A DNA stretch of 63,500 nucleotides, the filler included. It is 5 parts of 5 records of this genome, joined end to end, with 100 filler letters (N's around TTAATTAATTAA, not from the genome) between each part and the next. Parts side by side here need not be neighbours in the genome. Positions count along the whole stretch, not along the records: positions 1 to 26,223 come from SRR31156797_6871; 4 more parts are not named here. The stretch is one strand, 5' to 3'. The notes beneath the pieces were generated by a model. The model had not been told where the DNA came from. It did not search any database and saw only the letters and a list, made by a program, of their open reading frames with translations. Below are positions 1-63,500 of this stretch, one piece after another (position 1 is the stretch's first letter; every line of letters starts with the position of its first letter). The position numbers and the translations under genes are program-made.

Positions 1-2400
1 TTGTCTTTCTACTTCTTCTTTTGCTTTTTGCTCTTTTTCAGAATCACTCTCGTTGAAAATAAGATTCTCTTCATATAAAGACTTAACACTTCCCACTTGC
101 TCTACAACAGGGAAGATATTTTCATTTTCTAATACAAATTTATTTACTGTATCTTCTAGATTAAAATAGTTTTCATACAGTCCATAAACAAGTTTAATTA
201 AACTTCCATTATCACCATATCTAAAGAAAAATGAGTTTTCATAAATATCATTTTTTTCTACAAAGTTTTCAAGTTTTTTAAGACTTGTAAAAGATGAGAT
301 ATTCAAAGTAAACATACTGTCACTTGAAGACAAAAATTTATTTTTAAACTCTTCATTAGTTGTAAAAATCTTTTTTTCTGGCGCTTTTATAATCTTTTCA
401 ACAACTTTGATTTTTGTTTTTGCTTCAGGTTTTTTTATTTCTAAACCATTTATATATTTTTCATATAATGATTTAATATCTTTTATTTTTCTGATTTCAA
501 AACTTTTTTCTATTTTTTTATTTTCAAAAGTTTTTAGATATTCTTGTGCATCCTCTTTTGTATCAAAGATGTTGTGAGCTAATTTATTTTTGATTTTATA
601 ATTATCTACAACGGCATAAGAAAAAGAGTTTTCATCAATCTTATTCTTAACCATAAAATCAAAAGATGTATAAATAGAATCAAAGTCCCCAATAACTACT
701 GTAAATTTTTCATCATCTGTTTCTTGAAAAAGCTTAACAAAGTTGTTTATCTTTTCCTCTAAAGAAAGTTTTGGGAGAGGTATATCTAGAACTTTTTCTT
801 CCTCTTTTTTTGCTTCATCTTTTTGTTTTAAGATATCATTTTTATCTTCTTTTTCTGTTTCGTTTTTCTTGTCATTTGTTAAAGATAGTTCTATCCCATC
901 TTCGGCTATAACAGTTTTTTTATAATCACTTTTTGAAAAGTCAATAAATTTTGGGTTTTGAGGGTCGACATCAAAGAATGATGCCAAATCACCAGTTAAC
1001 TCTAAGATATTAAAGAAATTTACAACTTGACTCTTTTCAAAGTTTACAAGCTCTGTTTCTGCTGAGTTTAGTTGTCTTTGCCCTTGAAGTAAAGTTTGTA
1101 AATCTTGTTCACCTAATTTAAACGCTTCCCAATATGCTGCAACCATTTTTCTAGATGATTTTATCTCTTCGATAGTACTTTCTAAAGCTTGACTTATTGA
1201 TTGTAAAGAAGTATGTATTTTAGATAGATTCCATCTGATTTTTTTCTTTTCCTCTTCAAGTTTATAGTTTAGGTCTCTGATTTTACTATTTGATTCTAAG
1301 ATTTTATTTTTATCTCTTCCACCATTGAAAAGGTTATATTTTAAAGTAACACTTCCACTTAAATCTGTTTCATCGATTTCAGAATCTTCACTTTCATAAG
1401 TTTTTCCATAAGATAATTCTAACCCAACTTCAGGTTGAAATGATGATTCATTTTTCTTTTTATTAAATTTCTCAGATTGAATAGATTTATAATAGTTTAT
1501 CAACTCTCTATTTTGGTCTAATGCTCTTTGATATAAAGTATCAAACTCAGTCAATGTTATATTGAAGTTTTTTTCATAAGGCATTGTTTTTTGAAACTGT
1601 GTTCCTACAATATACTCATAATATCTAAGTGCTTCTATAAATTTTGATTTGATTCGAACAAGTTTAGTTGTTGCGTTTGCAACACTTGCTTTAATTGATG
1701 TTAAATCTGCAATTGAAGCTGCACCATTATCGTATTTTGTTGTAACAATTTTCAATATTCGATTTAATTTTTTCATATTTCGTTCATTAACCATCACTGA
1801 ACGACTTGCAAAAACTACATCAAAATATGCTTTTATAGCTTTTTTTATCTCTTCATCCAATTTAATTTTATATTGGTTTTTTGCTACTTCAAGTTTTTTT
1901 GCAACACTTTTGATATTATAATTAGTTGCATTTCCAGAATAAAGGTTTTGTCTTAGTACAAACTCATAATTATCATCATTGTAATATCTATATTTTCCAC
2001 CCTCTTCTTCACCTGGTTTTGACCTTGTTCTTCCTAATTCATACTGAAAGTTTACAGTTGGATAATAATCTGCAATTGCATTTTTAACTTTGATTTCATA
2101 CTGAATTACATTTTCTCTTGAAGATTTTAAAACATCACTTCTTGATAATGTTTCTAAAACCACATCTATTAACTTGACTTTTGTATAAAGCTTTGTATCT
2201 AAGTCTGCATTTTTTTCTAATGCTTTTAATTTAGCAGCAGATGGTGATTCTGGAATGTAATCTTTTTTTACACTCTTTAAAATACCTTTTTTACCCTCAA
2301 TTTGTTTTAGTTTTTCTTGAGGAATCAAATTTAAGTCATTTTCATCATTCAACGCAAAAACTGATGAAGTAATAAAAAAAACTAATACTATATATTTCAT
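1..2400 (-). CDS. TolC-family outer membrane channel of the T1SS with a long C-terminal extension (two SPOR-like segments); 3' end runs off the window
   Basis: Absent from the ORF track because there is no stop in the window; translated by hand. ATG at 2400 after a GGGG RBS-like motif; signal peptide MKYIVLVFFITSSVFA; OEP motifs YYPTVNFQY, LRQNLYSG, YDNGAASIADL, LKYNLFNGGRD, FKLGEQDLQTLLQGQRQL. Frame is open for 800 codons to position 1. Confidence 0.9.
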   Translation of the reverse strand, partial: MKYIVLVFFITSSVFALNDENDLNLIPQEKLKQIEGKKGILKSVKKDYIPESPSAAKLKALEKNADLDTKLYTKVKLIDVVLETLSRSDVLKSSRENVIQYEIKVKNAIADYYPTVNFQYELGRTRSKPGEEEGGKYRYYNDDNYEFVLRQNLYSGNATNYNIKSVAKKLEVAKNQYKIKLDEEIKKAIKAYFDVVFASRSVMVNERNMKKLNRILKIVTTKYDNGAASIADLTSIKASVANATTKLVRIKSKFIEALRYYEYIVGTQFQKTMPYEKNFNITLTEFDTLYQRALDQNRELINYYKSIQSEKFNKKKNESSFQPEVGLELSYGKTYESEDSEIDETDLSGSVTLKYNLFNGGRDKNKILESNSKIRDLNYKLEEEKKKIRWNLSKIHTSLQSISQALESTIEEIKSSRKMVAAYWEAFKLGEQDLQTLLQGQRQLNSAETELVNFEKSQVVNFFNILELTGDLASFFDVDPQNPKFIDFSKSDYKKTVIAEDGIELSLTNDKKNETEKEDKNDILKQKDEAKKEEEKVLDIPLPKLSLEEKINNFVKLFQETDDEKFTVVIGDFDSIYTSFDFMVKNKIDENSFSYAVVDNYKIKNKLAHNIFDTKEDAQEYLKTFENKKIEKSFEIRKIKDIKSLYEKYINGLEIKKPEAKTKIKVVEKIIKAPEKKIFTTNEEFKNKFLSSSDSMFTLNISSFTSLKKLENFVEKNDIYENSFFFRYGDNGSLIKLVYGLYENYFNLEDTVNKFVLENENIFPVVEQVGSVKSLYEENLIFNESDSEKEQKAKEEVERQ

Positions 2401-2414
2401 ATAACCCCTAAGCA

Positions 2415-3173
2415 CTATTTTTTTATCCTAATAACCAAATATCCATTTTCTTTATTTATATCTTCTTTTACATCTGTATCAGATAATAAATCCACTCTAA
2501 CATCTTTTTTCTCATATCCTAGTTTTCTTATAAGGTTTCTTGCCCCAATTGACCTTGCTAAAGATATTTGTTTTGATATTGTTGCACTTACTCGCCCTTG
2601 TACATCTGCAGCATTTATCAAAATTTGATGTTCTCCATATTTATTTCTTGCTTCTATTATGAAATCTTTTAATTGTTTTGTAATAGTATTATCAAAGAAT
2701 ATTTCATCCCCTTTAAAAGTTACAATAAAGTAATCATCAACATTAATAATTTGTTGTTTAGATTTTTTATCATCATCTTTTCTATCTTTTACATCAATAC
2801 CACCAGCTTCAATTTCTGATTCCTCTTTCTCTTTTGCTTGAACAGTCCTTTCTTGAATGATTTTTCTAAGTCTTATAATCTCATTTTGCATTTTTGCAAC
2901 AGATTGAGTACTTGTAGTACTTTCTGTTTGAACATTAGGTGTTGGAACTTGCTCTTGAAACAGTTTAACAGTTCCTTCACTTGGATTGTCATTTACTATC
3001 AAATCATCTGTTGCAATTGACCCTGTATATGAAACTTTATATTTAAATTGTGCATAATATCCAAGGTTTACAAGTACAACTAGTAAGAATAAAAGCATTA
3101 CTAGAATTACTGATGAGAAAATATCAACAAATGATGGCCATGGGTTAAACTCATCTTCACATCTTTTTGCCAT
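2415..3173 (-). CDS. SiiA/MotB-like inner-membrane channel subunit with periplasmic OmpA-like domain
   Basis: N-terminal EDEFNPWPSFVDIFSSVILVMLLFLLVVL is a single TM with the conserved Asp (D17), closely matching the Salmonella SiiA N-terminus as I recall it (EDESNPWPSFVDTF). C-terminal 'ISLARSIGARNLI' resembles the OmpA-like LS-xx-RA helix. Confidence 0.8.
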   Translation of the reverse strand: MAKRCEDEFNPWPSFVDIFSSVILVMLLFLLVVLVNLGYYAQFKYKVSYTGSIATDDLIVNDNPSEGTVKLFQEQVPTPNVQTESTTSTQSVAKMQNEIIRLRKIIQERTVQAKEKEESEIEAGGIDVKDRKDDDKKSKQQIINVDDYFIVTFKGDEIFFDNTITKQLKDFIIEARNKYGEHQILINAADVQGRVSATISKQISLARSIGARNLIRKLGYEKKDVRVDLLSDTDVKEDINKENGYLVIRIKK

Positions 3174-3185
3174 TTATAAACCTAG

Positions 3186-4325
3186 TTATTTTTTCTCTAA
3201 TTTATCTAATCGAGTATTCAATGACTCAATTAACTCTAGTAAAAGTTTATTATTCTCTTCTTGTAAAGATAAACTTTTCTTAATACTTCTATGTTCAGCT
3301 AAGATTACATTTGAAACTTCTTGTAATGATTCTTCCATAACTGAAGCATTTGAGAATTGATTTACATTCATCTCTCTTAAGCTTGTAACAACATTTTCTA
3401 AAAGCAGAGATTCTTTCTCTTTTGTTTTATTATTATCAACCATACTTTCAGAGATAAGATTATATACATTTTCTGCAGCTCTGTTTGATTTATCAAGTTT
3501 ATCGGTGAAGTCTCCCATAGTGTCAATAAATACATCTAAGAACCCTTGCATATTGCCTCCACCTATATTTTGGTTAGCAACTGCTGAAATACCTAGTTCT
3601 GTTCTTGCTTGCTCCATTGCATCTGAAGACTGAGAATCGATAATCTTACCTTTCATCCAATCTTCAACATCTTGAAGGAAACCTGCTTGATTTCTAGTAA
3701 GAATATATTGCATTACATTCAAAATCACCGCTGATGCAACACCAAATAAAGAAGAAGCAAACCCTATTGACATACCGCCAAGTGGTCCAGAGAACTTAGT
3801 CATAACTTCGCCAATATCAATATCATCTCCACCAAAAGAAAGAATAATCGCACCCATCTCATCAATTGCAACTAAAAGACCTGTAAATGTACCAAAAAGT
3901 CCCAACATAAGAGAGGTTCCAACGAAAAAATTCGTATAACCTTTTTGATTAAAGAACTGTTCATTTAGCCATTCACTTACATTTTTAGCTTCATCTTGAG
4001 TAAAATATAAAACACCTTTTTGTGCTCTTTTATTAAACATATGTGCAATAGTTGCTGGGAAAACCCCTGTAATACCTTGAAGATAGAACTCTAAAGCTTT
4101 TCCTTTTTTGTATGCTAAAATACCAAATGTACCAGATAGCATAGTAAGTTTTATTGCTGCTTGATAAAGTATTAGTAGTCCAATAGAAAAGATAGTTAAA
4201 ATAGCAACATTAAATGTAAGTGTTGCTAGAAAGAAGCTTGTAATTAACTGAATATTAGAAAAAACTAAAAACAGAATAAATAATAGAAATATAAAATATA
4301 TTTTTAAGATTTTTATACGTCTCAT
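3186..4325 (-). CDS. SiiB/MotA/TolQ/ExbB-like proton-channel subunit with cytoplasmic coiled-coil tail
   Basis: N-terminal TMs, then LMLGLFGTFTGL ... GPLGGMSIGFASSLFGVASAVIL (MotA/ExbB signature helices), then a helical tail. Lies 12 bp upstream of the SiiA-like gene. Confidence 0.85.
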   Translation of the reverse strand: MRRIKILKIYFIFLLFILFLVFSNIQLITSFFLATLTFNVAILTIFSIGLLILYQAAIKLTMLSGTFGILAYKKGKALEFYLQGITGVFPATIAHMFNKRAQKGVLYFTQDEAKNVSEWLNEQFFNQKGYTNFFVGTSLMLGLFGTFTGLLVAIDEMGAIILSFGGDDIDIGEVMTKFSGPLGGMSIGFASSLFGVASAVILNVMQYILTRNQAGFLQDVEDWMKGKIIDSQSSDAMEQARTELGISAVANQNIGGGNMQGFLDVFIDTMGDFTDKLDKSNRAAENVYNLISESMVDNNKTKEKESLLLENVVTSLREMNVNQFSNASVMEESLQEVSNVILAEHRSIKKSLSLQEENNKLLLELIESLNTRLDKLEKK

Positions 4326-4334
4326 CTAGACACC

Positions 4335-5288
4335 TTAAAACATAAATAATAAGATTGAGATAACCAATCCTAATGCAACTGTAGTTACTGTTTTTGTCAT
4401 ATTATCAACAATATTAACAAAAGCACCACTACCTTCAACTGTTTCACCTATTATAACTAAGCCTATGATATTACCCTCAATATCAGCGACTTTTTGTACA
4501 GCTTTGAAATATGTATCGTCTACATAATATCCATCTTCTAAAAGCTGTCTGTAAGCATCTTTACCTTCATCAATAATTTTTGCAAAAAATTGTCCGTCAT
4601 ATTCTTCTTCTTCAACATATAAAGTGTCTACAACTTCTCTATACTTACCATCTCTTGCTTTTATTGATAGTCTATTTAACATTCTTTCTTCAATCATAAA
4701 CATAAAGATTAAATCTTCTTTTGCATAATCTACTTTAAAATTATGTAATTCGTCTTTTAATTCTAAAATCCCAATAAGTCTATCATCTTTGATAAGTGGT
4801 TCAATGTAAACATAAAAAATACCATCTGATAATACTTCAAGACCATAAGCTTTGTTTTTAGAATTTATTACAGAGTTAATATCACTTCTATATTGATTTA
4901 CTTGATTAAAAATTGGATAAAAACTAAGTTGCATTGTGTTAAAACCATTTTCTTTAAATCCATTATTAAATTCACTTATAATGTTTCCAACATTTACTAA
5001 ATTATTATTTTCTATACTAGTAATTAAATCATTATTAGTTTTTGCTGTAATCATGATTTTTTTAAGTGTTTGTTCTTTTTGACTTACTCTATTTTTATAA
5101 TTTTTAATATAAGTGTTAGACATATTTACATATACATCTTTTGAAACACTTTCCGTCATATGAGTTAATAAATACAGAGATAAAAAAATACCTGTAATTG
5201 AAACACCAGCTAAAATTGTAAACCATAATCCCTTGTTTGATTTCAAGTCAGCAATAAATTTTTGCAGAAATTTGAAGAAGCTAAACAT
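4335..5288 (-). CDS. Membrane-anchored Cache-type sensor domain protein without cytoplasmic output domain
   Basis: TM near residues 22-42, periplasmic Cache-like region (AYGLEVLSDGIFYVYIEPLIKDDRLIGILE; VADIEGNIIGLVIIG), second TM at the very C-terminus, then stop. Confidence 0.65.
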   Translation of the reverse strand: MFSFFKFLQKFIADLKSNKGLWFTILAGVSITGIFLSLYLLTHMTESVSKDVYVNMSNTYIKNYKNRVSQKEQTLKKIMITAKTNNDLITSIENNNLVNVGNIISEFNNGFKENGFNTMQLSFYPIFNQVNQYRSDINSVINSKNKAYGLEVLSDGIFYVYIEPLIKDDRLIGILELKDELHNFKVDYAKEDLIFMFMIEERMLNRLSIKARDGKYREVVDTLYVEEEEYDGQFFAKIIDEGKDAYRQLLEDGYYVDDTYFKAVQKVADIEGNIIGLVIIGETVEGSGAFVNIVDNMTKTVTTVALGLVISILLFMF

Positions 5289-5395
5289 TAATTAACCCTT
5301 AAAATAATATATTAAGTATGTATATTATTTAAATTTCCCTTTTATCTAGATGAAAATATAAGAGATTGGAAAAAAAGTAATAATTTATTTTGATA

Positions 5396-6670
5396 TTACT
5401 GTTCACCCATTGCATTTCTACTTATATCTTTTAGTGGTTTAATTATATATTGAAGTATAGTTTTTTTACCTGTAAGGATGTTTATATTTGCTATCATCCC
5501 CGGCATTATAGGCAAATCAGGTGCAAATTGATTTGTATCAACTTTTACTTTTACAAGATAATAAATTGTACCATTTCTATCTTCAAAAGAATCTGGTGAA
5601 ATTGATATCAATTTTCCACTTAATAATCCATATTTTGAAAAATCATATGCAGTGATTTCAACAGATACATCTTGACCAGCCCAAATCTGAGCTCTATTAC
5701 TTGTACCTACTCTTGCTTCAATAGTCAAAGACTCATCAATTGGTGTAATTTCTGCTAATTTATCACCAGATTTTACAATTCCGCCAATTGTATAAAAATA
5801 TAACTTATTAATAATTCCATCAACAGGAGAAACTACATCTTTTCTAAGTTCTCTATCTGTATTTGCTTTATTTTTTTCTATTAATTTATTTATTTCTGCT
5901 TTTAGTGTTGAATACTTTTGTAAATGTTTAGACTTTATTTCAGATTTTACTGTTTCAATTTTTTTCTTAGCCTCTTGAATCTCTTCTTTTATAATTGGAA
6001 TATTATTTCTTGTTTCAGACAGCTTTGTTACTATATTTTGTTTTTTTGAAAGTTCTGCAATATACTCTTTTTTTGAAACAACTTGTTTTTTGTATAAAGA
6101 CTCCAAAATTTTCATATTTGCTTGCGCTAAATTCAGTTCTAAAGATAAATTTTCAAATTTTGTTTCTGCTTCTTTTAGTTTAAATTCTTTTTGTCTCAAT
6201 TGATCTTGAGCTATTGAGATTTTTGTTTTTCGCGTTTTTAAATCTTCAAAAAATATTCTTTTTTCATTTGCAATAATATCTGGTATATTTTCAATTAAAT
6301 CTTTTGGAAAAATAATATTTTCTTTCTCATCAATTGAAGCTTCCAATCTTTGAGCTGCTGCTCTAAAAGCTAATAAATCTATCTCTTTTGATTTTAAATC
6401 AGCTTTAAAAAACTCATTTGACAAAGTATAAATAGTCTGACCTTTTTTAACTTCATCCCCTTCACTTAGTTTAATATCTGAGATTATTCCACCCTCAAGG
6501 TTTTGTAATATTTTTGTTTGACCTGAGGGAACAACTTTTCCTGTTCCTCTAACAACTTCATCAATTTCACTAAAAGATGACCAAGTAATAAAAGCAATAA
6601 AAAATAACATTATTGGAACTACAGAAACATAATAATTCCATTTTTTTTCTTCAAATAATAAATTACTCAA
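5396..6670 (-). CDS. HlyD-family T1SS membrane fusion protein
   Basis: IDEVVRGTGKVVPSG, LEGGII...EGDEVKKGQ, long coiled coil, VVSPVDGII, AYDFSKYGLLSG, IMPGMIANINILTGKKTILQYIIKP. Confidence 0.95.
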   Translation of the reverse strand: MSNLLFEEKKWNYYVSVVPIMLFFIAFITWSSFSEIDEVVRGTGKVVPSGQTKILQNLEGGIISDIKLSEGDEVKKGQTIYTLSNEFFKADLKSKEIDLLAFRAAAQRLEASIDEKENIIFPKDLIENIPDIIANEKRIFFEDLKTRKTKISIAQDQLRQKEFKLKEAETKFENLSLELNLAQANMKILESLYKKQVVSKKEYIAELSKKQNIVTKLSETRNNIPIIKEEIQEAKKKIETVKSEIKSKHLQKYSTLKAEINKLIEKNKANTDRELRKDVVSPVDGIINKLYFYTIGGIVKSGDKLAEITPIDESLTIEARVGTSNRAQIWAGQDVSVEITAYDFSKYGLLSGKLISISPDSFEDRNGTIYYLVKVKVDTNQFAPDLPIMPGMIANINILTGKKTILQYIIKPLKDISRNAMGEQ

Positions 6671-6675
6671 TACTT

Positions 6676-8778
6676 TTACCTTTTTTGCTGTAAAGCTGCT
6701 AAGACTTTATCTTTTGGACCATCTGCAACAATTTTACCATTGTTTAAAACTATCACTCTATCAACCAACTCTAATGCTGCAAATCTATGTGTTATTACAA
6801 CTAAAGTTTTATCTTTTAAAACCTGTTTTATATGTGTTATTAAACTTTTTTCCAAACCTACATCAAGTCCTGTTGTCGGCTCATCAAGAACTACAATGGG
6901 AGGGTCATTTAAAATTGCTCTTGCTAAAGCTACAAGATGTCTTTGACCAGCTGAAAGGTTACTTCCTCTTTCTCCTACTTGTAAGCCATCACCTTGTCCT
7001 GATTTTTTAACTAAATCATCTAAACCAGTAAGTTTTATTAGAGTCATTAATTTTTCTTTACTAATTGGGTTTGATAACTCAATATTCTCTTTTAATGATC
7101 CTGAGAATAAAAATGGTTCTTGTGGCATAACTCCAACATTTTGTCTAATTTCAACAGGGTGTAAAGTTGAAACCTCATGTCCATCTAAATATATACTTCC
7201 ACTACTTGCACTATCTAAACCAGAAAGTAACCTTAAAAATGTAGTTTTACCTGCACCAGTTTGTCCAATAATACCAACTTTTTCCCCTGGTTTTATTTTT
7301 AAACTGCACTCTTCTAATGATGGGTATTTGCTATTTTTATAAAAGAAACTTACTTTTGAAAATTCTATTTCACCTTTTATTTTTCCTACACCAATTTCAA
7401 CATTTTTTTGATTTTCTAAAGGGAGGTGCCAAAAGTCATTTATGTTGTTTAAAGACTCTTTTATCTCTTTAAATCTAATAACCATCATTGATGTTTGAAT
7501 TACAGGAACCATAGCTCTACTTGATAAAATAGTTACAGCAATAAGTCCACCAACTGTAAGATTATTGCTTGCTATTTCAAATACTCCAACAATAATTACA
7601 CACATAGTAACAAGTTGAACTACAGTTTGAGAAAGGTTCATTGAGAACACATTTAAAGATTGGATTTTTCTTCCAATAGTATCTGTATTTGCAACTAAAT
7701 TTCTCCAGTTAAATAGTTTTGTTGAAACAGCATTTGAAAGTTTTATTATCTCACTTCCTTGTATTGTTTCAACTAAGTAACTATTTTTTGATTGGATATT
7801 CTCAACATTTTTTTTACTTAGGTTTGATATTGGTATTTGCATTATTATATTAAAGATAATAATCAATATAGCTACTATTAAAGGTACAGCTGCAACAGCT
7901 GGAGATATTAAAAATATCACAATAATTGCTATAAAAAAGAAAGGTAAATCAATAACTTGTAAAATTGATTTTGTAGCAAAAAACTCTTTTATTTGATTTA
8001 ATTCTCTAAAAAGATTTGCTTTTGAACCAACTAACATATTATCAAACTCTGATTTGATACATAACATACGCTTCATCAATTCTTCTTCTAAATAAACCCC
8101 TAAATTTTTACCAACCTTTTCAATAATATGATTTCTTACACTTTTAAAATAGATATCAAAAACTAAAATTATAAGTACCCCTGAAGCTAATACAAACAGT
8201 GTTTCTGTTGCATTATTAGGAACTACTCTATCGTAAACACTCATTGTAAATAAAGGTACTGCTAAAGCAAAAATATTTATAAATATAGTTAAAAAACCTA
8301 TCTCGATATAAGAACGCCAAAAGGCTTTAACAGGAGTCCAGAACCAATCTTTGGTTCTTTCTTTTTCTAAAAGTTCTTCTTTTTTTGGGTCTCTAAAAAT
8401 TAAAATTGCTTTTTTAAAATGTTTTAAAAAGCTTTTTTTCTCTTTTATTTTTTCGTCATTTATTGGGTCATAAAGTGCAATTTCATCACTATCTTTTTTT
8501 AATAAAATAAAAGGTTTATTTTCACTATCAAAAATAATACAAGGGTAAAAATGATTTGGAATATCAGAAGCTTGCATATCTTTTTCTACTGCACTTAAAC
8601 CAACTTCATTTGCAACATCAATTGCAATCTCAGGAGTAAAACCATTGTTTGATACAGCAGAAAGACTCAAAATTGTATCAATTGAAATCTCACCAAAATA
8701 AAAATCAAATATGTATTTTAAAGAGTATAGAAGTGGATGTTCTTTTCTATACTCATCATTTTTTAAAGCTTCGTCCAA
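6676..8778 (-). CDS. T1SS ABC transporter/permease (LssB/LapB type) with N-terminal C39-like domain
   Basis: PLFTMSVYDRVVPN, Walker A GQTGAGKT, signature LSAGQ, Walker B VVLDEPT, H-loop ITHR. The N-terminal C39-like domain lacks the catalytic Cys (LLYSL). Confidence 0.95.
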   Translation of the reverse strand: MDEALKNDEYRKEHPLLYSLKYIFDFYFGEISIDTILSLSAVSNNGFTPEIAIDVANEVGLSAVEKDMQASDIPNHFYPCIIFDSENKPFILLKKDSDEIALYDPINDEKIKEKKSFLKHFKKAILIFRDPKKEELLEKERTKDWFWTPVKAFWRSYIEIGFLTIFINIFALAVPLFTMSVYDRVVPNNATETLFVLASGVLIILVFDIYFKSVRNHIIEKVGKNLGVYLEEELMKRMLCIKSEFDNMLVGSKANLFRELNQIKEFFATKSILQVIDLPFFFIAIIVIFLISPAVAAVPLIVAILIIIFNIIMQIPISNLSKKNVENIQSKNSYLVETIQGSEIIKLSNAVSTKLFNWRNLVANTDTIGRKIQSLNVFSMNLSQTVVQLVTMCVIIVGVFEIASNNLTVGGLIAVTILSSRAMVPVIQTSMMVIRFKEIKESLNNINDFWHLPLENQKNVEIGVGKIKGEIEFSKVSFFYKNSKYPSLEECSLKIKPGEKVGIIGQTGAGKTTFLRLLSGLDSASSGSIYLDGHEVSTLHPVEIRQNVGVMPQEPFLFSGSLKENIELSNPISKEKLMTLIKLTGLDDLVKKSGQGDGLQVGERGSNLSAGQRHLVALARAILNDPPIVVLDEPTTGLDVGLEKSLITHIKQVLKDKTLVVITHRFAALELVDRVIVLNNGKIVADGPKDKVLAALQQKR

Positions 8779-8781
8779 AGT

Positions 8782-10575
8782 CTACCTATCTATCTTAATT
8801 TTAAAATTTGAAAAAATTTTATCATAAACAGACTGAAATACGCTATCCCAAACTCTTGCAGTTTTTTGTCTAAAAAGCTTAGCACTTGGGTACCAAGGAG
8901 TTGTTTCTCCTTTATTGCCCCATCTCCAATCAGGTATTTTTTGTAAAGGAACCCAAGTTGGAACATCAAGGGCTCCTGCTAAATGAGCAACTGATGTATC
9001 TGAAGATATTACTAAATCTAATTCTTTCATTAAACTAGCAGTTTTTGAAAAATCTGTTAGCTTATGTGTTAAATCAATAATACTATCTTCCAATCCAAGT
9101 TTTTTTATATCTTCATTTTCAGGACCAACTTGTAAAGAATAAAGGTTGATTTTCGGATTATTTGCTAAAGGTTTAAAATACTCTAAACTAAATACTTTCC
9201 CCTCATAGCTTTCACCTGTAACCGATGCACTCCAACAAATACCAATATTTATTTTCCCTTTTTCCTCTTTTATTTCCAACTCTTTATCTTTGTTTGCAAA
9301 AAGATAAGGAAACTCTTTTGGTAAATCTTTTGGTGCTTTTATCTCTAAAAGTTTTGGCATACTCATAATTGGTAAGTGGTAATCAAACTCTGGAGTTGGT
9401 TCACTTCTATTTGTTAAAATATCTATTTCATCGAGAGATTTAAATAACTCTTTTAATTCATTTCTACATTTTACTGCAATTTTACAAGGAAATTTTTCTT
9501 TAAATGGTTTTAAAAATCTTATAAACTGAATAGAATCCCCAAAACCTTGTTCAGAATGTAAAAGAATAGTTTTATTTTCTAAATCCTCTTTTCCTGTAAA
9601 CATTGGCTTAGAAAAGATATCTTTATTGTTTAAAATATGAGATAACATCTCTTCTTTTCTAAATCTCCACTCGTATTCTAAAAATCCATTTTTATAATCC
9701 CCTTTTGCCAAATACATTGTTGCTAAATCAAAATGTGCATTTTCAAAATCTGGTTTTAGTTCAATTGCTTTTTTGTAGGAATCAATAGATTTTTTAACTT
9801 GTCCCAAATACTTATAAGATGTACCAACATTACTATAAGCATTTGCTCCATTTGGATCAAGTTCTATAGCTTTTTCATGTAGCTTTGCTGCTTTTTTATA
9901 GTCATGAAGTTTATTATAAACATTTCCTAGATTTGTATAAGCTCCACCATTTGTAGGATTTTTTTCAATAGCAATATTTAAAGATTCAATTGCTTCATCA
10001 TAAAGTTTCAGTTTGTTATAACAAGCTCCAATATTGCTATATAATTCATAATATTCTGGATTTAATTTTAGTGCAATTTTGAAAATATCAATAGATTCTT
10101 GATATTTTTTTTGTTTGTATAAAACTACCCCTATATTATTTACTGCTTTGTCATATTTTGGATTTACTCTTACAGCTTCTTTGTATGATGCAATAGCTTT
10201 TTGGTAGCTATTTATTTTTTCATATACCATTCCAAGATTATTGTATAATTGAAAGTTTTGAGGGTTTACTCTAATCCCATCACTATAAACTTTTAGCGCT
10301 GCTTTATAATTACCTGTATCTTTGAGTAGATTTCCTAAGTTATTATAACTTAGTTCATATTTTGGATTAGAATTTATAGCCTTTATATAACAATCATAAG
10401 CTTTTTTATTCTCTTTTTTTATTTTATAAATAACTCCCAAGTTACATAAAGCTTCTGTATTTTTATCTTCACTTTCTAAAATATTTTCATAAATTTCAAT
10501 TGCTTTATCAAACTCTTTTTGTTTGAAAGCTTCATGTGCTTGATTAAATAAATCTTTTATATCATTTTTACTCAT
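8782..10575 (-). CDS. TPR-repeat protein with C-terminal GT-B (GT9-like) glycosyltransferase domain
   Basis: About 8 TPRs (YNNLGNLL, YTNLGNVY, etc.), then YEWR, EQGFGDSIQFIRF and DLVISSDTSVAHLAGAL...DWRW...WYPSAKLFRQ. Confidence 0.85.
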   Translation of the reverse strand: MSKNDIKDLFNQAHEAFKQKEFDKAIEIYENILESEDKNTEALCNLGVIYKIKKENKKAYDCYIKAINSNPKYELSYNNLGNLLKDTGNYKAALKVYSDGIRVNPQNFQLYNNLGMVYEKINSYQKAIASYKEAVRVNPKYDKAVNNIGVVLYKQKKYQESIDIFKIALKLNPEYYELYSNIGACYNKLKLYDEAIESLNIAIEKNPTNGGAYTNLGNVYNKLHDYKKAAKLHEKAIELDPNGANAYSNVGTSYKYLGQVKKSIDSYKKAIELKPDFENAHFDLATMYLAKGDYKNGFLEYEWRFRKEEMLSHILNNKDIFSKPMFTGKEDLENKTILLHSEQGFGDSIQFIRFLKPFKEKFPCKIAVKCRNELKELFKSLDEIDILTNRSEPTPEFDYHLPIMSMPKLLEIKAPKDLPKEFPYLFANKDKELEIKEEKGKINIGICWSASVTGESYEGKVFSLEYFKPLANNPKINLYSLQVGPENEDIKKLGLEDSIIDLTHKLTDFSKTASLMKELDLVISSDTSVAHLAGALDVPTWVPLQKIPDWRWGNKGETTPWYPSAKLFRQKTARVWDSVFQSVYDKIFSNFKIKIDR

Positions 10576-10583
10576 CTATAATC

Positions 10584-13500
10584 CTAATTTGTAACTAAAT
10601 CAATTTGAACATCTACTGTTCCACCATTTCCATCATTTAATGTATATGTTGCACCATCACTTAAAGCTGTAGAGTCTGAATCATCTCCACCAAATTTGTT
10701 ATTTGAACTATCTGTAAATTCTATTTTTGAAGCATCACTTGAATTTAATCTAATAATTAAGTCATCCGTTCCATTACCCCAAGCATCAATTAACGAACCA
10801 TCAAGAGTCCACTCTGCATTTGTTCCTCCATCACTTGAATCAGCTGCTGTATTAAAAGTCATTCCTGTTAAGTCTATTGTTTCCATATTGCTAAAGTCAT
10901 CAACATCACCAAAAGTTGTGTCTAAAGAGATACTGTTTGTAGAACCAGTTACTGAAACTGTATCATTATTTGCTCCACCATCAATATTAAAGCTATCACT
11001 ATCTAAAGATGTGAAGTCTAATGTAAAGTTATCATCACCAGCTAAACCATCAATATTTTGAGGTTCATCTCCACTTAGAGTAATAGAATCATTTGATGAT
11101 GATAGATTTAGGTTTTCAAAATCGTTTAGTTTACTGAAGTCTAAATCTCCATTTACACTTGTATTTCCAAATGATAAAGTATCGTTTCCTCCAGCATCAT
11201 TAATATTTGTAAACTCTGATGTAAAGTTGTTGAATTCTGTTGTGTTATCAAAAGTGATTGTATCATCACCACTAGATAGATTTAAGTTTTCAAAGTTTGA
11301 AACATCAATCAAATTAGCTGAATCAATAGTAACGCCCGAATCTGTTATATTTAAAGTATCATTTCCACCAATGCCTGCATCAATATTATCACTTGTATTT
11401 AAATCTGTTACCGAAGAAACATTTACAGTATCATCACCTGTTCCAAGATTAACTGTATCATTTCCACTATTTAGATTTAAAATATCGTCATTTGAAGTTC
11501 CAACTATTGTTGTACTACTTGATGAATCATTTATTGTAGTTGTTCCAGAGATATTTACATTTGATAAATTCATTGAAGAATCATCTGCATTTACAGTTAA
11601 GTTTCCTGAACCATCTACAGATAATGTACCAAGAATTGAATCATCAACACTCATAGTTCCACTATTAATAGTTAGATTATCTAAACCTGTGAAATCACCT
11701 GTGAATGTATCAGTTCCACTCCATTGTGCATTTAGGGTATTATTGTTTGTAACTTTTGTAAAGTCCATATTTGTAACACTGTCTAGGTTTGTGATATTTA
11801 AAATTGAATCATTTGTAATTGTTGTAACACTGTTTATAGTTGAAGCATCAACTTGCATTGTTCCAGAAGAAACTGTCAGTGTATCTACACCAGATAAGTT
11901 TCCTACAAATGTTCCATTTCCATCCCAAGTTGTATTTACTGTTCCACTTATAGTTGAAAGGTTAGCGTTTAGTGTTCCATCTAAATTTGTTACTTGAACT
12001 GTACCGTTATTTGTTACAGTTCTTCCAGAAACTAAAGATGCATCAGTAGTTAAAGTTGTACCTGAGTCAACCAATACTTGTGAGTTTTGGAAGTTTCCAG
12101 TAAATGTTGAATCAGCTGTAAACTGAATTGTTTCAGTTCCTGTTAATCCAAGAGTTGAGAAGTTTTGAGAAGAATCGCTATCTATTTGAACTACAATACT
12201 TCCATTTCCAGTTACATTTAAAGTTCCTAAAATATCATCACTAACTGTCATAGTTCCACTATCTACACTTAAAGTATCAACATTTGTTAAATCTCCTGTA
12301 AATGTACCTGTTCCACTCCAAGAAGTATTAATAGTATTTACATTAATTGTTGAGAAATCTATATTTGTTGTTTCAAGGTTATTTACTGTAAGAGTACCTG
12401 AACCTGAAATTGTTGTTGAATCTATTTTTGAAGCATCGGCAACAAGTGTTCCATTTACTACAATTGAAGATGCTGTATTTATTGTTCCTGTTGACACAGT
12501 CATAGTTCCACTTTCAATTGTAAGAGCAGCAGTTCCAACATCACCTGTAAATGTCCCATCTCCACTCCATGAAGCATTTACATTTCCACTAATTGATGAT
12601 AAATCAAAACTTGGATTTGCTTCAAGGTTAGTAATATTTATAGTTCCATTATTAGTAATTGTTACACCATTTAAACTTGCTGCATCAATTGTAAGTGTTT
12701 TTCCACTTGCAACAGTTAGTGCTGTGATACTTGCGTCTAAAGAACCTTCAAGGTTTGTATTTCCATTTATATTTAAAGTTTCAATATTTGAAATACTAAC
12801 ACTTGAAAAATCTAAGTTATCAGTATTTATTGTTAATGTATCTTGATTGTCTCCACCATCAATACTTGTAAGATTTGATGTTGAGTTTACAATAAATGTA
12901 TCATTTCCTGCTCTACCATTGTAGTTTGTAAATCCAGCTTCTGCAATTTGAGTAGTTCCTATAGTAATCGTATCAGCTGAACCATCTCCTAAATTTAATG
13001 TTTCAAAACCATTTAGGTTTGTGAAATCTGCATCATTATAAGTTATTGTTCCACTTGTATCTGAAATATTTAAACTATCAGTTCCAGTTCCTGCATCAAT
13101 TGTATCTGCACTACTTAAATTTGAAGAAGAGATATTAATATTGTCATTTCCTGAATCTAACACAAAATCAACAGTATCAAGTGAGTTATCACTTAGTGTT
13201 ACAGTGTTGTTTCCTGATGCAAAGTTAATATTATCTATTCCAGAAACATTTACAAAATCTGCACTATCAATCGAACCACTATTTGCAAATGTGATTGTAT
13301 CAGTTCCACCACCAACAATTGTATCAGAAGAGTCTAAAGTTTCAATACCATTGAAGATAACTTCATTATTACCTGCTCCAAGGTTTAATGATACTCCATC
13401 AAGATAACTATCACTTGCACTTAATGTAATCTCATCATCACCATTTGCGAAGTTTACATCTGAAATATTAGTTACATTTGAGAAGTCACCACTTGTTATT

Positions 13501-16500
13501 TGTCCAGAACTTGAGAATGTAACATTGTTTGTTCCACCATTTCCATTTATAACATCATTACTGCTTAGATTGTCAATTGCATAATTAAATGTATCATTTC
13601 CTGTTCCACCTGTAATATTGAAGTCTTTTGTACCAACGGTGATGTCATTTCCACCATTTGCAAGTTCAATATTTTCTACATCTACATTTGTTAATTGATT
13701 TGCTGTAATAGTTCCATTATCTAAGAATCTTAAAGTATCTATTCCATTATTTCCATTTATAACATCTGCACTTGATAGATTTGCAATATTAAACTCAAAT
13801 GTATCAGCTCCACTTCCACCTTCAATAGTACTATTTAGAGTTCCTACTGTAACTGTATTTGAACCATCACTTAAATTTATTGTTTCAATTGAAGATACTG
13901 TTGTTAAATCAACATTTCCAGTTCCATTAATATTTAAAGTATCATTACCAAGCCCACCATCTATCGAATCAGAAGTACTAAGTTCTGTATTTGTAATATT
14001 TACAATATCATCTCCAGCACCTAGATTAACTGTATCATTTCCTGAACTTAAGTTTACAATATCAACTTTATCACTCATAATGATATTGTTATCTGAACTA
14101 CCATCATTTAGCGTTAATGTACCTGTAAAGTTGTCATTGTTTATTGAGCTTAAATCAACATTTTCTGTTGTAGTTGCACTATTTAAATCAATAGCACCGG
14201 CACCTGCAATTATCATTGCACTTGTTAATTGTGTAGTTAATAGTGTTAAAGTTTGTGATGCTGCAACATCATATCTATTTATAGCTCCTAAGTTCTGTGA
14301 ACTTAGGTTAATACTAGAATCAACATTTAATGTAATATCACCATTTCCTGTATTTGTTAAGTTATCAAAATCATGGTCACTTGCTGTAGTTGTTGCATTG
14401 ATTATAATATCACCATTTCCAACTGTATCAATTATTTCTCCATCAACTTGTGTTGCATCAACTGTTAAAGTAACTCCTGAATTTACATCAAATTCGTCAA
14501 AAATATTTGTTCCCGTACCTTCAATGTTTTTTGAACTTAAATCAATATCACTAGTTACATTTAATGTAATTGTTCCAGTTCCTGATTCGTTGTTTACTGT
14601 CACATTATCAAAATTATGGTCATCTAAGTTAGTTGTTGTCTCAACAATAATTTGACCGCTTCCTTGAGTATGTAATGTAATGTTTTCATTATTTAAAGCT
14701 GTAGCACTTACTGTGATAACTTGACCATCTTGTGCTAAAATCTCTTCAAAGTTTATTAATTCAACTGATGATAAATCCATACTTGAAGTTACACTTAATG
14801 AGTCAGTTCCTGCACCTGCATCTAAAGTATCAATATTATTTACGCTATTTAAAGTAAAAGTATCATCTCCTGAACCACTTATGATTTTTTCTACATTATT
14901 TAATGTATCTGTATTTACACTGTCTGTTGCTGTAACAGTTGATGAACCATTTACTGTAACATCAATATTTGAACTTGATGAAGTATAATCAACAGTATCT
15001 GTTCCACCTTCTCCATTGAATGTGATATTATCGATTGCATCAGTATTGAAAGTATCATTATTGTTTGAACCTATGAAGTTTTCAAAACTTTCAAAGTTAT
15101 CTGTACCCACACCAGCACCATTTGTAGTACCATCATTATTTGAAACATTGAAAGTTACGCCACCAGTTGCAGAAGATACACTTAATGTATCTGTTCCAGC
15201 TCCACCAAGTAGACTATTATTGTAAATATCCCCTTGAACAATATCATCTGAGTCTCCCATTTGAACATGTTCAATATTTGAAATAGTATCACTAACAGCA
15301 CCCGTTGCAGTTCCAGCAGATAAATCAATATTTACAGAACCAGTTACATCAGTATAGTTTATCCAGTCACCAGTAGTTTCACCACCTTCTCCACCATCAA
15401 TTGTGTTTGTTCCTGTTCCTCCATAAAGAGTATCATCTCCAGTTCCACCTTGTAGATTATCATCTCCACCTGCACCAACTAAGATATCATCACCTGCATT
15501 ACCTATAAATGTATTATTGTTTGATTCACCTGTGATATTATCATTACTATTTGTTCCAGTTAAGTTCTCAATATTTGATAATGAATCTGTACCATCAATG
15601 TTAATAGTTGTTACTCCTGAATCAGTTAATGTGACATTTAAAGGTCCTGTTGCATTAGTATAATCAACAGTATCGCTATTTTCTCCACCATCAATTACAT
15701 CATCTCCTGCACTAGTTATAAAGGTATCATCTCCAGCTTCACCATACATATTATCATTACCAGTTCCTCCATCGATGTAGTCATCATTGTCTCCACCATG
15801 AAGTTCATCATCTCCTGCTAAACCATAAATAGTATCAGTTCCACCTTGACCATAAATAGTATTTCCTACAGTTAAACTATTATCACCAGTTAATGTATCT
15901 GAAGAGTTACTTCCTACAATGTTTTCAAAGTTTGAAATAGTGTCATTTCCTGTTGATGTTCCAGTTGATAAACCAGTATCTAGGTTTACAGTTACACCTG
16001 AAGTTGCATTTGTATAAACTAAAGTATCGATATTGGCTCCACCATCTAATGTGTCATTTCCAGCTCCACCTTCAACAATATCGTTTCCATCGCCTGCATT
16101 TATTTCATCATCACCAAGTAATCCTTGAACATAGTCATTACCTGCACCACTATTAATAGTATTATTTTCACTATCAGCTTTGATATAATCATCTTTATCA
16201 CTACCATCTACATTTTCTACATCATACATTTTTGTAGAATTGTTTGTACCTGAAGATACAAACTCAATATTGTTGTCGATTAACATATCAACTGTAATAT
16301 CATAGTTTGTAGAATCACTATCTGGATCAACTAAAATATTTGAGTTAGCATCCCCTGCTGTTCCATCAAGATTACTAGTTAAGATTACTTTATCTGCATT
16401 TCCATCTCCACCATAGATATAATCAGATTTTCCCTCTTCATTTGTAGTTACAGTAAATGTATCATTCCCGCCTAATCCATAGATTATATTTGTAACTCCA

Positions 16501-19500
16501 TCTTCACCTATTAAGATATCATCTTGAGAAGTTGCTGTTAGGTTTTCTACATTTGATATTGTTTGAGAATTTCCAAAGGCATCTGTACTTGTTCCTAAAC
16601 CTAAATTTACATCTACACCTTGAGTTCCCTCTTTGAAAATAACAGTATCTTCATCATTTCCACCATTAATTGTGTCAGTTCCCTCTTCATCATGTATAAT
16701 ATCAGTACCATTGTCTCCTGATAAAATATTAGTACCAGAACCACCCCAAATAGTATCGTTGTTTTCACCACCTGCTATATTGTCATCACCTGCATTACCA
16801 TATAGTCTATCATCTCCATCATCTCCTCTTAATACATCAGCACCATCTCCACCAAAGATTAAATCAGCACCTTCATTACCATTGATAATGTCATCACCAC
16901 CCATTCCAAGAACAGTATCATTACCTTGTGATGAACTTACAGTATTGTCTCCATCATCTCCAACAAATGTATCATCAACATTACTTAAATTAAATCTTTC
17001 AAAATCTGCTGTACCATCTGCTTCTTTTAAAATATAATCTGTTTCATTTCTTGAATCTGTAACTAAGAAAAACTCTTGGTCTCCATTGACTGTATCAAGT
17101 CCACTTAATGTAATTGTAGTTGTTTGTTCAGAAACTGATGTATCAGCAACTCCATCATCATCTAAATCTATTGAGGCATCTTGAAGTATTATTTTTACAC
17201 TATTTCCAGTATATGAGTTTCTATAGTCAAGTAAGTCTTGTCCTGCACCACCAATTAGAGTATCACTTCCTCCACCAGCTCTTGCATTATCATCTCCATC
17301 ACCTAAATCGTATACATCATCTCCATATCGTCCTATTACTTGATCATTTCCATCATACATAATAAATGTATTACTTACATCAGAACCCCAAATTGTTGTT
17401 GATGCGCCTGATTGTCTATCAAGTACATTTTCAATGTTATAAATTCCATTTGAAGATGAATTTAAATCGATATTTTCTGTGTAGTATTCTAAACTCAACC
17501 AGTCACTTCCATCTTCACCATCAACATAGTTATTTCCAACTGAGTTAGAATGGAAAATTGTATCATCTCCATCACCTGCTAAAATAGAGTTATCTTCTGT
17601 GTCAACTCCACCTAAAGTATCAACTAAATCTGTACCAATAATATTTTCTATTTGTGAAATCAAATCAAAGTCTGTAGTTGAGTCATTGTTTATTACTTTT
17701 ACATAAGTGCCATCAATATCATCATTTGCACTATCTAATGTGTAGGTAGAATCTGTTAGTTTACCACTTAAATCAACTGTAATTCCATTTGATGAGTTAG
17801 AGTAATCTATCCAATCTTCTTCTAAGTTTGCACCACCTACAGAATCACCATACATAACAGCTTTATCAAAGTTACCAGTAAATGTATCTATACCCTCTTG
17901 ACCGAATGCTACATCTTCACTTGTATCATCAGTATCAGTTCCTGTATTTATGATATCACTTCCTGTTCCGGCATAAATAGTATCAAATCCACCTAATCCA
18001 TTTATTGTGTCATTTCCACCATATCCAAAGATAGTATTATCGTTGTTATCACCTGTTAATCTATCAGCATAATTTAATGAACCAATAATATTTTCAACAT
18101 TACTAATTGCTCCTGATTCTGTATTTCCATAACCATCTTCGTTAACTGTAGATGTTTGAAGATTTACATCAACTGAAGCTTCAATATCATAGAAACTTAT
18201 AACATCTTCACCATCTCCACCGTCATAAGTATCAACTCCATCACCACCAATTAATGTATCATTTCCATCATTACCAAATAGGTAATCAGATCCATTTCCA
18301 CCATTTAATGTATCATCTCCACTATTACCATCAAGAGAGTTATTATTATCGTCACCAATTAATGTATCATTGTATGTAGTTCCAAGCAGGTTTTCTATTC
18401 CTGAGATTGTTGTACTTCCTAGACCACCTGAGATTTGACCATCTTGCATTCTTGCATTTACTGCTGAATTCAAGGCTTCAAAGCTAAGCCAGTCTCCTCC
18501 TCCAGTTCCTGTTGTATTTGAACCACCTTCAATAGCATCTCCACCACTTGTTGCAATAATTGTATCATCCCCAGCACCTGCATTTATATCATTCCAATCA
18601 TCAGTTCCTTTTATAATATCATCATGCGCAGAACCAATTACTTTTTCAACAGAAGTTACATCATCTTGACCACCAAATCCATCTTCCATTACATGGTGAG
18701 CAACTGCAACATTATTTTCATCTGTTTGATTTAAATAAACTCTAACACCTACATCTGCATCTGCAAAATCAATAGTATCTGTTCCTGCTCCACCATCAAT
18801 AGAGTCATTTCCTGCTTGACCACTTAATGTATCATCTCCATTTTCACCATATATAGTATCATCTCCAATACCACCATAAATAGAGTCCATTGAACCTTGT
18901 CCATAGAAAGTATCACTATAGTCAACTCCAACTTGTGCAGTTCCATTAAACCCTAAAATAGTATCTGTATCAGCAGAACCTTTTATAATCTCTATATGGT
19001 CTTCTAAAGTATCTGTTTCACTTCCAACTGTAACAGTTCCAAAGTCATTAGAAACTCCACTTCCTAGATTTACAGTTATCCCTGTAGTTGTGATTTGTTC
19101 ATAAGTTAAAGTATCACTACCAGTTCCACCAGTAATTGTATTACTTCCTTCTCCTGAATAGATTGTATCATCACCAGTTCCGGCATCTATTGAATCATCT
19201 CCTGTTGCAGCATATCTATTGATAATATCATTTCCTGCTCCACCATCTATTGAGTCATTTCCTTGTGAACCATCAAGAGTATCATTTCCAATTCCACCCT
19301 CTATAGTATCGGCATTTGAACCACCTGTGATAGAGTCATTTCCATCTTCACCTTGAAGTAAATTTGCTCCTGCAATTCCAACAATTGTATCATTACCTAA
19401 ACCACCAACTAAAGTATTTGCAACACTACTTCCTCTTAGTTGGTCATCACCATTTGTTCCAATTACAACTTCAATCTCTCTAATTGTATCAACTACTGCA

Positions 19501-22500
19501 CTTCCACCATTTTGGTATCCATCATCTGTAGCTTGTTCTAAACCTAGGTCTACAATAACTGCATTTTCACCTGTATTGTTTACATCAATATTACTAAAGT
19601 CTAAAGTATCAACTCCATCTCCACCAATAAATGTATCAACACCTTGTGAAGCATAAAAAGTATCATTTCCACTATAACCATCTAAAGTATTAACTTCAGA
19701 GAAATCATCACTTCCTTTTATAGTATCATTATTTCTTGTACCAACAACATTTTCAATACCTTCAACACTATCATATCTTGTTGCATCTCCTACAACTTTT
19801 ATCTCTTGTTCATTGTTTGTTGTTGAGTCATTGTCATCTAAAGACAAATCAACATTAATTGCTGTGGCGTCAGTTAAATAACTATAATTTACAGTGTCAT
19901 TTCCACTATCTGTATGTGTTCCAGCAGTTACACTTCCACCATAAATCATATCATTATCAAGTCCACCTAAGATAGTATCATTATCTCCTTGTCCTTCAAT
20001 AACATCTGCTCCTAATCCACCAATAAGAATATCGTTTCCGCCATTTCCTAAAAGTGAGTTATCAGAATCATCTCCAACCATTGTATCAGCAAGATTTGAA
20101 CCTATAACATCTTGAATATCATAAAGTCTATCTGTACCTTCACCTACAGCTGTTTGTGTTGCAATAATTGTAGTTGTTTCATTTAATAAACCAATAGTAC
20201 TTGATGTTGAAGATAAGTTTAGTAGTATTGAATGTGATGAAGAAGAATAATCAACTACATCTCTATCAGAATCAGCACTTGATACATTTAAAGCATTACC
20301 ATAAATAAAGTCATCACCTGCACCACCTGCAAATGTATCTGCACCAGTTTGACCAACTAAGGTATCACTTCCTGCTCCACCGTAAATAGTATCGCCTGAT
20401 GCTCCACCATCAAGTATATTATTGTTTCCATCACCAATAATAGTATCAACAGAAGAAGTTCCTGTAATATTTTCAATTCCTGTAATAAACTCTGCATTTG
20501 CAAAACCATCATCTTGTACTCTATATGTTGATTCTGTTCCTAAAACTTGAGTTGCATTTAAATCAACTTTTATCCCTTGTGTACCATCACTGTAATCAAT
20601 TGTATCAGAAGAACCATCTCCTCCATCAATATAATCTTGTCCCTCTAAACCTTTAAAGATATCATTATCTGCTCCACCAAATAATGTATTATCTTTATCA
20701 TCACCAGTAATATTATCTGCTCTTTCTGTACCAATTACATTTTCTATTTCTCTAAGAACATCAGTATTTCCATTTGATAAAGCAGTTCCTTCTGCTGCAT
20801 TTGAACCATTGTTATCAGTATCTAAATCAACAGTTACACCATAAGCTAAATCTGAGAAGTCTACTGTATCTTCATCTGCACCACCATTTATAACATCTGC
20901 CGCAGCTCCACCTCTAATAGTATCGTTTCCACTTCCAGTTGTGATTGTATTTGATTGTGCATCTCCATAAATAGTGTCATTTCCTGAACCTGTAATAATA
21001 TTTTCAACACCATCTAAATACTCAGCATTTCCATATCCGTCATTTTCAATTCTATATGTGTTATCACTTCCGTCTGTTTGTGACTTTGTCATATCTATAA
21101 CTACATTTTCACTTCCCGTTGTAAAGTCAGCTGTATCAACTCCACTTCCACCAATTAGCCTATCTTGTCCATCAAGTCCTATTAGGTAATCATTTCCTGC
21201 TCTACCTTCAAGGATATTACCTGAGTCGTTACCTGCAAGATAATCTCCTTTATCAGAACCTATAATATTTTCAATATTTGTAATAGTGTCATTTCCATAT
21301 TCAGCATGGATTCTTTGTGAAGTTGTTATTGATAAATCTACTTCAATACCAAGATATGCATCAACTCCACCATTAGTTGCATCACCATCATTTGAATCAA
21401 CAACTCTATCATCTCCAGAATCGTCATTTATTGCAATTGAACTATAATCAAGTGTATCACTAGTACCATTTACAGTTCCAGCATCAGTATCATCTCCATC
21501 AATAATATCATCGCCTGCACCAGCATAAATATAATCGTTTCCAGCTCCACCTTCTACAGTATCATCTCCTGCCATTTCTGAAATTGTGTCATTTCCAGCT
21601 AGACCTTTTAAAATATTTGCAGAGTCATTACCAGTGATTTGGTCAGCCTCTCCACCTAAGTTTGTTCCTGTAATATTTTCTATTGAGTTAAAAGTATCAG
21701 TTCCAATTGATGTTCCAACAGCAAATGAGTTTGCAATATTTGCTTGGATAGATGCACTTTCATTACTATAATCAGCAGTATCACTTCCTAATCCACCAAT
21801 TAGGTTGTCATTCCCTGCTCCACCAATTAGTGTATCATCTCCATCTCCACCATCTAAAGTATCAACTCCTGCTCCACCATCTAAAGTATCACCATCTTCA
21901 TTACCATATAAAATATCGTTATCATCTCCACCTTGGATATAATCAACACCAGAACCACCATAAATAGTATCAAGTCCTAAACCACCAATTAATATTTCAG
22001 TACCAGTTGCATTTGCTCCACCATCGATATAATCATCACCTGCTCCACCATTAATAGTATCTGTACCTGCATTACCTATTAAACTATTTGCATCAGAATC
22101 ACCAGTAATTGTATCTGATAATGATGTACCATTTATATTTTCAACATTTACTATTGTATGGTCATCAGCATTTCCATCTACACTTACACTTGAAACCACA
22201 TTATTATTTAGTGTTACTTCTACACCAGTTGTTGAAACAGAAACATTACTATAATCAACAGTATCACTACCTCTTGTTAAATCAGATTCTGTTCCACCAT
22301 CTATTTCATCTGCTGTAAATTCTGTACCGGTAAATAAGTCATTTCCAGTACCACCTATCAAGCTATCAGCATCTGCTCCACCTATTAAAGTGTCATTCCC
22401 TGATCCACCATCTAAATAATCTTGTCCTGCTCCACCTGATAATTCGTCATTTCCTGCCATACCATAAAGCGTATTTACAGCAGTATCACCAGCAATAGTG

Positions 22501-25500
22501 TCATTTGATGTACTTCCTCTTACATGTTCTATATTTGAAATAATATCGTCAAAAGTTGTACCTGCAATATCAACTGTAGCTTGTGTATTTGTATTTAGTG
22601 TAACTTCTATGGCACTATTTGTAGAGCTGTAATCTATCATATCTCCATTTATATGGTTTCCACCATCAATTGTATTTACAACCCCACTTTCTGTAACAAA
22701 GGTATCATCATAATCTGAACCAACAACATTTTCTACTGTAATAAGTCTATCTACAACTCCTCCAGCTTCTGTTGCAGTTCCTGCTTCTAAATCTACATTT
22801 ACTCCACTTCCATTATCATAATCGTATCGTACCTCATCAACGCCATCTCCACCAACAAGTGTATTAGATAATGAACTACCAGTAAATGTATCATTACCAC
22901 TTGTTCCTATAATATTCTCAATTCCATTTATAATATCATCATCACCTGTAGCTAAATCAACTGTTGAATCTCCACTTGCAAGTAAAGTTGCAGTTACACT
23001 ATTTGTATTGTCTGTTATAACACTATAATCTACAGTATCACTTCCAGTTCCACCAATTATTGAATCAATACCATCAGTTTCAGAAGTAGCTATAAATGAG
23101 TCATTACCTTGATTTCCAACTAATGTATCAGCACCTGCATCACCATAAATAAAGTCATTTCCGATACCACCATCGATTGAATCGTTATCTGCTCCACCAT
23201 GTAGTTCATCACTTCCTGCTCCACCTAATAGTGTGTCTTCTCCTGCAAGACCATAAAGTGTGTCATCATCACCCATACCACTTAGAGTATTAACATCACT
23301 ATTACCAGTAATTGTGTCACTATCTAAATTTGAACCTATAATATTTTCTATACCGTAAAGATAATCTGTACCTTGGTCAGCACTTGTTGCAGTACCTTCA
23401 TTGTTGCCTTCAGCAAGATTTACAGTCATTCCTGTAATTGCTTGAGAGTAATCAACTGTATCTCCTGCACTTCCATTGCTATCTGCAGTTGCTGTACCAC
23501 CATATACATAATCAGTACTGTTATCTGCTTGAACAAAAGTTATAGTATCATCACCATCTTCACCATAAATAGTATCTGCTCCTAAACCACCATTTAATAA
23601 GTCATTTGAGTCTCCACCATAAATAGTATCAGTTCCAGCTTCACCTTCAATAGTATCGATACCTTGCTCACCATAAAGGATATCTTTTCCATCTCCTCCA
23701 TAAATAGTATCCGAACCATCACCACCTCTAATAAAGTCATCTCCTGCTCTACCATCTAAAGTGTCATCTCCTGAACCAACACTATTTGCTTCATTTGCTC
23801 CACCATAAATTTGGTCAGAACCATCATTTCCAGTAATTGAATCATTTCCACCCATACCTTCAACTCTATTAATGTTTGTATCACCACTTAATATATCTCT
23901 ACTATCTGTACCTCTTAAGTGTTCAATACCTGTTAGAGTGTGAGTATTTCCATCTATATCAACTGTAACAGTTGAACCTGTTGATAAATCAACTGTAACT
24001 CCACTTGATAATCCATGATAGCTAACAGTATCATAATCAGCTCCACCAATTATTTCATCACCAGTTGCATCTCCATCTGTATCTAAAAGGAATAAGTCAT
24101 CACCTGCTCCACCATTTAAGTAATCAGCTCCACCAGCACCTTTTAAAGTATCATCTCCACCTTGTCCTAAGATGCTATTATTTGAAGAGTCTCCTGTAAT
24201 AGTGTCATTACCAGTATTTGAACCTTTTATGTTTTCAATTCCATAAATAGTATCAGTTTCACCACTTGTACCTACTGTAACACTTGCACCTTCACCTAAA
24301 GTAGTTATAACTCTTGCTTCTGAAGTATAATCTATAGTATCATTTCCTGAGTCACTACCAACAGTACCACCATAAATTACATCATCTCCTCCAAGACCAC
24401 TAAATGTATCATCACCAGCTCCACCTTGAAGCGTATTTGCTACAGAACTACCTGTTATAGAATCATTACCACTTCCACTAATTACATTTTCAAAAGAGCT
24501 TATTGTGTCATTGTCTGTAACTGAAATATAAGCACTCTCAGTATTTAGATTAATTTGTGCATCAGCAGTTGCATACTCATAAGAAACTGTATCATTACCT
24601 GTTCCAGTCCCATTTATAGCATCACCATAAAGATAATCAATACCCTCTTCTCCAGAAATAGTATCATTTCCACCATTTCCTACAAGTGTATTAACATCTG
24701 CATTTCCAGAGATTACATCATCTCCACTTCCTGCAAAAATATTTTCAATATTTCTTACAGTATCACTATCTCCTGAAGTAATTGTTAATGTTGCATCAGT
24801 ATCATTCCCAAGTAAGTTAACAGCAATATCATTTGAAATAGCTTGATAATCTAAAGTATCACTTCCTGTTCCACCATCAATAACATCATTACCATCAGTG
24901 TTACTAGTTGCATAGATTGTATCATCTCCACTACCTGCATTGATATTATCATCTCCATTGTATCCCGTGATAGTGTCATCATCTGCAAGAGTTGAGATAA
25001 TATTATTTGCATGGCTTCCATAAACTATGTCAGAAGCATAATTTGAACCTATAACATTTTCTATACCATAAAGTATATCATCACCTTGACCTTGTTCTCC
25101 ACTAGCTCCATCAGATGTACCAACAGCGTCATAATCTCCAAACTCATTGTCAATATTTAGATTTGTGTCTAATGTAATAGTTAAACTCTCTAAAGCATTT
25201 GTGTAATCTACTGTATCACTTCCTGAATCAGTTGTTGCATCACCACCATAAATAATGTCATCTCCAACATCACCTGTTAGAGTATCATCTCCTGCTTCAC
25301 CATATAAAGTATCATCTCCTGCTTCACCAGTGATGGTATCATTGTCAGCTCCACCATATAGATTATCAGAACCAGCTCCACCTTTGATATCATCTGCTCC
25401 GGCATTACCTAAGATTGAGTTATTTGCAGAATCACCTTGTATAATATCTGAATCTTGTGTCCCTGATACATGTTCAACATTTAACAATATGTCTGTACCA

Positions 25501-26222
25501 CTTTGTCCTTGAACAATAACACTAGAAGGGTTTGTTGTATCAAGAGTTAAATCTATACCATTTTCCCCTGCTACTCCATCTCCTGTTATTACAGAGTAAT
25601 CAACCCAGTCATTAACTCCTGCCCCACCATCATAAGTGTCAGCCCCATCATCAGTCCAAGTATCTAAAACCCCATCATTATTTGTATCTGTACCTGCGAT
25701 GAATCTATCAGAACCAGCATTTCCTGTAATAATATTATCTTGAGTTGAACCTATAAATGTATCGTCTAATCCTGAACCTATAACATTTTCTATACTTGTT
25801 AAAATATCATTATCTGAAGTAGCAATTGTTTGTGATTGTGTTGTGCTTAAATTTACATCCACACCAGTAGTTACATAAGTTTCATAAGATATTGTATCAG
25901 TTCCAGTTCCACCATTTATACTATTATCATAAGCACCTTCTCTCATAATAATAGTGTCATTTGAATCTCCACCAATTACATTTTCAATATCTACTAAAGT
26001 GTCATCTCCGATACCTGTACCTGTCGCTGTTCCATCATCTAAATCTACAATAACATTTAATGATTCATTTTCATAAGTTACAGTATCGCTGCCATCTCCA
26101 CCATCAAGATGGTCATCTCCTCCATCACCTCTTAATGTATCATTCCCACCTTCACCTTTTAAAGTGTTATTATCGCTATCTCCACCAATGAAGTCATTTC
26201 CTGCACTACCTGTAATATTTTC
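10584..26222 (-). CDS. Giant Ca-binding RTX repeat protein (T1SS substrate, probable adhesin or surface-layer protein), >=5212 aa, 5' truncated by contig end
   Basis: Very many GGxGxDx(L/I) nonapeptides and recurring DTVDY...VDL...IENVIGS modules. The frame stays open 92 codons upstream of the track's ATG (25946) to the contig edge, with the same repeats (ENITGSAGNDFIGGDSDNNTLKGEGGND). Confidence 0.93.
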   Translation of the reverse strand, partial: ENITGSAGNDFIGGDSDNNTLKGEGGNDTLRGDGGDDHLDGGDGSDTVTYENESLNVIVDLDDGTATGTGIGDDTLVDIENVIGGDSNDTIIMREGAYDNSINGGTGTDTISYETYVTTGVDVNLSTTQSQTIATSDNDILTSIENVIGSGLDDTFIGSTQDNIITGNAGSDRFIAGTDTNNDGVLDTWTDDGADTYDGGAGVNDWVDYSVITGDGVAGENGIDLTLDTTNPSSVIVQGQSGTDILLNVEHVSGTQDSDIIQGDSANNSILGNAGADDIKGGAGSDNLYGGADNDTITGEAGDDTLYGEAGDDTLTGDVGDDIIYGGDATTDSGSDTVDYTNALESLTITLDTNLNIDNEFGDYDAVGTSDGASGEQGQGDDILYGIENVIGSNYASDIVYGSHANNIISTLADDDTITGYNGDDNINAGSGDDTIYATSNTDGNDVIDGGTGSDTLDYQAISNDIAVNLLGNDTDATLTITSGDSDTVRNIENIFAGSGDDVISGNADVNTLVGNGGNDTISGEEGIDYLYGDAINGTGTGNDTVSYEYATADAQINLNTESAYISVTDNDTISSFENVISGSGNDSITGSSVANTLQGGAGDDTFSGLGGDDVIYGGTVGSDSGNDTIDYTSEARVITTLGEGASVTVGTSGETDTIYGIENIKGSNTGNDTITGDSSNNSILGQGGDDTLKGAGGADYLNGGAGDDLFLLDTDGDATGDEIIGGADYDTVSYHGLSSGVTVDLSTGSTVTVDIDGNTHTLTGIEHLRGTDSRDILSGDTNINRVEGMGGNDSITGNDGSDQIYGGANEANSVGSGDDTLDGRAGDDFIRGGDGSDTIYGGDGKDILYGEQGIDTIEGEAGTDTIYGGDSNDLLNGGLGADTIYGEDGDDTITFVQADNSTDYVYGGTATADSNGSAGDTVDYSQAITGMTVNLAEGNNEGTATSADQGTDYLYGIENIIGSNLDSDTITGNSDVNTLSGMGDDDTLYGLAGEDTLLGGAGSDELHGGADNDSIDGGIGNDFIYGDAGADTLVGNQGNDSFIATSETDGIDSIIGGTGSDTVDYSVITDNTNSVTATLLASGDSTVDLATGDDDIINGIENIIGTSGNDTFTGSSLSNTLVGGDGVDEVRYDYDNGSGVNVDLEAGTATEAGGVVDRLITVENVVGSDYDDTFVTESGVVNTIDGGNHINGDMIDYSSTNSAIEVTLNTNTQATVDIAGTTFDDIISNIEHVRGSTSNDTIAGDTAVNTLYGMAGNDELSGGAGQDYLDGGSGNDTLIGGADADSLIGGTGNDLFTGTEFTADEIDGGTESDLTRGSDTVDYSNVSVSTTGVEVTLNNNVVSSVSVDGNADDHTIVNVENINGTSLSDTITGDSDANSLIGNAGTDTINGGAGDDYIDGGANATGTEILIGGLGLDTIYGGSGVDYIQGGDDNDILYGNEDGDTLDGGAGVDTLDGGDGDDTLIGGAGNDNLIGGLGSDTADYSNESASIQANIANSFAVGTSIGTDTFNSIENITGTNLGGEADQITGNDSANILKGLAGNDTISEMAGDDTVEGGAGNDYIYAGAGDDIIDGDDTDAGTVNGTSDTLDYSSIAINDDSGDDRVVDSNDGDATNGGVDAYLGIEVDLSITTSQRIHAEYGNDTITNIENIIGSDKGDYLAGNDSGNILEGRAGNDYLIGLDGQDRLIGGSGVDTADFTTGSENVVIDMTKSQTDGSDNTYRIENDGYGNAEYLDGVENIITGSGNDTIYGDAQSNTITTGSGNDTIRGGAAADVINGGADEDTVDFSDLAYGVTVDLDTDNNGSNAAEGTALSNGNTDVLREIENVIGTERADNITGDDKDNTLFGGADNDIFKGLEGQDYIDGGDGSSDTIDYSDGTQGIKVDLNATQVLGTESTYRVQDDGFANAEFITGIENITGTSSVDTIIGDGNNNILDGGASGDTIYGGAGSDTLVGQTGADTFAGGAGDDFIYGNALNVSSADSDRDVVDYSSSSHSILLNLSSTSSTIGLLNETTTIIATQTAVGEGTDRLYDIQDVIGSNLADTMVGDDSDNSLLGNGGNDILIGGLGADVIEGQGDNDTILGGLDNDMIYGGSVTAGTHTDSGNDTVNYSYLTDATAINVDLSLDDNDSTTNNEQEIKVVGDATRYDSVEGIENVVGTRNNDTIKGSDDFSEVNTLDGYSGNDTFYASQGVDTFIGGDGVDTLDFSNIDVNNTGENAVIVDLGLEQATDDGYQNGGSAVVDTIREIEVVIGTNGDDQLRGSSVANTLVGGLGNDTIVGIAGANLLQGEDGNDSITGGSNADTIEGGIGNDTLDGSQGNDSIDGGAGNDIINRYAATGDDSIDAGTGDDTIYSGEGSNTITGGTGSDTLTYEQITTTGITVNLGSGVSNDFGTVTVGSETDTLEDHIEIIKGSADTDTILGFNGTAQVGVDYSDTFYGQGSMDSIYGGIGDDTIYGENGDDTLSGQAGNDSIDGGAGTDTIDFADADVGVRVYLNQTDENNVAVAHHVMEDGFGGQDDVTSVEKVIGSAHDDIIKGTDDWNDINAGAGDDTIIATSGGDAIEGGSNTTGTGGGDWLSFEALNSAVNARMQDGQISGGLGSTTISGIENLLGTTYNDTLIGDDNNNSLDGNSGDDTLNGGNGSDYLFGNDGNDTLIGGDGVDTYDGGDGEDVISFYDIEASVDVNLQTSTVNEDGYGNTESGAISNVENIIGSLNYADRLTGDNNDNTIFGYGGNDTINGLGGFDTIYAGTGSDIINTGTDTDDTSEDVAFGQEGIDTFTGNFDKAVMYGDSVGGANLEEDWIDYSNSSNGITVDLSGKLTDSTYTLDSANDDIDGTYVKVINNDSTTDFDLISQIENIIGTDLVDTLGGVDTEDNSILAGDGDDTIFHSNSVGNNYVDGEDGSDWLSLEYYTENIDLNSSSNGIYNIENVLDRQSGASTTIWGSDVSNTFIMYDGNDQVIGRYGDDVYDLGDGDDNARAGGGSDTLIGGAGQDLLDYRNSYTGNSVKIILQDASIDLDDDGVADTSVSEQTTTITLSGLDTVNGDQEFFLVTDSRNETDYILKEADGTADFERFNLSNVDDTFVGDDGDNTVSSSQGNDTVLGMGGDDIINGNEGADLIFGGDGADVLRGDDGDDRLYGNAGDDNIAGGENNDTIWGGSGTNILSGDNGTDIIHDEEGTDTINGGNDEDTVIFKEGTQGVDVNLGLGTSTDAFGNSQTISNVENLTATSQDDILIGEDGVTNIIYGLGGNDTFTVTTNEEGKSDYIYGGDGNADKVILTSNLDGTAGDANSNILVDPDSDSTNYDITVDMLIDNNIEFVSSGTNNSTKMYDVENVDGSDKDDYIKADSENNTINSGAGNDYVQGLLGDDEINAGDGNDIVEGGAGNDTLDGGANIDTLVYTNATSGVTVNLDTGLSTGTSTGNDTISNFENIVGSNSSDTLTGDNSLTVGNTIYGQGGTDTIYGLAGDDELHGGDNDDYIDGGTGNDNMYGEAGDDTFITSAGDDVIDGGENSDTVDYTNATGPLNVTLTDSGVTTINIDGTDSLSNIENLTGTNSNDNITGESNNNTFIGNAGDDILVGAGGDDNLQGGTGDDTLYGGTGTNTIDGGEGGETTGDWINYTDVTGSVNIDLSAGTATGAVSDTISNIEHVQMGDSDDIVQGDIYNNSLLGGAGTDTLSVSSATGGVTFNVSNNDGTTNGAGVGTDNFESFENFIGSNNNDTFNTDAIDNITFNGEGGTDTVDYTSSSSNIDVTVNGSSTVTATDSVNTDTLNNVEKIISGSGDDTFTLNSVNNIDTLDAGAGTDSLSVTSSMDLSSVELINFEEILAQDGQVITVSATALNNENITLHTQGSGQIIVETTTNLDDHNFDNVTVNNESGTGTITLNVTSDIDLSSKNIEGTGTNIFDEFDVNSGVTLTVDATQVDGEIIDTVGNGDIIINATTTASDHDFDNLTNTGNGDITLNVDSSINLSSQNLGAINRYDVAASQTLTLLTTQLTSAMIIAGAGAIDLNSATTTENVDLSSINNDNFTGTLTLNDGSSDNNIIMSDKVDIVNLSSGNDTVNLGAGDDIVNITNTELSTSDSIDGGLGNDTLNINGTGNVDLTTVSSIETINLSDGSNTVTVGTLNSTIEGGSGADTFEFNIANLSSADVINGNNGIDTLRFLDNGTITANQLTNVDVENIELANGGNDITVGTKDFNITGGTGNDTFNYAIDNLSSNDVINGNGGTNNVTFSSSGQITSGDFSNVTNISDVNFANGDDEITLSASDSYLDGVSLNLGAGNNEVIFNGIETLDSSDTIVGGGTDTITFANSGSIDSADFVNVSGIDNINFASGNNTVTLSDNSLDTVDFVLDSGNDNINISSSNLSSADTIDAGTGTDSLNISDTSGTITYNDADFTNLNGFETLNLGDGSADTITIGTTQIAEAGFTNYNGRAGNDTFIVNSTSNLTSIDGGDNQDTLTINTDNLDFSSVSISNIETLNINGNTNLEGSLDASITALTVASGKTLTIDAASLNGVTITNNGTINITNLEANPSFDLSSISGNVNASWSGDGTFTGDVGTAALTIESGTMTVSTGTINTASSIVVNGTLVADASKIDSTTISGSGTLTVNNLETTNIDFSTINVNTINTSWSGTGTFTGDLTNVDTLSVDSGTMTVSDDILGTLNVTGNGSIVVQIDSDSSQNFSTLGLTGTETIQFTADSTFTGNFQNSQVLVDSGTTLTTDASLVSGRTVTNNGTVQVTNLDGTLNANLSTISGTVNTTWDGNGTFVGNLSGVDTLTVSSGTMQVDASTINSVTTITNDSILNITNLDSVTNMDFTKVTNNNTLNAQWSGTDTFTGDFTGLDNLTINSGTMSVDDSILGTLSVDGSGNLTVNADDSSMNLSNVNISGTTTINDSSSSTTIVGTSNDDILNLNSGNDTVNLGTGDDTVNVSSVTDLNTSDNIDAGIGGNDTLNITDSGVTIDSANLIDVSNFENLNLSSGDDTITFDNTTEFNNFTSEFTNINDAGGNDTLSFGNTSVNGDLDFSKLNDFENLNLSSSNDSITLSGDEPQNIDGLAGDDNFTLDFTSLDSDSFNIDGGANNDTVSVTGSTNSISLDTTFGDVDDFSNMETIDLTGMTFNTAADSSDGGTNAEWTLDGSLIDAWGNGTDDLIIRLNSSDASKIEFTDSSNNKFGGDDSDSTALSDGATYTLNDGNGGTVDVQIDLVTN

Positions 26223-26223
26223 A

Positions 26224-26323
26224 NNNNNNNNNNNNNNNNNNNNNNNNNNNNNNNNNNNNNNNNNNNNTTAATTAATTAANNNNNNNNNNNNNNNNNNNNN
26301 NNNNNNNNNNNNNNNNNNNNNNN
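26224..26323. other. Artificial contig linker
   Basis: 44 N + TTAATTAATTAA (stops in all frames) + 44 N; composition changes across it. Confidence 0.99.
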
Positions 26324-26395
26324 CTTTAGACATAATTTAAAATGTATTGATAATCGTGAAGATAAACAATTATTTATTTTCTATGCATTTGCGTC

Positions 26396-28219
26396 TTAAT
26401 TTGACAAGATCTCTTCAAGCCTTTTTTTGAATTCTTTAGGCTTTTCAAACCCATTCAAACGAAGGTCAGTTCTTTCCTTGCCACTTTCATCATAAAAAAT
26501 GATCGTAGGGACTCCCGGAATGTTGAATTCTTCTTTTAAAGCATTTGTACTGTCATTCACAACTGTCAGATCCACTTTCAAACGCACAAAATCTTTCAGT
26601 AGCTCCCTTACTTCGGGATCAGCAAAGGTTATATGCTCCAATTCTTTGCATGGATTGCACCAATCAGCATAAAAATCAATGATCACAGGCTGTTTTTCTA
26701 CAGCTGATACGTTCAAAGTTTGAGCTGAGTATGTATCCCATGACAATTCCTCGGCAGGATCTGCAGCAGGTTTGATCATTAGAATGCCAACCGCCAAAAC
26801 AGCCATAGCAAGGATCACCTTTAATCTTGAGAACCATGCTACAGAAAGTCCGGCTTTATCAATAATCCCATAATAAACTGCTGCCGCGATCAAATATACC
26901 GGAAGGATGTAATCTGCAATTGGCCCTGAGATCAAAGGCAAGATGAAATATATCGACATACCGATCAATGCAAGTCCGAAAAACATTCTAATGCCATTCA
27001 GCCATTCACCCGAACGTGGCAAACTGTTGATCTTGTTGGAAAATATTCCGAGGAACAAATAAGGCAGGCCAAGACCCAACGCTAAGAAAAAGAATGTTAT
27101 GAATCCAATAAAGACAGAACCTCTTTGAGCTACAAAACCGAGTAAACTCACCACAAAAGGTCCTACGCATGGTGCTGCCACAATACCCATGGTCAGCCCC
27201 ATGATCAAGGCACCTACGGCACCACTTTTACTTCCTCCCCCAACTTGTGTCAGAGCGTTAGGAAGTTTAAATTCGTAAAGGCCGAACATACTCAAAGACA
27301 AGGCCAGCATTAATACCGCAAAAAATATCAAGGTAGCAGGATGTGCGAGCAAGGAGCCCATCATACTTCCACCGAATGCAGCCAGCGTGCCAATCAGCGA
27401 ATAGGTGATCGCCAATCCAAGGACATACATGACAGCCAATAAAACGGGAGATTTGGTTTCTTTCTGTGCAAGAAAGTAGCCCATGGTGATCGGGATCAAA
27501 GGATAAACACAAGGTGTAAGGTTCAGTGCAAGCCCCATAACAAAAACGATCATTAATACAACGATCATGCTTCTATTTTGAAATGGCCCTTCTTTAACCT
27601 CATCTTGAGTTTCTATCAACTCTTCCTTTGCGGATTCCAAAATAACTTCGGCACCTTCATGCTCTTCTTGTGAAGCATCTTCATTTTCATGATGCTCCTC
27701 TTCACTTTCTATTTTTTCTTCAGAATGTGAGGTTTCGTTATTTTCTTTAAGCGCAGGAGCTAACACTGAAATATTTGATCTAAGGCTTACAGTAGCCGGT
27801 GACATACAGGTTACATCATTACATGCTTGATATGAGATCACGAATTCCAGATCTTTATTGCCGGCCGAAAGACCTGTTTTACTTCTTAGCAAACCTGTGA
27901 TCTTGATCGTTGATTCATAAAGGGACATCGTTCCGCCCCAAGAGATCGGAGTTAGTTTACCCTCGGGGTATTTAAGGGCTTCAAGTGTGAAATTATTGTT
28001 ATCTGTAAGGGATACTTGAGTGGGGATGGAATATTCATCCGCTACTACCGAACTGTTGATATGCCATCCTTCTTTTATTTTTAGGATGAATTCTACTTCA
28101 GATGACCCGGTATTTTTGATCTTATTCTCTTCTATTTCGACACTGGCTGTAACAATATCATCCTGTGCGAATAAGAATGTTGTTATGGCTAGAATCACTA
28201 TTGCGATGATGCGCTTCAT
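26396..28219 (-). CDS. dsbD: Thiol:disulfide interchange protein DsbD
   Basis: Signal peptide MKRIIAIVIL (ATG 28219 with AAGGAAG RBS); n-domain YQACNDVTC; TM domain LTPCVYPLIP and APCVGP; thioredoxin domain FYADWCNPCK. Confidence 0.92.
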   Translation of the reverse strand: MKRIIAIVILAITTFLFAQDDIVTASVEIEENKIKNTGSSEVEFILKIKEGWHINSSVVADEYSIPTQVSLTDNNNFTLEALKYPEGKLTPISWGGTMSLYESTIKITGLLRSKTGLSAGNKDLEFVISYQACNDVTCMSPATVSLRSNISVLAPALKENNETSHSEEKIESEEEHHENEDASQEEHEGAEVILESAKEELIETQDEVKEGPFQNRSMIVVLMIVFVMGLALNLTPCVYPLIPITMGYFLAQKETKSPVLLAVMYVLGLAITYSLIGTLAAFGGSMMGSLLAHPATLIFFAVLMLALSLSMFGLYEFKLPNALTQVGGGSKSGAVGALIMGLTMGIVAAPCVGPFVVSLLGFVAQRGSVFIGFITFFFLALGLGLPYLFLGIFSNKINSLPRSGEWLNGIRMFFGLALIGMSIYFILPLISGPIADYILPVYLIAAAVYYGIIDKAGLSVAWFSRLKVILAMAVLAVGILMIKPAADPAEELSWDTYSAQTLNVSAVEKQPVIIDFYADWCNPCKELEHITFADPEVRELLKDFVRLKVDLTVVNDSTNALKEEFNIPGVPTIIFYDESGKERTDLRLNGFEKPKEFKKRLEEILSN

Positions 28220-28327
28220 ATACTTCCTTTCATTTTCCGATGTATAATATTGAAAATATCCCATTTTTAACACATTTTTTCTTGCAAATACGGTTTTTTC
28301 GCATTATAATTTTTGGCTTTTTAACAT

Positions 28328-28399
28328 GCGAGAGTAGCTCAGTGGTAGAGCCCCACGTTGCCAACGTGGCTGTCGCGAGTTCGAATCTCGTCTCTCGCT
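28328..28399 (+). tRNA. tRNA-Gly (GCC)
   Basis: Acceptor stem GCGAGAG/CTCTCGC, D-arm TAGCTCAGTGGTAGAGC, anticodon arm CCACG-TTGCCAA-CGTGG, T-loop GTTCGAATC; CCA not encoded. Confidence 0.95.
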
Positions 28400-28404
28400 C
28401 AAGG

Positions 28405-28433
28405 ACCCTGTCAAACGACAGGGTTTTTCTTTT
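28405..28433 (+). terminator. Rho-independent terminator after tRNA-Gly
   Basis: ACCCTGTC-AAAC-GACAGGGT hairpin followed by TTTTCTTTT. Confidence 0.8.
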
Positions 28434-28551
28434 GAAGGTGTTTTCGCTTTCATTGCTCATTTTAAATTCAACCCAAGCTTTCGTATGTCTATTTACTTGA
28501 CTTCATATCGAATGTTTCAGTAAATTTACTGTTCAAATTTAAGAGGTTCTT

Positions 28552-29745
28552 ATGAAAAACATTATTCCCGCAGCTCGTGTGGAAAACATCCGTTACGCTA
28601 TTCGTGAAGTTGTTGGACTTGCCAATGAAGTAAAAGCAACAGGTAAGGAAATGACTTTCCTGAACATTGGTGATCCAAATATTTTTGATTTTGCTCCTCC
28701 AAAACATATGGTTGATGCGGTATATAAAGCTATGCTGGACAATAAGAACGGGTATTCTCCGTCTCCCGGTACCGCCGAAGCACGAGAATCCATCAGTCGT
28801 CAGGCAGAGCGAAGCGGTATTAAAGATGTTCATGATATCATTGTTACACATGGTGCAAGCGAAGCGATCGAGCTGAGTTTAACGGCACTGCTTGAAAAAG
28901 GTGATAATGTTCTCCTGCCCCAACCGGGTTATCCCCTATATTCTTCTATTCTGGCAAAATTGGATGCGGTTGTTAATCCCTATTACTTGAATGAGGAAGA
29001 TGACTGGAACCTCGACGTTGCCGATATCGAAAGCCGTATCAATGACAAAACGCGTGCGATCGTTGTAATAAATCCTAACAACCCTACCGGAGCTATCTAT
29101 CCGAAGGAAACTCTGGAGCAGATCATCGATCTGGCCAGGAAGTATGATCTGGTTCTCTTCTCTGATGAGATCTACGATAAATTATTATTTGATGGCAACA
29201 CCTACACATCGATGGGTTCACTTTGTAACGATGTTCCGATCGTAACCTTTAACGGTTTATCAAAATCTTATATCGTCCCCGGTTTCAGGATCGGTTGGGG
29301 AATATTCAGCGGGCCTATCGACATTATGAAGGATTATATTGAAGCTGTTAATAAAATGGCTCGTGCCCGTCTAAGCGCATCGCACCCGGTGCAATTTGCG
29401 ATCAAAGCGGCACTTGATGGACCGCAGGATCATATCAAGGAAATGATCAATGCTTTAACGATCCAACGGGATATGACCGTATCCATGTTGAATGATATGG
29501 AAGAGTTTGACTGTAAAACTCCCAAAGGTGCATTTTATGCATTCCCTACCTTGAACATTCCCGACAAAGATGAAGATTTCGTTAAAGACCTTATTCGTGA
29601 AACCGGTGTTGTTACCGTTCATGGAAGCGGTTTTGGTCAAAAACCCGGCACTCAGCATATCCGTATCGTTTTTCTTCCAAATGAAAAACTGCTGGAACGT
29701 GCCTATGAACAGATCCGAACATTTGTAAACAAACGTTACCACTAG
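28552..29745 (+). CDS. PLP-dependent class I/II aminotransferase (alanine/aspartate aminotransferase-like)
   Basis: LNIGDP, INPNNPTG, SDEIY, PLP-lysine motif GLSKSYIVPGFRIGW. Confidence 0.93.
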   Translation: MKNIIPAARVENIRYAIREVVGLANEVKATGKEMTFLNIGDPNIFDFAPPKHMVDAVYKAMLDNKNGYSPSPGTAEARESISRQAERSGIKDVHDIIVTHGASEAIELSLTALLEKGDNVLLPQPGYPLYSSILAKLDAVVNPYYLNEEDDWNLDVADIESRINDKTRAIVVINPNNPTGAIYPKETLEQIIDLARKYDLVLFSDEIYDKLLFDGNTYTSMGSLCNDVPIVTFNGLSKSYIVPGFRIGWGIFSGPIDIMKDYIEAVNKMARARLSASHPVQFAIKAALDGPQDHIKEMINALTIQRDMTVSMLNDMEEFDCKTPKGAFYAFPTLNIPDKDEDFVKDLIRETGVVTVHGSGFGQKPGTQHIRIVFLPNEKLLERAYEQIRTFVNKRYH

Positions 29746-29780
29746 TACTAGTCACTAGTTTCTAGTCACCAGTTACTAAT
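29741..29780. repeat. Degenerate ~7-nt tandem repeat (ACTAGT[C/T])
   Basis: actagt-actagtc-actagtt-tctagtc-accagtt-actaat between the aminotransferase stop and the tRNA. Confidence 0.6.
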
Positions 29781-29782
29781 AT

Positions 29783-29853
29783 GCGGGTGTAGTTCAATGG
29801 TAGAACATTAGCTTCCCAAGCTAAATACGAGGGTTCGATTCCCTTCACCCGCT
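29783..29853 (+). tRNA. tRNA-Gly (CCC)
   Basis: Acceptor stem GCGGGTG/CACCCGC, D-arm TAGTTCAATGGTAGAAC, anticodon arm TTAGC-TTCCCAA-GCTAA, T-loop GGTTCGATTCC. Confidence 0.95.
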
Positions 29854-29977
29854 CTTTCCACAGTAAGCAGTTGGCAGTAAGCTGAAATCAGTATAAAACC
29901 TATTTATTATTTAATTAAAATAATATGCTGACATTTAGCTTTTTGACCCTATATTTCCGCTTAAACCCGAAAGGTGC

Positions 29978-31777
29978 ATGATGAGAAAAGATACGATCAG
30001 AAATATTGCCATTATCGCCCATGTTGATCATGGCAAAACAACGCTTATAGATGGAATGCTAAAACAAAGCGGGACTTTCCGTACGAATCAGGAAGTTGAA
30101 ACCAGAGTGATGGATTCAATGGACCTTGAACGTGAACGCGGCATTACGATCGCTGCAAAAAACACCGCAATTCAATATAAAGATATCAAGATCAATATCG
30201 TTGATACTCCGGGTCACGCCGATTTTGGCGGCGAAGTTGAACGTAGCCTGAATATGATCGATGGTGTTCTTCTTTTAGTAGACGCATCGGAAGGCCCCCT
30301 TCCCCAGACACGCTTCGTTCTTAAAAAAGCTCTTGAAAAATCTCTTCCGGTTATTTTAGTTATCAACAAGATCGATAGAAAGGACCGTCGTATCAGCACG
30401 GTGATCGATGCAGTTTATGATTTGTTCATTGACCTTGGAGCCAATGAAGAGCAACTGGAATTCCCTATCATGTACACCAATGCAAAAGCCGGTATTGCTC
30501 ATGAGGATTTGGAAGATGGATCTTCTGATCTAAAACCATTATTTAACAAGATCATTGATTATATTCCCGGACCCGAAGCCGATGATAATAGTCCCGTCTC
30601 ATTTCTTGTAACAAATCTAAGTTATGATAACTACGTTGGCCAGATCGCCATCGGACGTTTATTGAACGGTGTTATCGAGTTTAATAAACTCTACTCTCAT
30701 TGTAAAGATGACGGTATTGACCTGAATGCTAAATTCTCTGCTCTTTATACTTTTGAAGGACTAAAACGCGTACCCGTTGATAAAGTTTATGCAGGTGATA
30801 TCATTGCTTTGGCAGGGATTGACAAGATCAATATCGGTGATTCGATATCAGAAAATGAAGATCCCAAACCCTTGGAAAGGATCACGGTTGATGAGCCGAC
30901 CATTTCAATGGTTTTCTATGTTAACAATGGTCCCTTTGCCGGTACAGAAGGCAAATTCTTGACTTCACGTAACATCAAGGAACGCCTTGAAAGGGAAACT
31001 TTAAGTAACGTATCGATCCAGGTCAAACCCACCAACCGCGCCGATGCTTTTGAAGTTTGCGGACGTGGTGAATTGCAAATGGCTGTTCTGATCGAGACCA
31101 TGCGACGTGAGGGATTTGAGCTTCTCGTTTCAAAGCCTCATGTTATAACACGGGAGATCGACGGCAAGCTCCATGAACCGGTTGAAAATGTACATATTGA
31201 GATACCCGAAGAGTTTGTTGGTGTCGTTACCGAAAAACTATCCAAGCGTAAAGGTCGTATGCAAAGTATGATCAATAATGGCATTGGATATACCCATTTG
31301 GAATTTTTGGTTCCCTCACGCGGATTGATCGGATTTAGAAGCCAGTTCTTGACCGATACCAAAGGCCGAGGCATTATGAATAGTATCTTTCATGGATTTT
31401 CACCCTGGTTCGGCGATATTCCCCAGCGTAACAGCGGTGCGATTGTTGCTGATCGTCCCGGAAAAGTCACAGCTTATGCAAGTTTGGCTATGGAGGATAG
31501 AGGTGCATTGCTTGTTTCAGTTGGAGATAAAGTCTATGCCGGTATGATCGTCGGTGAACGCAATCTTCCTCAAGACTTGCGTGTTAATATCGTCAGAGAA
31601 AAAAAATTGACGAACATGAGAGCTTCAAGCGCGGATACAACCGTTACACTTCATGCACCCAGAATATTGACACTGGATCAGGCGATTGAATTCATTGCTG
31701 AAGATGAGGTTGTAGAGATCACACCCGAATCGGTAAGATTGCGCAAATATATTCTTGATAACCGTATCGGGAAGTAA
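29978..31777 (+). CDS. typA: Translational GTPase TypA/BipA
   Basis: [71 protein letters not shown]. Confidence 0.97.
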
Positions 31778-31891
31778 TTCCAAAATTTGAATATATCACA
31801 TTTCAGTATCTTTACTTAATATTGACTTTTTTTCAATTTCAGCTAATATTATATTATTTATATAAATCGATTATATATTAGGATTTTTATT

Positions 31892-32416
31892 ATGAAACGG
31901 GTTTGTGCTTGGTGTAAGGTTCCAATGGGAGATGTTGAATCGGATATTCATGCTGCTCATTCCATCACACATGGTATTTGCGACTCGTGTTTGAGTTCAT
32001 TGTTCCAAGATCAAAATATTGATTTTATTCCTTTTTTAAATTCTCTTTCAGCACCTGTTGTGCTTATCGATGATAATAATACATATCTATCGGCAAATGA
32101 TAGTGCTTTATCTATCCTGAACAAGGATCGCTTGCAACTTCAAAATAATCGTACAGGTGATATTTTTACTTGTGAGAATGCGCTTTTAACAGGTGGATGC
32201 GGGCATACGGAGAAATGCGGCGGTTGTCAAATGCTTCAATTGATCACTGAAACCTATAAGGGAGACGATAGTTTTTCAAATATTCCCGTTACCTTAACAA
32301 GGAATATTGATAATACTCGTGAGGAATTGAATTTAAAGATATCTACTGAAAAAGTTAATAGTCTTGTCTTAATGCGGATCGATCAATTTGAAAAAGGATC
32401 AAAAATTCATTCGTAA
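31892..32416 (+). CDS. Cys-rich small protein: N-terminal CxxC..HGICxxC motif plus PAS-like domain
   Basis: VCAWCK...ITHGICDSC; LNSLSAPVVLIDD...ANDSALSIL (PAS-like); CENA...GCGHTEKCGGC. Confidence 0.6.
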   Translation: MKRVCAWCKVPMGDVESDIHAAHSITHGICDSCLSSLFQDQNIDFIPFLNSLSAPVVLIDDNNTYLSANDSALSILNKDRLQLQNNRTGDIFTCENALLTGGCGHTEKCGGCQMLQLITETYKGDDSFSNIPVTLTRNIDNTREELNLKISTEKVNSLVLMRIDQFEKGSKIHS

Positions 32417-33117
32417 GTGTAATAAAAATCAAGATCCCGGTATTGCCACTTATCATTTTCTTTTAATCTCAATGTAGAAAACCCATGCGCTTCCATGATC
32501 AAGCCTGTTTTTATATCAACAACATAAAACACTTCATCTACAAGCCAATCAATGAACATATTTTTGGGTTTCATTTGCAGAACCACACAACCCGGGCGCT
32601 CATATTTTGATTTATTCAACATGGTGACTTTCATTTTGACTAGTCGCAATGTCTCCGGAGCATAAATATAGAATACCGCCATACCGCCATTCATCAATTC
32701 CTTTAAGTAACCTTTTAAAGCTAATTGTTGTGTCGGGGCAAAAACCAAAGGCAATTTCATATCTCTTGTGACGTACTTTTTCTTGCCTTTGTTTTCAAAA
32801 CAGAGATCAACTTTATCACCTTTTCTGACAAAACTGGAGTACTCTTTGATCTGATGAAAATCCAAAGAACTGTAATACGGCTCTCCATTGATCAGAATAA
32901 CTTTGTCATGCGCATACAATTCTCCGTCGGGCGTATGATAATAGATATCATAGAAGGCACTGTCCCCTCTTTGTTCAAAAGTATTTGTATGTGTGTACAC
33001 TAATCTTTCAGGCTCTCCTTCAGGGTACAGCTCCGCATAAAAAATATCTTTTGCCAATAAACTTGAGCATAGAAGAGTAAAACATAAGATTAATCTGAAT
33101 GGCATTTTAATTGTCAT
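32407..33117 (-). CDS. Hypothetical exported protein
   Basis: 236-aa ORF with signal-peptide-like N-terminus; last gene of the minus-strand run. Confidence 0.6.
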   Translation of the reverse strand: MTIKMPFRLILCFTLLCSSLLAKDIFYAELYPEGEPERLVYTHTNTFEQRGDSAFYDIYYHTPDGELYAHDKVILINGEPYYSSLDFHQIKEYSSFVRKGDKVDLCFENKGKKKYVTRDMKLPLVFAPTQQLALKGYLKELMNGGMAVFYIYAPETLRLVKMKVTMLNKSKYERPGCVVLQMKPKNMFIDWLVDEVFYVVDIKTGLIMEAHGFSTLRLKENDKWQYRDLDFYYTYE

Positions 33118-33144
33118 TGAGTTTGTATCCCTTAGAAATATATA

Positions 33145-34245
33145 TTATTCACCTAGAATTGCTTCCGCCACTGCATCATTTACTGCACGACGTACCGGTG
33201 TTACAGCTTTTTTATCCTGCGGATATACGCGGTTCGTTAAAAAGATAATGTATATATCTTTTGAATGGTCGATCCATGCGCAAGTGCCGGTATACCCTGT
33301 ATGACCGATAGCTGTCTCCGCCAGATGATCCCCCGCTGAACTGCGATAGTTATTCATTCCCCAGGCGTAAGCCCTTGTCCCTGCCTGCAATGTAACAAAA
33401 GGTTCAATAGTCTCTTCACTGACATATCGTTCTCCCTCATACACACCTTTATTCAACATCATTTGACATAATTTTGCCAGATCGGGAGCCGTAGAAAACA
33501 AACCTGCGTTCCCTGAATATCCTTCGAGCGATAAAGCGAGCGGATCGTGAACCTTTCCTTGCAGTTTGACCAATGTTCCGGTGCTGTCACCAATTGTTGG
33601 CAAGCAATATTCTATCATATCATCGCCGGGAGCGTAGCAAGTATATTCAAGTTCCATAGGTTCCGTGTAGTATTTATCGTAAAATTTCCACATTTTCATT
33701 CCACTGGCTTCTTCCACTACTCTCATCAAGGTAATAAAATTCAAGCAGCTGTATTTATACTCACCCAGTTCGCGCTGCATTTCAATATTCATAATGATAT
33801 CAAGTGTTTCATCTGCCGATTTTCCTCTTGCAGAATATGCAGGCAAGCCGCTATTGTGCATGAGCAGATGCTTTACTTTAATAACATCTTTTCCTTTGTT
33901 GTTAAATTCGGGTAAATAATCAACAACATGATCTTCCGGATCGATCAGTCCAAGATCAATGCATTTCATTGCAGACATACCTGTACCGAAAACCTTAGAA
34001 AGAGAGGCCATGTCAAAAATTGAAGTGATTTCAACTTTCTTTGAATCTTTGGCATAAGTATAGTTACCGTATGCTTTTTGATAGATCACTTCTTCAGAAT
34101 TACCGACTAATAGGACAGCACCCGGGAAAATTCTTTCATCAATAGCATTATTGATGATCTCATCAGTTGACTTCATCTTATCTTTCATGCAAGATGACAA
34201 GATCAATATTACAAGCAACAATAGTATAGTTTGGACTCTTTTCAT
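33145..34245 (-). CDS. Beta-lactamase-fold serine hydrolase lipoprotein (AmpC/esterase/peptidoglycan-recycling type)
   Basis: Lipobox LSSC; SxxK (ASLSK), LLMHNSGL, YSCLNF, GNAGLFST, GHTGYTG. Confidence 0.88.
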   Translation of the reverse strand: MKRVQTILLLLVILILSSCMKDKMKSTDEIINNAIDERIFPGAVLLVGNSEEVIYQKAYGNYTYAKDSKKVEITSIFDMASLSKVFGTGMSAMKCIDLGLIDPEDHVVDYLPEFNNKGKDVIKVKHLLMHNSGLPAYSARGKSADETLDIIMNIEMQRELGEYKYSCLNFITLMRVVEEASGMKMWKFYDKYYTEPMELEYTCYAPGDDMIEYCLPTIGDSTGTLVKLQGKVHDPLALSLEGYSGNAGLFSTAPDLAKLCQMMLNKGVYEGERYVSEETIEPFVTLQAGTRAYAWGMNNYRSSAGDHLAETAIGHTGYTGTCAWIDHSKDIYIIFLTNRVYPQDKKAVTPVRRAVNDAVAEAILGE

Positions 34246-34270
34246 ACTCTCTCCAATTTATAATTATATT

Positions 34271-34852
34271 CTAAAAATACGCTTTAAGGTCCGACCAGGT
34301 CGCATCGGTCGAAACCGGAATATCCTGCCAGTAGGCGATCACCCAATAATTTTGATTGTTACGGATCAATTTTATATAACTTCGTCCATTAAAAAGCTTA
34401 TCAATACCCTGCCGTGTATGATTGGCAACGATATTGTAATTGATCTGATATGAGATCGTATCACCTTCATCACTATCCGGAATGTCATCATTTGTTATCG
34501 TCAGTAAAAGCAAGGAATCATCCGGACATGCCGCTAGTAATTCCTGAAAGAAAAGTTCTTCATCCTGCAGGGTCCAATCGAGAGGAAAAGTAACCGCCTT
34601 TACCGGAGCGGCATCAAATTTAAAGTACTTCCCGGATGTCAGGGAGTCTGACAAACAACGGGTATAAATATCATATTCTCTATAAGTAAAAGCATTTTCA
34701 AGATTCCGGAAAACCGTTCCGGGATCTGTGGGAGGAACAAAATGATCGATAGACGGCCGTTGAGGCGGCTCAGAACCGCGCATCAATGCTTCACATCCCA
34801 CAAATATAGCACCTGATATCAGGAACAATAATATGTATTTATTAAATCTCAT
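34271..34852 (-). CDS. Hypothetical lipoprotein
   Basis: Lipobox FVGC; tightly packed in the operon. Confidence 0.7.
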   Translation of the reverse strand: MRFNKYILLFLISGAIFVGCEALMRGSEPPQRPSIDHFVPPTDPGTVFRNLENAFTYREYDIYTRCLSDSLTSGKYFKFDAAPVKAVTFPLDWTLQDEELFFQELLAACPDDSLLLLTITNDDIPDSDEGDTISYQINYNIVANHTRQGIDKLFNGRSYIKLIRNNQNYWVIAYWQDIPVSTDATWSDLKAYF

Positions 34853-34856
34853 TTTT

Positions 34857-35645
34857 TCAGATCGTCATACCAAACGACACCATCATGGGATAGCCTAAAC
34901 CATCCTGATGAAAGTACTGGCCGTAACCAATACGGAATTTCTTCCATTTAACCTCAGCACCCACATGGTGAATACGCTGCAAACTATCATGGCTGTAAGA
35001 CAATTCAAATACCGGATGAAAGTATCTTATTCCCCATCTGAGGAAAGGATCAATATCGGAGTTTATTCCACCTTTTAGCGATACGATAAAGAAATTGAAT
35101 ATCAGGTCACCACCGACATAATATCGGGTCGGAACCTGGGTTCCTACATTGCTCAAGGGTGACATCCAGCCCAGATTCTCAACACCGGCAAGAGCACGCC
35201 ACATCACATTGAAAGTCCTGGATACTTCCGCATCGATAGAACCACCCCATGAGGACGCAAAATAAAGTCTTTCGCTTAACAGGCTTGCTCTGGCTTTTAT
35301 ATTCCATTTATCGTTGAGCGTAAAATTCTTTCCCACATATAAAGCTGTATTATAATAAGCTGTTGTACCAACCGGATCATCCGTCGGTACTTCACCTCTG
35401 ATCTCAATATTATCTGACATCAGTCCTTTAAATCCAACTTCATATCCATTAAACCTGACTGAGACCGCCGAATAATCGGTTGCCAGATACCAGTTTGCAT
35501 AAGAAAATGTCACTTCGTTTTTCACTTTAACGGGGCTTTGAGGGAAATATCCGTCTTGGGCATATGTTGGAAGGGTTAAAACAGGCAAACCTTCACCCGC
35601 GAAACAAAGAGTTAATGTGAAAACGATAATGAGTATTTTTTTCAT
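34857..35645 (-). CDS. PorV/PorQ-like outer-membrane beta-barrel protein (short)
   Basis: Signal peptide; alternating aromatic beta strands, 'AGVENLG', terminal strand VSFGMTI; paralogous in style to the adjacent gene. Confidence 0.55.
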   Translation of the reverse strand: MKKILIIVFTLTLCFAGEGLPVLTLPTYAQDGYFPQSPVKVKNEVTFSYANWYLATDYSAVSVRFNGYEVGFKGLMSDNIEIRGEVPTDDPVGTTAYYNTALYVGKNFTLNDKWNIKARASLLSERLYFASSWGGSIDAEVSRTFNVMWRALAGVENLGWMSPLSNVGTQVPTRYYVGGDLIFNFFIVSLKGGINSDIDPFLRWGIRYFHPVFELSYSHDSLQRIHHVGAEVKWKKFRIGYGQYFHQDGLGYPMMVSFGMTI

Positions 35646-35654
35646 TTATTTCTC

Positions 35655-36581
35655 CTAAAAATAGAATAGCCATGTAAACAAGTGACTGCTTCCCTGTTGA
35701 AGATTCCCAACAAGAAAAGCATAGTCCATGCGTGTTGTAATATCCTTCCAAAGTTTATAGGTCGTACCGACTCCAAAGGTTGGAATACCATTATCAGCAC
35801 CACCGCGCAAGTATATGGATTCCCATAATTTTACTTCTACACCGGCATGCCAAGTCGGTTCGATCGTTTCGGAATATTTGTAAGATCCCGTGAACAACAC
35901 CCTGTCTTTTAAATTATAAGACAAGCCGAAATGATATGCAAGCGGGTAATAATCCACTCTTCGAGTCTGATAATCAACATAAGATTCGGAAGAGACGTCC
36001 CAGGTTGTTTTTCCCGAAATATCTTTTACTACAACACCCAGTTCAAGATTCTTCAGAGGACTGATCTTGACACCAATATCTGCACTGAATCCACTTGATG
36101 AAGAGCTAACCAATTGATCGGACAATACTTTTCCGGAGAGCCCTATGGACATCCATGGAGTAATATTCAATCCAAAGCCAATAATGAATGCATTCTGGGA
36201 CCAGGAATAATCATAACCCGGATCATTTGAATAGTTCCTTCCGGTAATATTATCAACTCCGGCATGTATCCACGTTACAGACATACCTGCATTAGGTGGT
36301 AAAGCCACGCCAAAAGCGATAGTCTGATAGGAACGATCCAAAGAGAGGAATTGAAAAGAGGAGGAGAACTGTCTTGTCTTTATTGAAGGGATCAATGCAG
36401 GATTACCATTCGACATATTGACATCATTCAACAGCACTGTCCCTGCATTACCCAAAGCAGCCACGCGCGCATCTGAAGGCATACGCAAATATGCTCCGGC
36501 AACGCCTCCTGCTTCATCGCCTGCAAACAAGAGAACCGTTATCATTGAAACAATTAGAATTATTTTAACTATATTTTTCAT
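35655..36581 (-). CDS. PorV/PorQ-family (FadL-like) outer-membrane barrel
   Basis: AYLRMPSDARVAALGNA...NPA N-terminal motif, beta strands, YLRGG, MDYAF, C-terminal Phe. Confidence 0.75.
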   Translation of the reverse strand: MKNIVKIILIVSMITVLLFAGDEAGGVAGAYLRMPSDARVAALGNAGTVLLNDVNMSNGNPALIPSIKTRQFSSSFQFLSLDRSYQTIAFGVALPPNAGMSVTWIHAGVDNITGRNYSNDPGYDYSWSQNAFIIGFGLNITPWMSIGLSGKVLSDQLVSSSSSGFSADIGVKISPLKNLELGVVVKDISGKTTWDVSSESYVDYQTRRVDYYPLAYHFGLSYNLKDRVLFTGSYKYSETIEPTWHAGVEVKLWESIYLRGGADNGIPTFGVGTTYKLWKDITTRMDYAFLVGNLQQGSSHLFTWLFYF

Positions 36582-36589
36582 TTTTCACC

Positions 36590-38164
36590 TTAATCCAAAA
36601 CGATCAGTTTAGTCCATGCAACCTGTTTGCCATCACCGTCACCCCAATCGTATTCCAAACGAATAAAATAGACACCATTCGCAACAAGATTATTCATACC
36701 ATTCTTACCATTCCAAATGAATTCCACCATATCCGAGGATACCGTTACATTCTCAGCGACCTGCTTGACCCGGACCATTGAAAAATCGAATATTTCAATA
36801 TTGACCCGGCCTGCTGATGGCAGTTTACAGTGTATACGAACATACCCTTCGCCATCCAACTGGTTCATTCTGGAGGGTGAAAAAGGATTGGGATATGCGG
36901 ACAAGGCAATATCTTCAGTAAAGCGGTTTTCAACGCGTCTTATGATATCCCAGGAGATGCCCAGATCGCTTGTTTTGGCAACACCGTCCGCCGTTCCGAC
37001 CCAAAGTATATCTCGACTATCCTCATGTACACAATAGATCTTTTGCGTCAGCAAGGGTTGACCATTTTCATCAACGATACTCCCCATGTCTGTCCAGTTC
37101 CAACCATCGGCAGAATACCAGAATCCTTCTTCACCGGAGGCAAAGGCATGATCGTCATTTTCGGAAAAAACATCATACAATCGAATACCGGCCAATTGCG
37201 TTTCCCAATACAGCATGTCGTTTGTATTTCTGTTTGAGACAGCCAAGCCACGTGACTCGGATGACTGCGTTGGCAAAGCAACTCCAAAGATCGTCCCGTC
37301 ATTATTTTGGATAAGATCTACTATAAAATTACCGCAAATTCCGGAATTCTGTGCATTATACTTGATCCAGCTTTCACCTTCATCATAGGAAATATTGATG
37401 CCATTTGCTGTTCCAACGACCACTGTATCACCTTTTATACTTAAAGAAAATACTCGGTGATTATAATTGTTTTCATACCCTAAAGCTCCCGATGTGGGGC
37501 TTAGATCAAAATCCAAGGGTGTATCAACATTCAATTCATCATAGCGATCCGGTGGCAATATCACCCGTTGCCATGTAGCTCCGTTATCGTAACTTTTTCG
37601 GCAACCGCCGGCAAAGTTTGCTGACCATAGGACCGTATCACCGGCAGCGGTTAACTGAACAGCAAGATCATAAGTCAAGTTATTGATCCTTGACGTGATC
37701 GGCAGAGCGGAAATACTGTCGCCATAGATCGCTTCAACCGTATCATATATTCCATCTATAGATTGTGGGAATCTTTGCCATGTCAATCCCATATCCGGCG
37801 AATATGAAACACCGTTCCCTACCGGATAATCGGTATAATATGAACCTTCCAGAACCGAGGTATCATATGCAGTGGATACCCAAATATGTTCACCTAAAAC
37901 AGTTAATCCTGTTACGGAACCGTAGGAGACATGCTCGCCATTCGAATAATATGTCTGAACTCTTTCACCTCTGTTATAGGAAATGGATAATCCATTGCCA
38001 CTGGCAAACAAGAAGGTCGTATCATTGATCTGAACAATATCCGTTACGGCATTGCTGCCCAAGCCTTCATAAACCATTGAAGAGTCCAATTCAAGCGAAT
38101 AGGATAAGGGTGATGAAAATGCAAATGAGATCAGTATTGTCATTAGTAATAATATTTTTTTCAT
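36590..38164 (-). CDS. Secreted beta-propeller (BNR/Asp-box) protein with C-terminal FlgD-Ig / T9SS-type sorting domain
   Basis: Asp-boxes SPDMGLTW, SYDNGATW, SYDEGESW, SDLGISW; C-terminal AYPNPF...IFDF...WNGKN...VANGVYFIRL...KLIVLD. Confidence 0.75.
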   Translation of the reverse strand: MKKILLLMTILISFAFSSPLSYSLELDSSMVYEGLGSNAVTDIVQINDTTFLFASGNGLSISYNRGERVQTYYSNGEHVSYGSVTGLTVLGEHIWVSTAYDTSVLEGSYYTDYPVGNGVSYSPDMGLTWQRFPQSIDGIYDTVEAIYGDSISALPITSRINNLTYDLAVQLTAAGDTVLWSANFAGGCRKSYDNGATWQRVILPPDRYDELNVDTPLDFDLSPTSGALGYENNYNHRVFSLSIKGDTVVVGTANGINISYDEGESWIKYNAQNSGICGNFIVDLIQNNDGTIFGVALPTQSSESRGLAVSNRNTNDMLYWETQLAGIRLYDVFSENDDHAFASGEEGFWYSADGWNWTDMGSIVDENGQPLLTQKIYCVHEDSRDILWVGTADGVAKTSDLGISWDIIRRVENRFTEDIALSAYPNPFSPSRMNQLDGEGYVRIHCKLPSAGRVNIEIFDFSMVRVKQVAENVTVSSDMVEFIWNGKNGMNNLVANGVYFIRLEYDWGDGDGKQVAWTKLIVLD

Positions 38165-38166
38165 GT

Positions 38167-38958
38167 TTACCTCACCACCACGGAGTCAAGGCTCCAATCT
38201 GAAAAATTCGCAGCTGTATCTTTTACACGGAATCTAAAATAATTTGTCGCGGCTGAGTTGCTGGATGATATCTGCAAGCCTCTTGAAAAAACCCCGTCTC
38301 CAGCGCTAACATCACCTTCTTCTCCGGTATCGTACATATCAAAATCCGTACCCCATAATCCTGTACTGTTACTCTTTACCTGAAAATAGGCATTCGTTAC
38401 ATCAAAAACACCATTCGGATCATCCACAGTCAATGAGATCAATAAGGTTTTATAAGTTACAGAACCATCTCTGCCTGCTGTAGGTCGGACGATCGTATCG
38501 GGCATAGTGATCTCTATAATAAATGGTGCGGTATTGGCGATCACTTCAAGGCTATCGTAATAGGTCTTGACTGACATGCCATTCTCATATATGTCATATT
38601 GCACTTCAATATTCCCTGTCAAAGAGTCGATCCTGTCGAGTTGTATATTCTTCGAGAAAACACCATCTCCGGGAAGTGCATCACCTGCCAGGCCTGAATC
38701 ATTCAATGTCGTCTGGACTGAAGCAAGTGTAAAACCTTCCAAAATTAAATTGGCTCTAAGGTCAGTGATCGAACTGTCGTAATTGATACTCAACTCACAA
38801 TGCAATTCCTCTCTGACAGTATTATAGTTCAGAGAAGATTCACTGATCTCCGGGATGGGATAGGTATTTCCGTTATTCCCTTCAGGATAAGTCGGGCCGC
38901 ATCCCCAGACCAAAAAGAGTCCGATCAGGATACTTGCAGCTAATATTATTTTTCTCAT
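38167..38958 (-). CDS. Lipoprotein with two Asp/Gly Ca-binding ('choice-of-anchor X'-like) motifs
   Basis: ATG 38958 overlaps the prmA stop (ATGA); lipobox VWGC; LNDSGLAGDALPGDGVFS and MYDTGEEGDVSAGDGVFS. Confidence 0.7.
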   Translation of the reverse strand: MRKIILAASILIGLFLVWGCGPTYPEGNNGNTYPIPEISESSLNYNTVREELHCELSINYDSSITDLRANLILEGFTLASVQTTLNDSGLAGDALPGDGVFSKNIQLDRIDSLTGNIEVQYDIYENGMSVKTYYDSLEVIANTAPFIIEITMPDTIVRPTAGRDGSVTYKTLLISLTVDDPNGVFDVTNAYFQVKSNSTGLWGTDFDMYDTGEEGDVSAGDGVFSRGLQISSSNSAATNYFRFRVKDTAANFSDWSLDSVVVR

Positions 38959-39791
38959 TCGTTCTCCATAAAAACAGCTGAAACAGCCATCCATTCATTC
39001 ATTCGTCGTATTTTGAGTATCTTATACCCACATTCTTTCAAAGCGTTCCGAATATCTTTTTTATGTTCAAATAAAAGACCGGCTAAAATTACACGATTCG
39101 GTATGCCTTTTGCAATGTTAAAACGCTTTAATAGCGGTAAAATTACATGTTTTTGAATATTGATCAAAGCCAGGTCACAAGCAAAGGAATCCATCTTCAG
39201 TATATCACAGATCTCCCATGTGATATTTTCCATGCCATTTCGTTTAAAGTTCTCTTGTAAATTCACATCGATCTCAGGATCGTTATCAATGGCGTGGATA
39301 GAGGAAGCACCCAGTTTTCCGGCAGCGATGGATAAGATCCCGGACCCGCAGCCAAGATCAAGCACCTTGTCCCCCTGATGCAATTGCCCTTTTAAAAGTT
39401 TCATGGCAAGAAAGGTTGATTCATGTGTCCCCGTACCAAAAGCATTTCCGGGGTTGATGATGATCTTTTCACGTCCTTGTGGCACTTTTTCCTCATGCCA
39501 GGGTGGAGTGATCCATAGATCGCGATTTACCCGGATGGGTTGAAAACCTTCGATCCAGCTTTGATTCCAATCACGCCCTTCCAGTTTTTCTTCCTGAAAT
39601 TCCTGATCGGGAAAATTTTCTTCCAGAACACCTAACAAAGTTGCTCTATTCTCCCAAAGATCAAGTACGGTCAATTTATCAACAGTGACCTCCACAGAGA
39701 GAACCTGTCCTAACTCAAGCAATAAGTCAAGCTTCCTTGAATTTTCTTCATCTTTCGGCAATTGTATTTTTACATAATCGGGATTCATCAA
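38955..39791 (-). CDS. prmA: Ribosomal protein L11 methyltransferase
   Basis: DWNQSW..F.PI, INPGNAFGTGTHEST, VLDLGCGSGILSI. Confidence 0.92.
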   Translation of the reverse strand: MMNPDYVKIQLPKDEENSRKLDLLLELGQVLSVEVTVDKLTVLDLWENRATLLGVLEENFPDQEFQEEKLEGRDWNQSWIEGFQPIRVNRDLWITPPWHEEKVPQGREKIIINPGNAFGTGTHESTFLAMKLLKGQLHQGDKVLDLGCGSGILSIAAGKLGASSIHAIDNDPEIDVNLQENFKRNGMENITWEICDILKMDSFACDLALINIQKHVILPLLKRFNIAKGIPNRVILAGLLFEHKKDIRNALKECGYKILKIRRMNEWMAVSAVFMENE

Positions 39792-42700
39792 TAATAAGCC
39801 TTTTTTTGAAGCATTTTAAAATCTTTAAGCAAACTGGACTTGGCATTCAATCTTATGAATACACTTTTCCCGGGACGCCAGTCAAGAGCAAAGGTCCAGC
39901 AATGAAGATCTCTAATCAAACTCAACCTTTGATCTGTTATCTTTTGCTCAAGGACATCAAAATAGATCTTGTAGGTTCCCTGCCATTTAGGGCTTAAACT
40001 CGCCTTTAACGTGGATGTTACCAATAAGCTGTTCTGGATATTTGTAGGGTTAGCTGCATTTGATACAAAAGAGATACTGGAGTTTATGCTCCATTTAGAA
40101 AAACCTGTATCAGACCCTTTTGCCGGTTTTGTTCCAATTCCCGGTATGTGTTGACTTGCCGTTGAATCTGTGGTATTAGTTTCTTTGGGCTTTTTATCAT
40201 TAGTCTGCGGCTTGATCAATAAACCGGTACTCAACCTTAAATAGGTCATTCTTGGAATTGCCAATTCATTGATGCGTGTATATGAATCATCGGCATCGAT
40301 CCTGTAGGCATATGGATCGAATCTTGCATCGACCTTCAGGTCCATTCCTCCCGGAAGATCCTTGATCGTTGATGTAGCTCTGATCAAAGAACTGTGAAGC
40401 GAGTCGGCAAGAAAATTAATGCTATGCTGTAAATTCAGGAAAGTGGTTTTAATTTCCTTCCCTTCTCTGTTCGTTGTTTTGGCATCAAAATTATGATTAA
40501 AAGACATAGCGAAAGTTTGACTTTCAGCTGAAGGGGTGGCACCCAGCATGGTGCTTGAAAAATAATCGTAAACAACTTCCTCGCCATCTGTTCCAAATCC
40601 TTTGAAAACATAATTCGGGTTTTCGGATTGATCCGGACGATACACATATTTCAGGCTCATGTTCATGGTGTGGCGGATGGCTTTCAAAGGACCTATACCC
40701 AAATTGAATACACCATATAAAGTGGTACTTGCCGAAGCACCCAAATTAAATCTGCCTCTCCGTTTGAATCCATCAATATCCTGCAAAACAATATTGCCAT
40801 TGGAATCTACCAAGGCTGAATCATTTTGCATGACCGGCGCTTTGTACATGGTTGTCCAATCTTCAAAATATCTCAAATAAGGTGAAACAGTCAGGAATCC
40901 GAATAATTTATCATTATATCGAACGTCCGCAGTGGTTTGAAATTTATTTTTTTGGTCATCAATGTAAAGATCGTTCACAACGGTATCAATGATCATCGGA
41001 TCAACCGTATCAACTATAAAAGTTGTATCAACACCATCATAAACGTGGGTCATTTTATTGCTGAGTGAAGAAGAAACGTTATAGGTGAAATTATGATACC
41101 ACTGGTTGGGTTGAGATGCATTTTTCTTTTTAAAGATCGATGCGCTTTTTTTAGAGATTGAAAATTGCGGCAAATAGGTGGTCGATGTTCCGGTTTGAAG
41201 ATCCTCGTTATGGGATGCATTCACGCTCATTGAAAATGGACCCAAGCTTGTTCTAAAAGTCGCTTTCGATAGCATTTGTTGTTCAAGTTTATCGTCAATA
41301 TCCAACTCATCTTCATAATTTGTTCTGTCGTTCGTGTAATTGACATTCACGTTCAAGCTGGATTTTCTACCGATCTTTTGTGGGTGGGTCATTTGGATCT
41401 TATAACCCTGCTTCGGTGAATTTGACAAGAAATTATTCCAATATCTCAAGGTAAGCGAACCACCACTGATATAATTTTTAAGTGCATACCGCTGACGCAA
41501 TTCAAACTCTACACCCTTGCTGTCATAAAAATCTACCAGAAGCCTGGCATCATAATAATCATTTGGTGCCCAATAGTATCCGGCACCGGTCAATCCCCAT
41601 CCATAACTTGTACTCTGTTGAAATCCCGGAACGATCCAACCGCTGCGACGATTGCCTTCCTCGATAGAAACAAAAAGACTGGGAACATACAATAAGGGAA
41701 TATCCATCACTTTTAAGGTAAGGTCCTGCGCAAAAACCCGGTCACCAGGAACCACTTTCATGTGTTTGGCCTCAATACAAAAGTGCGGCTCTTCAAGCTC
41801 GCAGGTTGAGAATATTCCATCTCGCACATATAAAGGCTCATCTTCGGTTTTCAGAACTGTACTACCTTGATAATAACCTTCTTTAATGTTCGTTTTCCCT
41901 CTGGTGATCCTACCGCGCTGGGTATCCAAATTATACTCGAACAAGCGTCCGTAAACCGGTTCGTCCTGACCCTGTATAAATTCGGGCAATTCTCCGCTTT
42001 CACCCGGCATGGCGTAAAGAATATTGGTCGCCCAATCAATCTTCATGGTATCGGCACGGAGTTTGATCTTGCCATAATTCATATCCGATGAAGGATAGAT
42101 GAACATATTATCTTTTTTTATACTGTAATGGGCTTCATTTCCAAAATAGAAAACTGAGGTGTCCATTTCTTCATAGGAAGTATCCGGATCAAAACGGCCT
42201 TCTACACCAAAGATCGCATAAAGATCCGAGACATCACCTTCATCAAAAAGAATGTGCACCGAATCAGAGGTCATGTGGTTCATGCCTTTGTAAACGGAAT
42301 CTTTAAAAACGTGATAATCCGAGGTCACCATTCCGGTCATGTCCAGCCAATCGGGTTCATCTTTTTCATTGAACTCTAATAGAAGATGCTTACCGGTCAT
42401 ATTGCTGACCTTTTCGATCAGCGTGTCCTTTTCTTCCCCGATGAAGCCATCTTCTCTCATAGTCACTCTTGGGTCAACGGGAGCTGTCAATTTACCCAGA
42501 TGTTCTCTATAAAAATCCAGATGCATTTCAGTACCGTACATGTCAATATCCTGATACCTTAAGTGAGCATTGCCATAAAAAGCAACGGTTTGAAGAGAGT
42601 CATTATAAAACAGAGAATCGCACCACGCTGATGAGGAATCTTGCTGAACATACACATTCCCGGTCGCGATCAACCAGGCATCATTCATATTGCCCTTCAT

Positions 42701-43405
42701 CTTTGCGGCAAAAACTTCAAATCGTTTTTTCCCGTCTTCGAGCGTCTCGTAAACCGAAGCATTCTGATGTCCATAGAATTCATCTGTGTCCAGTTGGTAC
42801 TCCAGTTCAGCACCCCTCATGGTGATATTGTTCACCGTATCGCTCATGACCGCTTCACCATATAGCCAAGCGCGATCATTTTCCCTGTCGAATTTCATCG
42901 AATCCGCATAGGTGTAGGAAATGCTGTCCTTGATCTCAACATTTCCCTTAGCTAGATAGATGTCCCGATCGAGATTTCCGCTTAGAGATTCGGCATAAAA
43001 TTCACGTGAATCATATGTAATGAACAAGTCAGATGGAACATTAAGATCTTTATTGTCGGTATTGTATTCACCTTCTTCAAAAAGGACATTGACACTGTCG
43101 TCAAAAATACGGACATTCCCGAAAAGTTTTAACAGGTCGATATCTTCATACTGATAGATCCTATCGGCAAAGAGATGAACGTCTCCTTGTTTCAGGTGAA
43201 CATCCTTGTCAAACATCAAATAGCTGCCTTCAGATCCCGCCTCTGAACTTTCCGTTTCTTCGGTCACTTTTTGCATGGTACCGGCATGTAAAAGTTCGAT
43301 CGGCTCGGACTTTGCGAATGCCATTCCCAAGATCAACAGGGAAGCAATGAATATTCTAAGGATTTTCACATTGTTTTGATGCATCAGACCCATTTTTGTT
43401 TCCAT
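39788..43405 (-). CDS. lptD: LPS-assembly protein LptD (Bacteroidota/FCB type) with extended N-terminal OstA/LptA-like repeats
   Basis: Repeated OstA-like strands (GNVEIKDS, GNVYVQQDS), FSTCELEEPHF, GYYWAPNDY, C-terminal RDLHCW...LKDFK. Exact start codon uncertain. Confidence 0.85.
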   Translation of the reverse strand: METKMGLMHQNNVKILRIFIASLLILGMAFAKSEPIELLHAGTMQKVTEETESSEAGSEGSYLMFDKDVHLKQGDVHLFADRIYQYEDIDLLKLFGNVRIFDDSVNVLFEEGEYNTDNKDLNVPSDLFITYDSREFYAESLSGNLDRDIYLAKGNVEIKDSISYTYADSMKFDRENDRAWLYGEAVMSDTVNNITMRGAELEYQLDTDEFYGHQNASVYETLEDGKKRFEVFAAKMKGNMNDAWLIATGNVYVQQDSSSAWCDSLFYNDSLQTVAFYGNAHLRYQDIDMYGTEMHLDFYREHLGKLTAPVDPRVTMREDGFIGEEKDTLIEKVSNMTGKHLLLEFNEKDEPDWLDMTGMVTSDYHVFKDSVYKGMNHMTSDSVHILFDEGDVSDLYAIFGVEGRFDPDTSYEEMDTSVFYFGNEAHYSIKKDNMFIYPSSDMNYGKIKLRADTMKIDWATNILYAMPGESGELPEFIQGQDEPVYGRLFEYNLDTQRGRITRGKTNIKEGYYQGSTVLKTEDEPLYVRDGIFSTCELEEPHFCIEAKHMKVVPGDRVFAQDLTLKVMDIPLLYVPSLFVSIEEGNRRSGWIVPGFQQSTSYGWGLTGAGYYWAPNDYYDARLLVDFYDSKGVEFELRQRYALKNYISGGSLTLRYWNNFLSNSPKQGYKIQMTHPQKIGRKSSLNVNVNYTNDRTNYEDELDIDDKLEQQMLSKATFRTSLGPFSMSVNASHNEDLQTGTSTTYLPQFSISKKSASIFKKKNASQPNQWYHNFTYNVSSSLSNKMTHVYDGVDTTFIVDTVDPMIIDTVVNDLYIDDQKNKFQTTADVRYNDKLFGFLTVSPYLRYFEDWTTMYKAPVMQNDSALVDSNGNIVLQDIDGFKRRGRFNLGASASTTLYGVFNLGIGPLKAIRHTMNMSLKYVYRPDQSENPNYVFKGFGTDGEEVVYDYFSSTMLGATPSAESQTFAMSFNHNFDAKTTNREGKEIKTTFLNLQHSINFLADSLHSSLIRATSTIKDLPGGMDLKVDARFDPYAYRIDADDSYTRINELAIPRMTYLRLSTGLLIKPQTNDKKPKETNTTDSTASQHIPGIGTKPAKGSDTGFSKWSINSSISFVSNAANPTNIQNSLLVTSTLKASLSPKWQGTYKIYFDVLEQKITDQRLSLIRDLHCWTFALDWRPGKSVFIRLNAKSSLLKDFKMLQKKAYY

Positions 43406-43539
43406 TGGTCTTAAACTTTAAATATAAGCCCTTTTATAATGAAAAAGAAGACGCTTATCATATTTATCCCCTCATAAATAAGACACATAAAAAAGAAAAA
43501 ATCGTTGTCATTTCGACCGAAATATCAATATTATTGGGC

Positions 43540-45012
43540 ATGTTACTGACAGGCGCAAATATTTTATTGATCGAGCATGATAGTCGAGTTATCGAGAGTA
43601 TCAGACAAGGTTTAAAAGAACCTTTTGAACTGGATATTGAAAAAAACGCTGTAGCCGGTATCAAAAAAGCATCATCCAAAGAATACGATATATATTTTAT
43701 TGCCACAGAATTACCGGATATGGACGGTATTGATGTCCTTGCAAGAATTAGGACAATATATCCGGACGCAATTTGCGTGATGATGGAACAGGACCCGGAT
43801 ATTGAAACCATCATGCGCTCCGGTCGAGCGGGCGGTTATGATTTCCTGAAAAAACCCATCAAGCACCATAAGTTGGAACGTTTGATGAAACGCGCAACGG
43901 AACGACGTTGGTATATCCGTGAAGCACAAAGGCTTGAAGGCGAAAAGAACACCAACCTCCTGGCTATTTCAGAAGAACAATCCCGTTTGCGTTCCGTGAT
44001 CAATTCCATTGATGACGGATTGATCATTACGAATAATCGTCGTGAGATCATTTTCACCAATCCGAAATTTGATAAATTGATCGATTTTAAACGTGAGATC
44101 CTGGTCGGTGAAAAAATATTTGATATTCTGCCCAGAAAATTGCAAAAGCAGATCGACTCTATCTTTGAGAGAAATGACTCATCCTGTTCTATCAAGGAAG
44201 AGATCGTGATCGAACCGCCGGCAAAACTTGTTGTATTGGCCAATTCCTCCCCTATTCTTGATGATAAGAATAACATAACCGGGGTTGTTTCGGTTCTTCG
44301 TGATATCTCTGAGATCAAGGCTATTGAACTTTCCAAATCCGAATTCATCAACATGGTAGCCCATGAGCTAAAAGCGCCACTTGGAGCGATCAAAGGCTAT
44401 CTTGAGATGGTTATTGAAAAACAACTCGGCGACAATGAAGAATTGTATGAAAATTATTTAAAACGGTCGCATAATCGTAGTGAGGCTATGCTTGCCCTCT
44501 TGCAGGATCTTTTGAATATTTTCCGCATGGATGCTCAAACCGTCCGCAGAGAAGTGGAAAGGTTGGATGCTGGGGAGCTGTTAAAAGAAACCATCGAGTT
44601 TTTTGACAGCAATATTCAAAAGCGAAAACTCAAGCTTAGCGTCGATATTGAAAAAAATCTTTTTATTGAAGCTGACCGCGAAGAGATCAGAAGGGTTTAT
44701 ACAAACCTGATATCCAATGCCATTAAATACAATAAAGACGAAGGCAAGATCAAACTTAGCGCTAAAGAAGATGATCTTTATGTTGTGATTGAGATCGAAG
44801 ACAGCGGCATTGGCATGAAACCGGAAGAAAGCGAACGCCTGTTCGAAGAATTCTTTCGTGCCAAGAACGAGCATACTCGCAAGATCAGTGGTACCGGCCT
44901 TGGTATGACCATCCTGAAAAAGATCGTTGATGAGTACGATGGTAAGATCATGGTGAAGAGCGAGTATGAGAAAGGCTCCTGTTTTAAGGTGAAACTTCCA
45001 CTAGCTAAATAG
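43540..45012 (+). CDS. Hybrid sensor histidine kinase: atypical REC - PAS - HisKA - HATPase
   Basis: H-box AHELKAPL, N-box NLISNAIKY, G1 DSGIGM, F-box LFEEFFR, G2 GTGLGM. ATG 43540 chosen to avoid overlap with lptD. Confidence 0.9.
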   Translation: MLLTGANILLIEHDSRVIESIRQGLKEPFELDIEKNAVAGIKKASSKEYDIYFIATELPDMDGIDVLARIRTIYPDAICVMMEQDPDIETIMRSGRAGGYDFLKKPIKHHKLERLMKRATERRWYIREAQRLEGEKNTNLLAISEEQSRLRSVINSIDDGLIITNNRREIIFTNPKFDKLIDFKREILVGEKIFDILPRKLQKQIDSIFERNDSSCSIKEEIVIEPPAKLVVLANSSPILDDKNNITGVVSVLRDISEIKAIELSKSEFINMVAHELKAPLGAIKGYLEMVIEKQLGDNEELYENYLKRSHNRSEAMLALLQDLLNIFRMDAQTVRREVERLDAGELLKETIEFFDSNIQKRKLKLSVDIEKNLFIEADREEIRRVYTNLISNAIKYNKDEGKIKLSAKEDDLYVVIEIEDSGIGMKPEESERLFEEFFRAKNEHTRKISGTGLGMTILKKIVDEYDGKIMVKSEYEKGSCFKVKLPLAK

Positions 45013-45151
45013 AAGATTCTTTTAAATCATAGATTTCTCAGACCATACAGAATTATAATGTGATAGAGCACTAGGGCACTAGCGCGCTAGTACTCTAATG
45101 CCTAATAATGTTTTGTGGCTTTATATATCTTTGTGCCTTTGTGTGAGGTCT

Positions 45152-46639
45152 TTATTTATACGCGCAAATCAATTCCAAAATCGAATCCGTGATCCGCTCA
45201 TTATCTTTTGAACTTAGCATATGTCCATTTACTAAGAATGAAAAAACAATGTTCTCGCCGCTTGCTGTTGTGGTATATCCACTTAAACCCCGGACATTTG
45301 ATATTGTACCGGTTTTTGCAAAAACCTTTTGTTCTGCAGCTGTTCCTTTCATTCGGCGTCTCAATGTACCATCAAGGCCTGATATCGGCATAGAGCGCAC
45401 CCAAACGTCCTTCAGGTCACTTTTATACATGCCTTCCAGGATCTTTACAAGAACTTGAGGTGAAATATAATTATAACGTGTCAATCCGGATCCATCAACA
45501 TATGTCCAGGTACCGGGCTCAACGCCAAATTCAGCATACACCGAATCCATGATCTCGCGTCCGGCATTGATCGAACCCAAACCTGTTTCATGCCAGGATA
45601 GTACCCTCGGCATGGTCTCGGCATACATGTTCTGGCTGCGTTTCATCAATCTTCTTGCCACCTCAGATAAAGGCACTGAGTAATAATTGGCCAGCTCTTT
45701 ATAATTTTCATCCTGAGGAGCATGAACCCAATTTTCGATCTCATCGCAATCCTTGGGTTCGCCATTCACGATAATACCCTTTTTTTCGAGAGTTTCTTTA
45801 AGAACATGTACATAGAATTTTGTTGGGTTATCAATGGTCGGAGTTCTTTCGGTCGTATCACTCCCGGCAACAAGCTGGCCTCTTAAAGTGATCTCATTGG
45901 AATAGAAATCACGTTCCAGATAGATCCTGTTATAGCCTTCTTCCACAATCTCGAAATCGCTCATAAGTGTGAAATATGACGATTCGATATTGGGGATCAA
46001 AACAACCTCGCCATCCAAAGTTGCAGGTGGGACGATCTTGACATCAATATAATTTTCATTGAATTGCAAAGCACCGAATTGAGCGGCATACCAGATGCTT
46101 TGGTAATCCCAGGCCCAGCCTTCACCGATATGCACATCATCGAAAGCATCGTCATCACCGATGATATTTCCCGTGATCCGGTAAATACCTTGAGCTTTCA
46201 AAGAATCAGCCCAGGCTTCAAAAATGGATGTCGAGTGATCAACATATTTTTCATACATGGTTGGATCACCGTTACTCCAAACGACCAGATCGCCATAAAG
46301 CACCGATCCTCTTTGATGCCCTTTGGTCAGCACGTGGGTCTCGAACTGAAAGTCCGGACCTAAAACTTTTAAAGCGGCAGCTGTAGACGGGATCTTATTA
46401 TTGGATGCGGGCATGAACAAGCGATCCTTGTTATGAGCATACCAGATCTCTTCGGTATCCAATGATTTGATCATTACACCCCAGTGGGCATGGTCGAATG
46501 CTTCGTCATTGACCAAAGCATCGATCTTTTGCATCATGGTATTAAAATCACCATTACCTTTTTTTTGAATTGCCTGAGATACGGTTCCACATGAAAATAA
46601 AAACATGCCGATAAACAAGAGAATACATAATCGCTTCAT
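45152..46639 (-). CDS. dacB: D-alanyl-D-alanine carboxypeptidase/endopeptidase PBP4 (peptidase S13), lipoprotein
   Basis: Lipobox LFSC; PASNNK, SQN, DGSGLTRYN, KTGT. Confidence 0.93.
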   Translation of the reverse strand: MKRLCILLFIGMFLFSCGTVSQAIQKKGNGDFNTMMQKIDALVNDEAFDHAHWGVMIKSLDTEEIWYAHNKDRLFMPASNNKIPSTAAALKVLGPDFQFETHVLTKGHQRGSVLYGDLVVWSNGDPTMYEKYVDHSTSIFEAWADSLKAQGIYRITGNIIGDDDAFDDVHIGEGWAWDYQSIWYAAQFGALQFNENYIDVKIVPPATLDGEVVLIPNIESSYFTLMSDFEIVEEGYNRIYLERDFYSNEITLRGQLVAGSDTTERTPTIDNPTKFYVHVLKETLEKKGIIVNGEPKDCDEIENWVHAPQDENYKELANYYSVPLSEVARRLMKRSQNMYAETMPRVLSWHETGLGSINAGREIMDSVYAEFGVEPGTWTYVDGSGLTRYNYISPQVLVKILEGMYKSDLKDVWVRSMPISGLDGTLRRRMKGTAAEQKVFAKTGTISNVRGLSGYTTTASGENIVFSFLVNGHMLSSKDNERITDSILELICAYK

Positions 46640-46684
46640 GAAACATCCTTTCTTAAAATAATTCAAGCCTAATTTACTTGGAAA

Positions 46685-46748
46685 TTACCATTGAGTCAAT
46701 GGTAACAATTCTGATTGAGTCAATTGAACGAATTCTATTTGAGTCGAA
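46685..46748. promoter_or_regulatory. Three TTGAGTC(A/G)A palindromic cores at 24-bp spacing upstream of dacB
   Basis: Perfect inverted repeat TTACCATTGA-G-TCAATGGTAA (46685-46705); further cores centred at 46719 and 46743. Confidence 0.4.
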
Positions 46749-46755
46749 TTGAAAA

Positions 46756-46780
46756 AGACGGAGCATTGCTCCGTCTCTAC
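46756..46780 (-). repeat. GTAG-type REP-like hairpin at contig end
   Basis: Minus strand reads GTAG-AGACGGAGC-AAT-GCTCCGTCT. Confidence 0.6.
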
Positions 46781-46781
46781 C

Positions 46782-46881
46782 NNNNNNNNNNNNNNNNNNN
46801 NNNNNNNNNNNNNNNNNNNNNNNNNTTAATTAATTAANNNNNNNNNNNNNNNNNNNNNNNNNNNNNNNNNNNNNNNNNNNN
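46782..46881. other. Artificial contig linker
   Basis: N44-TTAATTAATTAA-N44. Confidence 0.99.
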
Positions 46882-47257
46882 CAGCCAGGCGGTCAGAATC
46901 CCGATCCACTTCCTGCGACAGCAGGTTGGCTTTCATGGATCTGAGTTCCGCCTGGAGACGGTCGATTTCAGCGGCTGCAACAGCCAGTTCGGCTACGAGG
47001 GTCTGGTCATCGAGGATTGCGACAATCTGGCCTTGCTGTACCTGGTCATGGAGTTCGACAGGGACGACTTTCAGTGTGCCTTCCGATACGGATGCAATGG
47101 TTCGTTGTTCGCCCTGGGCGATTCCTTTGAAGGTATATCGCTGCGACTGGTTTAAGAGCAGGTAACCCGTGATTGAGCACGCGACAAGCCATACGATCAG
47201 TGGGGCAGCCTGGTGACGAAGTGCATGTCGATTCCACGATTTCCAGTGGTTTTCCAT
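46882..47257 (-). CDS. HlyD-like membrane fusion/adaptor protein, 3' truncated
   Basis: N-terminal TM, lipoyl-like half-motif GTLKVVPVELHDQVQQGQIVAIL, then coiled coil. Confidence 0.7.
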
Positions 47258-47274
47258 TCCCGTACATCTCCTGG

Positions 47275-47982
47275 TTACACTTCGAGTAAGTCTTCCTGCA
47301 TCGACAGGCTGATGTTCTGAATGCCGTTGATCAGTTCCAGGGCTTCGACAAACCTGGGGTTATTCCGTGCATTCTGAACTCGTAGCTGGTATGCGTATTC
47401 TGTTGTGGAGGTCATTGAGCTACTGTTTGAGGAGATCAGCATGTAGCTCGTGCAGAACTTTTTGAGTGTCCTGGCCAGCACGGACGTATCCTGGTTTTCC
47501 GTGTCGAGTTCAAATCGCAAAAAAGCATTCTGCGGATGGCTGGACCCGAAGGATGTCAGGTGAAGATAAATCATGATGGCGCAGAGCAGGATCGTGCCGG
47601 ACACCGCTACCGAGTATCGCTGTGAACCGGAAGCCATGCCGATCACCAGGGCACAAAAAATAAACGCCATGTCTCGTGTGTCCTTGACCATGTTCCTGAA
47701 TCGTATGATTGCCAGGGAGCCGATCAATCCGAAGGCTGTCACAATACTGTTTCCGATCACGGCCATCACCATCGCAATGACAACGGTAATCGGAATCAAG
47801 GCCTGGACGAAGGATTTTGAATACGATAACCCGGTATGGGTTCCGTAATACACCCAGGCGAGAACCTGGCCCAGCACAAAGGCGATCAGCATGGATAGAA
47901 TGACACTCTCGGGTGGGTAGAGATCATTCGGCGAAAGGCCGCCATCAAGAAAATACCATACATGATCCATACAAGCCTCCAT
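47275..47982 (-). CDS. DUF4956 family membrane protein
   Basis: AFGLIGSLAIIRFRNMVKDTRDMAFIF...IGMASG; start overlaps the VTC gene stop. Confidence 0.88.
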   Translation of the reverse strand: MEACMDHVWYFLDGGLSPNDLYPPESVILSMLIAFVLGQVLAWVYYGTHTGLSYSKSFVQALIPITVVIAMVMAVIGNSIVTAFGLIGSLAIIRFRNMVKDTRDMAFIFCALVIGMASGSQRYSVAVSGTILLCAIMIYLHLTSFGSSHPQNAFLRFELDTENQDTSVLARTLKKFCTSYMLISSNSSSMTSTTEYAYQLRVQNARNNPRFVEALELINGIQNISLSMQEDLLEV

Positions 47983-48722
47983 TATGCAGTAAGTGGAAAA
48001 ACGGCAGGAATGCGTTTTGCTTTCACCATGGACAACGCATATTTGGAAATTGAACGGGATTCCAGTCCGAAGTTTTTGACAAGTCCTGTCAGCCAGAACG
48101 GGAATGGTCCTGTGAACTTGATTTCAAGGATGATGCCGTGCTCCGTCCAGCGGTTCCAGCCCGTTTCGGCATGGCTGATTCGATCCGAACCTGTGACCTT
48201 ATAGGACAGTTTTCGGTCGAACGTGATTCGTGTGTCATCGTTGTCACATCCCACGAGTGCCCTGCGATCATAGGCGATGAGCATGCGAGGTTTTGCCTGA
48301 ACACGTTTCATGTAATACAGGAACTGCTGTAGATTCTGATAATCAGTGCAGCTGTCTTTTCTGGGCCATGACTGCCCCGTCAGGTAGGGCGTCACCATGT
48401 CCGCAGGAACGCGGGCACGCGATTTCACAATCACCCGATTGACTCGTCGCTTGATTTCGAAGAAACGGGGTGAGTCCGGATGGTCGTTATAGGATCGGAT
48501 ACGAAGTTTGAATCGATTCTTGTGTCCTTCCAGTGATTCCCGGCAGAAACGGATATCTGTTGAATCCAGATACAGGCTGACAAGCGGATACCGCCCGTCA
48601 GAATGCTGGTCTGATTTCGTGTACGGCCTGAGATACGCTTCGATCCCGGCTGCCTGGGATTCGGTGATGAGATACTTGAACTCATGCCGCCACCAGTTTG
48701 TTTTGCTTTGAAGATCCTTCAA
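47982..48722 (-). CDS. VTC-domain (CYTH-like) polyphosphate polymerase family protein
   Basis: RHEFKY, SLYLDS, RFKLRIRSY, FFEIKRR, KSR, YDRRA, RITFD, ILEIKF, ISKY. Confidence 0.9.
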   Translation of the reverse strand: MKDLQSKTNWWRHEFKYLITESQAAGIEAYLRPYTKSDQHSDGRYPLVSLYLDSTDIRFCRESLEGHKNRFKLRIRSYNDHPDSPRFFEIKRRVNRVIVKSRARVPADMVTPYLTGQSWPRKDSCTDYQNLQQFLYYMKRVQAKPRMLIAYDRRALVGCDNDDTRITFDRKLSYKVTGSDRISHAETGWNRWTEHGIILEIKFTGPFPFWLTGLVKNFGLESRSISKYALSMVKAKRIPAVFPLTA

Positions 48723-48798
48723 AGAACTACTCTCCAGTCATCCCCGGGAAGATGTAAGCACCACAATCGTGATCGCGGCTTCTCAGGGAATTGAAAAC

Positions 48799-48974
48799 CT
48801 ATTCCTGATACACAGGAATTCTTCCAGGGCGTTCTGCCGTTCTGGAATCGGGACAACAAGTTTTCCAAGGCTGCTTCAGGCGTTTCTGCAGAATCGATGA
48901 ATGAATAATCATCAAACATGAATTCGGAGTTGGTACCATCAGGTCGTGAGTAGAAGCAGGTTTTGGCGGTTCAT
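48799..48974 (-). pseudogene. Decayed remnant of a second cotH-like gene
   Basis: 48799-48915 aligns with the 3' end of the cotH ORF (YSFIDSAETPEAALENLLS..RQNALEEFL..QE* vs YTFIDSAVSFESALEYLLSHVEQRQDALDEFLSEQE*) with two apparent 1-nt deletions. It is preceded by AGGAGG + ATG (48974) encoding a short MNRQNLLLLTT*. Confidence 0.7.
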
Positions 48975-48985
48975 CTTGTTCCTCC

Positions 48986-49003
48986 TGGCACAAAAATGTG
49001 CCA
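48986..49003. promoter_or_regulatory. Palindromic operator-like site TGGCAC-N6-GTGCCA
   Basis: Perfect 6-bp inverted repeat directly upstream of the AGGAGG RBS in front of the remnant/VTC genes. Confidence 0.35.
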
Positions 49004-49477
49004 AATCTTAATCATAACTTAACATTCTACTAAAAGCCACTCTCATTAACGATTTTACCAACGAAAAGCTACACACGTTTTCTTTGTAATATCAAATCTT
49101 TGCAAACTTCTTTTAGCGTGCAGGTAGATCTGTGATTGAATGCAACAGTTTCACTGGAGTCTGGATTGCTTGATTCATGCCAATGGATGTCCTGAAGCGA
49201 GTAGCGTGGGTTTCGGGAGTCTTGTTCTTGTGTGCATAACAGCAGAGTAATGGGCGATGCTGATGCATATTTGGGTGAAAAAGTTTTGTACACACGTTGT
49301 TGCTTAAGCATAAAGGAAAGTCCTGTAGGAATCATTGATCTGATTCGTTCACTTCTGCCTGAGAATGACACATCAGGCTTCTGTCCGTGTATCCCAAAGA
49401 TGGCTTCTGTTTCTTCGGAAGGGAGAATCCCTGATAGGGTGTTCTCCCTATTTTTCTGTTGCAGGTGACTTGGATGC

Positions 49478-51307
49478 TTATTCCTGCTCTGAGAGGAATT
49501 CATCCAGGGCATCCTGGCGTTGTTCAACATGGGACAACAGGTATTCCAGGGCAGACTCAAACGAAACAGCAGAATCGATGAATGTATAGTTCTCGATCTC
49601 TCCTTCGGCGCCGGTTACGTAAGGTTGGATCAAATCGAATGCTGCCTGTAATCGCTGCTGGGTAGGTTCGATGACGAAGGCGGTATCCGCCACTTCAACC
49701 AGGTAGTTCAGGTAATCTTCCTGGTAGACTGGGTCCTGGATCAGATAGTAAATCAGTGGCCAATTCTCGGTGACTTCTTCCATCCCAAATGAAAGAGTTT
49801 GCATACCACCACCGGGTTTTTCGTCACCAGGAACATCGGCTTGTGCTGGTTCTATCATTCCTGCGCTGCCGCTTTCCATCATGGCCATGTTGTTGTCCCA
49901 TGGAATCCAGGACAATCTACCTGCATACTCGGTGTCTCCGTAGACGTAATAATTCTGTGCCATGACGCCATAGGTATCCCAGTTCTGTACCAGCGTGTTG
50001 GTTGCCAGCCAGCGGAGGAATCCCTGAACATCAAATACTGTTTCCAGCTCAGCACGCCAGGCAGCACGATCCACCTGATCTGCATGGATTGCATCGATTA
50101 CGGCCTGGACATCGGAGTAATCCTCTTCACTCTTGTTGTTTTCCTTATCGAAAGCTTCTTCGTTGAATTCAACCCAGGTAGATGTTGGCTTGTAGAGGTT
50201 ACCGTCTGAGTTTCCGAAGTGGCTCTCCAGCAGGGGATCGTCGGGGATTTCGGTCATGGTATAGAGACCAAAGTAGATTGGTCCATCGCCATGATCAATA
50301 TAGATCCGGTAGAAGGTCGTCATCGGGGCAGGCAGTCCGGCATCCCTGAAAATATCGTGGGCTACTTTTTCCCGAAGATACGAGTCGTCCAGACAGTTGC
50401 TTGCCAGGGACAGTTTCTTGAATCCGTAAAACCGCTGGTTGTCGATTACCGGGCTTGCATCTTCAAACTCGTCGAAGTCAAGGCGGAGCGGCAATTTGTA
50501 GATTCCTGCTCCCCATGTACTGGACAAAGTGGATTGGCCTTTGAAGCGGATTCCAACATTCCACCAGGTGTTGCCTTCAAACTCAACCATGCAGGGAGCC
50601 CAGATCGGATTTCGATCAGAGAGCTGAACATTGCCGATTCCCATGTCTGAGGCATCATCTGGCATGGCAGATGGATCAGGGAGCATGTTCCCCGATGGAT
50701 CGCCCGGTCCTGCCGGCGTTCCTTCCGGTACGCAATACAGGGTTTCATCAACCTGTGTGCAGGTACCTTCGATAGACATCTCATTAAGATTCATAGTGCA
50801 GGCATCTCCTTCGGCCTGTTCTTCGCAGACGGGCATCATGCCCTGGCCTCCTGGATTGGGAAAGCCATTTGAGTTCGTTTCGGGGTTCATGTCCGGTCTT
50901 TCGCCGTTATCGGGTTGTTCGCCTCCACCACCCATTCCGGATTGTGTGCCGAATTCCCCGTAGATGTCCGTCATGTCATCCAGCATGGCCTGCCAGTTTT
51001 CCGATGTGATTGTAATGTCCATTCGAAGTACGACATCCTGGGCAAATACCGTATCGTAATCCGGTTCAGCCTTGTTGCTGTGGGTTTTTTCTGCCCATCC
51101 TTCCGGGTGCCCATCGTCATCCAACGCCAGATCCGTTTCGACATAGACTTCAATCTGAGAGTCTTCCGAGCTGTTGGCATTGCTGTTTTCATCTGTCTCG
51201 CCAGACTGGGGTGATGTGGTAGAGCCTGTTGAAGTGGTGTTACAGGCGAATCCAACGCCAATGGCGAGGATCGTAACTGAAAGAATGAGCAGGCTTGAAT
51301 ACTTCAT
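49478..51307 (-). CDS. CotH-family atypical protein kinase, lipoprotein
   Basis: Lipobox GFAC; VGIRFKGQST, LPLRLDFD, YLREK, YFGLYTMTE, GNLYK, NWDTY...QNYY, WIPWDNN. Confidence 0.88.
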   Translation of the reverse strand: MKYSSLLILSVTILAIGVGFACNTTSTGSTTSPQSGETDENSNANSSEDSQIEVYVETDLALDDDGHPEGWAEKTHSNKAEPDYDTVFAQDVVLRMDITITSENWQAMLDDMTDIYGEFGTQSGMGGGGEQPDNGERPDMNPETNSNGFPNPGGQGMMPVCEEQAEGDACTMNLNEMSIEGTCTQVDETLYCVPEGTPAGPGDPSGNMLPDPSAMPDDASDMGIGNVQLSDRNPIWAPCMVEFEGNTWWNVGIRFKGQSTLSSTWGAGIYKLPLRLDFDEFEDASPVIDNQRFYGFKKLSLASNCLDDSYLREKVAHDIFRDAGLPAPMTTFYRIYIDHGDGPIYFGLYTMTEIPDDPLLESHFGNSDGNLYKPTSTWVEFNEEAFDKENNKSEEDYSDVQAVIDAIHADQVDRAAWRAELETVFDVQGFLRWLATNTLVQNWDTYGVMAQNYYVYGDTEYAGRLSWIPWDNNMAMMESGSAGMIEPAQADVPGDEKPGGGMQTLSFGMEEVTENWPLIYYLIQDPVYQEDYLNYLVEVADTAFVIEPTQQRLQAAFDLIQPYVTGAEGEIENYTFIDSAVSFESALEYLLSHVEQRQDALDEFLSEQE

Positions 51308-51680
51308 GATGTTGGTTCTCCAATGGTTCGCAACGAAATTTCATAAAAACTTCATTTCGGGTTCGAGGCTACTACTCTTATACGCGGACAGCAACGAAAA
51401 GCTTCAGGGGTTTTCTTTTCTTTACTTTAACATAAGTTTACAATTGGGATCGGACGTACGGATCGTTCCGGGACTTCATGCAGGAAATAGTGCCAGGTCA
51501 TGGCTTATTCTGACGACACTTGATTCATTGCTTCGCAATAAGGCTGTACTGTGATCAGGCAGTGGGCGTTTGGGGTCTTTTGTTGTGTCTTTCTGGATAT
51601 GAAGTGTTCTATTGCATATTCGTGTAAGCTGCAGATAATACAGACAGACAGCTGGAAATTCAGATGCGAGGTGACATGTT

Positions 51681-52511
51681 ATGCTGAGTTTTAAAATCAA
51701 TACTGCTTTGTGCCTTCGTTGCGGGCTATGTGCGAAAGATTGTCCGACACGGATCATTCAGGAGGATGATAACAGCCTTCCTTTTATTGCTACTGAGGAT
51801 GAGGAAAATTGTCTCGCATGTGAACACTGCCTGGCAATCTGTCCGACGGCCGCCTTGTCGATTTTCGGCAAAAGACCCGAAAACTCGATCCGCCTGGAAG
51901 GGGATGTTTTCCCATCACCAGAAAAAATGACGACACTTCTTCGCGGGCGACGAAGTATGCGTCACTACAAGAAGGAAAATGTCGATCGGGCTTTGATCGA
52001 TGAGATACTCGCGACGGTTGCGAATTGTCCAACTGGTGTGAACATGCGGAAGCTGACCTTTTCAGTGATCGATGATATGGACGCGATGGAGAACTTCCGT
52101 CAGGACACCATGAAAGACATCGCTCAGTTCGCGCAGGACCACGGACTGCCTGAACAGTTCAGTTACTTCCAGCGATATCTGGACGCCTGGGTTAAGCATG
52201 GAGCCGATGGTGTTTATCGCGGCGCTCCCCATATGCTTGTGGTTTCTTCCCCCATGGAAACACCGTGTTTCTATGAAGATGTCAGCCTTGCTCTGGCATA
52301 CTTTGAGCTACTAGCGACATGTCATGGTTTGGGAACGACATGGTGCGGACTCTTCAAGATGGTGATGGAAATGATTCCGCAGTACAAAGCCAGTGTTGGT
52401 CTTTCGAGTAAAGATTGGTATTATGCAATGCTGTTCGGAATACCCGATCACACGTATGCACGAACCGTTCAGCGGGATGATGCCGCAAAGATTCAGCGAA
52501 TCAAGTATTAA
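51681..52511 (+). CDS. Nitroreductase family protein with N-terminal 2x[4Fe-4S] ferredoxin domain
   Basis: CLRCGLCAKDCP and CLACEHCLAICP; RRSMRHY, PTGVN, GLGTTWCG. Confidence 0.92.
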   Translation: MLSFKINTALCLRCGLCAKDCPTRIIQEDDNSLPFIATEDEENCLACEHCLAICPTAALSIFGKRPENSIRLEGDVFPSPEKMTTLLRGRRSMRHYKKENVDRALIDEILATVANCPTGVNMRKLTFSVIDDMDAMENFRQDTMKDIAQFAQDHGLPEQFSYFQRYLDAWVKHGADGVYRGAPHMLVVSSPMETPCFYEDVSLALAYFELLATCHGLGTTWCGLFKMVMEMIPQYKASVGLSSKDWYYAMLFGIPDHTYARTVQRDDAAKIQRIKY

Positions 52512-52533
52512 ACGAAGTGTCAATACAACAAAC

Positions 52534-52570
52534 GGGCCGCCTGATCCAGGATCAGTCGGCCCATTTTCTT
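52534..52570 (+). terminator. Probable Rho-independent terminator
   Basis: GGGCCG(C)CTGATCC-A-GGATCAG(T)CGGCCC hairpin followed by ATTTTCTT. Confidence 0.65.
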
Positions 52571-52612
52571 GTTTCGTGCGTAGTGTTATCGACTCTGGCG
52601 CACCGTTTCGTA

Positions 52613-52712
52613 NNNNNNNNNNNNNNNNNNNNNNNNNNNNNNNNNNNNNNNNNNNNTTAATTAATTAANNNNNNNNNNNNNNNNNNNNNNNNNNNNNNNN
52701 NNNNNNNNNNNN
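52613..52712. other. Artificial contig linker
   Basis: N44-TTAATTAATTAA-N44. Confidence 0.99.
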
Positions 52713-55700
52713 ACTCCAGGCTGTTGCGACCGTTGGACCGGTGGAGCCGCCAGGAACTGTCGCCCTTCGTCACGAGCGCCTGCCACCGCCGATCGAAGGC
52801 ATCGATGCGGGCCCACACCGACACCGTGATGGCGCCGGTGACATCAAACGGAGCCTCATCGACAATACGTACGGACCCTTTCCCGGTTAGGAGAGCGCCG
52901 TCGATGCGACCGCCGCGCGGTTGCCACTGCCCGGTCCCACCAACCGTGCCCGTATGACCATTGCCGGATGCATCGGCCGCCGTCTCTCCCGACGTCTCAT
53001 CGAATCGCCACCAGCCCAGCAACCGGCCCGTCGAGAAACTCCACAGATGCCCTTGCGTATACGGCTTTCCGGAGGCGTAGCGCCCCGCGCGCGATTCGTA
53101 GTCTCCCCGCCACCGGGCCAGATCCGCTTCGGTGAGCCGGTCGATGGCCTTACTCTGCCATGATACGGCGGCCGCAAAATCCCCCACCTGCGCACAGACG
53201 GCCGCCAGCGTGGCGAGGCAGCGGTGATCCTCCCCGTTCGTAAGCTCGCACGCGCGCGTGGCGTTGGCGACGGCCTCAGCGTCATCGCGACGCTCCGGCT
53301 CCGGACAGGCCGCCTGGAGCCAGGCGAGATCGCAGCGTGCCCATATGTGGTTGGGATCGAGCCGGATGGTCATCGCGTAGTCGCTCATGACATCGCCGTA
53401 ATCTCGGCCGTGGTGCTTACCTTCTCTGCCACGCCGGTAGAAGGCCTCGGCGGCCGCGCCGCGAACCGGTTGGACCTTCTCACTCGCTTCGTTCGCCAAC
53501 AGGTAGCGTGCCGCCTCATCTATGTTGCCTTCTGCAAGATGGCCCCACAATCTGCCGACTTCCGTATCCGCTCCAACCAGAATCTTCTCGGCTTCGTAGA
53601 GCAGATTTCTTGGCGTGGCATCGCCATCATCACGTACGAGTCGACGTAACCGTTGCAGGTTGGCCTCAGCTTCTTGCTCGCGACCCTGTCGATGCAGTGA
53701 CATGGTGGCAACCGCCACCGCCGCACCGGACGGCTGGCGGCCAAGCGCATCGCAGAGATTCTCCACGGCCTCGAAGGTCTCGAGGGCATCGTTGTATTGG
53801 CCTTTCCGGTAGTAGGCCGCGCAGAGGGCGCCGACGCGGGTGACGAAGCCGCGCAGATGCGTGGGCGCATCGGCGCGGTAGGTTCCGCGTCGAATCGCCC
53901 GGGCCAAGTCATCGCAACTACGCCGCAGGTATTCTTCTTCCGTCAGCGCCGAGCGAACCCCCGCATGGATCGAATCGGCCGGGTCCAGATCGGCGACCCA
54001 GACCCCACCAAACCAGTCGCGAATCTCAATCGCGATCTGGGAGCCGTCGGGCGAAGGGCTGGCGAGCACCGCCGGGGCTGGGAAAAGTTGCCACGCCTGC
54101 CCCTGCTCGATGTCGAAGCTCCACAGGCCGAGTTCCGATTCGTGAACTCCCCCGGCCAGGACTTCCTTTCCGTTCGACGCCCAATTGAGAACCATGCCCC
54201 GCGCCCCCTCCGGCGGAGGCGCCACCCACGTTGCCTTCTCTATGCCACTGGAGATCTCCACCACAGAGAGACGATCCGCATCCGCATACGCCAGATACCT
54301 GGCATCGGGCGACACGGCAAAGTAGGGAGGACACGAACGCACCGGTGTCGGCTCTCCGGGAGGATCGTCAACGTCGATGGCATAGGCGGCACCACCAGCC
54401 TGATAGAACAATCGTCCGGCGTGGCGCGTCCAGATGGGCCAGGCCCCGTGCGCCAGATAGCGTGGCTGTCCACCGGCCGAAGGGATCACCCATAGCTCCG
54501 ACGCGCAGCCGGCCGGCCCACGGTCCGGCGCCCGGTCGAAGGCAATCCACTGGCCGTCCGGTGACCACGAGGATCCCTTGCACGAGGGCGCCAGAATTCG
54601 GACGCGCCCGCTCTCGACGTTCAACGCTTCCAGCCCGCCGGACTCGTAGATCAGCGGTGCCCCTGACGTGGAGGCCTGGCCCCGCGTGGCGTATCGATCC
54701 ATTCTGCCGTAGGTCAGTTCCTTGCCGTCGGGAGACCACGCCGGCAGTCCGAACGCCGATGGGATCAGGCATGTCCCGAAGCCCTGGCATACACGGTACT
54801 GTTCGATGGCGTTCTGCATCAGCGAGAACGGCCCCTCGCGCATGATGGCTTCTGGCAGGTCCAGGGCATGCCCCCGAATCAACAGCTTGAACGTGTGCCG
54901 AGAGATCCAGATCTTGAACTCCCAATCCTGATATCGAGGATGGACGGTAAGCTGCGCATATTGATTCCTCGCGGCCGGGTAGTCGCCCGCCAGGACCTGG
55001 GTCGTGAACAATTCGAACCCGCTACGGAGGCCACCAGCCTGCGACTTGGCGCCGTATTCGGCATCGCGCAGAGCGGCCTGATAGTCGCGCAGCTGGATGA
55101 GGGTCCGGCGGCGCTGATCGTGCAGCTCGGGCAGCTCGGCCGGCCTGTCACACAGGGCGATCGCACGATGGTGGTCCGCCATCGCGGTGCGGCCTTGTCC
55201 CGCTTCCCGCCGGGCAATGGCGCGCAGCGCATAGCCCAAGGCGTCTTTCGGCCTCATGACCACCATCGCCTCGGCATCGGTGGCCATCGCGGCGTAGTCC
55301 CGCACAGCATAGAACGTCAGGGCCCGGGCCTTGCGCGCCGGGTAGTAGCCCGGGTCCAGGGCGAGCGCCTTCGAAAGCCACTGGAGCGTCGATGTCGACC
55401 CGTCGGCGGTGATCCCGCGCAACGTGTAGGCCTCAGCGGTCTGCGGCAGCAGCGCTTCACCGGCCTGCTGGTGCGTGTGGGCCTTGTCGGGATTGCTGCC
55501 CATATGCATCGTTGCCAGCAGACAGTGAGCCGCCCCGGCGATCTCCGGAACCCCCTCCAATAGAGGCATCAGTTCGGCCTCCGCCGCATCGAATCGGTCG
55601 AGCACGTAGAGCAGATTCGCGTACAGCAAGTGTGCCTTCGGCTCGCCCGGCCCGCGCTGGAGGTAATTGTCCAACACCCCCAGCGCCTCTCGGTAGCGAC

Positions 55701-57006
55701 CCTCCGCCTGGAGCCGCTGCGCGGTGGAAAGCATGCGGTCGGCCGCAACGGTCGTCTCGAGTGTGACCACGGCCTTCTGCGCCTGCCGCACGCGGACATA
55801 CAGGTACGTGCTGGTGACGAAACCAACGAGCAGGATCGCCATCACAAACGCCGCGGTCGCCACTGGAACCCGGTGTTTGCGCAACAACTTGCAGAGGCGA
55901 TACGCAGCGGACTCCGGTCCGGCAATCAAAGGGACACCGGTGAGGTAGTTGCCGATGTCGTCACCGAACTCGTGGGCCGAATGGTAGCGGCGGGTGCGAT
56001 CCTTATGCATCGCCTTGAGAGGAATCCATTCCAGTTCGCTGTGCAGGCACCGGGTCAAGGCGGCCACATCGGTCCGGCGGCTGGCGGCAATGGCCCGCGC
56101 CCGTTCACCCAGCATCGAAAGGCGCGTGCTGGGCCTCAGCGGCTCTTCCTCGCGAATGATGCGCTGGATCTCATTGAAGGCCGCCGACCGGAGGGTATCC
56201 GGATCGAAAGGCAGGGCGCCGGTGAGCAATTCGTAGAGAACGGCGCCCAGCGAGTAGATATCGGTGCGCGTGTCGACGCCCAGGCCGCTCATCTCCGCCT
56301 GCTCCGGGCTCATGTACTCGGGCGTGCCAATCATCTCGGCGTAGCGCGTGAAGAGCGTCTGCTCGGTGAGTCGCTGGTCGGTGGCCTTGGCAATGCCGAA
56401 ATCGATGATCTTGGGCACGGGCTCACCGTCGTGGAGCGTCACCATGATGTTCGACGGCTTGAGGTCGCGATGGATGATCCCCTTCTGGTGCGCGTGGTGG
56501 ACCGCTTTGCAGATGGGGACAAACAACGCCAGCCGCTCCCGCGTGCTGAGCCTGTTCCGGTCGCAGTATTCCGTAATGGAGACGCCGCGAACCAGTTCCA
56601 TCACAAAGTACGGCCGCCCGGCCTCGGTCGCCCCGGCGTCAAAGACATACGCGATATTGGGGTGGTCCATCAAGGCCAGCGCCTGACGCTCGGCCTCGAA
56701 CCGGGCCACCACCTGCTTCGTGTCCATGCCCAGCTTGATGAGTTTCAGGGCCACGCGCCGGCGCAGGGGGACTTCCTGCTCGGCCATGTAGACCACCGCC
56801 ATGCCGCCCTCGCCAATCTTTTCCAGCAGCTTGTAGGGGCCAATGACCGTGCCCGGCTCCTCCAGCGGAACCGCGGGACCCCACGTCACCGCAGCGGCGT
56901 CCTCGGGTCGGGCCGCCAACTGCAGCAGACACTTCGGGCAGAAGCCCTCCGGCGCTTCGGCCGAGAGAGGGATGCCGCACTGAGGGCAGTGACTTTCCTG
57001 GCTCAT
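52713..57006 (-). CDS. Membrane Hanks-type Ser/Thr kinase: Zn-ribbon, kinase, TM, TPR, PD40/TolB-like propeller, TPR, LamG; 3' truncated
   Basis: Start [11 protein letters not shown] (RBS AGGAAAGG); [59 protein letters not shown] repeats; [10 protein letters not shown]...ITVSVW (LamG). Confidence 0.92.
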
Positions 57007-57152
57007 GGGCCCTTTCCTTGCTCTGGCGTTCGATTTTCTTATCTCACCGTATAGACACAGAAAACGCACGCCGATGTTACGGAGCGCCGATCCGATTTCC
57101 CGTTTTTACCATCAAGGTCCAGAGAGAAAGGTCGCACCGCCGCCGATCGTTA

Positions 57153-57899
57153 TCAGCTCAGGGCGGCGAAAAGTTCCGCAATTTCGCCCTCCAACTCTCC
57201 CGGCGACGCCACCGTCTCGGCCACCTCGGCCCGGATGCGCTCACGCAACCGGACGCGCATTCGGTGCACGGCGACCCGAACCGCGTTCTCGCTCATGCCC
57301 AGGGCAGCAGCCGCCTCCTCGTAGGACTCCGCCTCCTGGTCCTGCGTAATCCGGCCCTTAAGATGCTCGAACAACGCCAGTTTGCCCGCCGCTTCATATT
57401 CGCGTCGCAGCGCCTCCACACTGCGACTGATAACCGTCAACGCCCACGAACGCTGAAAGAGTCGCTCCGGGGTCAAGCTCTCATCCGAGGCCAGGCAATA
57501 GCGCCGTTCCGCATCTTCAACCTCCAGGGCCACGACCCGCCGTCCCCCGCCCCGTTTCTGCGCCTGGGCCCGCCGCCAGTCGTTGATCACGAGATTCTTC
57601 AGCGAGGCCAGCAGGAATGAACGGAATCGCTGCTTGCCCGGCTGAACATGCTCCAGGCCGTGCTTCTCCAGCAAATGCGCGAAGAAGGCCTGGGTGTGGT
57701 CCTCGGCCTGGTCCTTGGCATAGCCGCGCCGGCGCAGGTAGGCATACAAGGGAAACCAATAGTCTCGGCACAGCGATTCGAGGGCTCGCCGTGCCGCGGG
57801 CGATCCCGTCTTCCCCGCAGCGGCCGCTATGATCGTCCAGCGCGTGGTGGCGAACTGAGCGTGTCGAGACGAACCGAGACTCCCCGAATCCATGTGCAT
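57153..57899 (-). CDS. ECF sigma-70 factor of the kinase-associated type
   Basis: FATTRW N-terminal motif, LCRDYWFPLYAYLRR, AEDHTQAFF, RFRSFL, KRGGG, region 4 SYEEAAAALGMSENAVRVAVHRMR; immediately upstream of the kinase. Confidence 0.9.
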   Translation of the reverse strand: MHMDSGSLGSSRHAQFATTRWTIIAAAAGKTGSPAARRALESLCRDYWFPLYAYLRRRGYAKDQAEDHTQAFFAHLLEKHGLEHVQPGKQRFRSFLLASLKNLVINDWRRAQAQKRGGGRRVVALEVEDAERRYCLASDESLTPERLFQRSWALTVISRSVEALRREYEAAGKLALFEHLKGRITQDQEAESYEEAAAALGMSENAVRVAVHRMRVRLRERIRAEVAETVASPGELEGEIAELFAALS

Positions 57900-58015
57900 C
57901 TCCGAAACCGCGAACGGACCCTTGCCCGACCGTATTCAGGCAACACACCTATTCTACGCCAACAAGGGCCGCACGCAAGCCTGCCGACCCAAACAATGCA
58001 GGCCCCAGGCACACG

Positions 58016-58240
58016 CTACACGACTGCACTACTCCACGGCCAGGCCTCCGGAGACGTCACCAGACCAGCGGCCACGGGATTGTTGTGGATGTAGTCAACC
58101 GCCTGCCTGTAGTGCCGTTCATCACGAATGTAGCGATCCCAAAACTCCCGATGCCAAACCCCGGGACCGCCCCCGGGAACGCCGATCTCCCGATCGGCAT
58201 TTGTCTTGTTCTTGCCAATCAGGAGATTGGCGTTCCTGAG
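58016..58240 (-). mobile_element. REP-associated tyrosine transposase (RAYT, Y1 HUH), C-terminal fragment
   Basis: Hand translation (not in ORF track): ...VWHREFWDRYIRDERHYRQAVDYIHNNPVAAGLVTSPEAWPWSSAVV*, the typical RAYT C-terminus with the catalytic-Tyr motif YIxxNP. Confidence 0.85.
58175..58237. repeat. Inverted pair of REP-like palindromes inside the RAYT frame
   Basis: GGGAACGCCGATCTCCCGATCGGCA (+, 58175-58199) and AGGAACGCCAATCTCCTGATTGGCA (-, 58213-58237); each has an internal hairpin. Confidence 0.7.
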
Positions 58241-58340
58241 NNNNNNNNNNNNNNNNNNNNNNNNNNNNNNNNNNNNNNNNNNNNTTAATTAATTAANNNN
58301 NNNNNNNNNNNNNNNNNNNNNNNNNNNNNNNNNNNNNNNN
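58241..58340. other. Artificial contig linker
   Basis: N44-TTAATTAATTAA-N44. Confidence 0.99.
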
Positions 58341-58341
58341 A

Positions 58342-58548
58342 TCGAGGGCCGAAATAACGGATGCAGCCATGGCCAATCGGGCCGAGTGTGTAATGCTGAA
58401 CAAAGGGCATTACATTACAAAAGCGGTAAAAATGCTGGATAAGATATTACGGCGAATGCAACGTTTCCAGAAAAAAAAGGATACTTTATTGCCCAAACTT
58501 GAAAATGCAGAAGGATTAGAACTTTCGCACAAAGAGTTTGATGTTTAG
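58342..58548 (+). CDS. Pyruvate kinase family protein, C-terminal fragment
   Basis: Hand translation [22 protein letters not shown]... matches the PK motif PTRAEVTD...D/ECVMLS/N. Confidence 0.8.
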
Positions 58549-59663
58549 TCGTCTTTGTGCACTTCGTATATTTTAACGGATCTGTCTTTCCCAAAAAACT
58601 TAACAAGATCAACATATTCGATCTTATACAGTTTTGTACTTTTTACCAGGCGTACTGCAAACTCGCGAGTAACCAAAATTTGTTTTTTATAACGTTTACA
58701 CTGCTTTTGAATTCGAGCAGCCGTATTTAGCACATCGCCATGAAAAGCCAATTCGCGTTTTACTTCTCCAACTTCTGTTGCCATAACTTTTCCTACATTT
58801 ATGGAAGCTGTAAAAACCGGAATCATTCCATATTTTTCCTCAAAATAGGCTTTCCGCTTACTCAATGCTTTTTTATACAAATAGAAAAAATCAACAGAAC
58901 GTTTGTAACACCTTCTCTTTTTGGCATCCCAGGTAATAACCACCTCATCTCCTACAAACTGATAAACCCTGCCACGGGTTGCCAACAAAGAATTGGAAAC
59001 ACACTTAAAACAATCCTGAATAAAATAACTATACAACTCGTGCCCCAGTTTTTCTGCCACCGCAGTTGACGACTGTAAATCCAAAAACATAAAAATATGT
59101 TCTTCCTCGCGGGGTTTCTGGTAATACCCCATCATAATTTTCCCCAAGGGAGCATAGCCAATCTGGTGCAACAAGGTATTAATTAACTGGTGTACATATC
59201 CTCCCACAAACAATACCAAAAGAAAAAACAAAATGGTTGAGTTAAATAAAAATCGTGGTAAATGCGAAACCGCTTCTAATAAAGAAAGATTCTTTTCTAC
59301 ACTATAATGTACGATTCCCAGCAAAACACTAATGGCGATAAAAACCATTGTGTCGAGCAGTACAACCCCAATAGCCAAACGACGAACTTTTAGGCTTTGT
59401 ATCAATCGGGGGTATATAAAATTAAGCGTAAACCAACTTATGGCTGCAAACACAGAAATAACCACCGATGAAAGTAATATCTCATCATACAGGAAATTCA
59501 TTCCTTTTGAAAGCATGTCGCCCATGTTATGATCGCGTGCTCCAAGCACTCGCATAAATATGGCAAAACGAATAACCAGGTTCCAATAGATTAATGTGAA
59601 AACCAACAGCTGAAGCTGGTAACGTCGCAAGGCATTTTTATATGTTCTGGTTAGTCTAGGCAT
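58545..59663 (-). CDS. Membrane-bound class III nucleotidyl cyclase
   Basis: About 4 N-terminal TMs; [31 protein letters not shown]. Confidence 0.9.
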
Positions 59664-59677
59664 TATTAATCCTAACG

Positions 59678-63500: not shown

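Follow-up and report, generated by a model that had tools for sequence, protein, structure and literature searches.

The characterised system closest to the locus described here is Salmonella SPI-4 (SiiABCDEF, with CheM in trans), where a type I secretion system (T1SS) for the giant adhesin SiiE is accompanied by the SiiAB pair. According to the accessible parts of the published account, SiiAB is a proton conductor that binds peptidoglycan and is required for adhesion, not for secretion, and deletion of siiA and siiB leaves the secretion of SiiE into the supernatant unaffected (PMC12607715). The same excerpts divide SiiA into a transmembrane (TM) segment (residues 14–38), a disordered linker (51–92) and the PD (93–210), and the available portion of a further report ascribes to SiiA a 'reduced PG-binding motif' in which Leu163 and Arg167 are conserved (10.1101/641415). 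Use of the proton motive force (PMF) by SiiAB for the T1SS is explicitly left unresolved in what is accessible of both sources (10.1101/641415; PMC12607715). For enzymes modifying adhesins, the BAHT/TibC heptosyltransferases, which heptosylate autotransporter adhesins as outlined in the accessible sections of a further article (PMC4358343), offer a precedent for the glycosyltransferase (GT) of the present locus.

The gene cluster analysed here is a putative Arcobacter-type operon for the secretion of a giant calcium-binding surface protein. A first-pass annotation had held that no characterised system with all of its parts is known. This view has to be corrected, as SPI-4, with T1SS, giant adhesin and SiiAB, is a precedent. 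What is new here compared with Salmonella is a layout of the same kind that has previously been studied only in simpler form.

Results

The window, that is, the whole stretch of 63,500 nucleotides analysed, is a pseudomolecule of linker-joined contigs. Positions 1–26223 represent a single low-GC contig (GC 0.26–0.36), while DNA to the right of it shows GC values of 0.38–0.66, adjacency in the genome not being implied. The linker at the contig end (Table 1) is found again at 46782, 52613 and 58241. Due to this construction, both end genes, encoding the RTX substrate and the TolC-like channel, are cut. A contig of 26,245 bases from another public run likewise stops at window position 3 and loose ends occur at position 34, which makes it probable that the assembly broke within a repeat at position 1.

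An ORF scan of the contig gave eight ORFs, all on the minus strand, with distances of 8, 3, 5, 107, 9, 12 and –1 bp in the order from RTX to TolC. These coordinates agree with the initial description of eight genes on one strand, separated by gaps of mostly less than 15 bp and one of 107 bp. Family, profile and fold searches largely confirmed the part assignments made at that stage, and the labels glycosylation, sensing, ion motor and peptidoglycan-anchored channel are each backed at the family or fold level. The composition of the gene cluster is well supported. The 107-bp gap is likely the boundary between an RTX-GT-ABC-HlyD unit and a second one running from sensor, MotA and MotB to TolC and onward. 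In relatives, ABC-HlyD is sometimes divergent or convergent with respect to the sensor-MotA-MotB-TolC block. Fragmentary contigs from two public runs, presumed to be RNA, cover all genes and none of them spans the gap, and scanning the AT-rich contig for promoters and terminators resulted in chance level (57 sites versus 60.6 expected).

Table 1. Features of the secretion cluster, ordered by position in the window.
Feature	Position	Strand	Basis or remark
TolC-family outer-membrane channel with SPOR-like C-terminal extension	1..2415	minus	Pfam OEP; 3' end missing
MotB/SiiA-like protein, 252 aa	2415..3173	minus	TM Asp, disordered linker, OmpA-like domain (predicted)
MotA/ExbB/TolQ-like membrane protein, 379 aa	3186..4325	minus	PADLOC ZorA profiles and orthologues
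Two-TM periplasmic dCache-like protein, 317 aa	4335..5288	minus	Family-level Cache matches
Intergenic gap, 107 bp	5289..5395	no strand	Likely boundary between two units
HlyD-family membrane fusion protein, 424 aa	5396..6670	minus	TIGR01843 and Pfam HlyD_3
T1SS ABC exporter with N-terminal C39-like domain, 700 aa	6676..8778	minus	TIGR03375 and Pfam
TPR and GT9-like glycosyltransferase, 597 aa	8782..10575	minus	TPR families and Glyco_transf_9
Giant RTX substrate gene	10584..26223	minus	HemolysinCabind repeats; N-terminus missing
Artificial contig linker	26224..26323	no strand	N44-TTAATTAATTAA-N44; contig end, no biology

The components of a T1SS, i.e., ABC, HlyD, TolC-family outer-membrane protein and RTX repeats, were all found at the level of family models. 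The ABC exporter scores 749 bits with TIGR03375 (type_I_sec_LssB, cut-off 693.1) and comprises the Pfam domains Peptidase_C39, ABC_membrane and ABC_tran. Its C39-like domain looks inactive by sequence, with no Cys among the first 60 residues, here as well as in six of six full-length orthologues checked. The membrane fusion protein has a single N-terminal TM segment and reaches 343.5 bits with TIGR01843 (type_I_hlyD, cut-off 208.65). Of the TolC-like ORF, which is cut at position 1, 805 codons are visible; as in orthologues, its start codon overlaps the stop codon of the MotB-like gene. From residues 91–270 and beyond it matches Pfam OEP (136.4 bits, cut-off 22, E 1.3e-39), and TIGR01844 is hit at 171.5 bits, under the cut-off of 225.15. 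In the extension, Pfam SPOR (PF05036) remains under its cut-off of 21 (12.5 bits, E 0.19); residues of about 690–775 show 30% identity to the SPOR domain that Pfam calls in orthologue L001, and nine of the 13 long TolC orthologues scanned have SPOR at cut-off. No description of a TolC-SPOR fusion or of the whole module was found in a literature search in which subscription journals were poorly covered.

The giant ORF, first listed as 10584–25946, is in fact open to 26222 at the contig end, leaving 5212 codons visible and a full protein of more than 5212 aa. Pfam HemolysinCabind was detected over 51 stretches, 39 in the N-half (E 1e-178) and 12 in the C-half (E 1.2e-45). The protein is highly acidic and devoid of Cys, with G, D, T and N accounting for 14.9, 14.1, 12.4 and 10.4% of its residues, respectively. 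TRF found two small arrays only, and N-x-S/T sequons are moderately enriched (161 versus 118 ± 9 in shuffles). The last approximately 1500 aa gave no Pfam match and the last 1512 aa no PDB match. In the closest complete relative, the RTX substrate has a size of about 11,700 aa, and relative G001 shows consecutive ORFs of 4415, 6368 and 965 aa.

Between substrate and exporter genes lies the GT gene. Its product carries nine or so N-terminal TPR repeats (E down to 1.5e-60 with Pfam TPR families) and matches Pfam Glyco_transf_9 at residues 441–540 (24.5 bits, cut-off 22), and for residues 300–597 the GT9 set makes up 27 of the 30 nearest named clusters in ESM features. An EQGFGD motif is conserved in 20 of 20 aligned sequences. 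A PDB search with the single sequence of the C-domain gave nothing meaningful, and TPR matches dominate when the GT profile is used. A HMW1C/OGT-type (GT41) reading was rejected as unsupported, GT9 being the family to which the catalytic domain scores. The enzyme, in which no TM segments were found, is cytoplasmic and may glycosylate the substrate or a partner.

Hydrophobic segments of the MotA-like protein are located at about residues 4–22, 25–63, 134–165 and 184–205. Pfam gives no match for the window protein, which is recognised by the PADLOC ZorA (MotA/ExbB/TolQ) profiles at E 8.2e-7; within its family (n = 32), 19 members match Pfam MotA_ExbB (PF01618) at E ≤ 0.01, and orthologues L065 and L080 lie above the cut-off of this model. 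The C-terminal tail is short here (window type, 366–395 aa in total), while other relatives possess long coiled-coil C-terminal tails (501–855 aa in total). Searching PDB with the profile of the MotA-like alignment (A1) yielded coiled-coil matches from the long tails only.

The MotB-like partner has one TM segment (residues 16–34) bearing a conserved Asp, and D17, S196, S204 and R207 do not vary across the alignment (32 of 32 sequences). The conserved S-L-x-R resembles the reduced PG-binding motif of SiiA. In the AF2 model, a TM helix (15–48) is followed by a low-confidence stretch (51–135) and a folded part (140–252, block pLDDT 78–92), the latter being predicted at the fold level as an OmpA-like domain of the peptidoglycan-binding type. 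Foldseek ranks SiiA-PD (6qvp) first (E 1.6e-6, TMt 0.83), and with VIA-align the same entry is best at Z 13.3 (rmsd 2.1 over 101 residues, 18% identity over the structural alignment). OmpA, Pal and MotB domains attain Z values of 10–11.5 and the next OmpA-like entry 11.5, hence the lead of SiiA-PD amounts to less than 2 Z units on a small domain. The sequence profile of the MotB-like protein found no match in PDB.

The dCache-like protein consists of a periplasmic part between two TM segments (residues 23–41 and 299–317) and has no cytoplasmic output domain. The window protein itself has no Pfam match; in its family (n = 32), dCache_3 is found in 12 members (best E 1.7e-8) and sCache_3_3 in five, and the family profile matches PDB entry 3by9, 'Sensor protein' (E 9.6e-6). 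The last helix scores as MotA_ExbB-like in four of the 32 family members. Single-sequence AF2 of the 317-aa protein was unusable (mean pLDDT 38), and single-sequence PDB searches with the dCache-like, MotA-like and MotB-like proteins resulted in nothing meaningful. A complex predicted from MotA-like residues 1–230, the MotB-like protein and the sensor had a score of 0.00, in a run with alignments unused and no controls.

Searching genome contigs with alignment A1 identified 103 relatives, from which the best 80 loci were kept, all of them from Campylobacterota records. Sensor-like, MotB-like and TolC genes are present in 79, 78 and 74 of these best 80 of 103 loci, respectively. A well-flanked subset comprised 40 loci having 8 kb or more on either side. 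Here the accessory genes occur together with the T1SS, so that the outcome named in the first-pass annotation as a refutation was not observed: sensor-like and MotB-like genes are found in 40/40, TolC in 39/40, ABC in 33/40, HlyD in 31/40, RTX in 26/40 and the GT in 25/40, and all eight in 15/40. The GT occurring only in 25 of them, it is not obligatory. Four of the 40 (L036, L037, L050 and L059) have no ABC, HlyD or RTX gene within 10 kb. Although their order takes at least eight distinct forms, the genes keep their linkage. After TolC, and past the point at which the window contig ends, relatives have genes for a LapD paralogue, a lipoprotein and a Sel1 protein, and the module is larger than eight genes. 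An FkbM methyltransferase is also often present in relatives.

Discussion

In the mechanism that we propose, the GT would act in the cytoplasm on the not yet exported substrate or on a partner, and the RTX protein, which is assumed to be an adhesin, would then exit C-terminus first via ABC, HlyD and TolC. At the secretion complex, the MotA/MotB-like pair may form a PMF-driven, peptidoglycan-anchored unit which, by analogy with the role of SiiAB for SiiE, would decide on surface retention versus release of the giant protein. The dCache protein would bind a periplasmic ligand and, as it has no other output, might gate the motor unit through membrane-helix contacts. SPOR domains would anchor the outer channel in the wall. 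In relatives, the LapD paralogue might add a c-di-GMP input, probably here too beyond the contig end. We thus infer a sensor-gated, PMF-driven control of adhesin retention and release. That the locus is an Arcobacteraceae-type Campylobacterota cluster combining a T1SS for a giant RTX surface protein with an SiiAB-like accessory motor, and operates by this mechanism, appears moderately probable to us. A more specific variant, a ligand-gated mechanical clutch in which the dCache helices dock on a 5:2 MotA/MotB-like rotor and PMF-driven movement via the SPOR-anchored HlyD/TolC conduit holds or frees the possibly glycosylated RTX protein, is put forward only tentatively.

Retention and release might instead follow the Lap type, with a LapA-like substrate, secretion by LapB/C/E and proteolytic release under c-di-GMP control via LapD/LapG. 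Motor, sensor and SPOR extension would then only lend stability to the envelope at so large a secretion complex, as a Tol-Pal-like tether that does not decide on either process. Directly after TolC, a LapD-like gene is indeed present in 40 related loci. In G001 it encodes a TM-GGDEF-EAL protein of 730 aa (Pfam GGDEF and EAL) overlapping the TolC stop, with the LapD entries 6pwj and 3pjw as best PDB matches. Moreover, five of five complete relatives possess Peptidase_C93 (LapG family) genes elsewhere in the genome, paired with a LapD homologue. The earlier statement that LapG and LapD genes are not visible is therefore valid for the contig, where neither occurs, and does not extend to relatives with their LapD paralogue behind TolC and lapG-lapD pairs elsewhere. 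The paralogue suggests that c-di-GMP/LapG control could explain retention without the motor. Regarding the substrate, ESM features of the G001 N-terminus give a weak lead to BapA_N (score 0.91, family on 21% of cluster members, low Atlas recognition value), whereas Pfam finds no match there, with BapA_N absent even at E 10, and the first 400 residues lack the LapG-site-type Ala-Ala motif [TAPS]AA[GVAS]. A LapG-like ORF is missing from all of the best 80 of 103 loci, and the group with long-tailed MotA (L051–L080) has kept motor, sensor and T1SS in loci from which the LapD-like gene is absent. As, in addition, none of the features favouring it is visible in the window itself, proteolytic control of the Lap type is considered unlikely.

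The invariant Asp in the MotB-like TM helix, the overlapping stop and start codons tying the unit to the TolC gene and the extremely large substrates (more than 5212 aa here, the three consecutive ORFs in G001) would also suit a MotA/B-like unit providing PMF-derived mechanical work for export itself, by threading or pulling a chain of 5,000 to over 11,000 residues through the conduit, instead of control after export. This is rather improbable in view of the only characterised analogue, where, as far as the source is accessible, SiiE secretion does not depend on siiA or siiB (PMC12607715). Finally, the best library matches of the MotA-like protein being ZorA profiles and the long coiled-coil tails of relatives being reminiscent of ZorA, the two genes could belong to an unrelated neighbour system, be it an anti-phage defence resembling Zorya or an uptake system of the TonB/Tol type. 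Yet PADLOC matches neither the MotB-like nor the sensor-like protein, in 74 of the best 80 of 103 loci the sensor gene and the T1SS outer-membrane gene border the pair, and the T1SS genes remain linked to it through at least eight gene orders, making a chance neighbourhood most improbable. Zorya in particular is rejected on the basis of context, since each of the eight ORFs on the contig has another assignment and no ZorC/ZorD (or ZorE–G) partner is among them.

A T1SS with a stator-like pair tied to it is no Salmonella oddity; the pair forms a conserved module of Campylobacterota, free-living as well as host-associated. The module extends the range of machines that 5:2-type motors serve and, with its two types of architecture and at least eight gene orders, offers comparative leverage and alternative model organisms for the SiiAB question. 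The Campylobacterota version is predicted to bring its own sensor and wall-anchored channel, and a possible glycosylation of a T1SS substrate would be unusual. If the clutch should prove true, the locus would provide a genetically compact model for stator work beyond the flagellum and for the role of SiiAB.

Compared with ZorAB and other 5:2 motors of the Mot/Exb/Tol type, the pair shares the ZorA profile match, the long coiled-coil tails in relatives and a B subunit with TM Asp and a predicted domain of the peptidoglycan-binding type. In contrast to Zorya, ZorC/ZorD-type genes are missing, the tail is short in the window type and the context is secretion, not defence. With the BAHT enzymes (TibC/AAH), the GT has in common that a gene for a cytoplasmic GT9-like enzyme adjoins the gene of a secreted adhesin-type substrate, whereas here the enzyme bears N-terminal TPR repeats and the candidate substrate leaves by T1SS and not by a type V route. 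The Lap system of Pseudomonas and Vibrio (LapA/B/C/E, LapD/LapG) likewise exports a giant protein of the adhesin type by a T1SS with its own ABC exporter, membrane fusion protein and outer-membrane protein, and in relatives the resemblance extends to the TM-GGDEF-EAL protein after TolC; the two differ in the lack of a LapG gene from the 80 loci and of the cleavage-type motif from the beginning of the G001 substrate. Lap systems are not known to have a stator-like pair, an in-operon Cache protein, a SPOR-TolC or a GT.

Closest is SPI-4. As far as the accessible parts of the SPI-4 literature describe it, both systems have a T1SS (ABC exporter with C39-like domain, membrane fusion protein, TolC-like outer-membrane protein) for a giant Ca2+-binding surface protein, joined by an accessory MotA-like/MotB-like inner-membrane pair, whose MotA-like member is assigned here at the family level. 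On the same footing, they share a B subunit with TM Asp, disordered linker and small OmpA-like domain of the peptidoglycan-binding type, and a periplasmic ligand sensor tied to the pair, both predicted in our case. Unlike SiiE, which is built of BIg domains, the substrate here is based on RTX repeats, and the sensor is no chemoreceptor but an in-operon dCache-like protein without output domain. Further differences from SPI-4 are the SPOR-type TolC extensions and the TPR-GT9 enzyme, often with an FkbM methyltransferase in relatives, which also add the LapD paralogue, the lipoprotein and the Sel1 protein, and the affiliation with another phylum, the Campylobacterota.

Distribution and Conserved Linkage of the Gene Cluster

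The cluster contig carries eight minus-strand ORFs, separated by gaps of 8, 3, 5, 107, 9 and 12 bp plus one 1-bp overlap, a spacing in line with the first-pass annotation, and encoding a giant RTX protein, a TPR-GT9 glycosyltransferase (GT), an ABC exporter, an HlyD protein, a sensor-like protein, a MotA-like and a MotB-like protein and a TolC family protein. For the MotA-like protein, a word-indexed search gave 690 relatives at E ≤ 1e-3, the best named ones from Halarcobacter and Arcobacter at 85–87% identity, and an exhaustive representative search gave 845 clusters at E ≤ 1e-3 and 43 at E ≤ 1e-30. From the 103 relatives found with the family alignment in species-representative genomes, the best 80 of 103 loci (L001–L080) were kept, and these are all from Campylobacterota records (Arcobacteraceae, Sulfurimonas, Sulfurospirillum, Sulfuricurvum and MAGs). 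As the MotA-like gene is present at E ≤ 1e-20 in 12 of 301 sampled genomes of the phylum, the cluster represents an accessory module.

For establishing co-occurrence, ORFs were called in the 80 loci and searched with the window proteins, with loci flanked by at least 8 kb on both sides (n = 40) being considered separately.

Occurrence of cluster genes in loci with the MotA-like gene
Gene	All loci	Well-flanked loci
Sensor-like	79/80	40/40
MotB-like	78/80	40/40
TolC	74/80	39/40
ABC	50/80	33/40
HlyD	52/80	31/40
GT	41/80	25/40
RTX	39/80	26/40

The earlier proposal that all eight genes belong to one machine agrees with these counts, since the accessory genes are kept together with the type I secretion system (T1SS), 15 of the 40 well-flanked loci having the complete set of eight. 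In four well-flanked loci (L036, L037, L050 and L059), ABC, HlyD and RTX genes are all absent. Sensor, MotA-like, MotB-like and TolC genes form an invariant core, at the edge of which the window's 107-bp gap is located, making two transcription units plausible from the gene layout. Besides the window's order, loci were found with ABC-HlyD divergent from the sensor block, with ABC-HlyD-GT convergent after TolC, with GT and sensor after TolC, and with the substrate gene either upstream or downstream. Composition and linkage of the module as described here are held with high confidence.

Secretion Components, Substrate and Cytoplasmic Enzyme

The ABC exporter belongs to the LssB type (TIGR03375, 749 bits versus a cut-off of 693) and has a Peptidase_C39-like N-domain (Pfam). 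In C39 peptidases, the catalytic cysteine is located in this N-terminal region; no cysteine is present within residues 1–60 of the window protein and of all six orthologues examined. The HlyD protein matches TIGR01843 with 343.5 bits and the TolC family protein matches Pfam OEP with 136 bits, the latter bearing a long extension in which a SPOR match remains sub-threshold (E 0.19). Residues ~690–775 of the window protein align with the Pfam-called SPOR domain of its 66% identical orthologue from L001. Of 13 long TolC orthologues scanned, 9 have a SPOR match at or above the threshold, the others being those of L035, L009, L007 and L049. The L049 orthologue shows a C-terminal bacterial SH3_3 domain (28.1 bits) instead of an above-cut-off SPOR domain. 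The wall-binding module of the TolC orthologues appears exchangeable.

The giant RTX protein, assumed to be an adhesin, shows HemolysinCabind stretches in both halves (39 and 12, Pfam), contains no cysteine and is rich in G (14.9%), D (14.1%), T (12.4%) and N (10.4%). Its last ~1500 residues gave no match in Pfam or PDB, and no recent tandem array is found in the gene at the DNA level. Sequons are moderately enriched (161 versus 118 ± 9). The 597-aa TPR-GT9 protein has strong TPR matches and a Glyco_transf_9 match of 24.5 bits (cut-off 22, Pfam); by ESM features, 27 of its 30 nearest named clusters belong to the GT9 set, and a search for transmembrane (TM) segments gave none. Of the 40 well-flanked loci, 15 lack its gene. 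In 16 loci, a gene for an FkbM-family methyltransferase stands beside GT, usually between GT and the substrate gene, and in L025 and L049 it is fused to GT; none is found on the window's contig 1–26223. An FkbM gene at this position fits a methylated sugar modification.

Sensor and Motor-Like Pair

The window's sensor-like, MotA-like and SPOR segments all stay under single-sequence family thresholds, with no family match for the sensor-like protein and no Pfam match for the MotA-like protein when searched alone. The former (317 aa) has one TM segment at each end. Among the 32 members of its family alignment, 12 match dCache_3 and 5 match sCache_3_3, and the family profile matches PDB entry 3by9 ('Sensor protein', E 9.6e-6), which we take to be a DctB-type double-PDC domain. 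The C-terminal TM helix scores as MotA_ExbB in 4 of the 32 members (best E 9.8e-5). This hints at a last helix resembling, or packing with, stator channel helices. In the family of the 379-aa MotA/ExbB-like protein, 19 of 32 members match MotA_ExbB.

The 252-aa MotB-like protein possesses invariant N10, P11, V16, D17 and F19 residues in or before its TM helix and invariant S196, S204 and R207 in the C-domain. In its AF2 model (32 sequences, mean pLDDT 71, C-domain 78–92), a TM helix is followed by a linker of low confidence and, at 140–252, by a beta-alpha fold. The modelled C-domain is best matched by the peptidoglycan-binding domain of SiiA (6qvp; Foldseek E 1.6e-6, TMt 0.83; VIA Z 13.3 with an rmsd of 2.1 for 101 residues), which has a modest lead over OmpA, Pal and MotB domains (Z 10–11.5).

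Two Architectural Types and Relatives Beyond the Contig Ends

In L001–L050, a short MotA-like protein (366–395 aa) goes along with a long TolC (743–1505 aa, 41 complete cases), whereas 21 of 22 loci listed from L051–L080 combine a long-tailed MotA-like protein (501–855 aa) with a plain TolC of 440–597 aa; in L075, one of these 22, TolC runs off the locus. The long tails behave as coiled coils. L056 is the sole exception to this inverse relation among L001–L080, which probably reflects one clade split and is hence a correlation, not a test.

The closest complete relative, a Halarcobacter MAG (G001) with a MotA-like protein 87% identical to the window's, allows a view beyond the contig ends. Its substrate region comprises three overlapping consecutive ORFs of 4415, 6368 and 965 aa, representing either a single gene of about 11,700 codons interrupted by frameshifts or errors in the assembly of long reads. 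The substrate N-terminus gave no Pfam match, its first 400 residues contain no [TAPS]AA[GVAS] motif, and ESM features provide one weak lead to BapA_N. After TolC, and overlapping its stop codon, follows the gene for a 730-aa TM-GGDEF-EAL protein with 6pwj and 3pjw, both LapD entries (PMC6890996), as best solved matches, and then genes for a lipoprotein and a Sel1-repeat protein. A LapD-like gene comes after TolC in 40 loci, a lipoprotein gene in 37 and a Sel1 gene in 38; each of these loci belongs to the short-MotA group, and the long-tailed loci listed from L051–L080 have no LapD-like gene. Genes for Peptidase_C93 (LapG family) are present in five of five complete relatives outside the cluster, each adjoining a LapD homologue (L081, L083, L084, L087 and L088), and no LapG-like gene is found in any of the 80 loci. 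Hence, the TM-GGDEF-EAL protein of the operon is a LapD paralogue that has no LapG of its own.

Contig Structure and Other Features

Both ends of the cluster are incomplete, as the giant RTX ORF runs without stop up to the linker (5212 codons visible) and the TolC-like ORF continues past position 1. Judging from relatives, the TolC gene is expected to reach about 1,000–1,500 codons and to be followed by genes for a LapD paralogue, a lipoprotein and a Sel1 protein, and the RTX gene is expected to gain several thousand codons up to a G001-like N-terminus. Another public run provides a contig of 26,245 bases that aligns with window positions 3–11000 and stops at position 3, with loose ends at 34; accordingly, the left end, too, most probably reflects a repeat at which assembly broke off. 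GC content is 0.26–0.36 in the cluster contig, 0.38–0.49 in the next two (about 0.40, then 0.45–0.49), up to 0.66 at 52713–58240 and 0.38 in the last piece. Given the linkers and these sharp differences, contigs right of 26223 are possibly neither adjacent nor from the same organism.

Features of the window and of related loci
Feature	Position	Strand	Remark
Linkers	26224–26323, 46782–46881, 52613–52712, 58241–58340		N44-TTAATTAATTAA-N44; pseudomolecule of at least five contigs
CotH kinase-family protein	49478–51307	−	609 aa; separate contig, about 0.48 GC
Ser/Thr protein kinase domain with TPR repeats	52713–57069	−	One ORF, open at linker, nearly fills high-GC contig (0.57–0.66); composition foreign to Arcobacter-like contig
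HD-PycTM (Pycsar effector) domain protein	59678–60838	−	386 aa; candidate anti-phage effector by domain content
Neighbours of HD-PycTM gene	58545–59663, 60884–63499		No Pfam match
Sensor with MotA_ExbB-scoring helix (example)	L065:16551–17516
FkbM gene beside GT (example)	L001:2899–3750
FkbM-GT fusions	L025:3044–5536, L049:6482–8974
TolC orthologue with SH3_3	L049:11868–14522
G001 substrate region (L090+L089+L001)	G001:C1 about 1080889–1116002

Proposed Mechanism and Comparison With Known Systems

To our knowledge, Salmonella SPI-4 is the only characterised T1SS having a Mot/Exb/Tol-type pair. SiiA and SiiB are described as a proton-conducting complex of the inner membrane, with Asp13 and Arg162 important in invasion, and SiiA as consisting of a TM segment (14–38), a disordered linker (51–92) and a peptidoglycan-binding domain (93–210) (PMC12607715). 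What is observed for the Campylobacterota module are the family and fold identities and the conserved linkage; as it shares the logic of SPI-4, we infer a sequence of steps for it. The TPR-GT9 enzyme would act in the cytoplasm on an acceptor for which the RTX protein is a candidate only, with TibC-type heptosyltransferases as precedent for adhesin modification (PMC4358343), and export would proceed via ABC, HlyD and TolC. The peptidoglycan-anchored MotA/B-like unit, driven by proton motive force (PMF), might then set retention versus release, gated via membrane contacts with the dCache protein, while SPOR would anchor the channel to the wall and the LapD paralogue might supply a c-di-GMP input. 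This retention/release mechanism is tentative, its chances falling just short of even, while the reading of the cluster as a whole is slightly favoured. Several points count against this reading: the sub-threshold scores of the window's sensor-like, MotA-like and SPOR segments, the modest lead of the SiiA domain, the lack of GT in 15 well-flanked loci, a sequon enrichment that is only moderate, and an adhesin nature of the RTX protein that is an assumption.

On a Lap-type reading, the motor would be no more than an envelope tether; the LapD-like gene is in line with this, the absence of LapG-like genes from the 80 loci speaks against it, and such a system is considered unlikely. That the motor drives export itself is less likely still: in SPI-4, deletion of siiA and siiB impairs adhesion and leaves SiiE secretion intact, the use of PMF there being something that 'remains unclear' (PMC12607715; 10.1101/641415). 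Finally, the motor genes might be a separate system, such as Zorya, that happens to neighbour the T1SS. ZorA (MotA/ExbB/TolQ) profiles match the MotA-like protein (8.2e-7). The persistence of linkage despite such extensive reshuffling of gene order speaks for a functional connection between the cluster genes, and a chance neighbourhood appears very improbable.

The preferred reading is that of a secretion system with a motor-like unit that would control retention or release of its substrate. No characterised system combining all of these parts was known to the first-pass annotation, which literally still holds, and no description of the module or of TolC-SPOR fusions was found in full-text literature from largely outside the subscription journals. 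For the unusual core, however, SPI-4 provides a clear precedent. Compared with SPI-4, the Campylobacterota module follows the same logic but has the sensor built in.

Follow-up and report, generated by a model that had tools for sequence, protein, structure and literature searches.

What role can a chemoreceptor-type sensor domain play when nothing follows it to carry a signal into the cytoplasm, and when its gene lies beside a putative proton-driven motor in a type I secretion system (T1SS) cluster? The question is raised by a gene of 317 codons at positions 4335..5288 (minus strand) of the window, that is, the whole stretch of 63,500 nucleotides that was analysed. The limits of this gene, which starts with ATG, come from the ORF listing, from 482 homologues and from an end shared by 23 orthologues. 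In a preliminary description, its product (here called the Cache protein) was taken for an orphan Cache sensor that might signal within the membrane to a neighbouring SiiAB-like channel. For T1SS-associated Mot/Exb/Tol pairs, the way in which the proton gradient serves the control of a giant adhesin is described as unexplained (10.1101/641415; PMC12607715), and no description of a Cache protein in a T1SS-motor system was found in the literature searched.

The architecture of the protein is simple. A Kyte-Doolittle scan detects two hydrophobic segments, TM1 (residues 20-43; 5160..5231, minus strand) and TM2 (residues 297-317; 4338..4400, minus strand), and F317 is the last residue of both TM2 and the protein. 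Between them lies a periplasmic double-Cache (dCache_3-like) domain (residues 44-296; 4401..5159, minus strand). TM1 is preceded by a cytoplasmic tail of 19 residues (MFSF..LK.NK; 5232..5288, minus strand), predicted from the alignment and the AF2 model to be an amphipathic helix; in the model, the helix spans residues 2-17. The N-terminus is predicted to be cytoplasmic because this Lys-rich tail, with four Lys among its 19 residues, fits the positive-inside rule, an established basis for topology calls. The stop codon TAA (4335-4337) and a 9-nt spacer (together 4326..4337, minus strand) separate the gene from the next ORF (3186-4325). A Shine-Dalgarno-like AAGGTG overlaps the stop codon, 5 nt ahead of the ATG of this next gene (TolQ-like, see below), and an in-frame TAG immediately precedes that ATG. 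Searches of Pfam and NCBIfam detected no HAMP, MCPsignal, kinase or cyclase domain in the Cache protein or in the product of the next gene, and NCBIfam gave no meaningful match for the Cache protein. The arrangement that had been read from the sequence at the outset, namely a TM-Cache-TM protein stopping right after TM2, a downstream gene 9 nt away with its own ribosome-binding site and no HAMP, MCP or kinase part, is thus borne out. Read-through of the stop codon into the TolQ-like gene was considered and rejected: although the ATG of that gene is in frame in the window, the in-frame TAG stands before it, and the spacer ranges from 6 to 15 nt among loci, so that the frame is not conserved. 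A gap of 107 nt precedes the Cache gene; a promoter and terminator scan of positions 2300-6800 gives 28 promoter-like sites, where 28.5 would be expected, and no terminator, and is uninformative for this gap.

The identity of the periplasmic domain is sub-threshold when the window protein is considered alone, since the Pfam family dCache_3 (PF14827) matches it with E 0.046 and 13.7 bits, below the 25.7-bit gathering cut-off. Of 38 family members, 15 match PF14827 at E <= 0.01, the lowest value being 3.9e-11. The AF2 model of the Cache protein (mean pLDDT 86.6) contains a long N-terminal helix (residues 19-83) followed by two alpha/beta (PDC) modules, with strands at 120-180 and 194-283; this succession, in an extracytoplasmic domain held between two membrane helices, is what characterizes the Cache superfamily. 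Its Foldseek matches are the dCache sensor domains of TlpC, TlpQ, TlpA, vpHK1S-Z8, Tlp3 and DctB (E 1e-5 to 1e-3), and VIA gives Z-scores of 10-11.7 to dCache sensors over residues 41-297; the periplasmic domains of LuxQ (Z 11.6) and DvhD (Z 9.9) are also among the structural matches. At the sequence level, the protein aligns in register with a full-length dCache_3 chemoreceptor (28% identity over 156 aa, E 6e-11), and a PDB sequence search with the family profile yields only a weak match, to the DctB sensor (E 0.016). The structural comparisons and the homology to chemoreceptor sensors confirm the Cache-like nature proposed in the preliminary description, and we regard the protein as a genuine stand-alone TM-dCache-TM protein.

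The homologues indicate where this protein came from. The gene is no chance ORF: 482 homologues were found at E <= 0.001, and among the 120 listed, 117 measure 314-320 aa and none exceeds 320 aa. A representative library contains 32 full-length relatives, 302-334 aa in length and with identities that fall to 21%. The protein ends at the same terminal column in 38 of 38 aligned family members and at the same residue in all 23 orthologues from syntenic loci, and neither stops nor frameshifts occur in 26 orthologues. The fear that the homologues might be full-length methyl-accepting chemotaxis proteins (MCPs), which would have made the gene a truncated pseudogene, is therefore dispelled, as the orthologues all end after TM2. 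Longer matches do exist (n = 13, 504-820 aa), which align by their N-terminal 300 residues; 12 of the 13 contain MCPsignal and 12 contain dCache_3. The closest genomic paralogues of the Cache protein are MCPs of 663-730 aa, and the family profile reaches the nearest MCP in a genome search with E 1.7e-44. In an unrooted tree, a single branch (100/100) splits 23 output-less proteins from 16 MCP sensors. A search for fusions, for example of Cache to TolQ, gave nothing at E <= 0.001 among 7998 scored candidates of 556-2000 aa, which is weak evidence. Judged by its sequence, the Cache protein is a derivative of the sensor half of a dCache_3 chemoreceptor from which everything after TM2 has been lost. 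It is a clean case of a chemoreceptor sensor domain re-used without signalling output, a situation reported as unusual: in a preprint, more than 90% of Cache domains are said to be fused to output modules (10.64898/2026.02.01.703092). The Protein Atlas groups the protein with clusters from Campylobacterota (304-321 aa) and also lists, for other phyla, Cache, CHASE4 and dCache_1/2 clusters of proteins that are similarly short and may serve as leads.

The neighbouring genes are all encoded on the same minus strand. The gene that follows (3186..4325) codes for a TolQ/ExbB/MotA-like membrane protein of 379 aa with a cytoplasmic coiled-coil tail, recognized by PF01618, AF2 and Foldseek. PF01618 is weak in the window copy (E 0.019), and 15 of 23 orthologues match it at E <= 0.01. 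The best Foldseek matches of the AF2 model of residues 1-235 (pLDDT 82.1) are TolQ in TolQRA, ExbB in TonB-ExbBD and ZorA, followed by PomA/MotA; for TolQ/ExbB, the probability is 1.0, the TM-score about 0.5 and the identity 12-20%. According to the titles of the PDB entries, both TolQRA and TonB-ExbBD have a third protein, anchored by a membrane helix, on the ring. The next gene (2415..3173) codes for a MotB/TolR/SiiA-like protein of 252 aa, identified by alignment, with one TM that carries Asp17 and a small C-terminal domain (KQISLAR..RN). In an alignment of 22 sequences, N10, P11, V16, D17, Q202, R207 and N213 are invariant, so that the membrane Asp of this single-pass protein is present in 22 of 22. 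The C-terminal motif is, in our reading, reminiscent of OmpA-like domains; the protein has no Pfam OmpA match, and when the PDB is searched with a profile of the 22 sequences, neither SiiA nor any OmpA-like chain appears at E <= 1. Single-sequence PDB searches with the TolQ-like and MotB-like proteins returned nothing meaningful, and coiled-coil matches dominate the search with the full-length TolQ-like profile. The label "SiiB-like" used in the preliminary description amounts to an analogy of genomic setting and fold; the membrane domain of the TolQ-like protein is nearest to TolQ/ExbB and no sequence link to SiiA was detected. By analogy, the two neighbours plausibly form a 5:2-type motor.

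The rest of the cluster corresponds to a T1SS. Upstream of the Cache gene are those of a HlyD-family T1SS adaptor (5396..6670; TIGR01843, E 1.8e-102), an LssB-type T1SS ABC transporter with a C39-like N-terminal domain (6676..8778; TIGR03375, E 4.7e-225, above cut-off; PF03412, PF00664, PF00005) and a TPR-repeat protein with a glycosyltransferase-like C-terminus (8782..10575; TPR families, PF01075, E 1.9e-5), the last of which is syntenic in most loci. They are accompanied by the gene of a giant RTX-repeat protein of 5120 aa (10584..25946; PF00353), the presumed T1SS substrate, which has 18 PF00353 stretches within its first 1000 aa and whose first 300 residues are RTX-like repeats, not an obvious LapA-type retention module. 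At the other end lies a TolC-family outer-membrane protein with a long C-terminal extension (1..2415; PF02321, E 1.3e-39; TIGR01844), whose ORF leaves the window; its L001 orthologue is 1505 aa long and has a SPOR domain.

The tie between the Cache gene and its SiiAB-like neighbours, which the preliminary description had drawn from a single locus, extends well beyond the window. The comparison covers 26 loci, each with a distinct protein (a single Cache protein used as query yields 8 loci), and in all of them the TolQ-like gene lies on the same strand and in the same cluster as the Cache gene. The gap between the two genes is 6-15 nt in 18 loci and about 670 nt in 2, and the order is rearranged within the cluster in 6. 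The Cache orthologue and the TolQ-like gene are found in the same 22 of 401 sampled Campylobacterota genomes, and none of the 401 has one without the other; the TolQ-like gene scores <= 7.4e-92 in these 22 and no other of the 401 reaches 1e-10. The ABC and HlyD genes are inverted in L041 and L043 relative to a block made up of the Cache, TolQ-like, MotB-like and TolC genes, which therefore behaves as a unit of its own. Several other loci (L045, L048, L049, L051-L055) have the motor genes and no ABC or HlyD gene within about 9 kb. In the 6 rearranged loci, the Cache gene stands apart from the motor genes, downstream of the TPR-glycosyltransferase gene, and in L052, the sole one of them with ORFs listed, the giant gene appears to follow it.

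The distribution of conserved residues bears on how the Cache protein may act. The mean pairwise identity in the family is 0.43-0.54 for the N-terminal tail, TM1 and TM2 (0.47-0.53 for the tail, 0.49-0.54 for TM2), against 0.23-0.32 for the periplasmic part. The pattern is reversed in 11 MCP paralogues (TM segments 0.17-0.21, periplasmic part 0.32), a contrast that is indicative rather than rigorous since this control set consists of paralogues from different organisms and not of an orthologous series. M1, F2 and K19 of the tail are invariant, TM1 has family-specific conserved residues (W22, F23, T24, S30, G33, I34), and TM2 carries the motif VALGLVIS.LLFMF, in which L306, G307 and L308 are invariant in 23 orthologues. 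The positions conserved in the family and not in MCPs (F2, F4, K19, L21-T24, S30, G33, I34, G149, G281, E282, T302, A305, G307, L308) are all located, except G149, in the tail, in TM1, in the juxtamembrane stretch before TM2 or in TM2. Conversely, the distal-module positions equivalent to 97, 116, 122, 127, 130 and 131 are 75-100% conserved in 16 dCache_3 MCP paralogues, whereas their top-residue frequency is only 0.17-0.35 in 60 Cache family members, in an alignment that is approximate at such divergence. These MCP residues presumably line a ligand pocket and, because they are variable in the Cache family, a small-molecule ligand common to the Cache protein and the MCP sensors seems doubtful, even unlikely. 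The ligand gate envisaged in the preliminary description is not supported. The idea that the protein signals within the membrane fits these observations in that conservation in the tail and the two membrane helices is about double that of the periplasmic domain, the opposite of what chemoreceptor paralogues display. The periplasmic domain, for its part, may be a structural arm instead of a sensor.

With a probability of about 0.45, we propose that the Cache protein is a dedicated inner-membrane accessory subunit of the SiiAB-like T1SS-associated motor and exerts its effect by way of its membrane helices. The TolQ/ExbB-like and MotB/TolR-like proteins would form a motor of the Mot/Exb/Tol type, driven by the proton-motive force and belonging to the T1SS of the giant RTX-repeat surface protein. 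Since the Cache protein has no cytoplasmic output, it could act only via its two membrane helices and its 19-residue tail. In the likeliest mechanism, the input would reach the periplasmic dCache module as a lineage-specific ligand or through its contact with the substrate or with some periplasmic component of the secretion machinery; a shift of TM1/TM2 would then be passed laterally to the TolQ-like ring. Proton flow through the motor would thereby be turned on or off, which would in turn govern how the giant protein is retained or displayed. The contact between the Cache protein and the motor, the direction of the signalling and its effect on secretion or adhesion are what we infer; the sensing step is the weakest link. 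Moreover, the genomic coupling would fit binding to the ABC/HlyD pump equally well, and in 6 of the 26 loci the Cache gene does not adjoin the motor genes. Yet the Cache gene never occurs apart from the motor gene across the 401 sampled genomes, and the conserved surfaces of its product are confined to the membrane; this suggests a previously undescribed third part of the motor and offers a concrete handle on what this motor acts on or listens to.

Several other roles may account for the same data. One of them, which is doubtful but has to be taken as a serious rival, is that force runs in the opposite direction: the motor would drive the Cache protein as an output arm comparable to TonB or TolA, with ring rotation or a power stroke acting on its helices and the dCache domain serving as a rigid lever that would push or pull a partner in the periplasm, for instance HlyD, the TolC extension or the giant protein, and would help to retain the latter, release it or put it under tension. 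The TolQ-like domain is indeed nearest to TolQ/ExbB, motors that need a third membrane-anchored partner, and partner, ring protein and Asp protein are encoded in an order like that of tonB-exbB-exbD operons. TonB and TolA combine a conserved membrane anchor with a variable periplasmic part, as the Cache protein does, and the loss of the MCP distal-module residues and the strict co-occurrence in 22 of 22 genomes also agree with such an arm. Nevertheless, two membrane helices and a compact globular domain make a poor equivalent of a single anchor with an extended linker and a C-terminal docking domain. The helix at 19-83, judging by its length, would probably place the domain only about 60 A above the membrane, short of the outer membrane, and the alignments contain no conserved TM1 His like the one that forms part of the TonB/TolA motif. 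A joint reading can be built on the same idea, namely a three-part proton-driven device in which a ring of TolQ/ExbB-like proteins would rotate, or move in strokes, about a MotB-like dimer anchored to the wall and the Cache protein would be the TonB/TolA-equivalent arm for the giant RTX protein in the channel; this arm might transmit force to that protein or feel load from it, and the whole is just as tentative as the arm taken by itself. In that case, the Cache protein would define a class of energy-transducing partners new to 5:2 motors, and the role of SiiAB-type motors for T1SS adhesins would have a testable answer.

The remaining alternatives leave the motor out. It is rather improbable that the Cache protein binds the ABC/HlyD complex or the transiting substrate, instead of the motor, as an assembly, quality-control or retention factor. 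This would be congruent with a Cache gene that is always in the T1SS cluster, directly after the HlyD gene in the window and in many loci, and that leaves the motor genes in the 6 rearranged loci, in L052 apparently for a place just before the giant gene; HlyD-type adaptors also use an N-terminal cytoplasmic helix. The LuxQ and DvhD domains found among the structural matches (Z 11.6 and 9.9) are moreover described in PMC13090378 as binding proteins, not small ligands. However, the Cache and TolQ-like genes are only 6-15 nt apart in 18 of 26 loci, which speaks for the motor, as do the separate Cache/TolQ-like/MotB-like/TolC block of L041 and L043 and the loci that keep the motor genes without ABC or HlyD genes within about 9 kb. 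Much less credible is a trap of the LapD kind, devoid of a c-di-GMP module, in which the dCache domain would sequester a LapG-type protease that otherwise cleaves the giant protein off the cell. DvhD, whose periplasmic dCache domain is the match of Z 9.9, is reported to regulate T1SS adhesins (PMC13090378), and all 5 related genomes tested possess LapG-like genes (PF06035); yet these genes are far from the cluster and adjoin a canonical LapD (LapD_MoxY_N, GGDEF, EAL) in the 2 genomes inspected, and no PF06035 gene occurs among the window ORFs scanned. The RTX-like start of the giant protein, where no LapA-type retention module is obvious, also speaks against a trap, which nothing would regulate in the absence of a cytoplasmic switch. 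Finally, the protein could be a leftover of chemotaxis, either a split or decoy receptor partnering complete dCache_3 receptors, or a fragment in decay that plays no part in secretion. Its sensor domain is homologous to those of Campylobacterota MCPs, and one database source labels a homologue "methyl-accepting chemotaxis protein". This reading is disfavoured, as the least probable of all, by 26 orthologues free of stops and frameshifts, by a length kept down to 21% identity, by the 100/100 branch apart from the MCPs and by membrane helices that are conserved, unlike those of MCPs. In addition, dCache_3-like matches occur in 68 of 401 genomes while the Cache gene is restricted to the 22 with the motor, and no MCP signalling-domain gene adjoins it.

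The Cache protein can be compared with several known systems. With the dCache_3 (PF14827) sensors of Campylobacterota chemoreceptors it has in common the fold, a homologous sequence and a set of core residues (E151, G156, P164, G173, E176, F234, Y254, Y260, F261, D269, G272, G276), but those MCPs carry HAMP/MCPsignal, whereas the Cache protein has neither and ends after TM2. SiiA and SiiB of Salmonella SPI-4 are T1SS-associated proton-conducting Mot/Exb/Tol proteins on which adhesion depends, whereas secretion does not; the ABC transporter SiiF is a binding partner of SiiB (10.1101/641415; PMC12607715). The two Sii proteins resemble the pair in the window in being a Mot/Exb/Tol-type couple inside the T1SS cluster of a giant surface protein and in combining a multi-pass protein with a single-pass partner that has a membrane Asp and a small periplasmic domain. 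However, SPI-4 is presented in PMC12607715 as six genes, siiA-F, without a Cache protein, whereas a third, strictly co-occurring membrane protein is found here; the periplasmic domain of SiiA is not matched by the MotB-like profile in the PDB at E <= 1, and the ring protein, the counterpart of SiiB, is nearest to TolQ/ExbB by fold. TolQ-TolR-TolA and ExbB-ExbD-TonB likewise comprise three genes, those of the ring and Asp proteins being joined by one for a membrane-anchored partner, although TolA and TonB have one anchor, a linker and a docking domain where the Cache protein has two helices and a globular dCache, and act in a Tol-Pal or TonB-receptor context instead of a T1SS cluster. LapD and DvhD, the latter with a periplasmic dCache domain according to PMC13090378, share with the Cache protein an inner-membrane layout of TM, periplasmic domain and TM in a T1SS-adhesin setting. 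LapD-type receptors are nevertheless built of LapD_MoxY_N and HAMP-GGDEF-EAL, and Pfam detects none of these domains in the Cache protein. Functional parallels to the accessory motor subunit proposed here may be YycH/YycI with WalK and FliL with MotAB, where a membrane machine is modulated by a membrane-anchored extracytoplasmic domain devoid of catalytic output; these families are unrelated to the Cache protein, so that the likeness is one of function, and a WalK-YycH model stands at rank 13 among its Foldseek matches.

The Cache gene (4335-5288, minus strand, ATG start) encodes a protein of 317 residues, in which a hydropathy scan places membrane segments at residues 20-43 (TM1) and 297-317 (TM2), the last residue of TM2 being the C-terminal end of the protein. 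Its TAA stop codon (4335-4337, minus strand) is overlapped by an AAGGTG motif lying 5 nt ahead of the ATG of the next gene, a TolQ-like ORF that begins at 4325, 9 nt past the stop. Neither the Cache protein nor this neighbour contains a HAMP, MCP, kinase or cyclase domain according to Pfam and NCBIfam. The preliminary description had proposed this TM-domain-TM layout with a stop directly after TM2, a following gene 9 nt on with its own ribosome-binding site and the absence of a HAMP, MCP or kinase part, and it is correct wherever the sequence itself allows a check. The relatives with names come from Halarcobacter, Arcobacter, Poseidonibacter, Malaciobacter and Aliarcobacter; among those listed, identity reaches 80%. 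This is a real, ordinary-looking gene with an unusual role.

The identification of the domain as Cache-like, also made in that description, is now settled by three lines of evidence. The single-sequence Pfam match of the window protein to dCache_3 is sub-threshold (E = 0.046, 13.7 bits against a cut-off of 25.7); dCache_3 is recovered at E ≤ 0.01 in 15 of the 38 aligned family members (best E = 3.9e-11). The AlphaFold2 model built on the 38-member alignment (mean pLDDT 86.6) consists of a long helix (residues 19-83), two alpha/beta modules and the final membrane helix. Its top-ranked PDB matches in Foldseek are mostly dCache sensor domains (E 1e-5 to 1e-3), including H. pylori TlpC and TlpA, P. 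aeruginosa TlpQ, vpHK1S-Z8, C. jejuni Tlp3 and DctB, and a second structural aligner gave Z scores of 10-11.7 across residues 41-297 against LuxQ, KinD, DctB, vpHK1S-Z8 and others. Finally, a 730-aa chemoreceptor carrying dCache_3 and MCPsignal can be aligned, through its sensor half, in register with the Cache protein (28% identity over 156 aa, E = 6e-11).

Had the homologues been full-length chemoreceptors, the gene could have been read as a truncated pseudogene, an interpretation that is rejected here. The first protein search returned 482 homologues at E ≤ 0.001; among the 120 listed, 117 measure 314-320 aa, three are shorter (230, 274 and 303 aa) and none exceeds 320 aa. An exhaustive search of cluster representatives gave 95 matches, 32 of them full-length relatives of 302-334 aa with identities down to 21%, and 13 of them long proteins (504-820 aa, E 1.6e-8 to 3.2e-4) aligned through their first ~300 residues, with MCPsignal in 12 and dCache_3 in 12. 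A search for longer close relatives, which would have revealed fusions, found none, which is weak evidence by the tool's own rating. In both the 38-row alignment and a 23-row alignment of orthologues drawn from genomic loci, every member ends in the same column, directly after TM2. In the unrooted maximum-likelihood tree, one branch (support 100/100) divides 23 output-less proteins from 16 chemoreceptor sensor regions, a topology consistent with, though no proof of, the short form having arisen once.

The gene lies in a type I secretion system (T1SS) cluster encoded on the minus strand. In the direction of reading, this comprises a 5120-aa RTX-repeat protein (10584-25946), a TPR/glycosyltransferase-like protein (8782-10575), an LssB-type ABC transporter with a C39-like domain (6676-8778) and an HlyD adaptor (5396-6670), then, after a 107-nt gap (5289-5395), the Cache gene, the 379-aa TolQ-like protein (3186-4325; weak MotA_ExbB match), a 252-aa MotB-like single-pass protein (2415-3173) and a TolC-family protein (1-2415) whose ORF runs off the window. 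The C-terminal extension of the latter is very long (more than 805 aa up to the window end, which cuts the ORF); its orthologue at L001:12889-17406, a related locus, has 1505 aa with a peptidoglycan-binding SPOR domain at residues 935-1005, and the TolC proteins of the deep clade are of normal length (about 460-490 aa). The giant protein carries RTX nonapeptide repeats from its beginning (18 stretches within the first 1000 aa; 22947-25946, minus strand), and no obvious LapA-type N-terminal retention module was seen at its start.

The association of the Cache gene with the motor genes was followed in 26 loci with 26 distinct orthologues, 8 on named genome contigs and 18 from species-representative genomes. 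The TolQ-like gene is on the same strand and in the same cluster in 26/26. The arrangement Cache, TolQ-like, MotB-like, TolC, with 6-15 nt between the first two genes, occurs in 18 loci; two more have about 670 nt between the Cache and TolQ-like genes; and in the remaining six, Cache stands behind the TolQ-like, MotB-like, TolC and TPR-protein genes, in that order. At L052, the one rearranged locus with ORFs listed, the giant gene appears to come next after Cache, judging from a long stretch without a closed ORF. The ABC and HlyD genes of L041 and L043 are inverted relative to the Cache/TolQ-like/MotB-like/TolC block, so the linkage survives rearrangement. Among 401 sampled Campylobacterota genomes (a label resting on the search scope, the phylum of genome G001, and on the names of relatives), 22 have an orthologue-grade match to the Cache family profile: 21 are full-length at E ≤ 6.3e-75 in open frames of 304-351 aa and one is split across two contig ends. 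After a gap, the next-best matches are chemoreceptor paralogues (E ≥ 1.7e-44, frames of about 600-880 aa). A match to the TolQ-like profile is present in 22 of the 401 genomes, at ≤ 7.4e-92 in every case, and no other genome reaches 1e-10. The two sets are the same 22 genomes, which are mutually related and do not represent 22 independent events; no sampled genome has one gene only. The output-less dCache protein is a fixed component of this T1SS-associated motor cluster. Separately, seven genomes contain open frames of 282-288 aa that match Cache profile positions 26-52 to 277 at E about 1e-21 to 1e-22 (for example G146:C9:16297-17001, G340:C1:286085-286798 and G338:C1:316793-317503) and may constitute a second family of short output-less Cache-domain proteins.

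The 379-aa neighbour is a Mot/Exb/Tol-family protein: PF01618 is found at E ≤ 0.01 in 15 of 23 orthologues, and the AlphaFold2 model of residues 1-235 (pLDDT 82.1) matches best TolQ in TolQRA complexes, followed by ExbB, ZorA and the flagellar PomA and MotA (Foldseek). Probability is 1.0 and TM-score about 0.5 for TolQ, ExbB and ZorA, against 0.93-0.98 and about 0.35 for PomA and MotA, with identities of 12-20% throughout. The membrane helix of the MotB-like protein holds an invariant Asp17 within NP...VD.FSSVIL, and its C-terminal domain is small and conserved. Since a profile search of the PDB with this protein connected it by sequence neither to the periplasmic domain of SiiA nor to any OmpA-like chain, "SiiAB-like" is a label for context and fold family, not demonstrated orthology. 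In the deep clade (loci L049-L056, e.g. L050:10607-12766) the TolQ-like protein has 700-790 aa instead of about 380 owing to a cytoplasmic coiled-coil tail of roughly twice the length; in L050 the ABC and HlyD genes are separated by an FkbM-type methyltransferase gene.

Regional conservation was measured as mean pairwise identity in the 23-row set, the 38-row set and 11 chemoreceptor paralogues, respectively. It amounts to 0.53, 0.47 and 0.21 for the N-terminal tail, 0.50, 0.43 and 0.20 for TM1, 0.54, 0.49 and 0.17 for TM2, and 0.32, 0.23 and 0.32 for the periplasmic domain. The paralogues, aligned over the same region, show the reversed pattern, with identity up to 0.42 in the distal beta-sheet region; because these control sequences do not form an orthologous series, the comparison should be taken as indicative only. 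When both groups are aligned together, the positions that the output-less family conserves but chemoreceptors do not (F2, F4, K19, L21-T24, S30, G33, I34, G149, G281, E282, T302, A305, G307 and L308) fall, with the exception of G149, in the tail, in either membrane helix or in the juxtamembrane residues preceding TM2, and a fold core is common to both groups (E151, G156, P164, G173, E176, F234, Y254, Y260, F261, D269, G272 and G276). Residues 75-100% conserved in chemoreceptors only map to the membrane-distal module, the usual site of ligand binding in dCache domains, and include Arg, two His, Asp and Ser at the equivalents of 97, 122, 124, 127 and 130. The output-less family shows top-residue frequencies of 0.17-0.35 at 97, 116, 122, 127, 130 and 131, and at position 124 it has Tyr (0.70) in place of His. 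The stretch around residues 124-140 is conserved within the Arcobacteraceae subgroup (FYP..NQ.NQYR) and bears an insertion in the deep clade. Given such variability, a ligand common to the whole family seems unlikely, and the conservation within one subgroup leaves room for a lineage-specific one.

Lacking a cytoplasmic domain, the Cache protein cannot signal through one: any output has to pass through its membrane helices and 19-residue tail, which are the regions conserved across the family. It is co-inherited with the TolQ/ExbB-type motor pair of the T1SS cluster. Most economically, it is read as a dedicated third membrane subunit of this motor, whose periplasmic dCache module might act as an input modulating the motor (probability about 0.45). 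The reverse, in which the motor drives the Cache protein as a TonB/TolA-like arm, is a less likely arrangement. It would agree with the TolQ/ExbB fold of the ring neighbour, with the third membrane-anchored partner that such motors always work with and with the loss of the distal-module residues conserved in chemoreceptor paralogues, but two helices and a compact domain without an extended linker make a very different architecture. It is rather improbable that the protein binds the pump (ABC/HlyD) and not the motor, a choice that gene order alone cannot decide.

A LapD-like protease trap is very unlikely: LapG-like genes do occur in 5/5 related genomes, yet away from the cluster, and beside a canonical LapD in both genomes inspected (n = 2). 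Least credible is a chemotaxis decoy or decaying remnant, which the conservation and phyletic pattern of the protein contradict. Canonical LapG-LapD pairs are located elsewhere in related genomes (L057:7571-11218; L058:4285-6755), and these organisms therefore have at least two differently controlled giant-protein systems. G001 has two tandem LapG-like genes with a giant open frame about 2.5 kb upstream, outer-membrane beta-barrel and MFS transporter genes lying in between.

Elsewhere in the window, all on the minus strand, are a 386-aa protein with HD and PycTM (Pycsar effector) domains (59678-60838), possibly an anti-phage defence effector; a 1470-aa protein with a eukaryote-type Ser/Thr kinase domain and TPR repeats (52657-57069); mutually adjacent CotH kinase-like, VTC-domain and DUF4956 genes (47275-51307); and five consecutive ORFs (193, 262, 308, 524 and 275 aa; 34271-38994) with no Pfam match at E ≤ 1e-5.

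A full-text search of a limited literature collection found no description of a Cache protein with a T1SS-linked motor. Stand-alone Cache proteins are reportedly unusual, more than 90% of Cache domains being described as fused to output modules, and one heme-binding stand-alone family is on record (preprint 10.64898/2026.02.01.703092). Since similarly short Cache and CHASE4 clusters exist in other phyla (Protein Atlas; leads only), the bare TM-Cache-TM architecture is probably not unique. In the Desulfovibrio DvhD, a periplasmic dCache domain serves adhesin control, but there it is part of a c-di-GMP receptor (PMC13090378). Salmonella SiiA and SiiB are the described T1SS-associated, proton-conducting Mot/Exb/Tol proteins (10.1101/641415; PMC12607715). 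SiiE-dependent adhesion and invasion require them, whereas secretion proceeds without them; the ABC transporter is a binding partner of SiiB, and the use made of the proton gradient is stated to be unknown. SPI-4 is described with six genes and no Cache protein.
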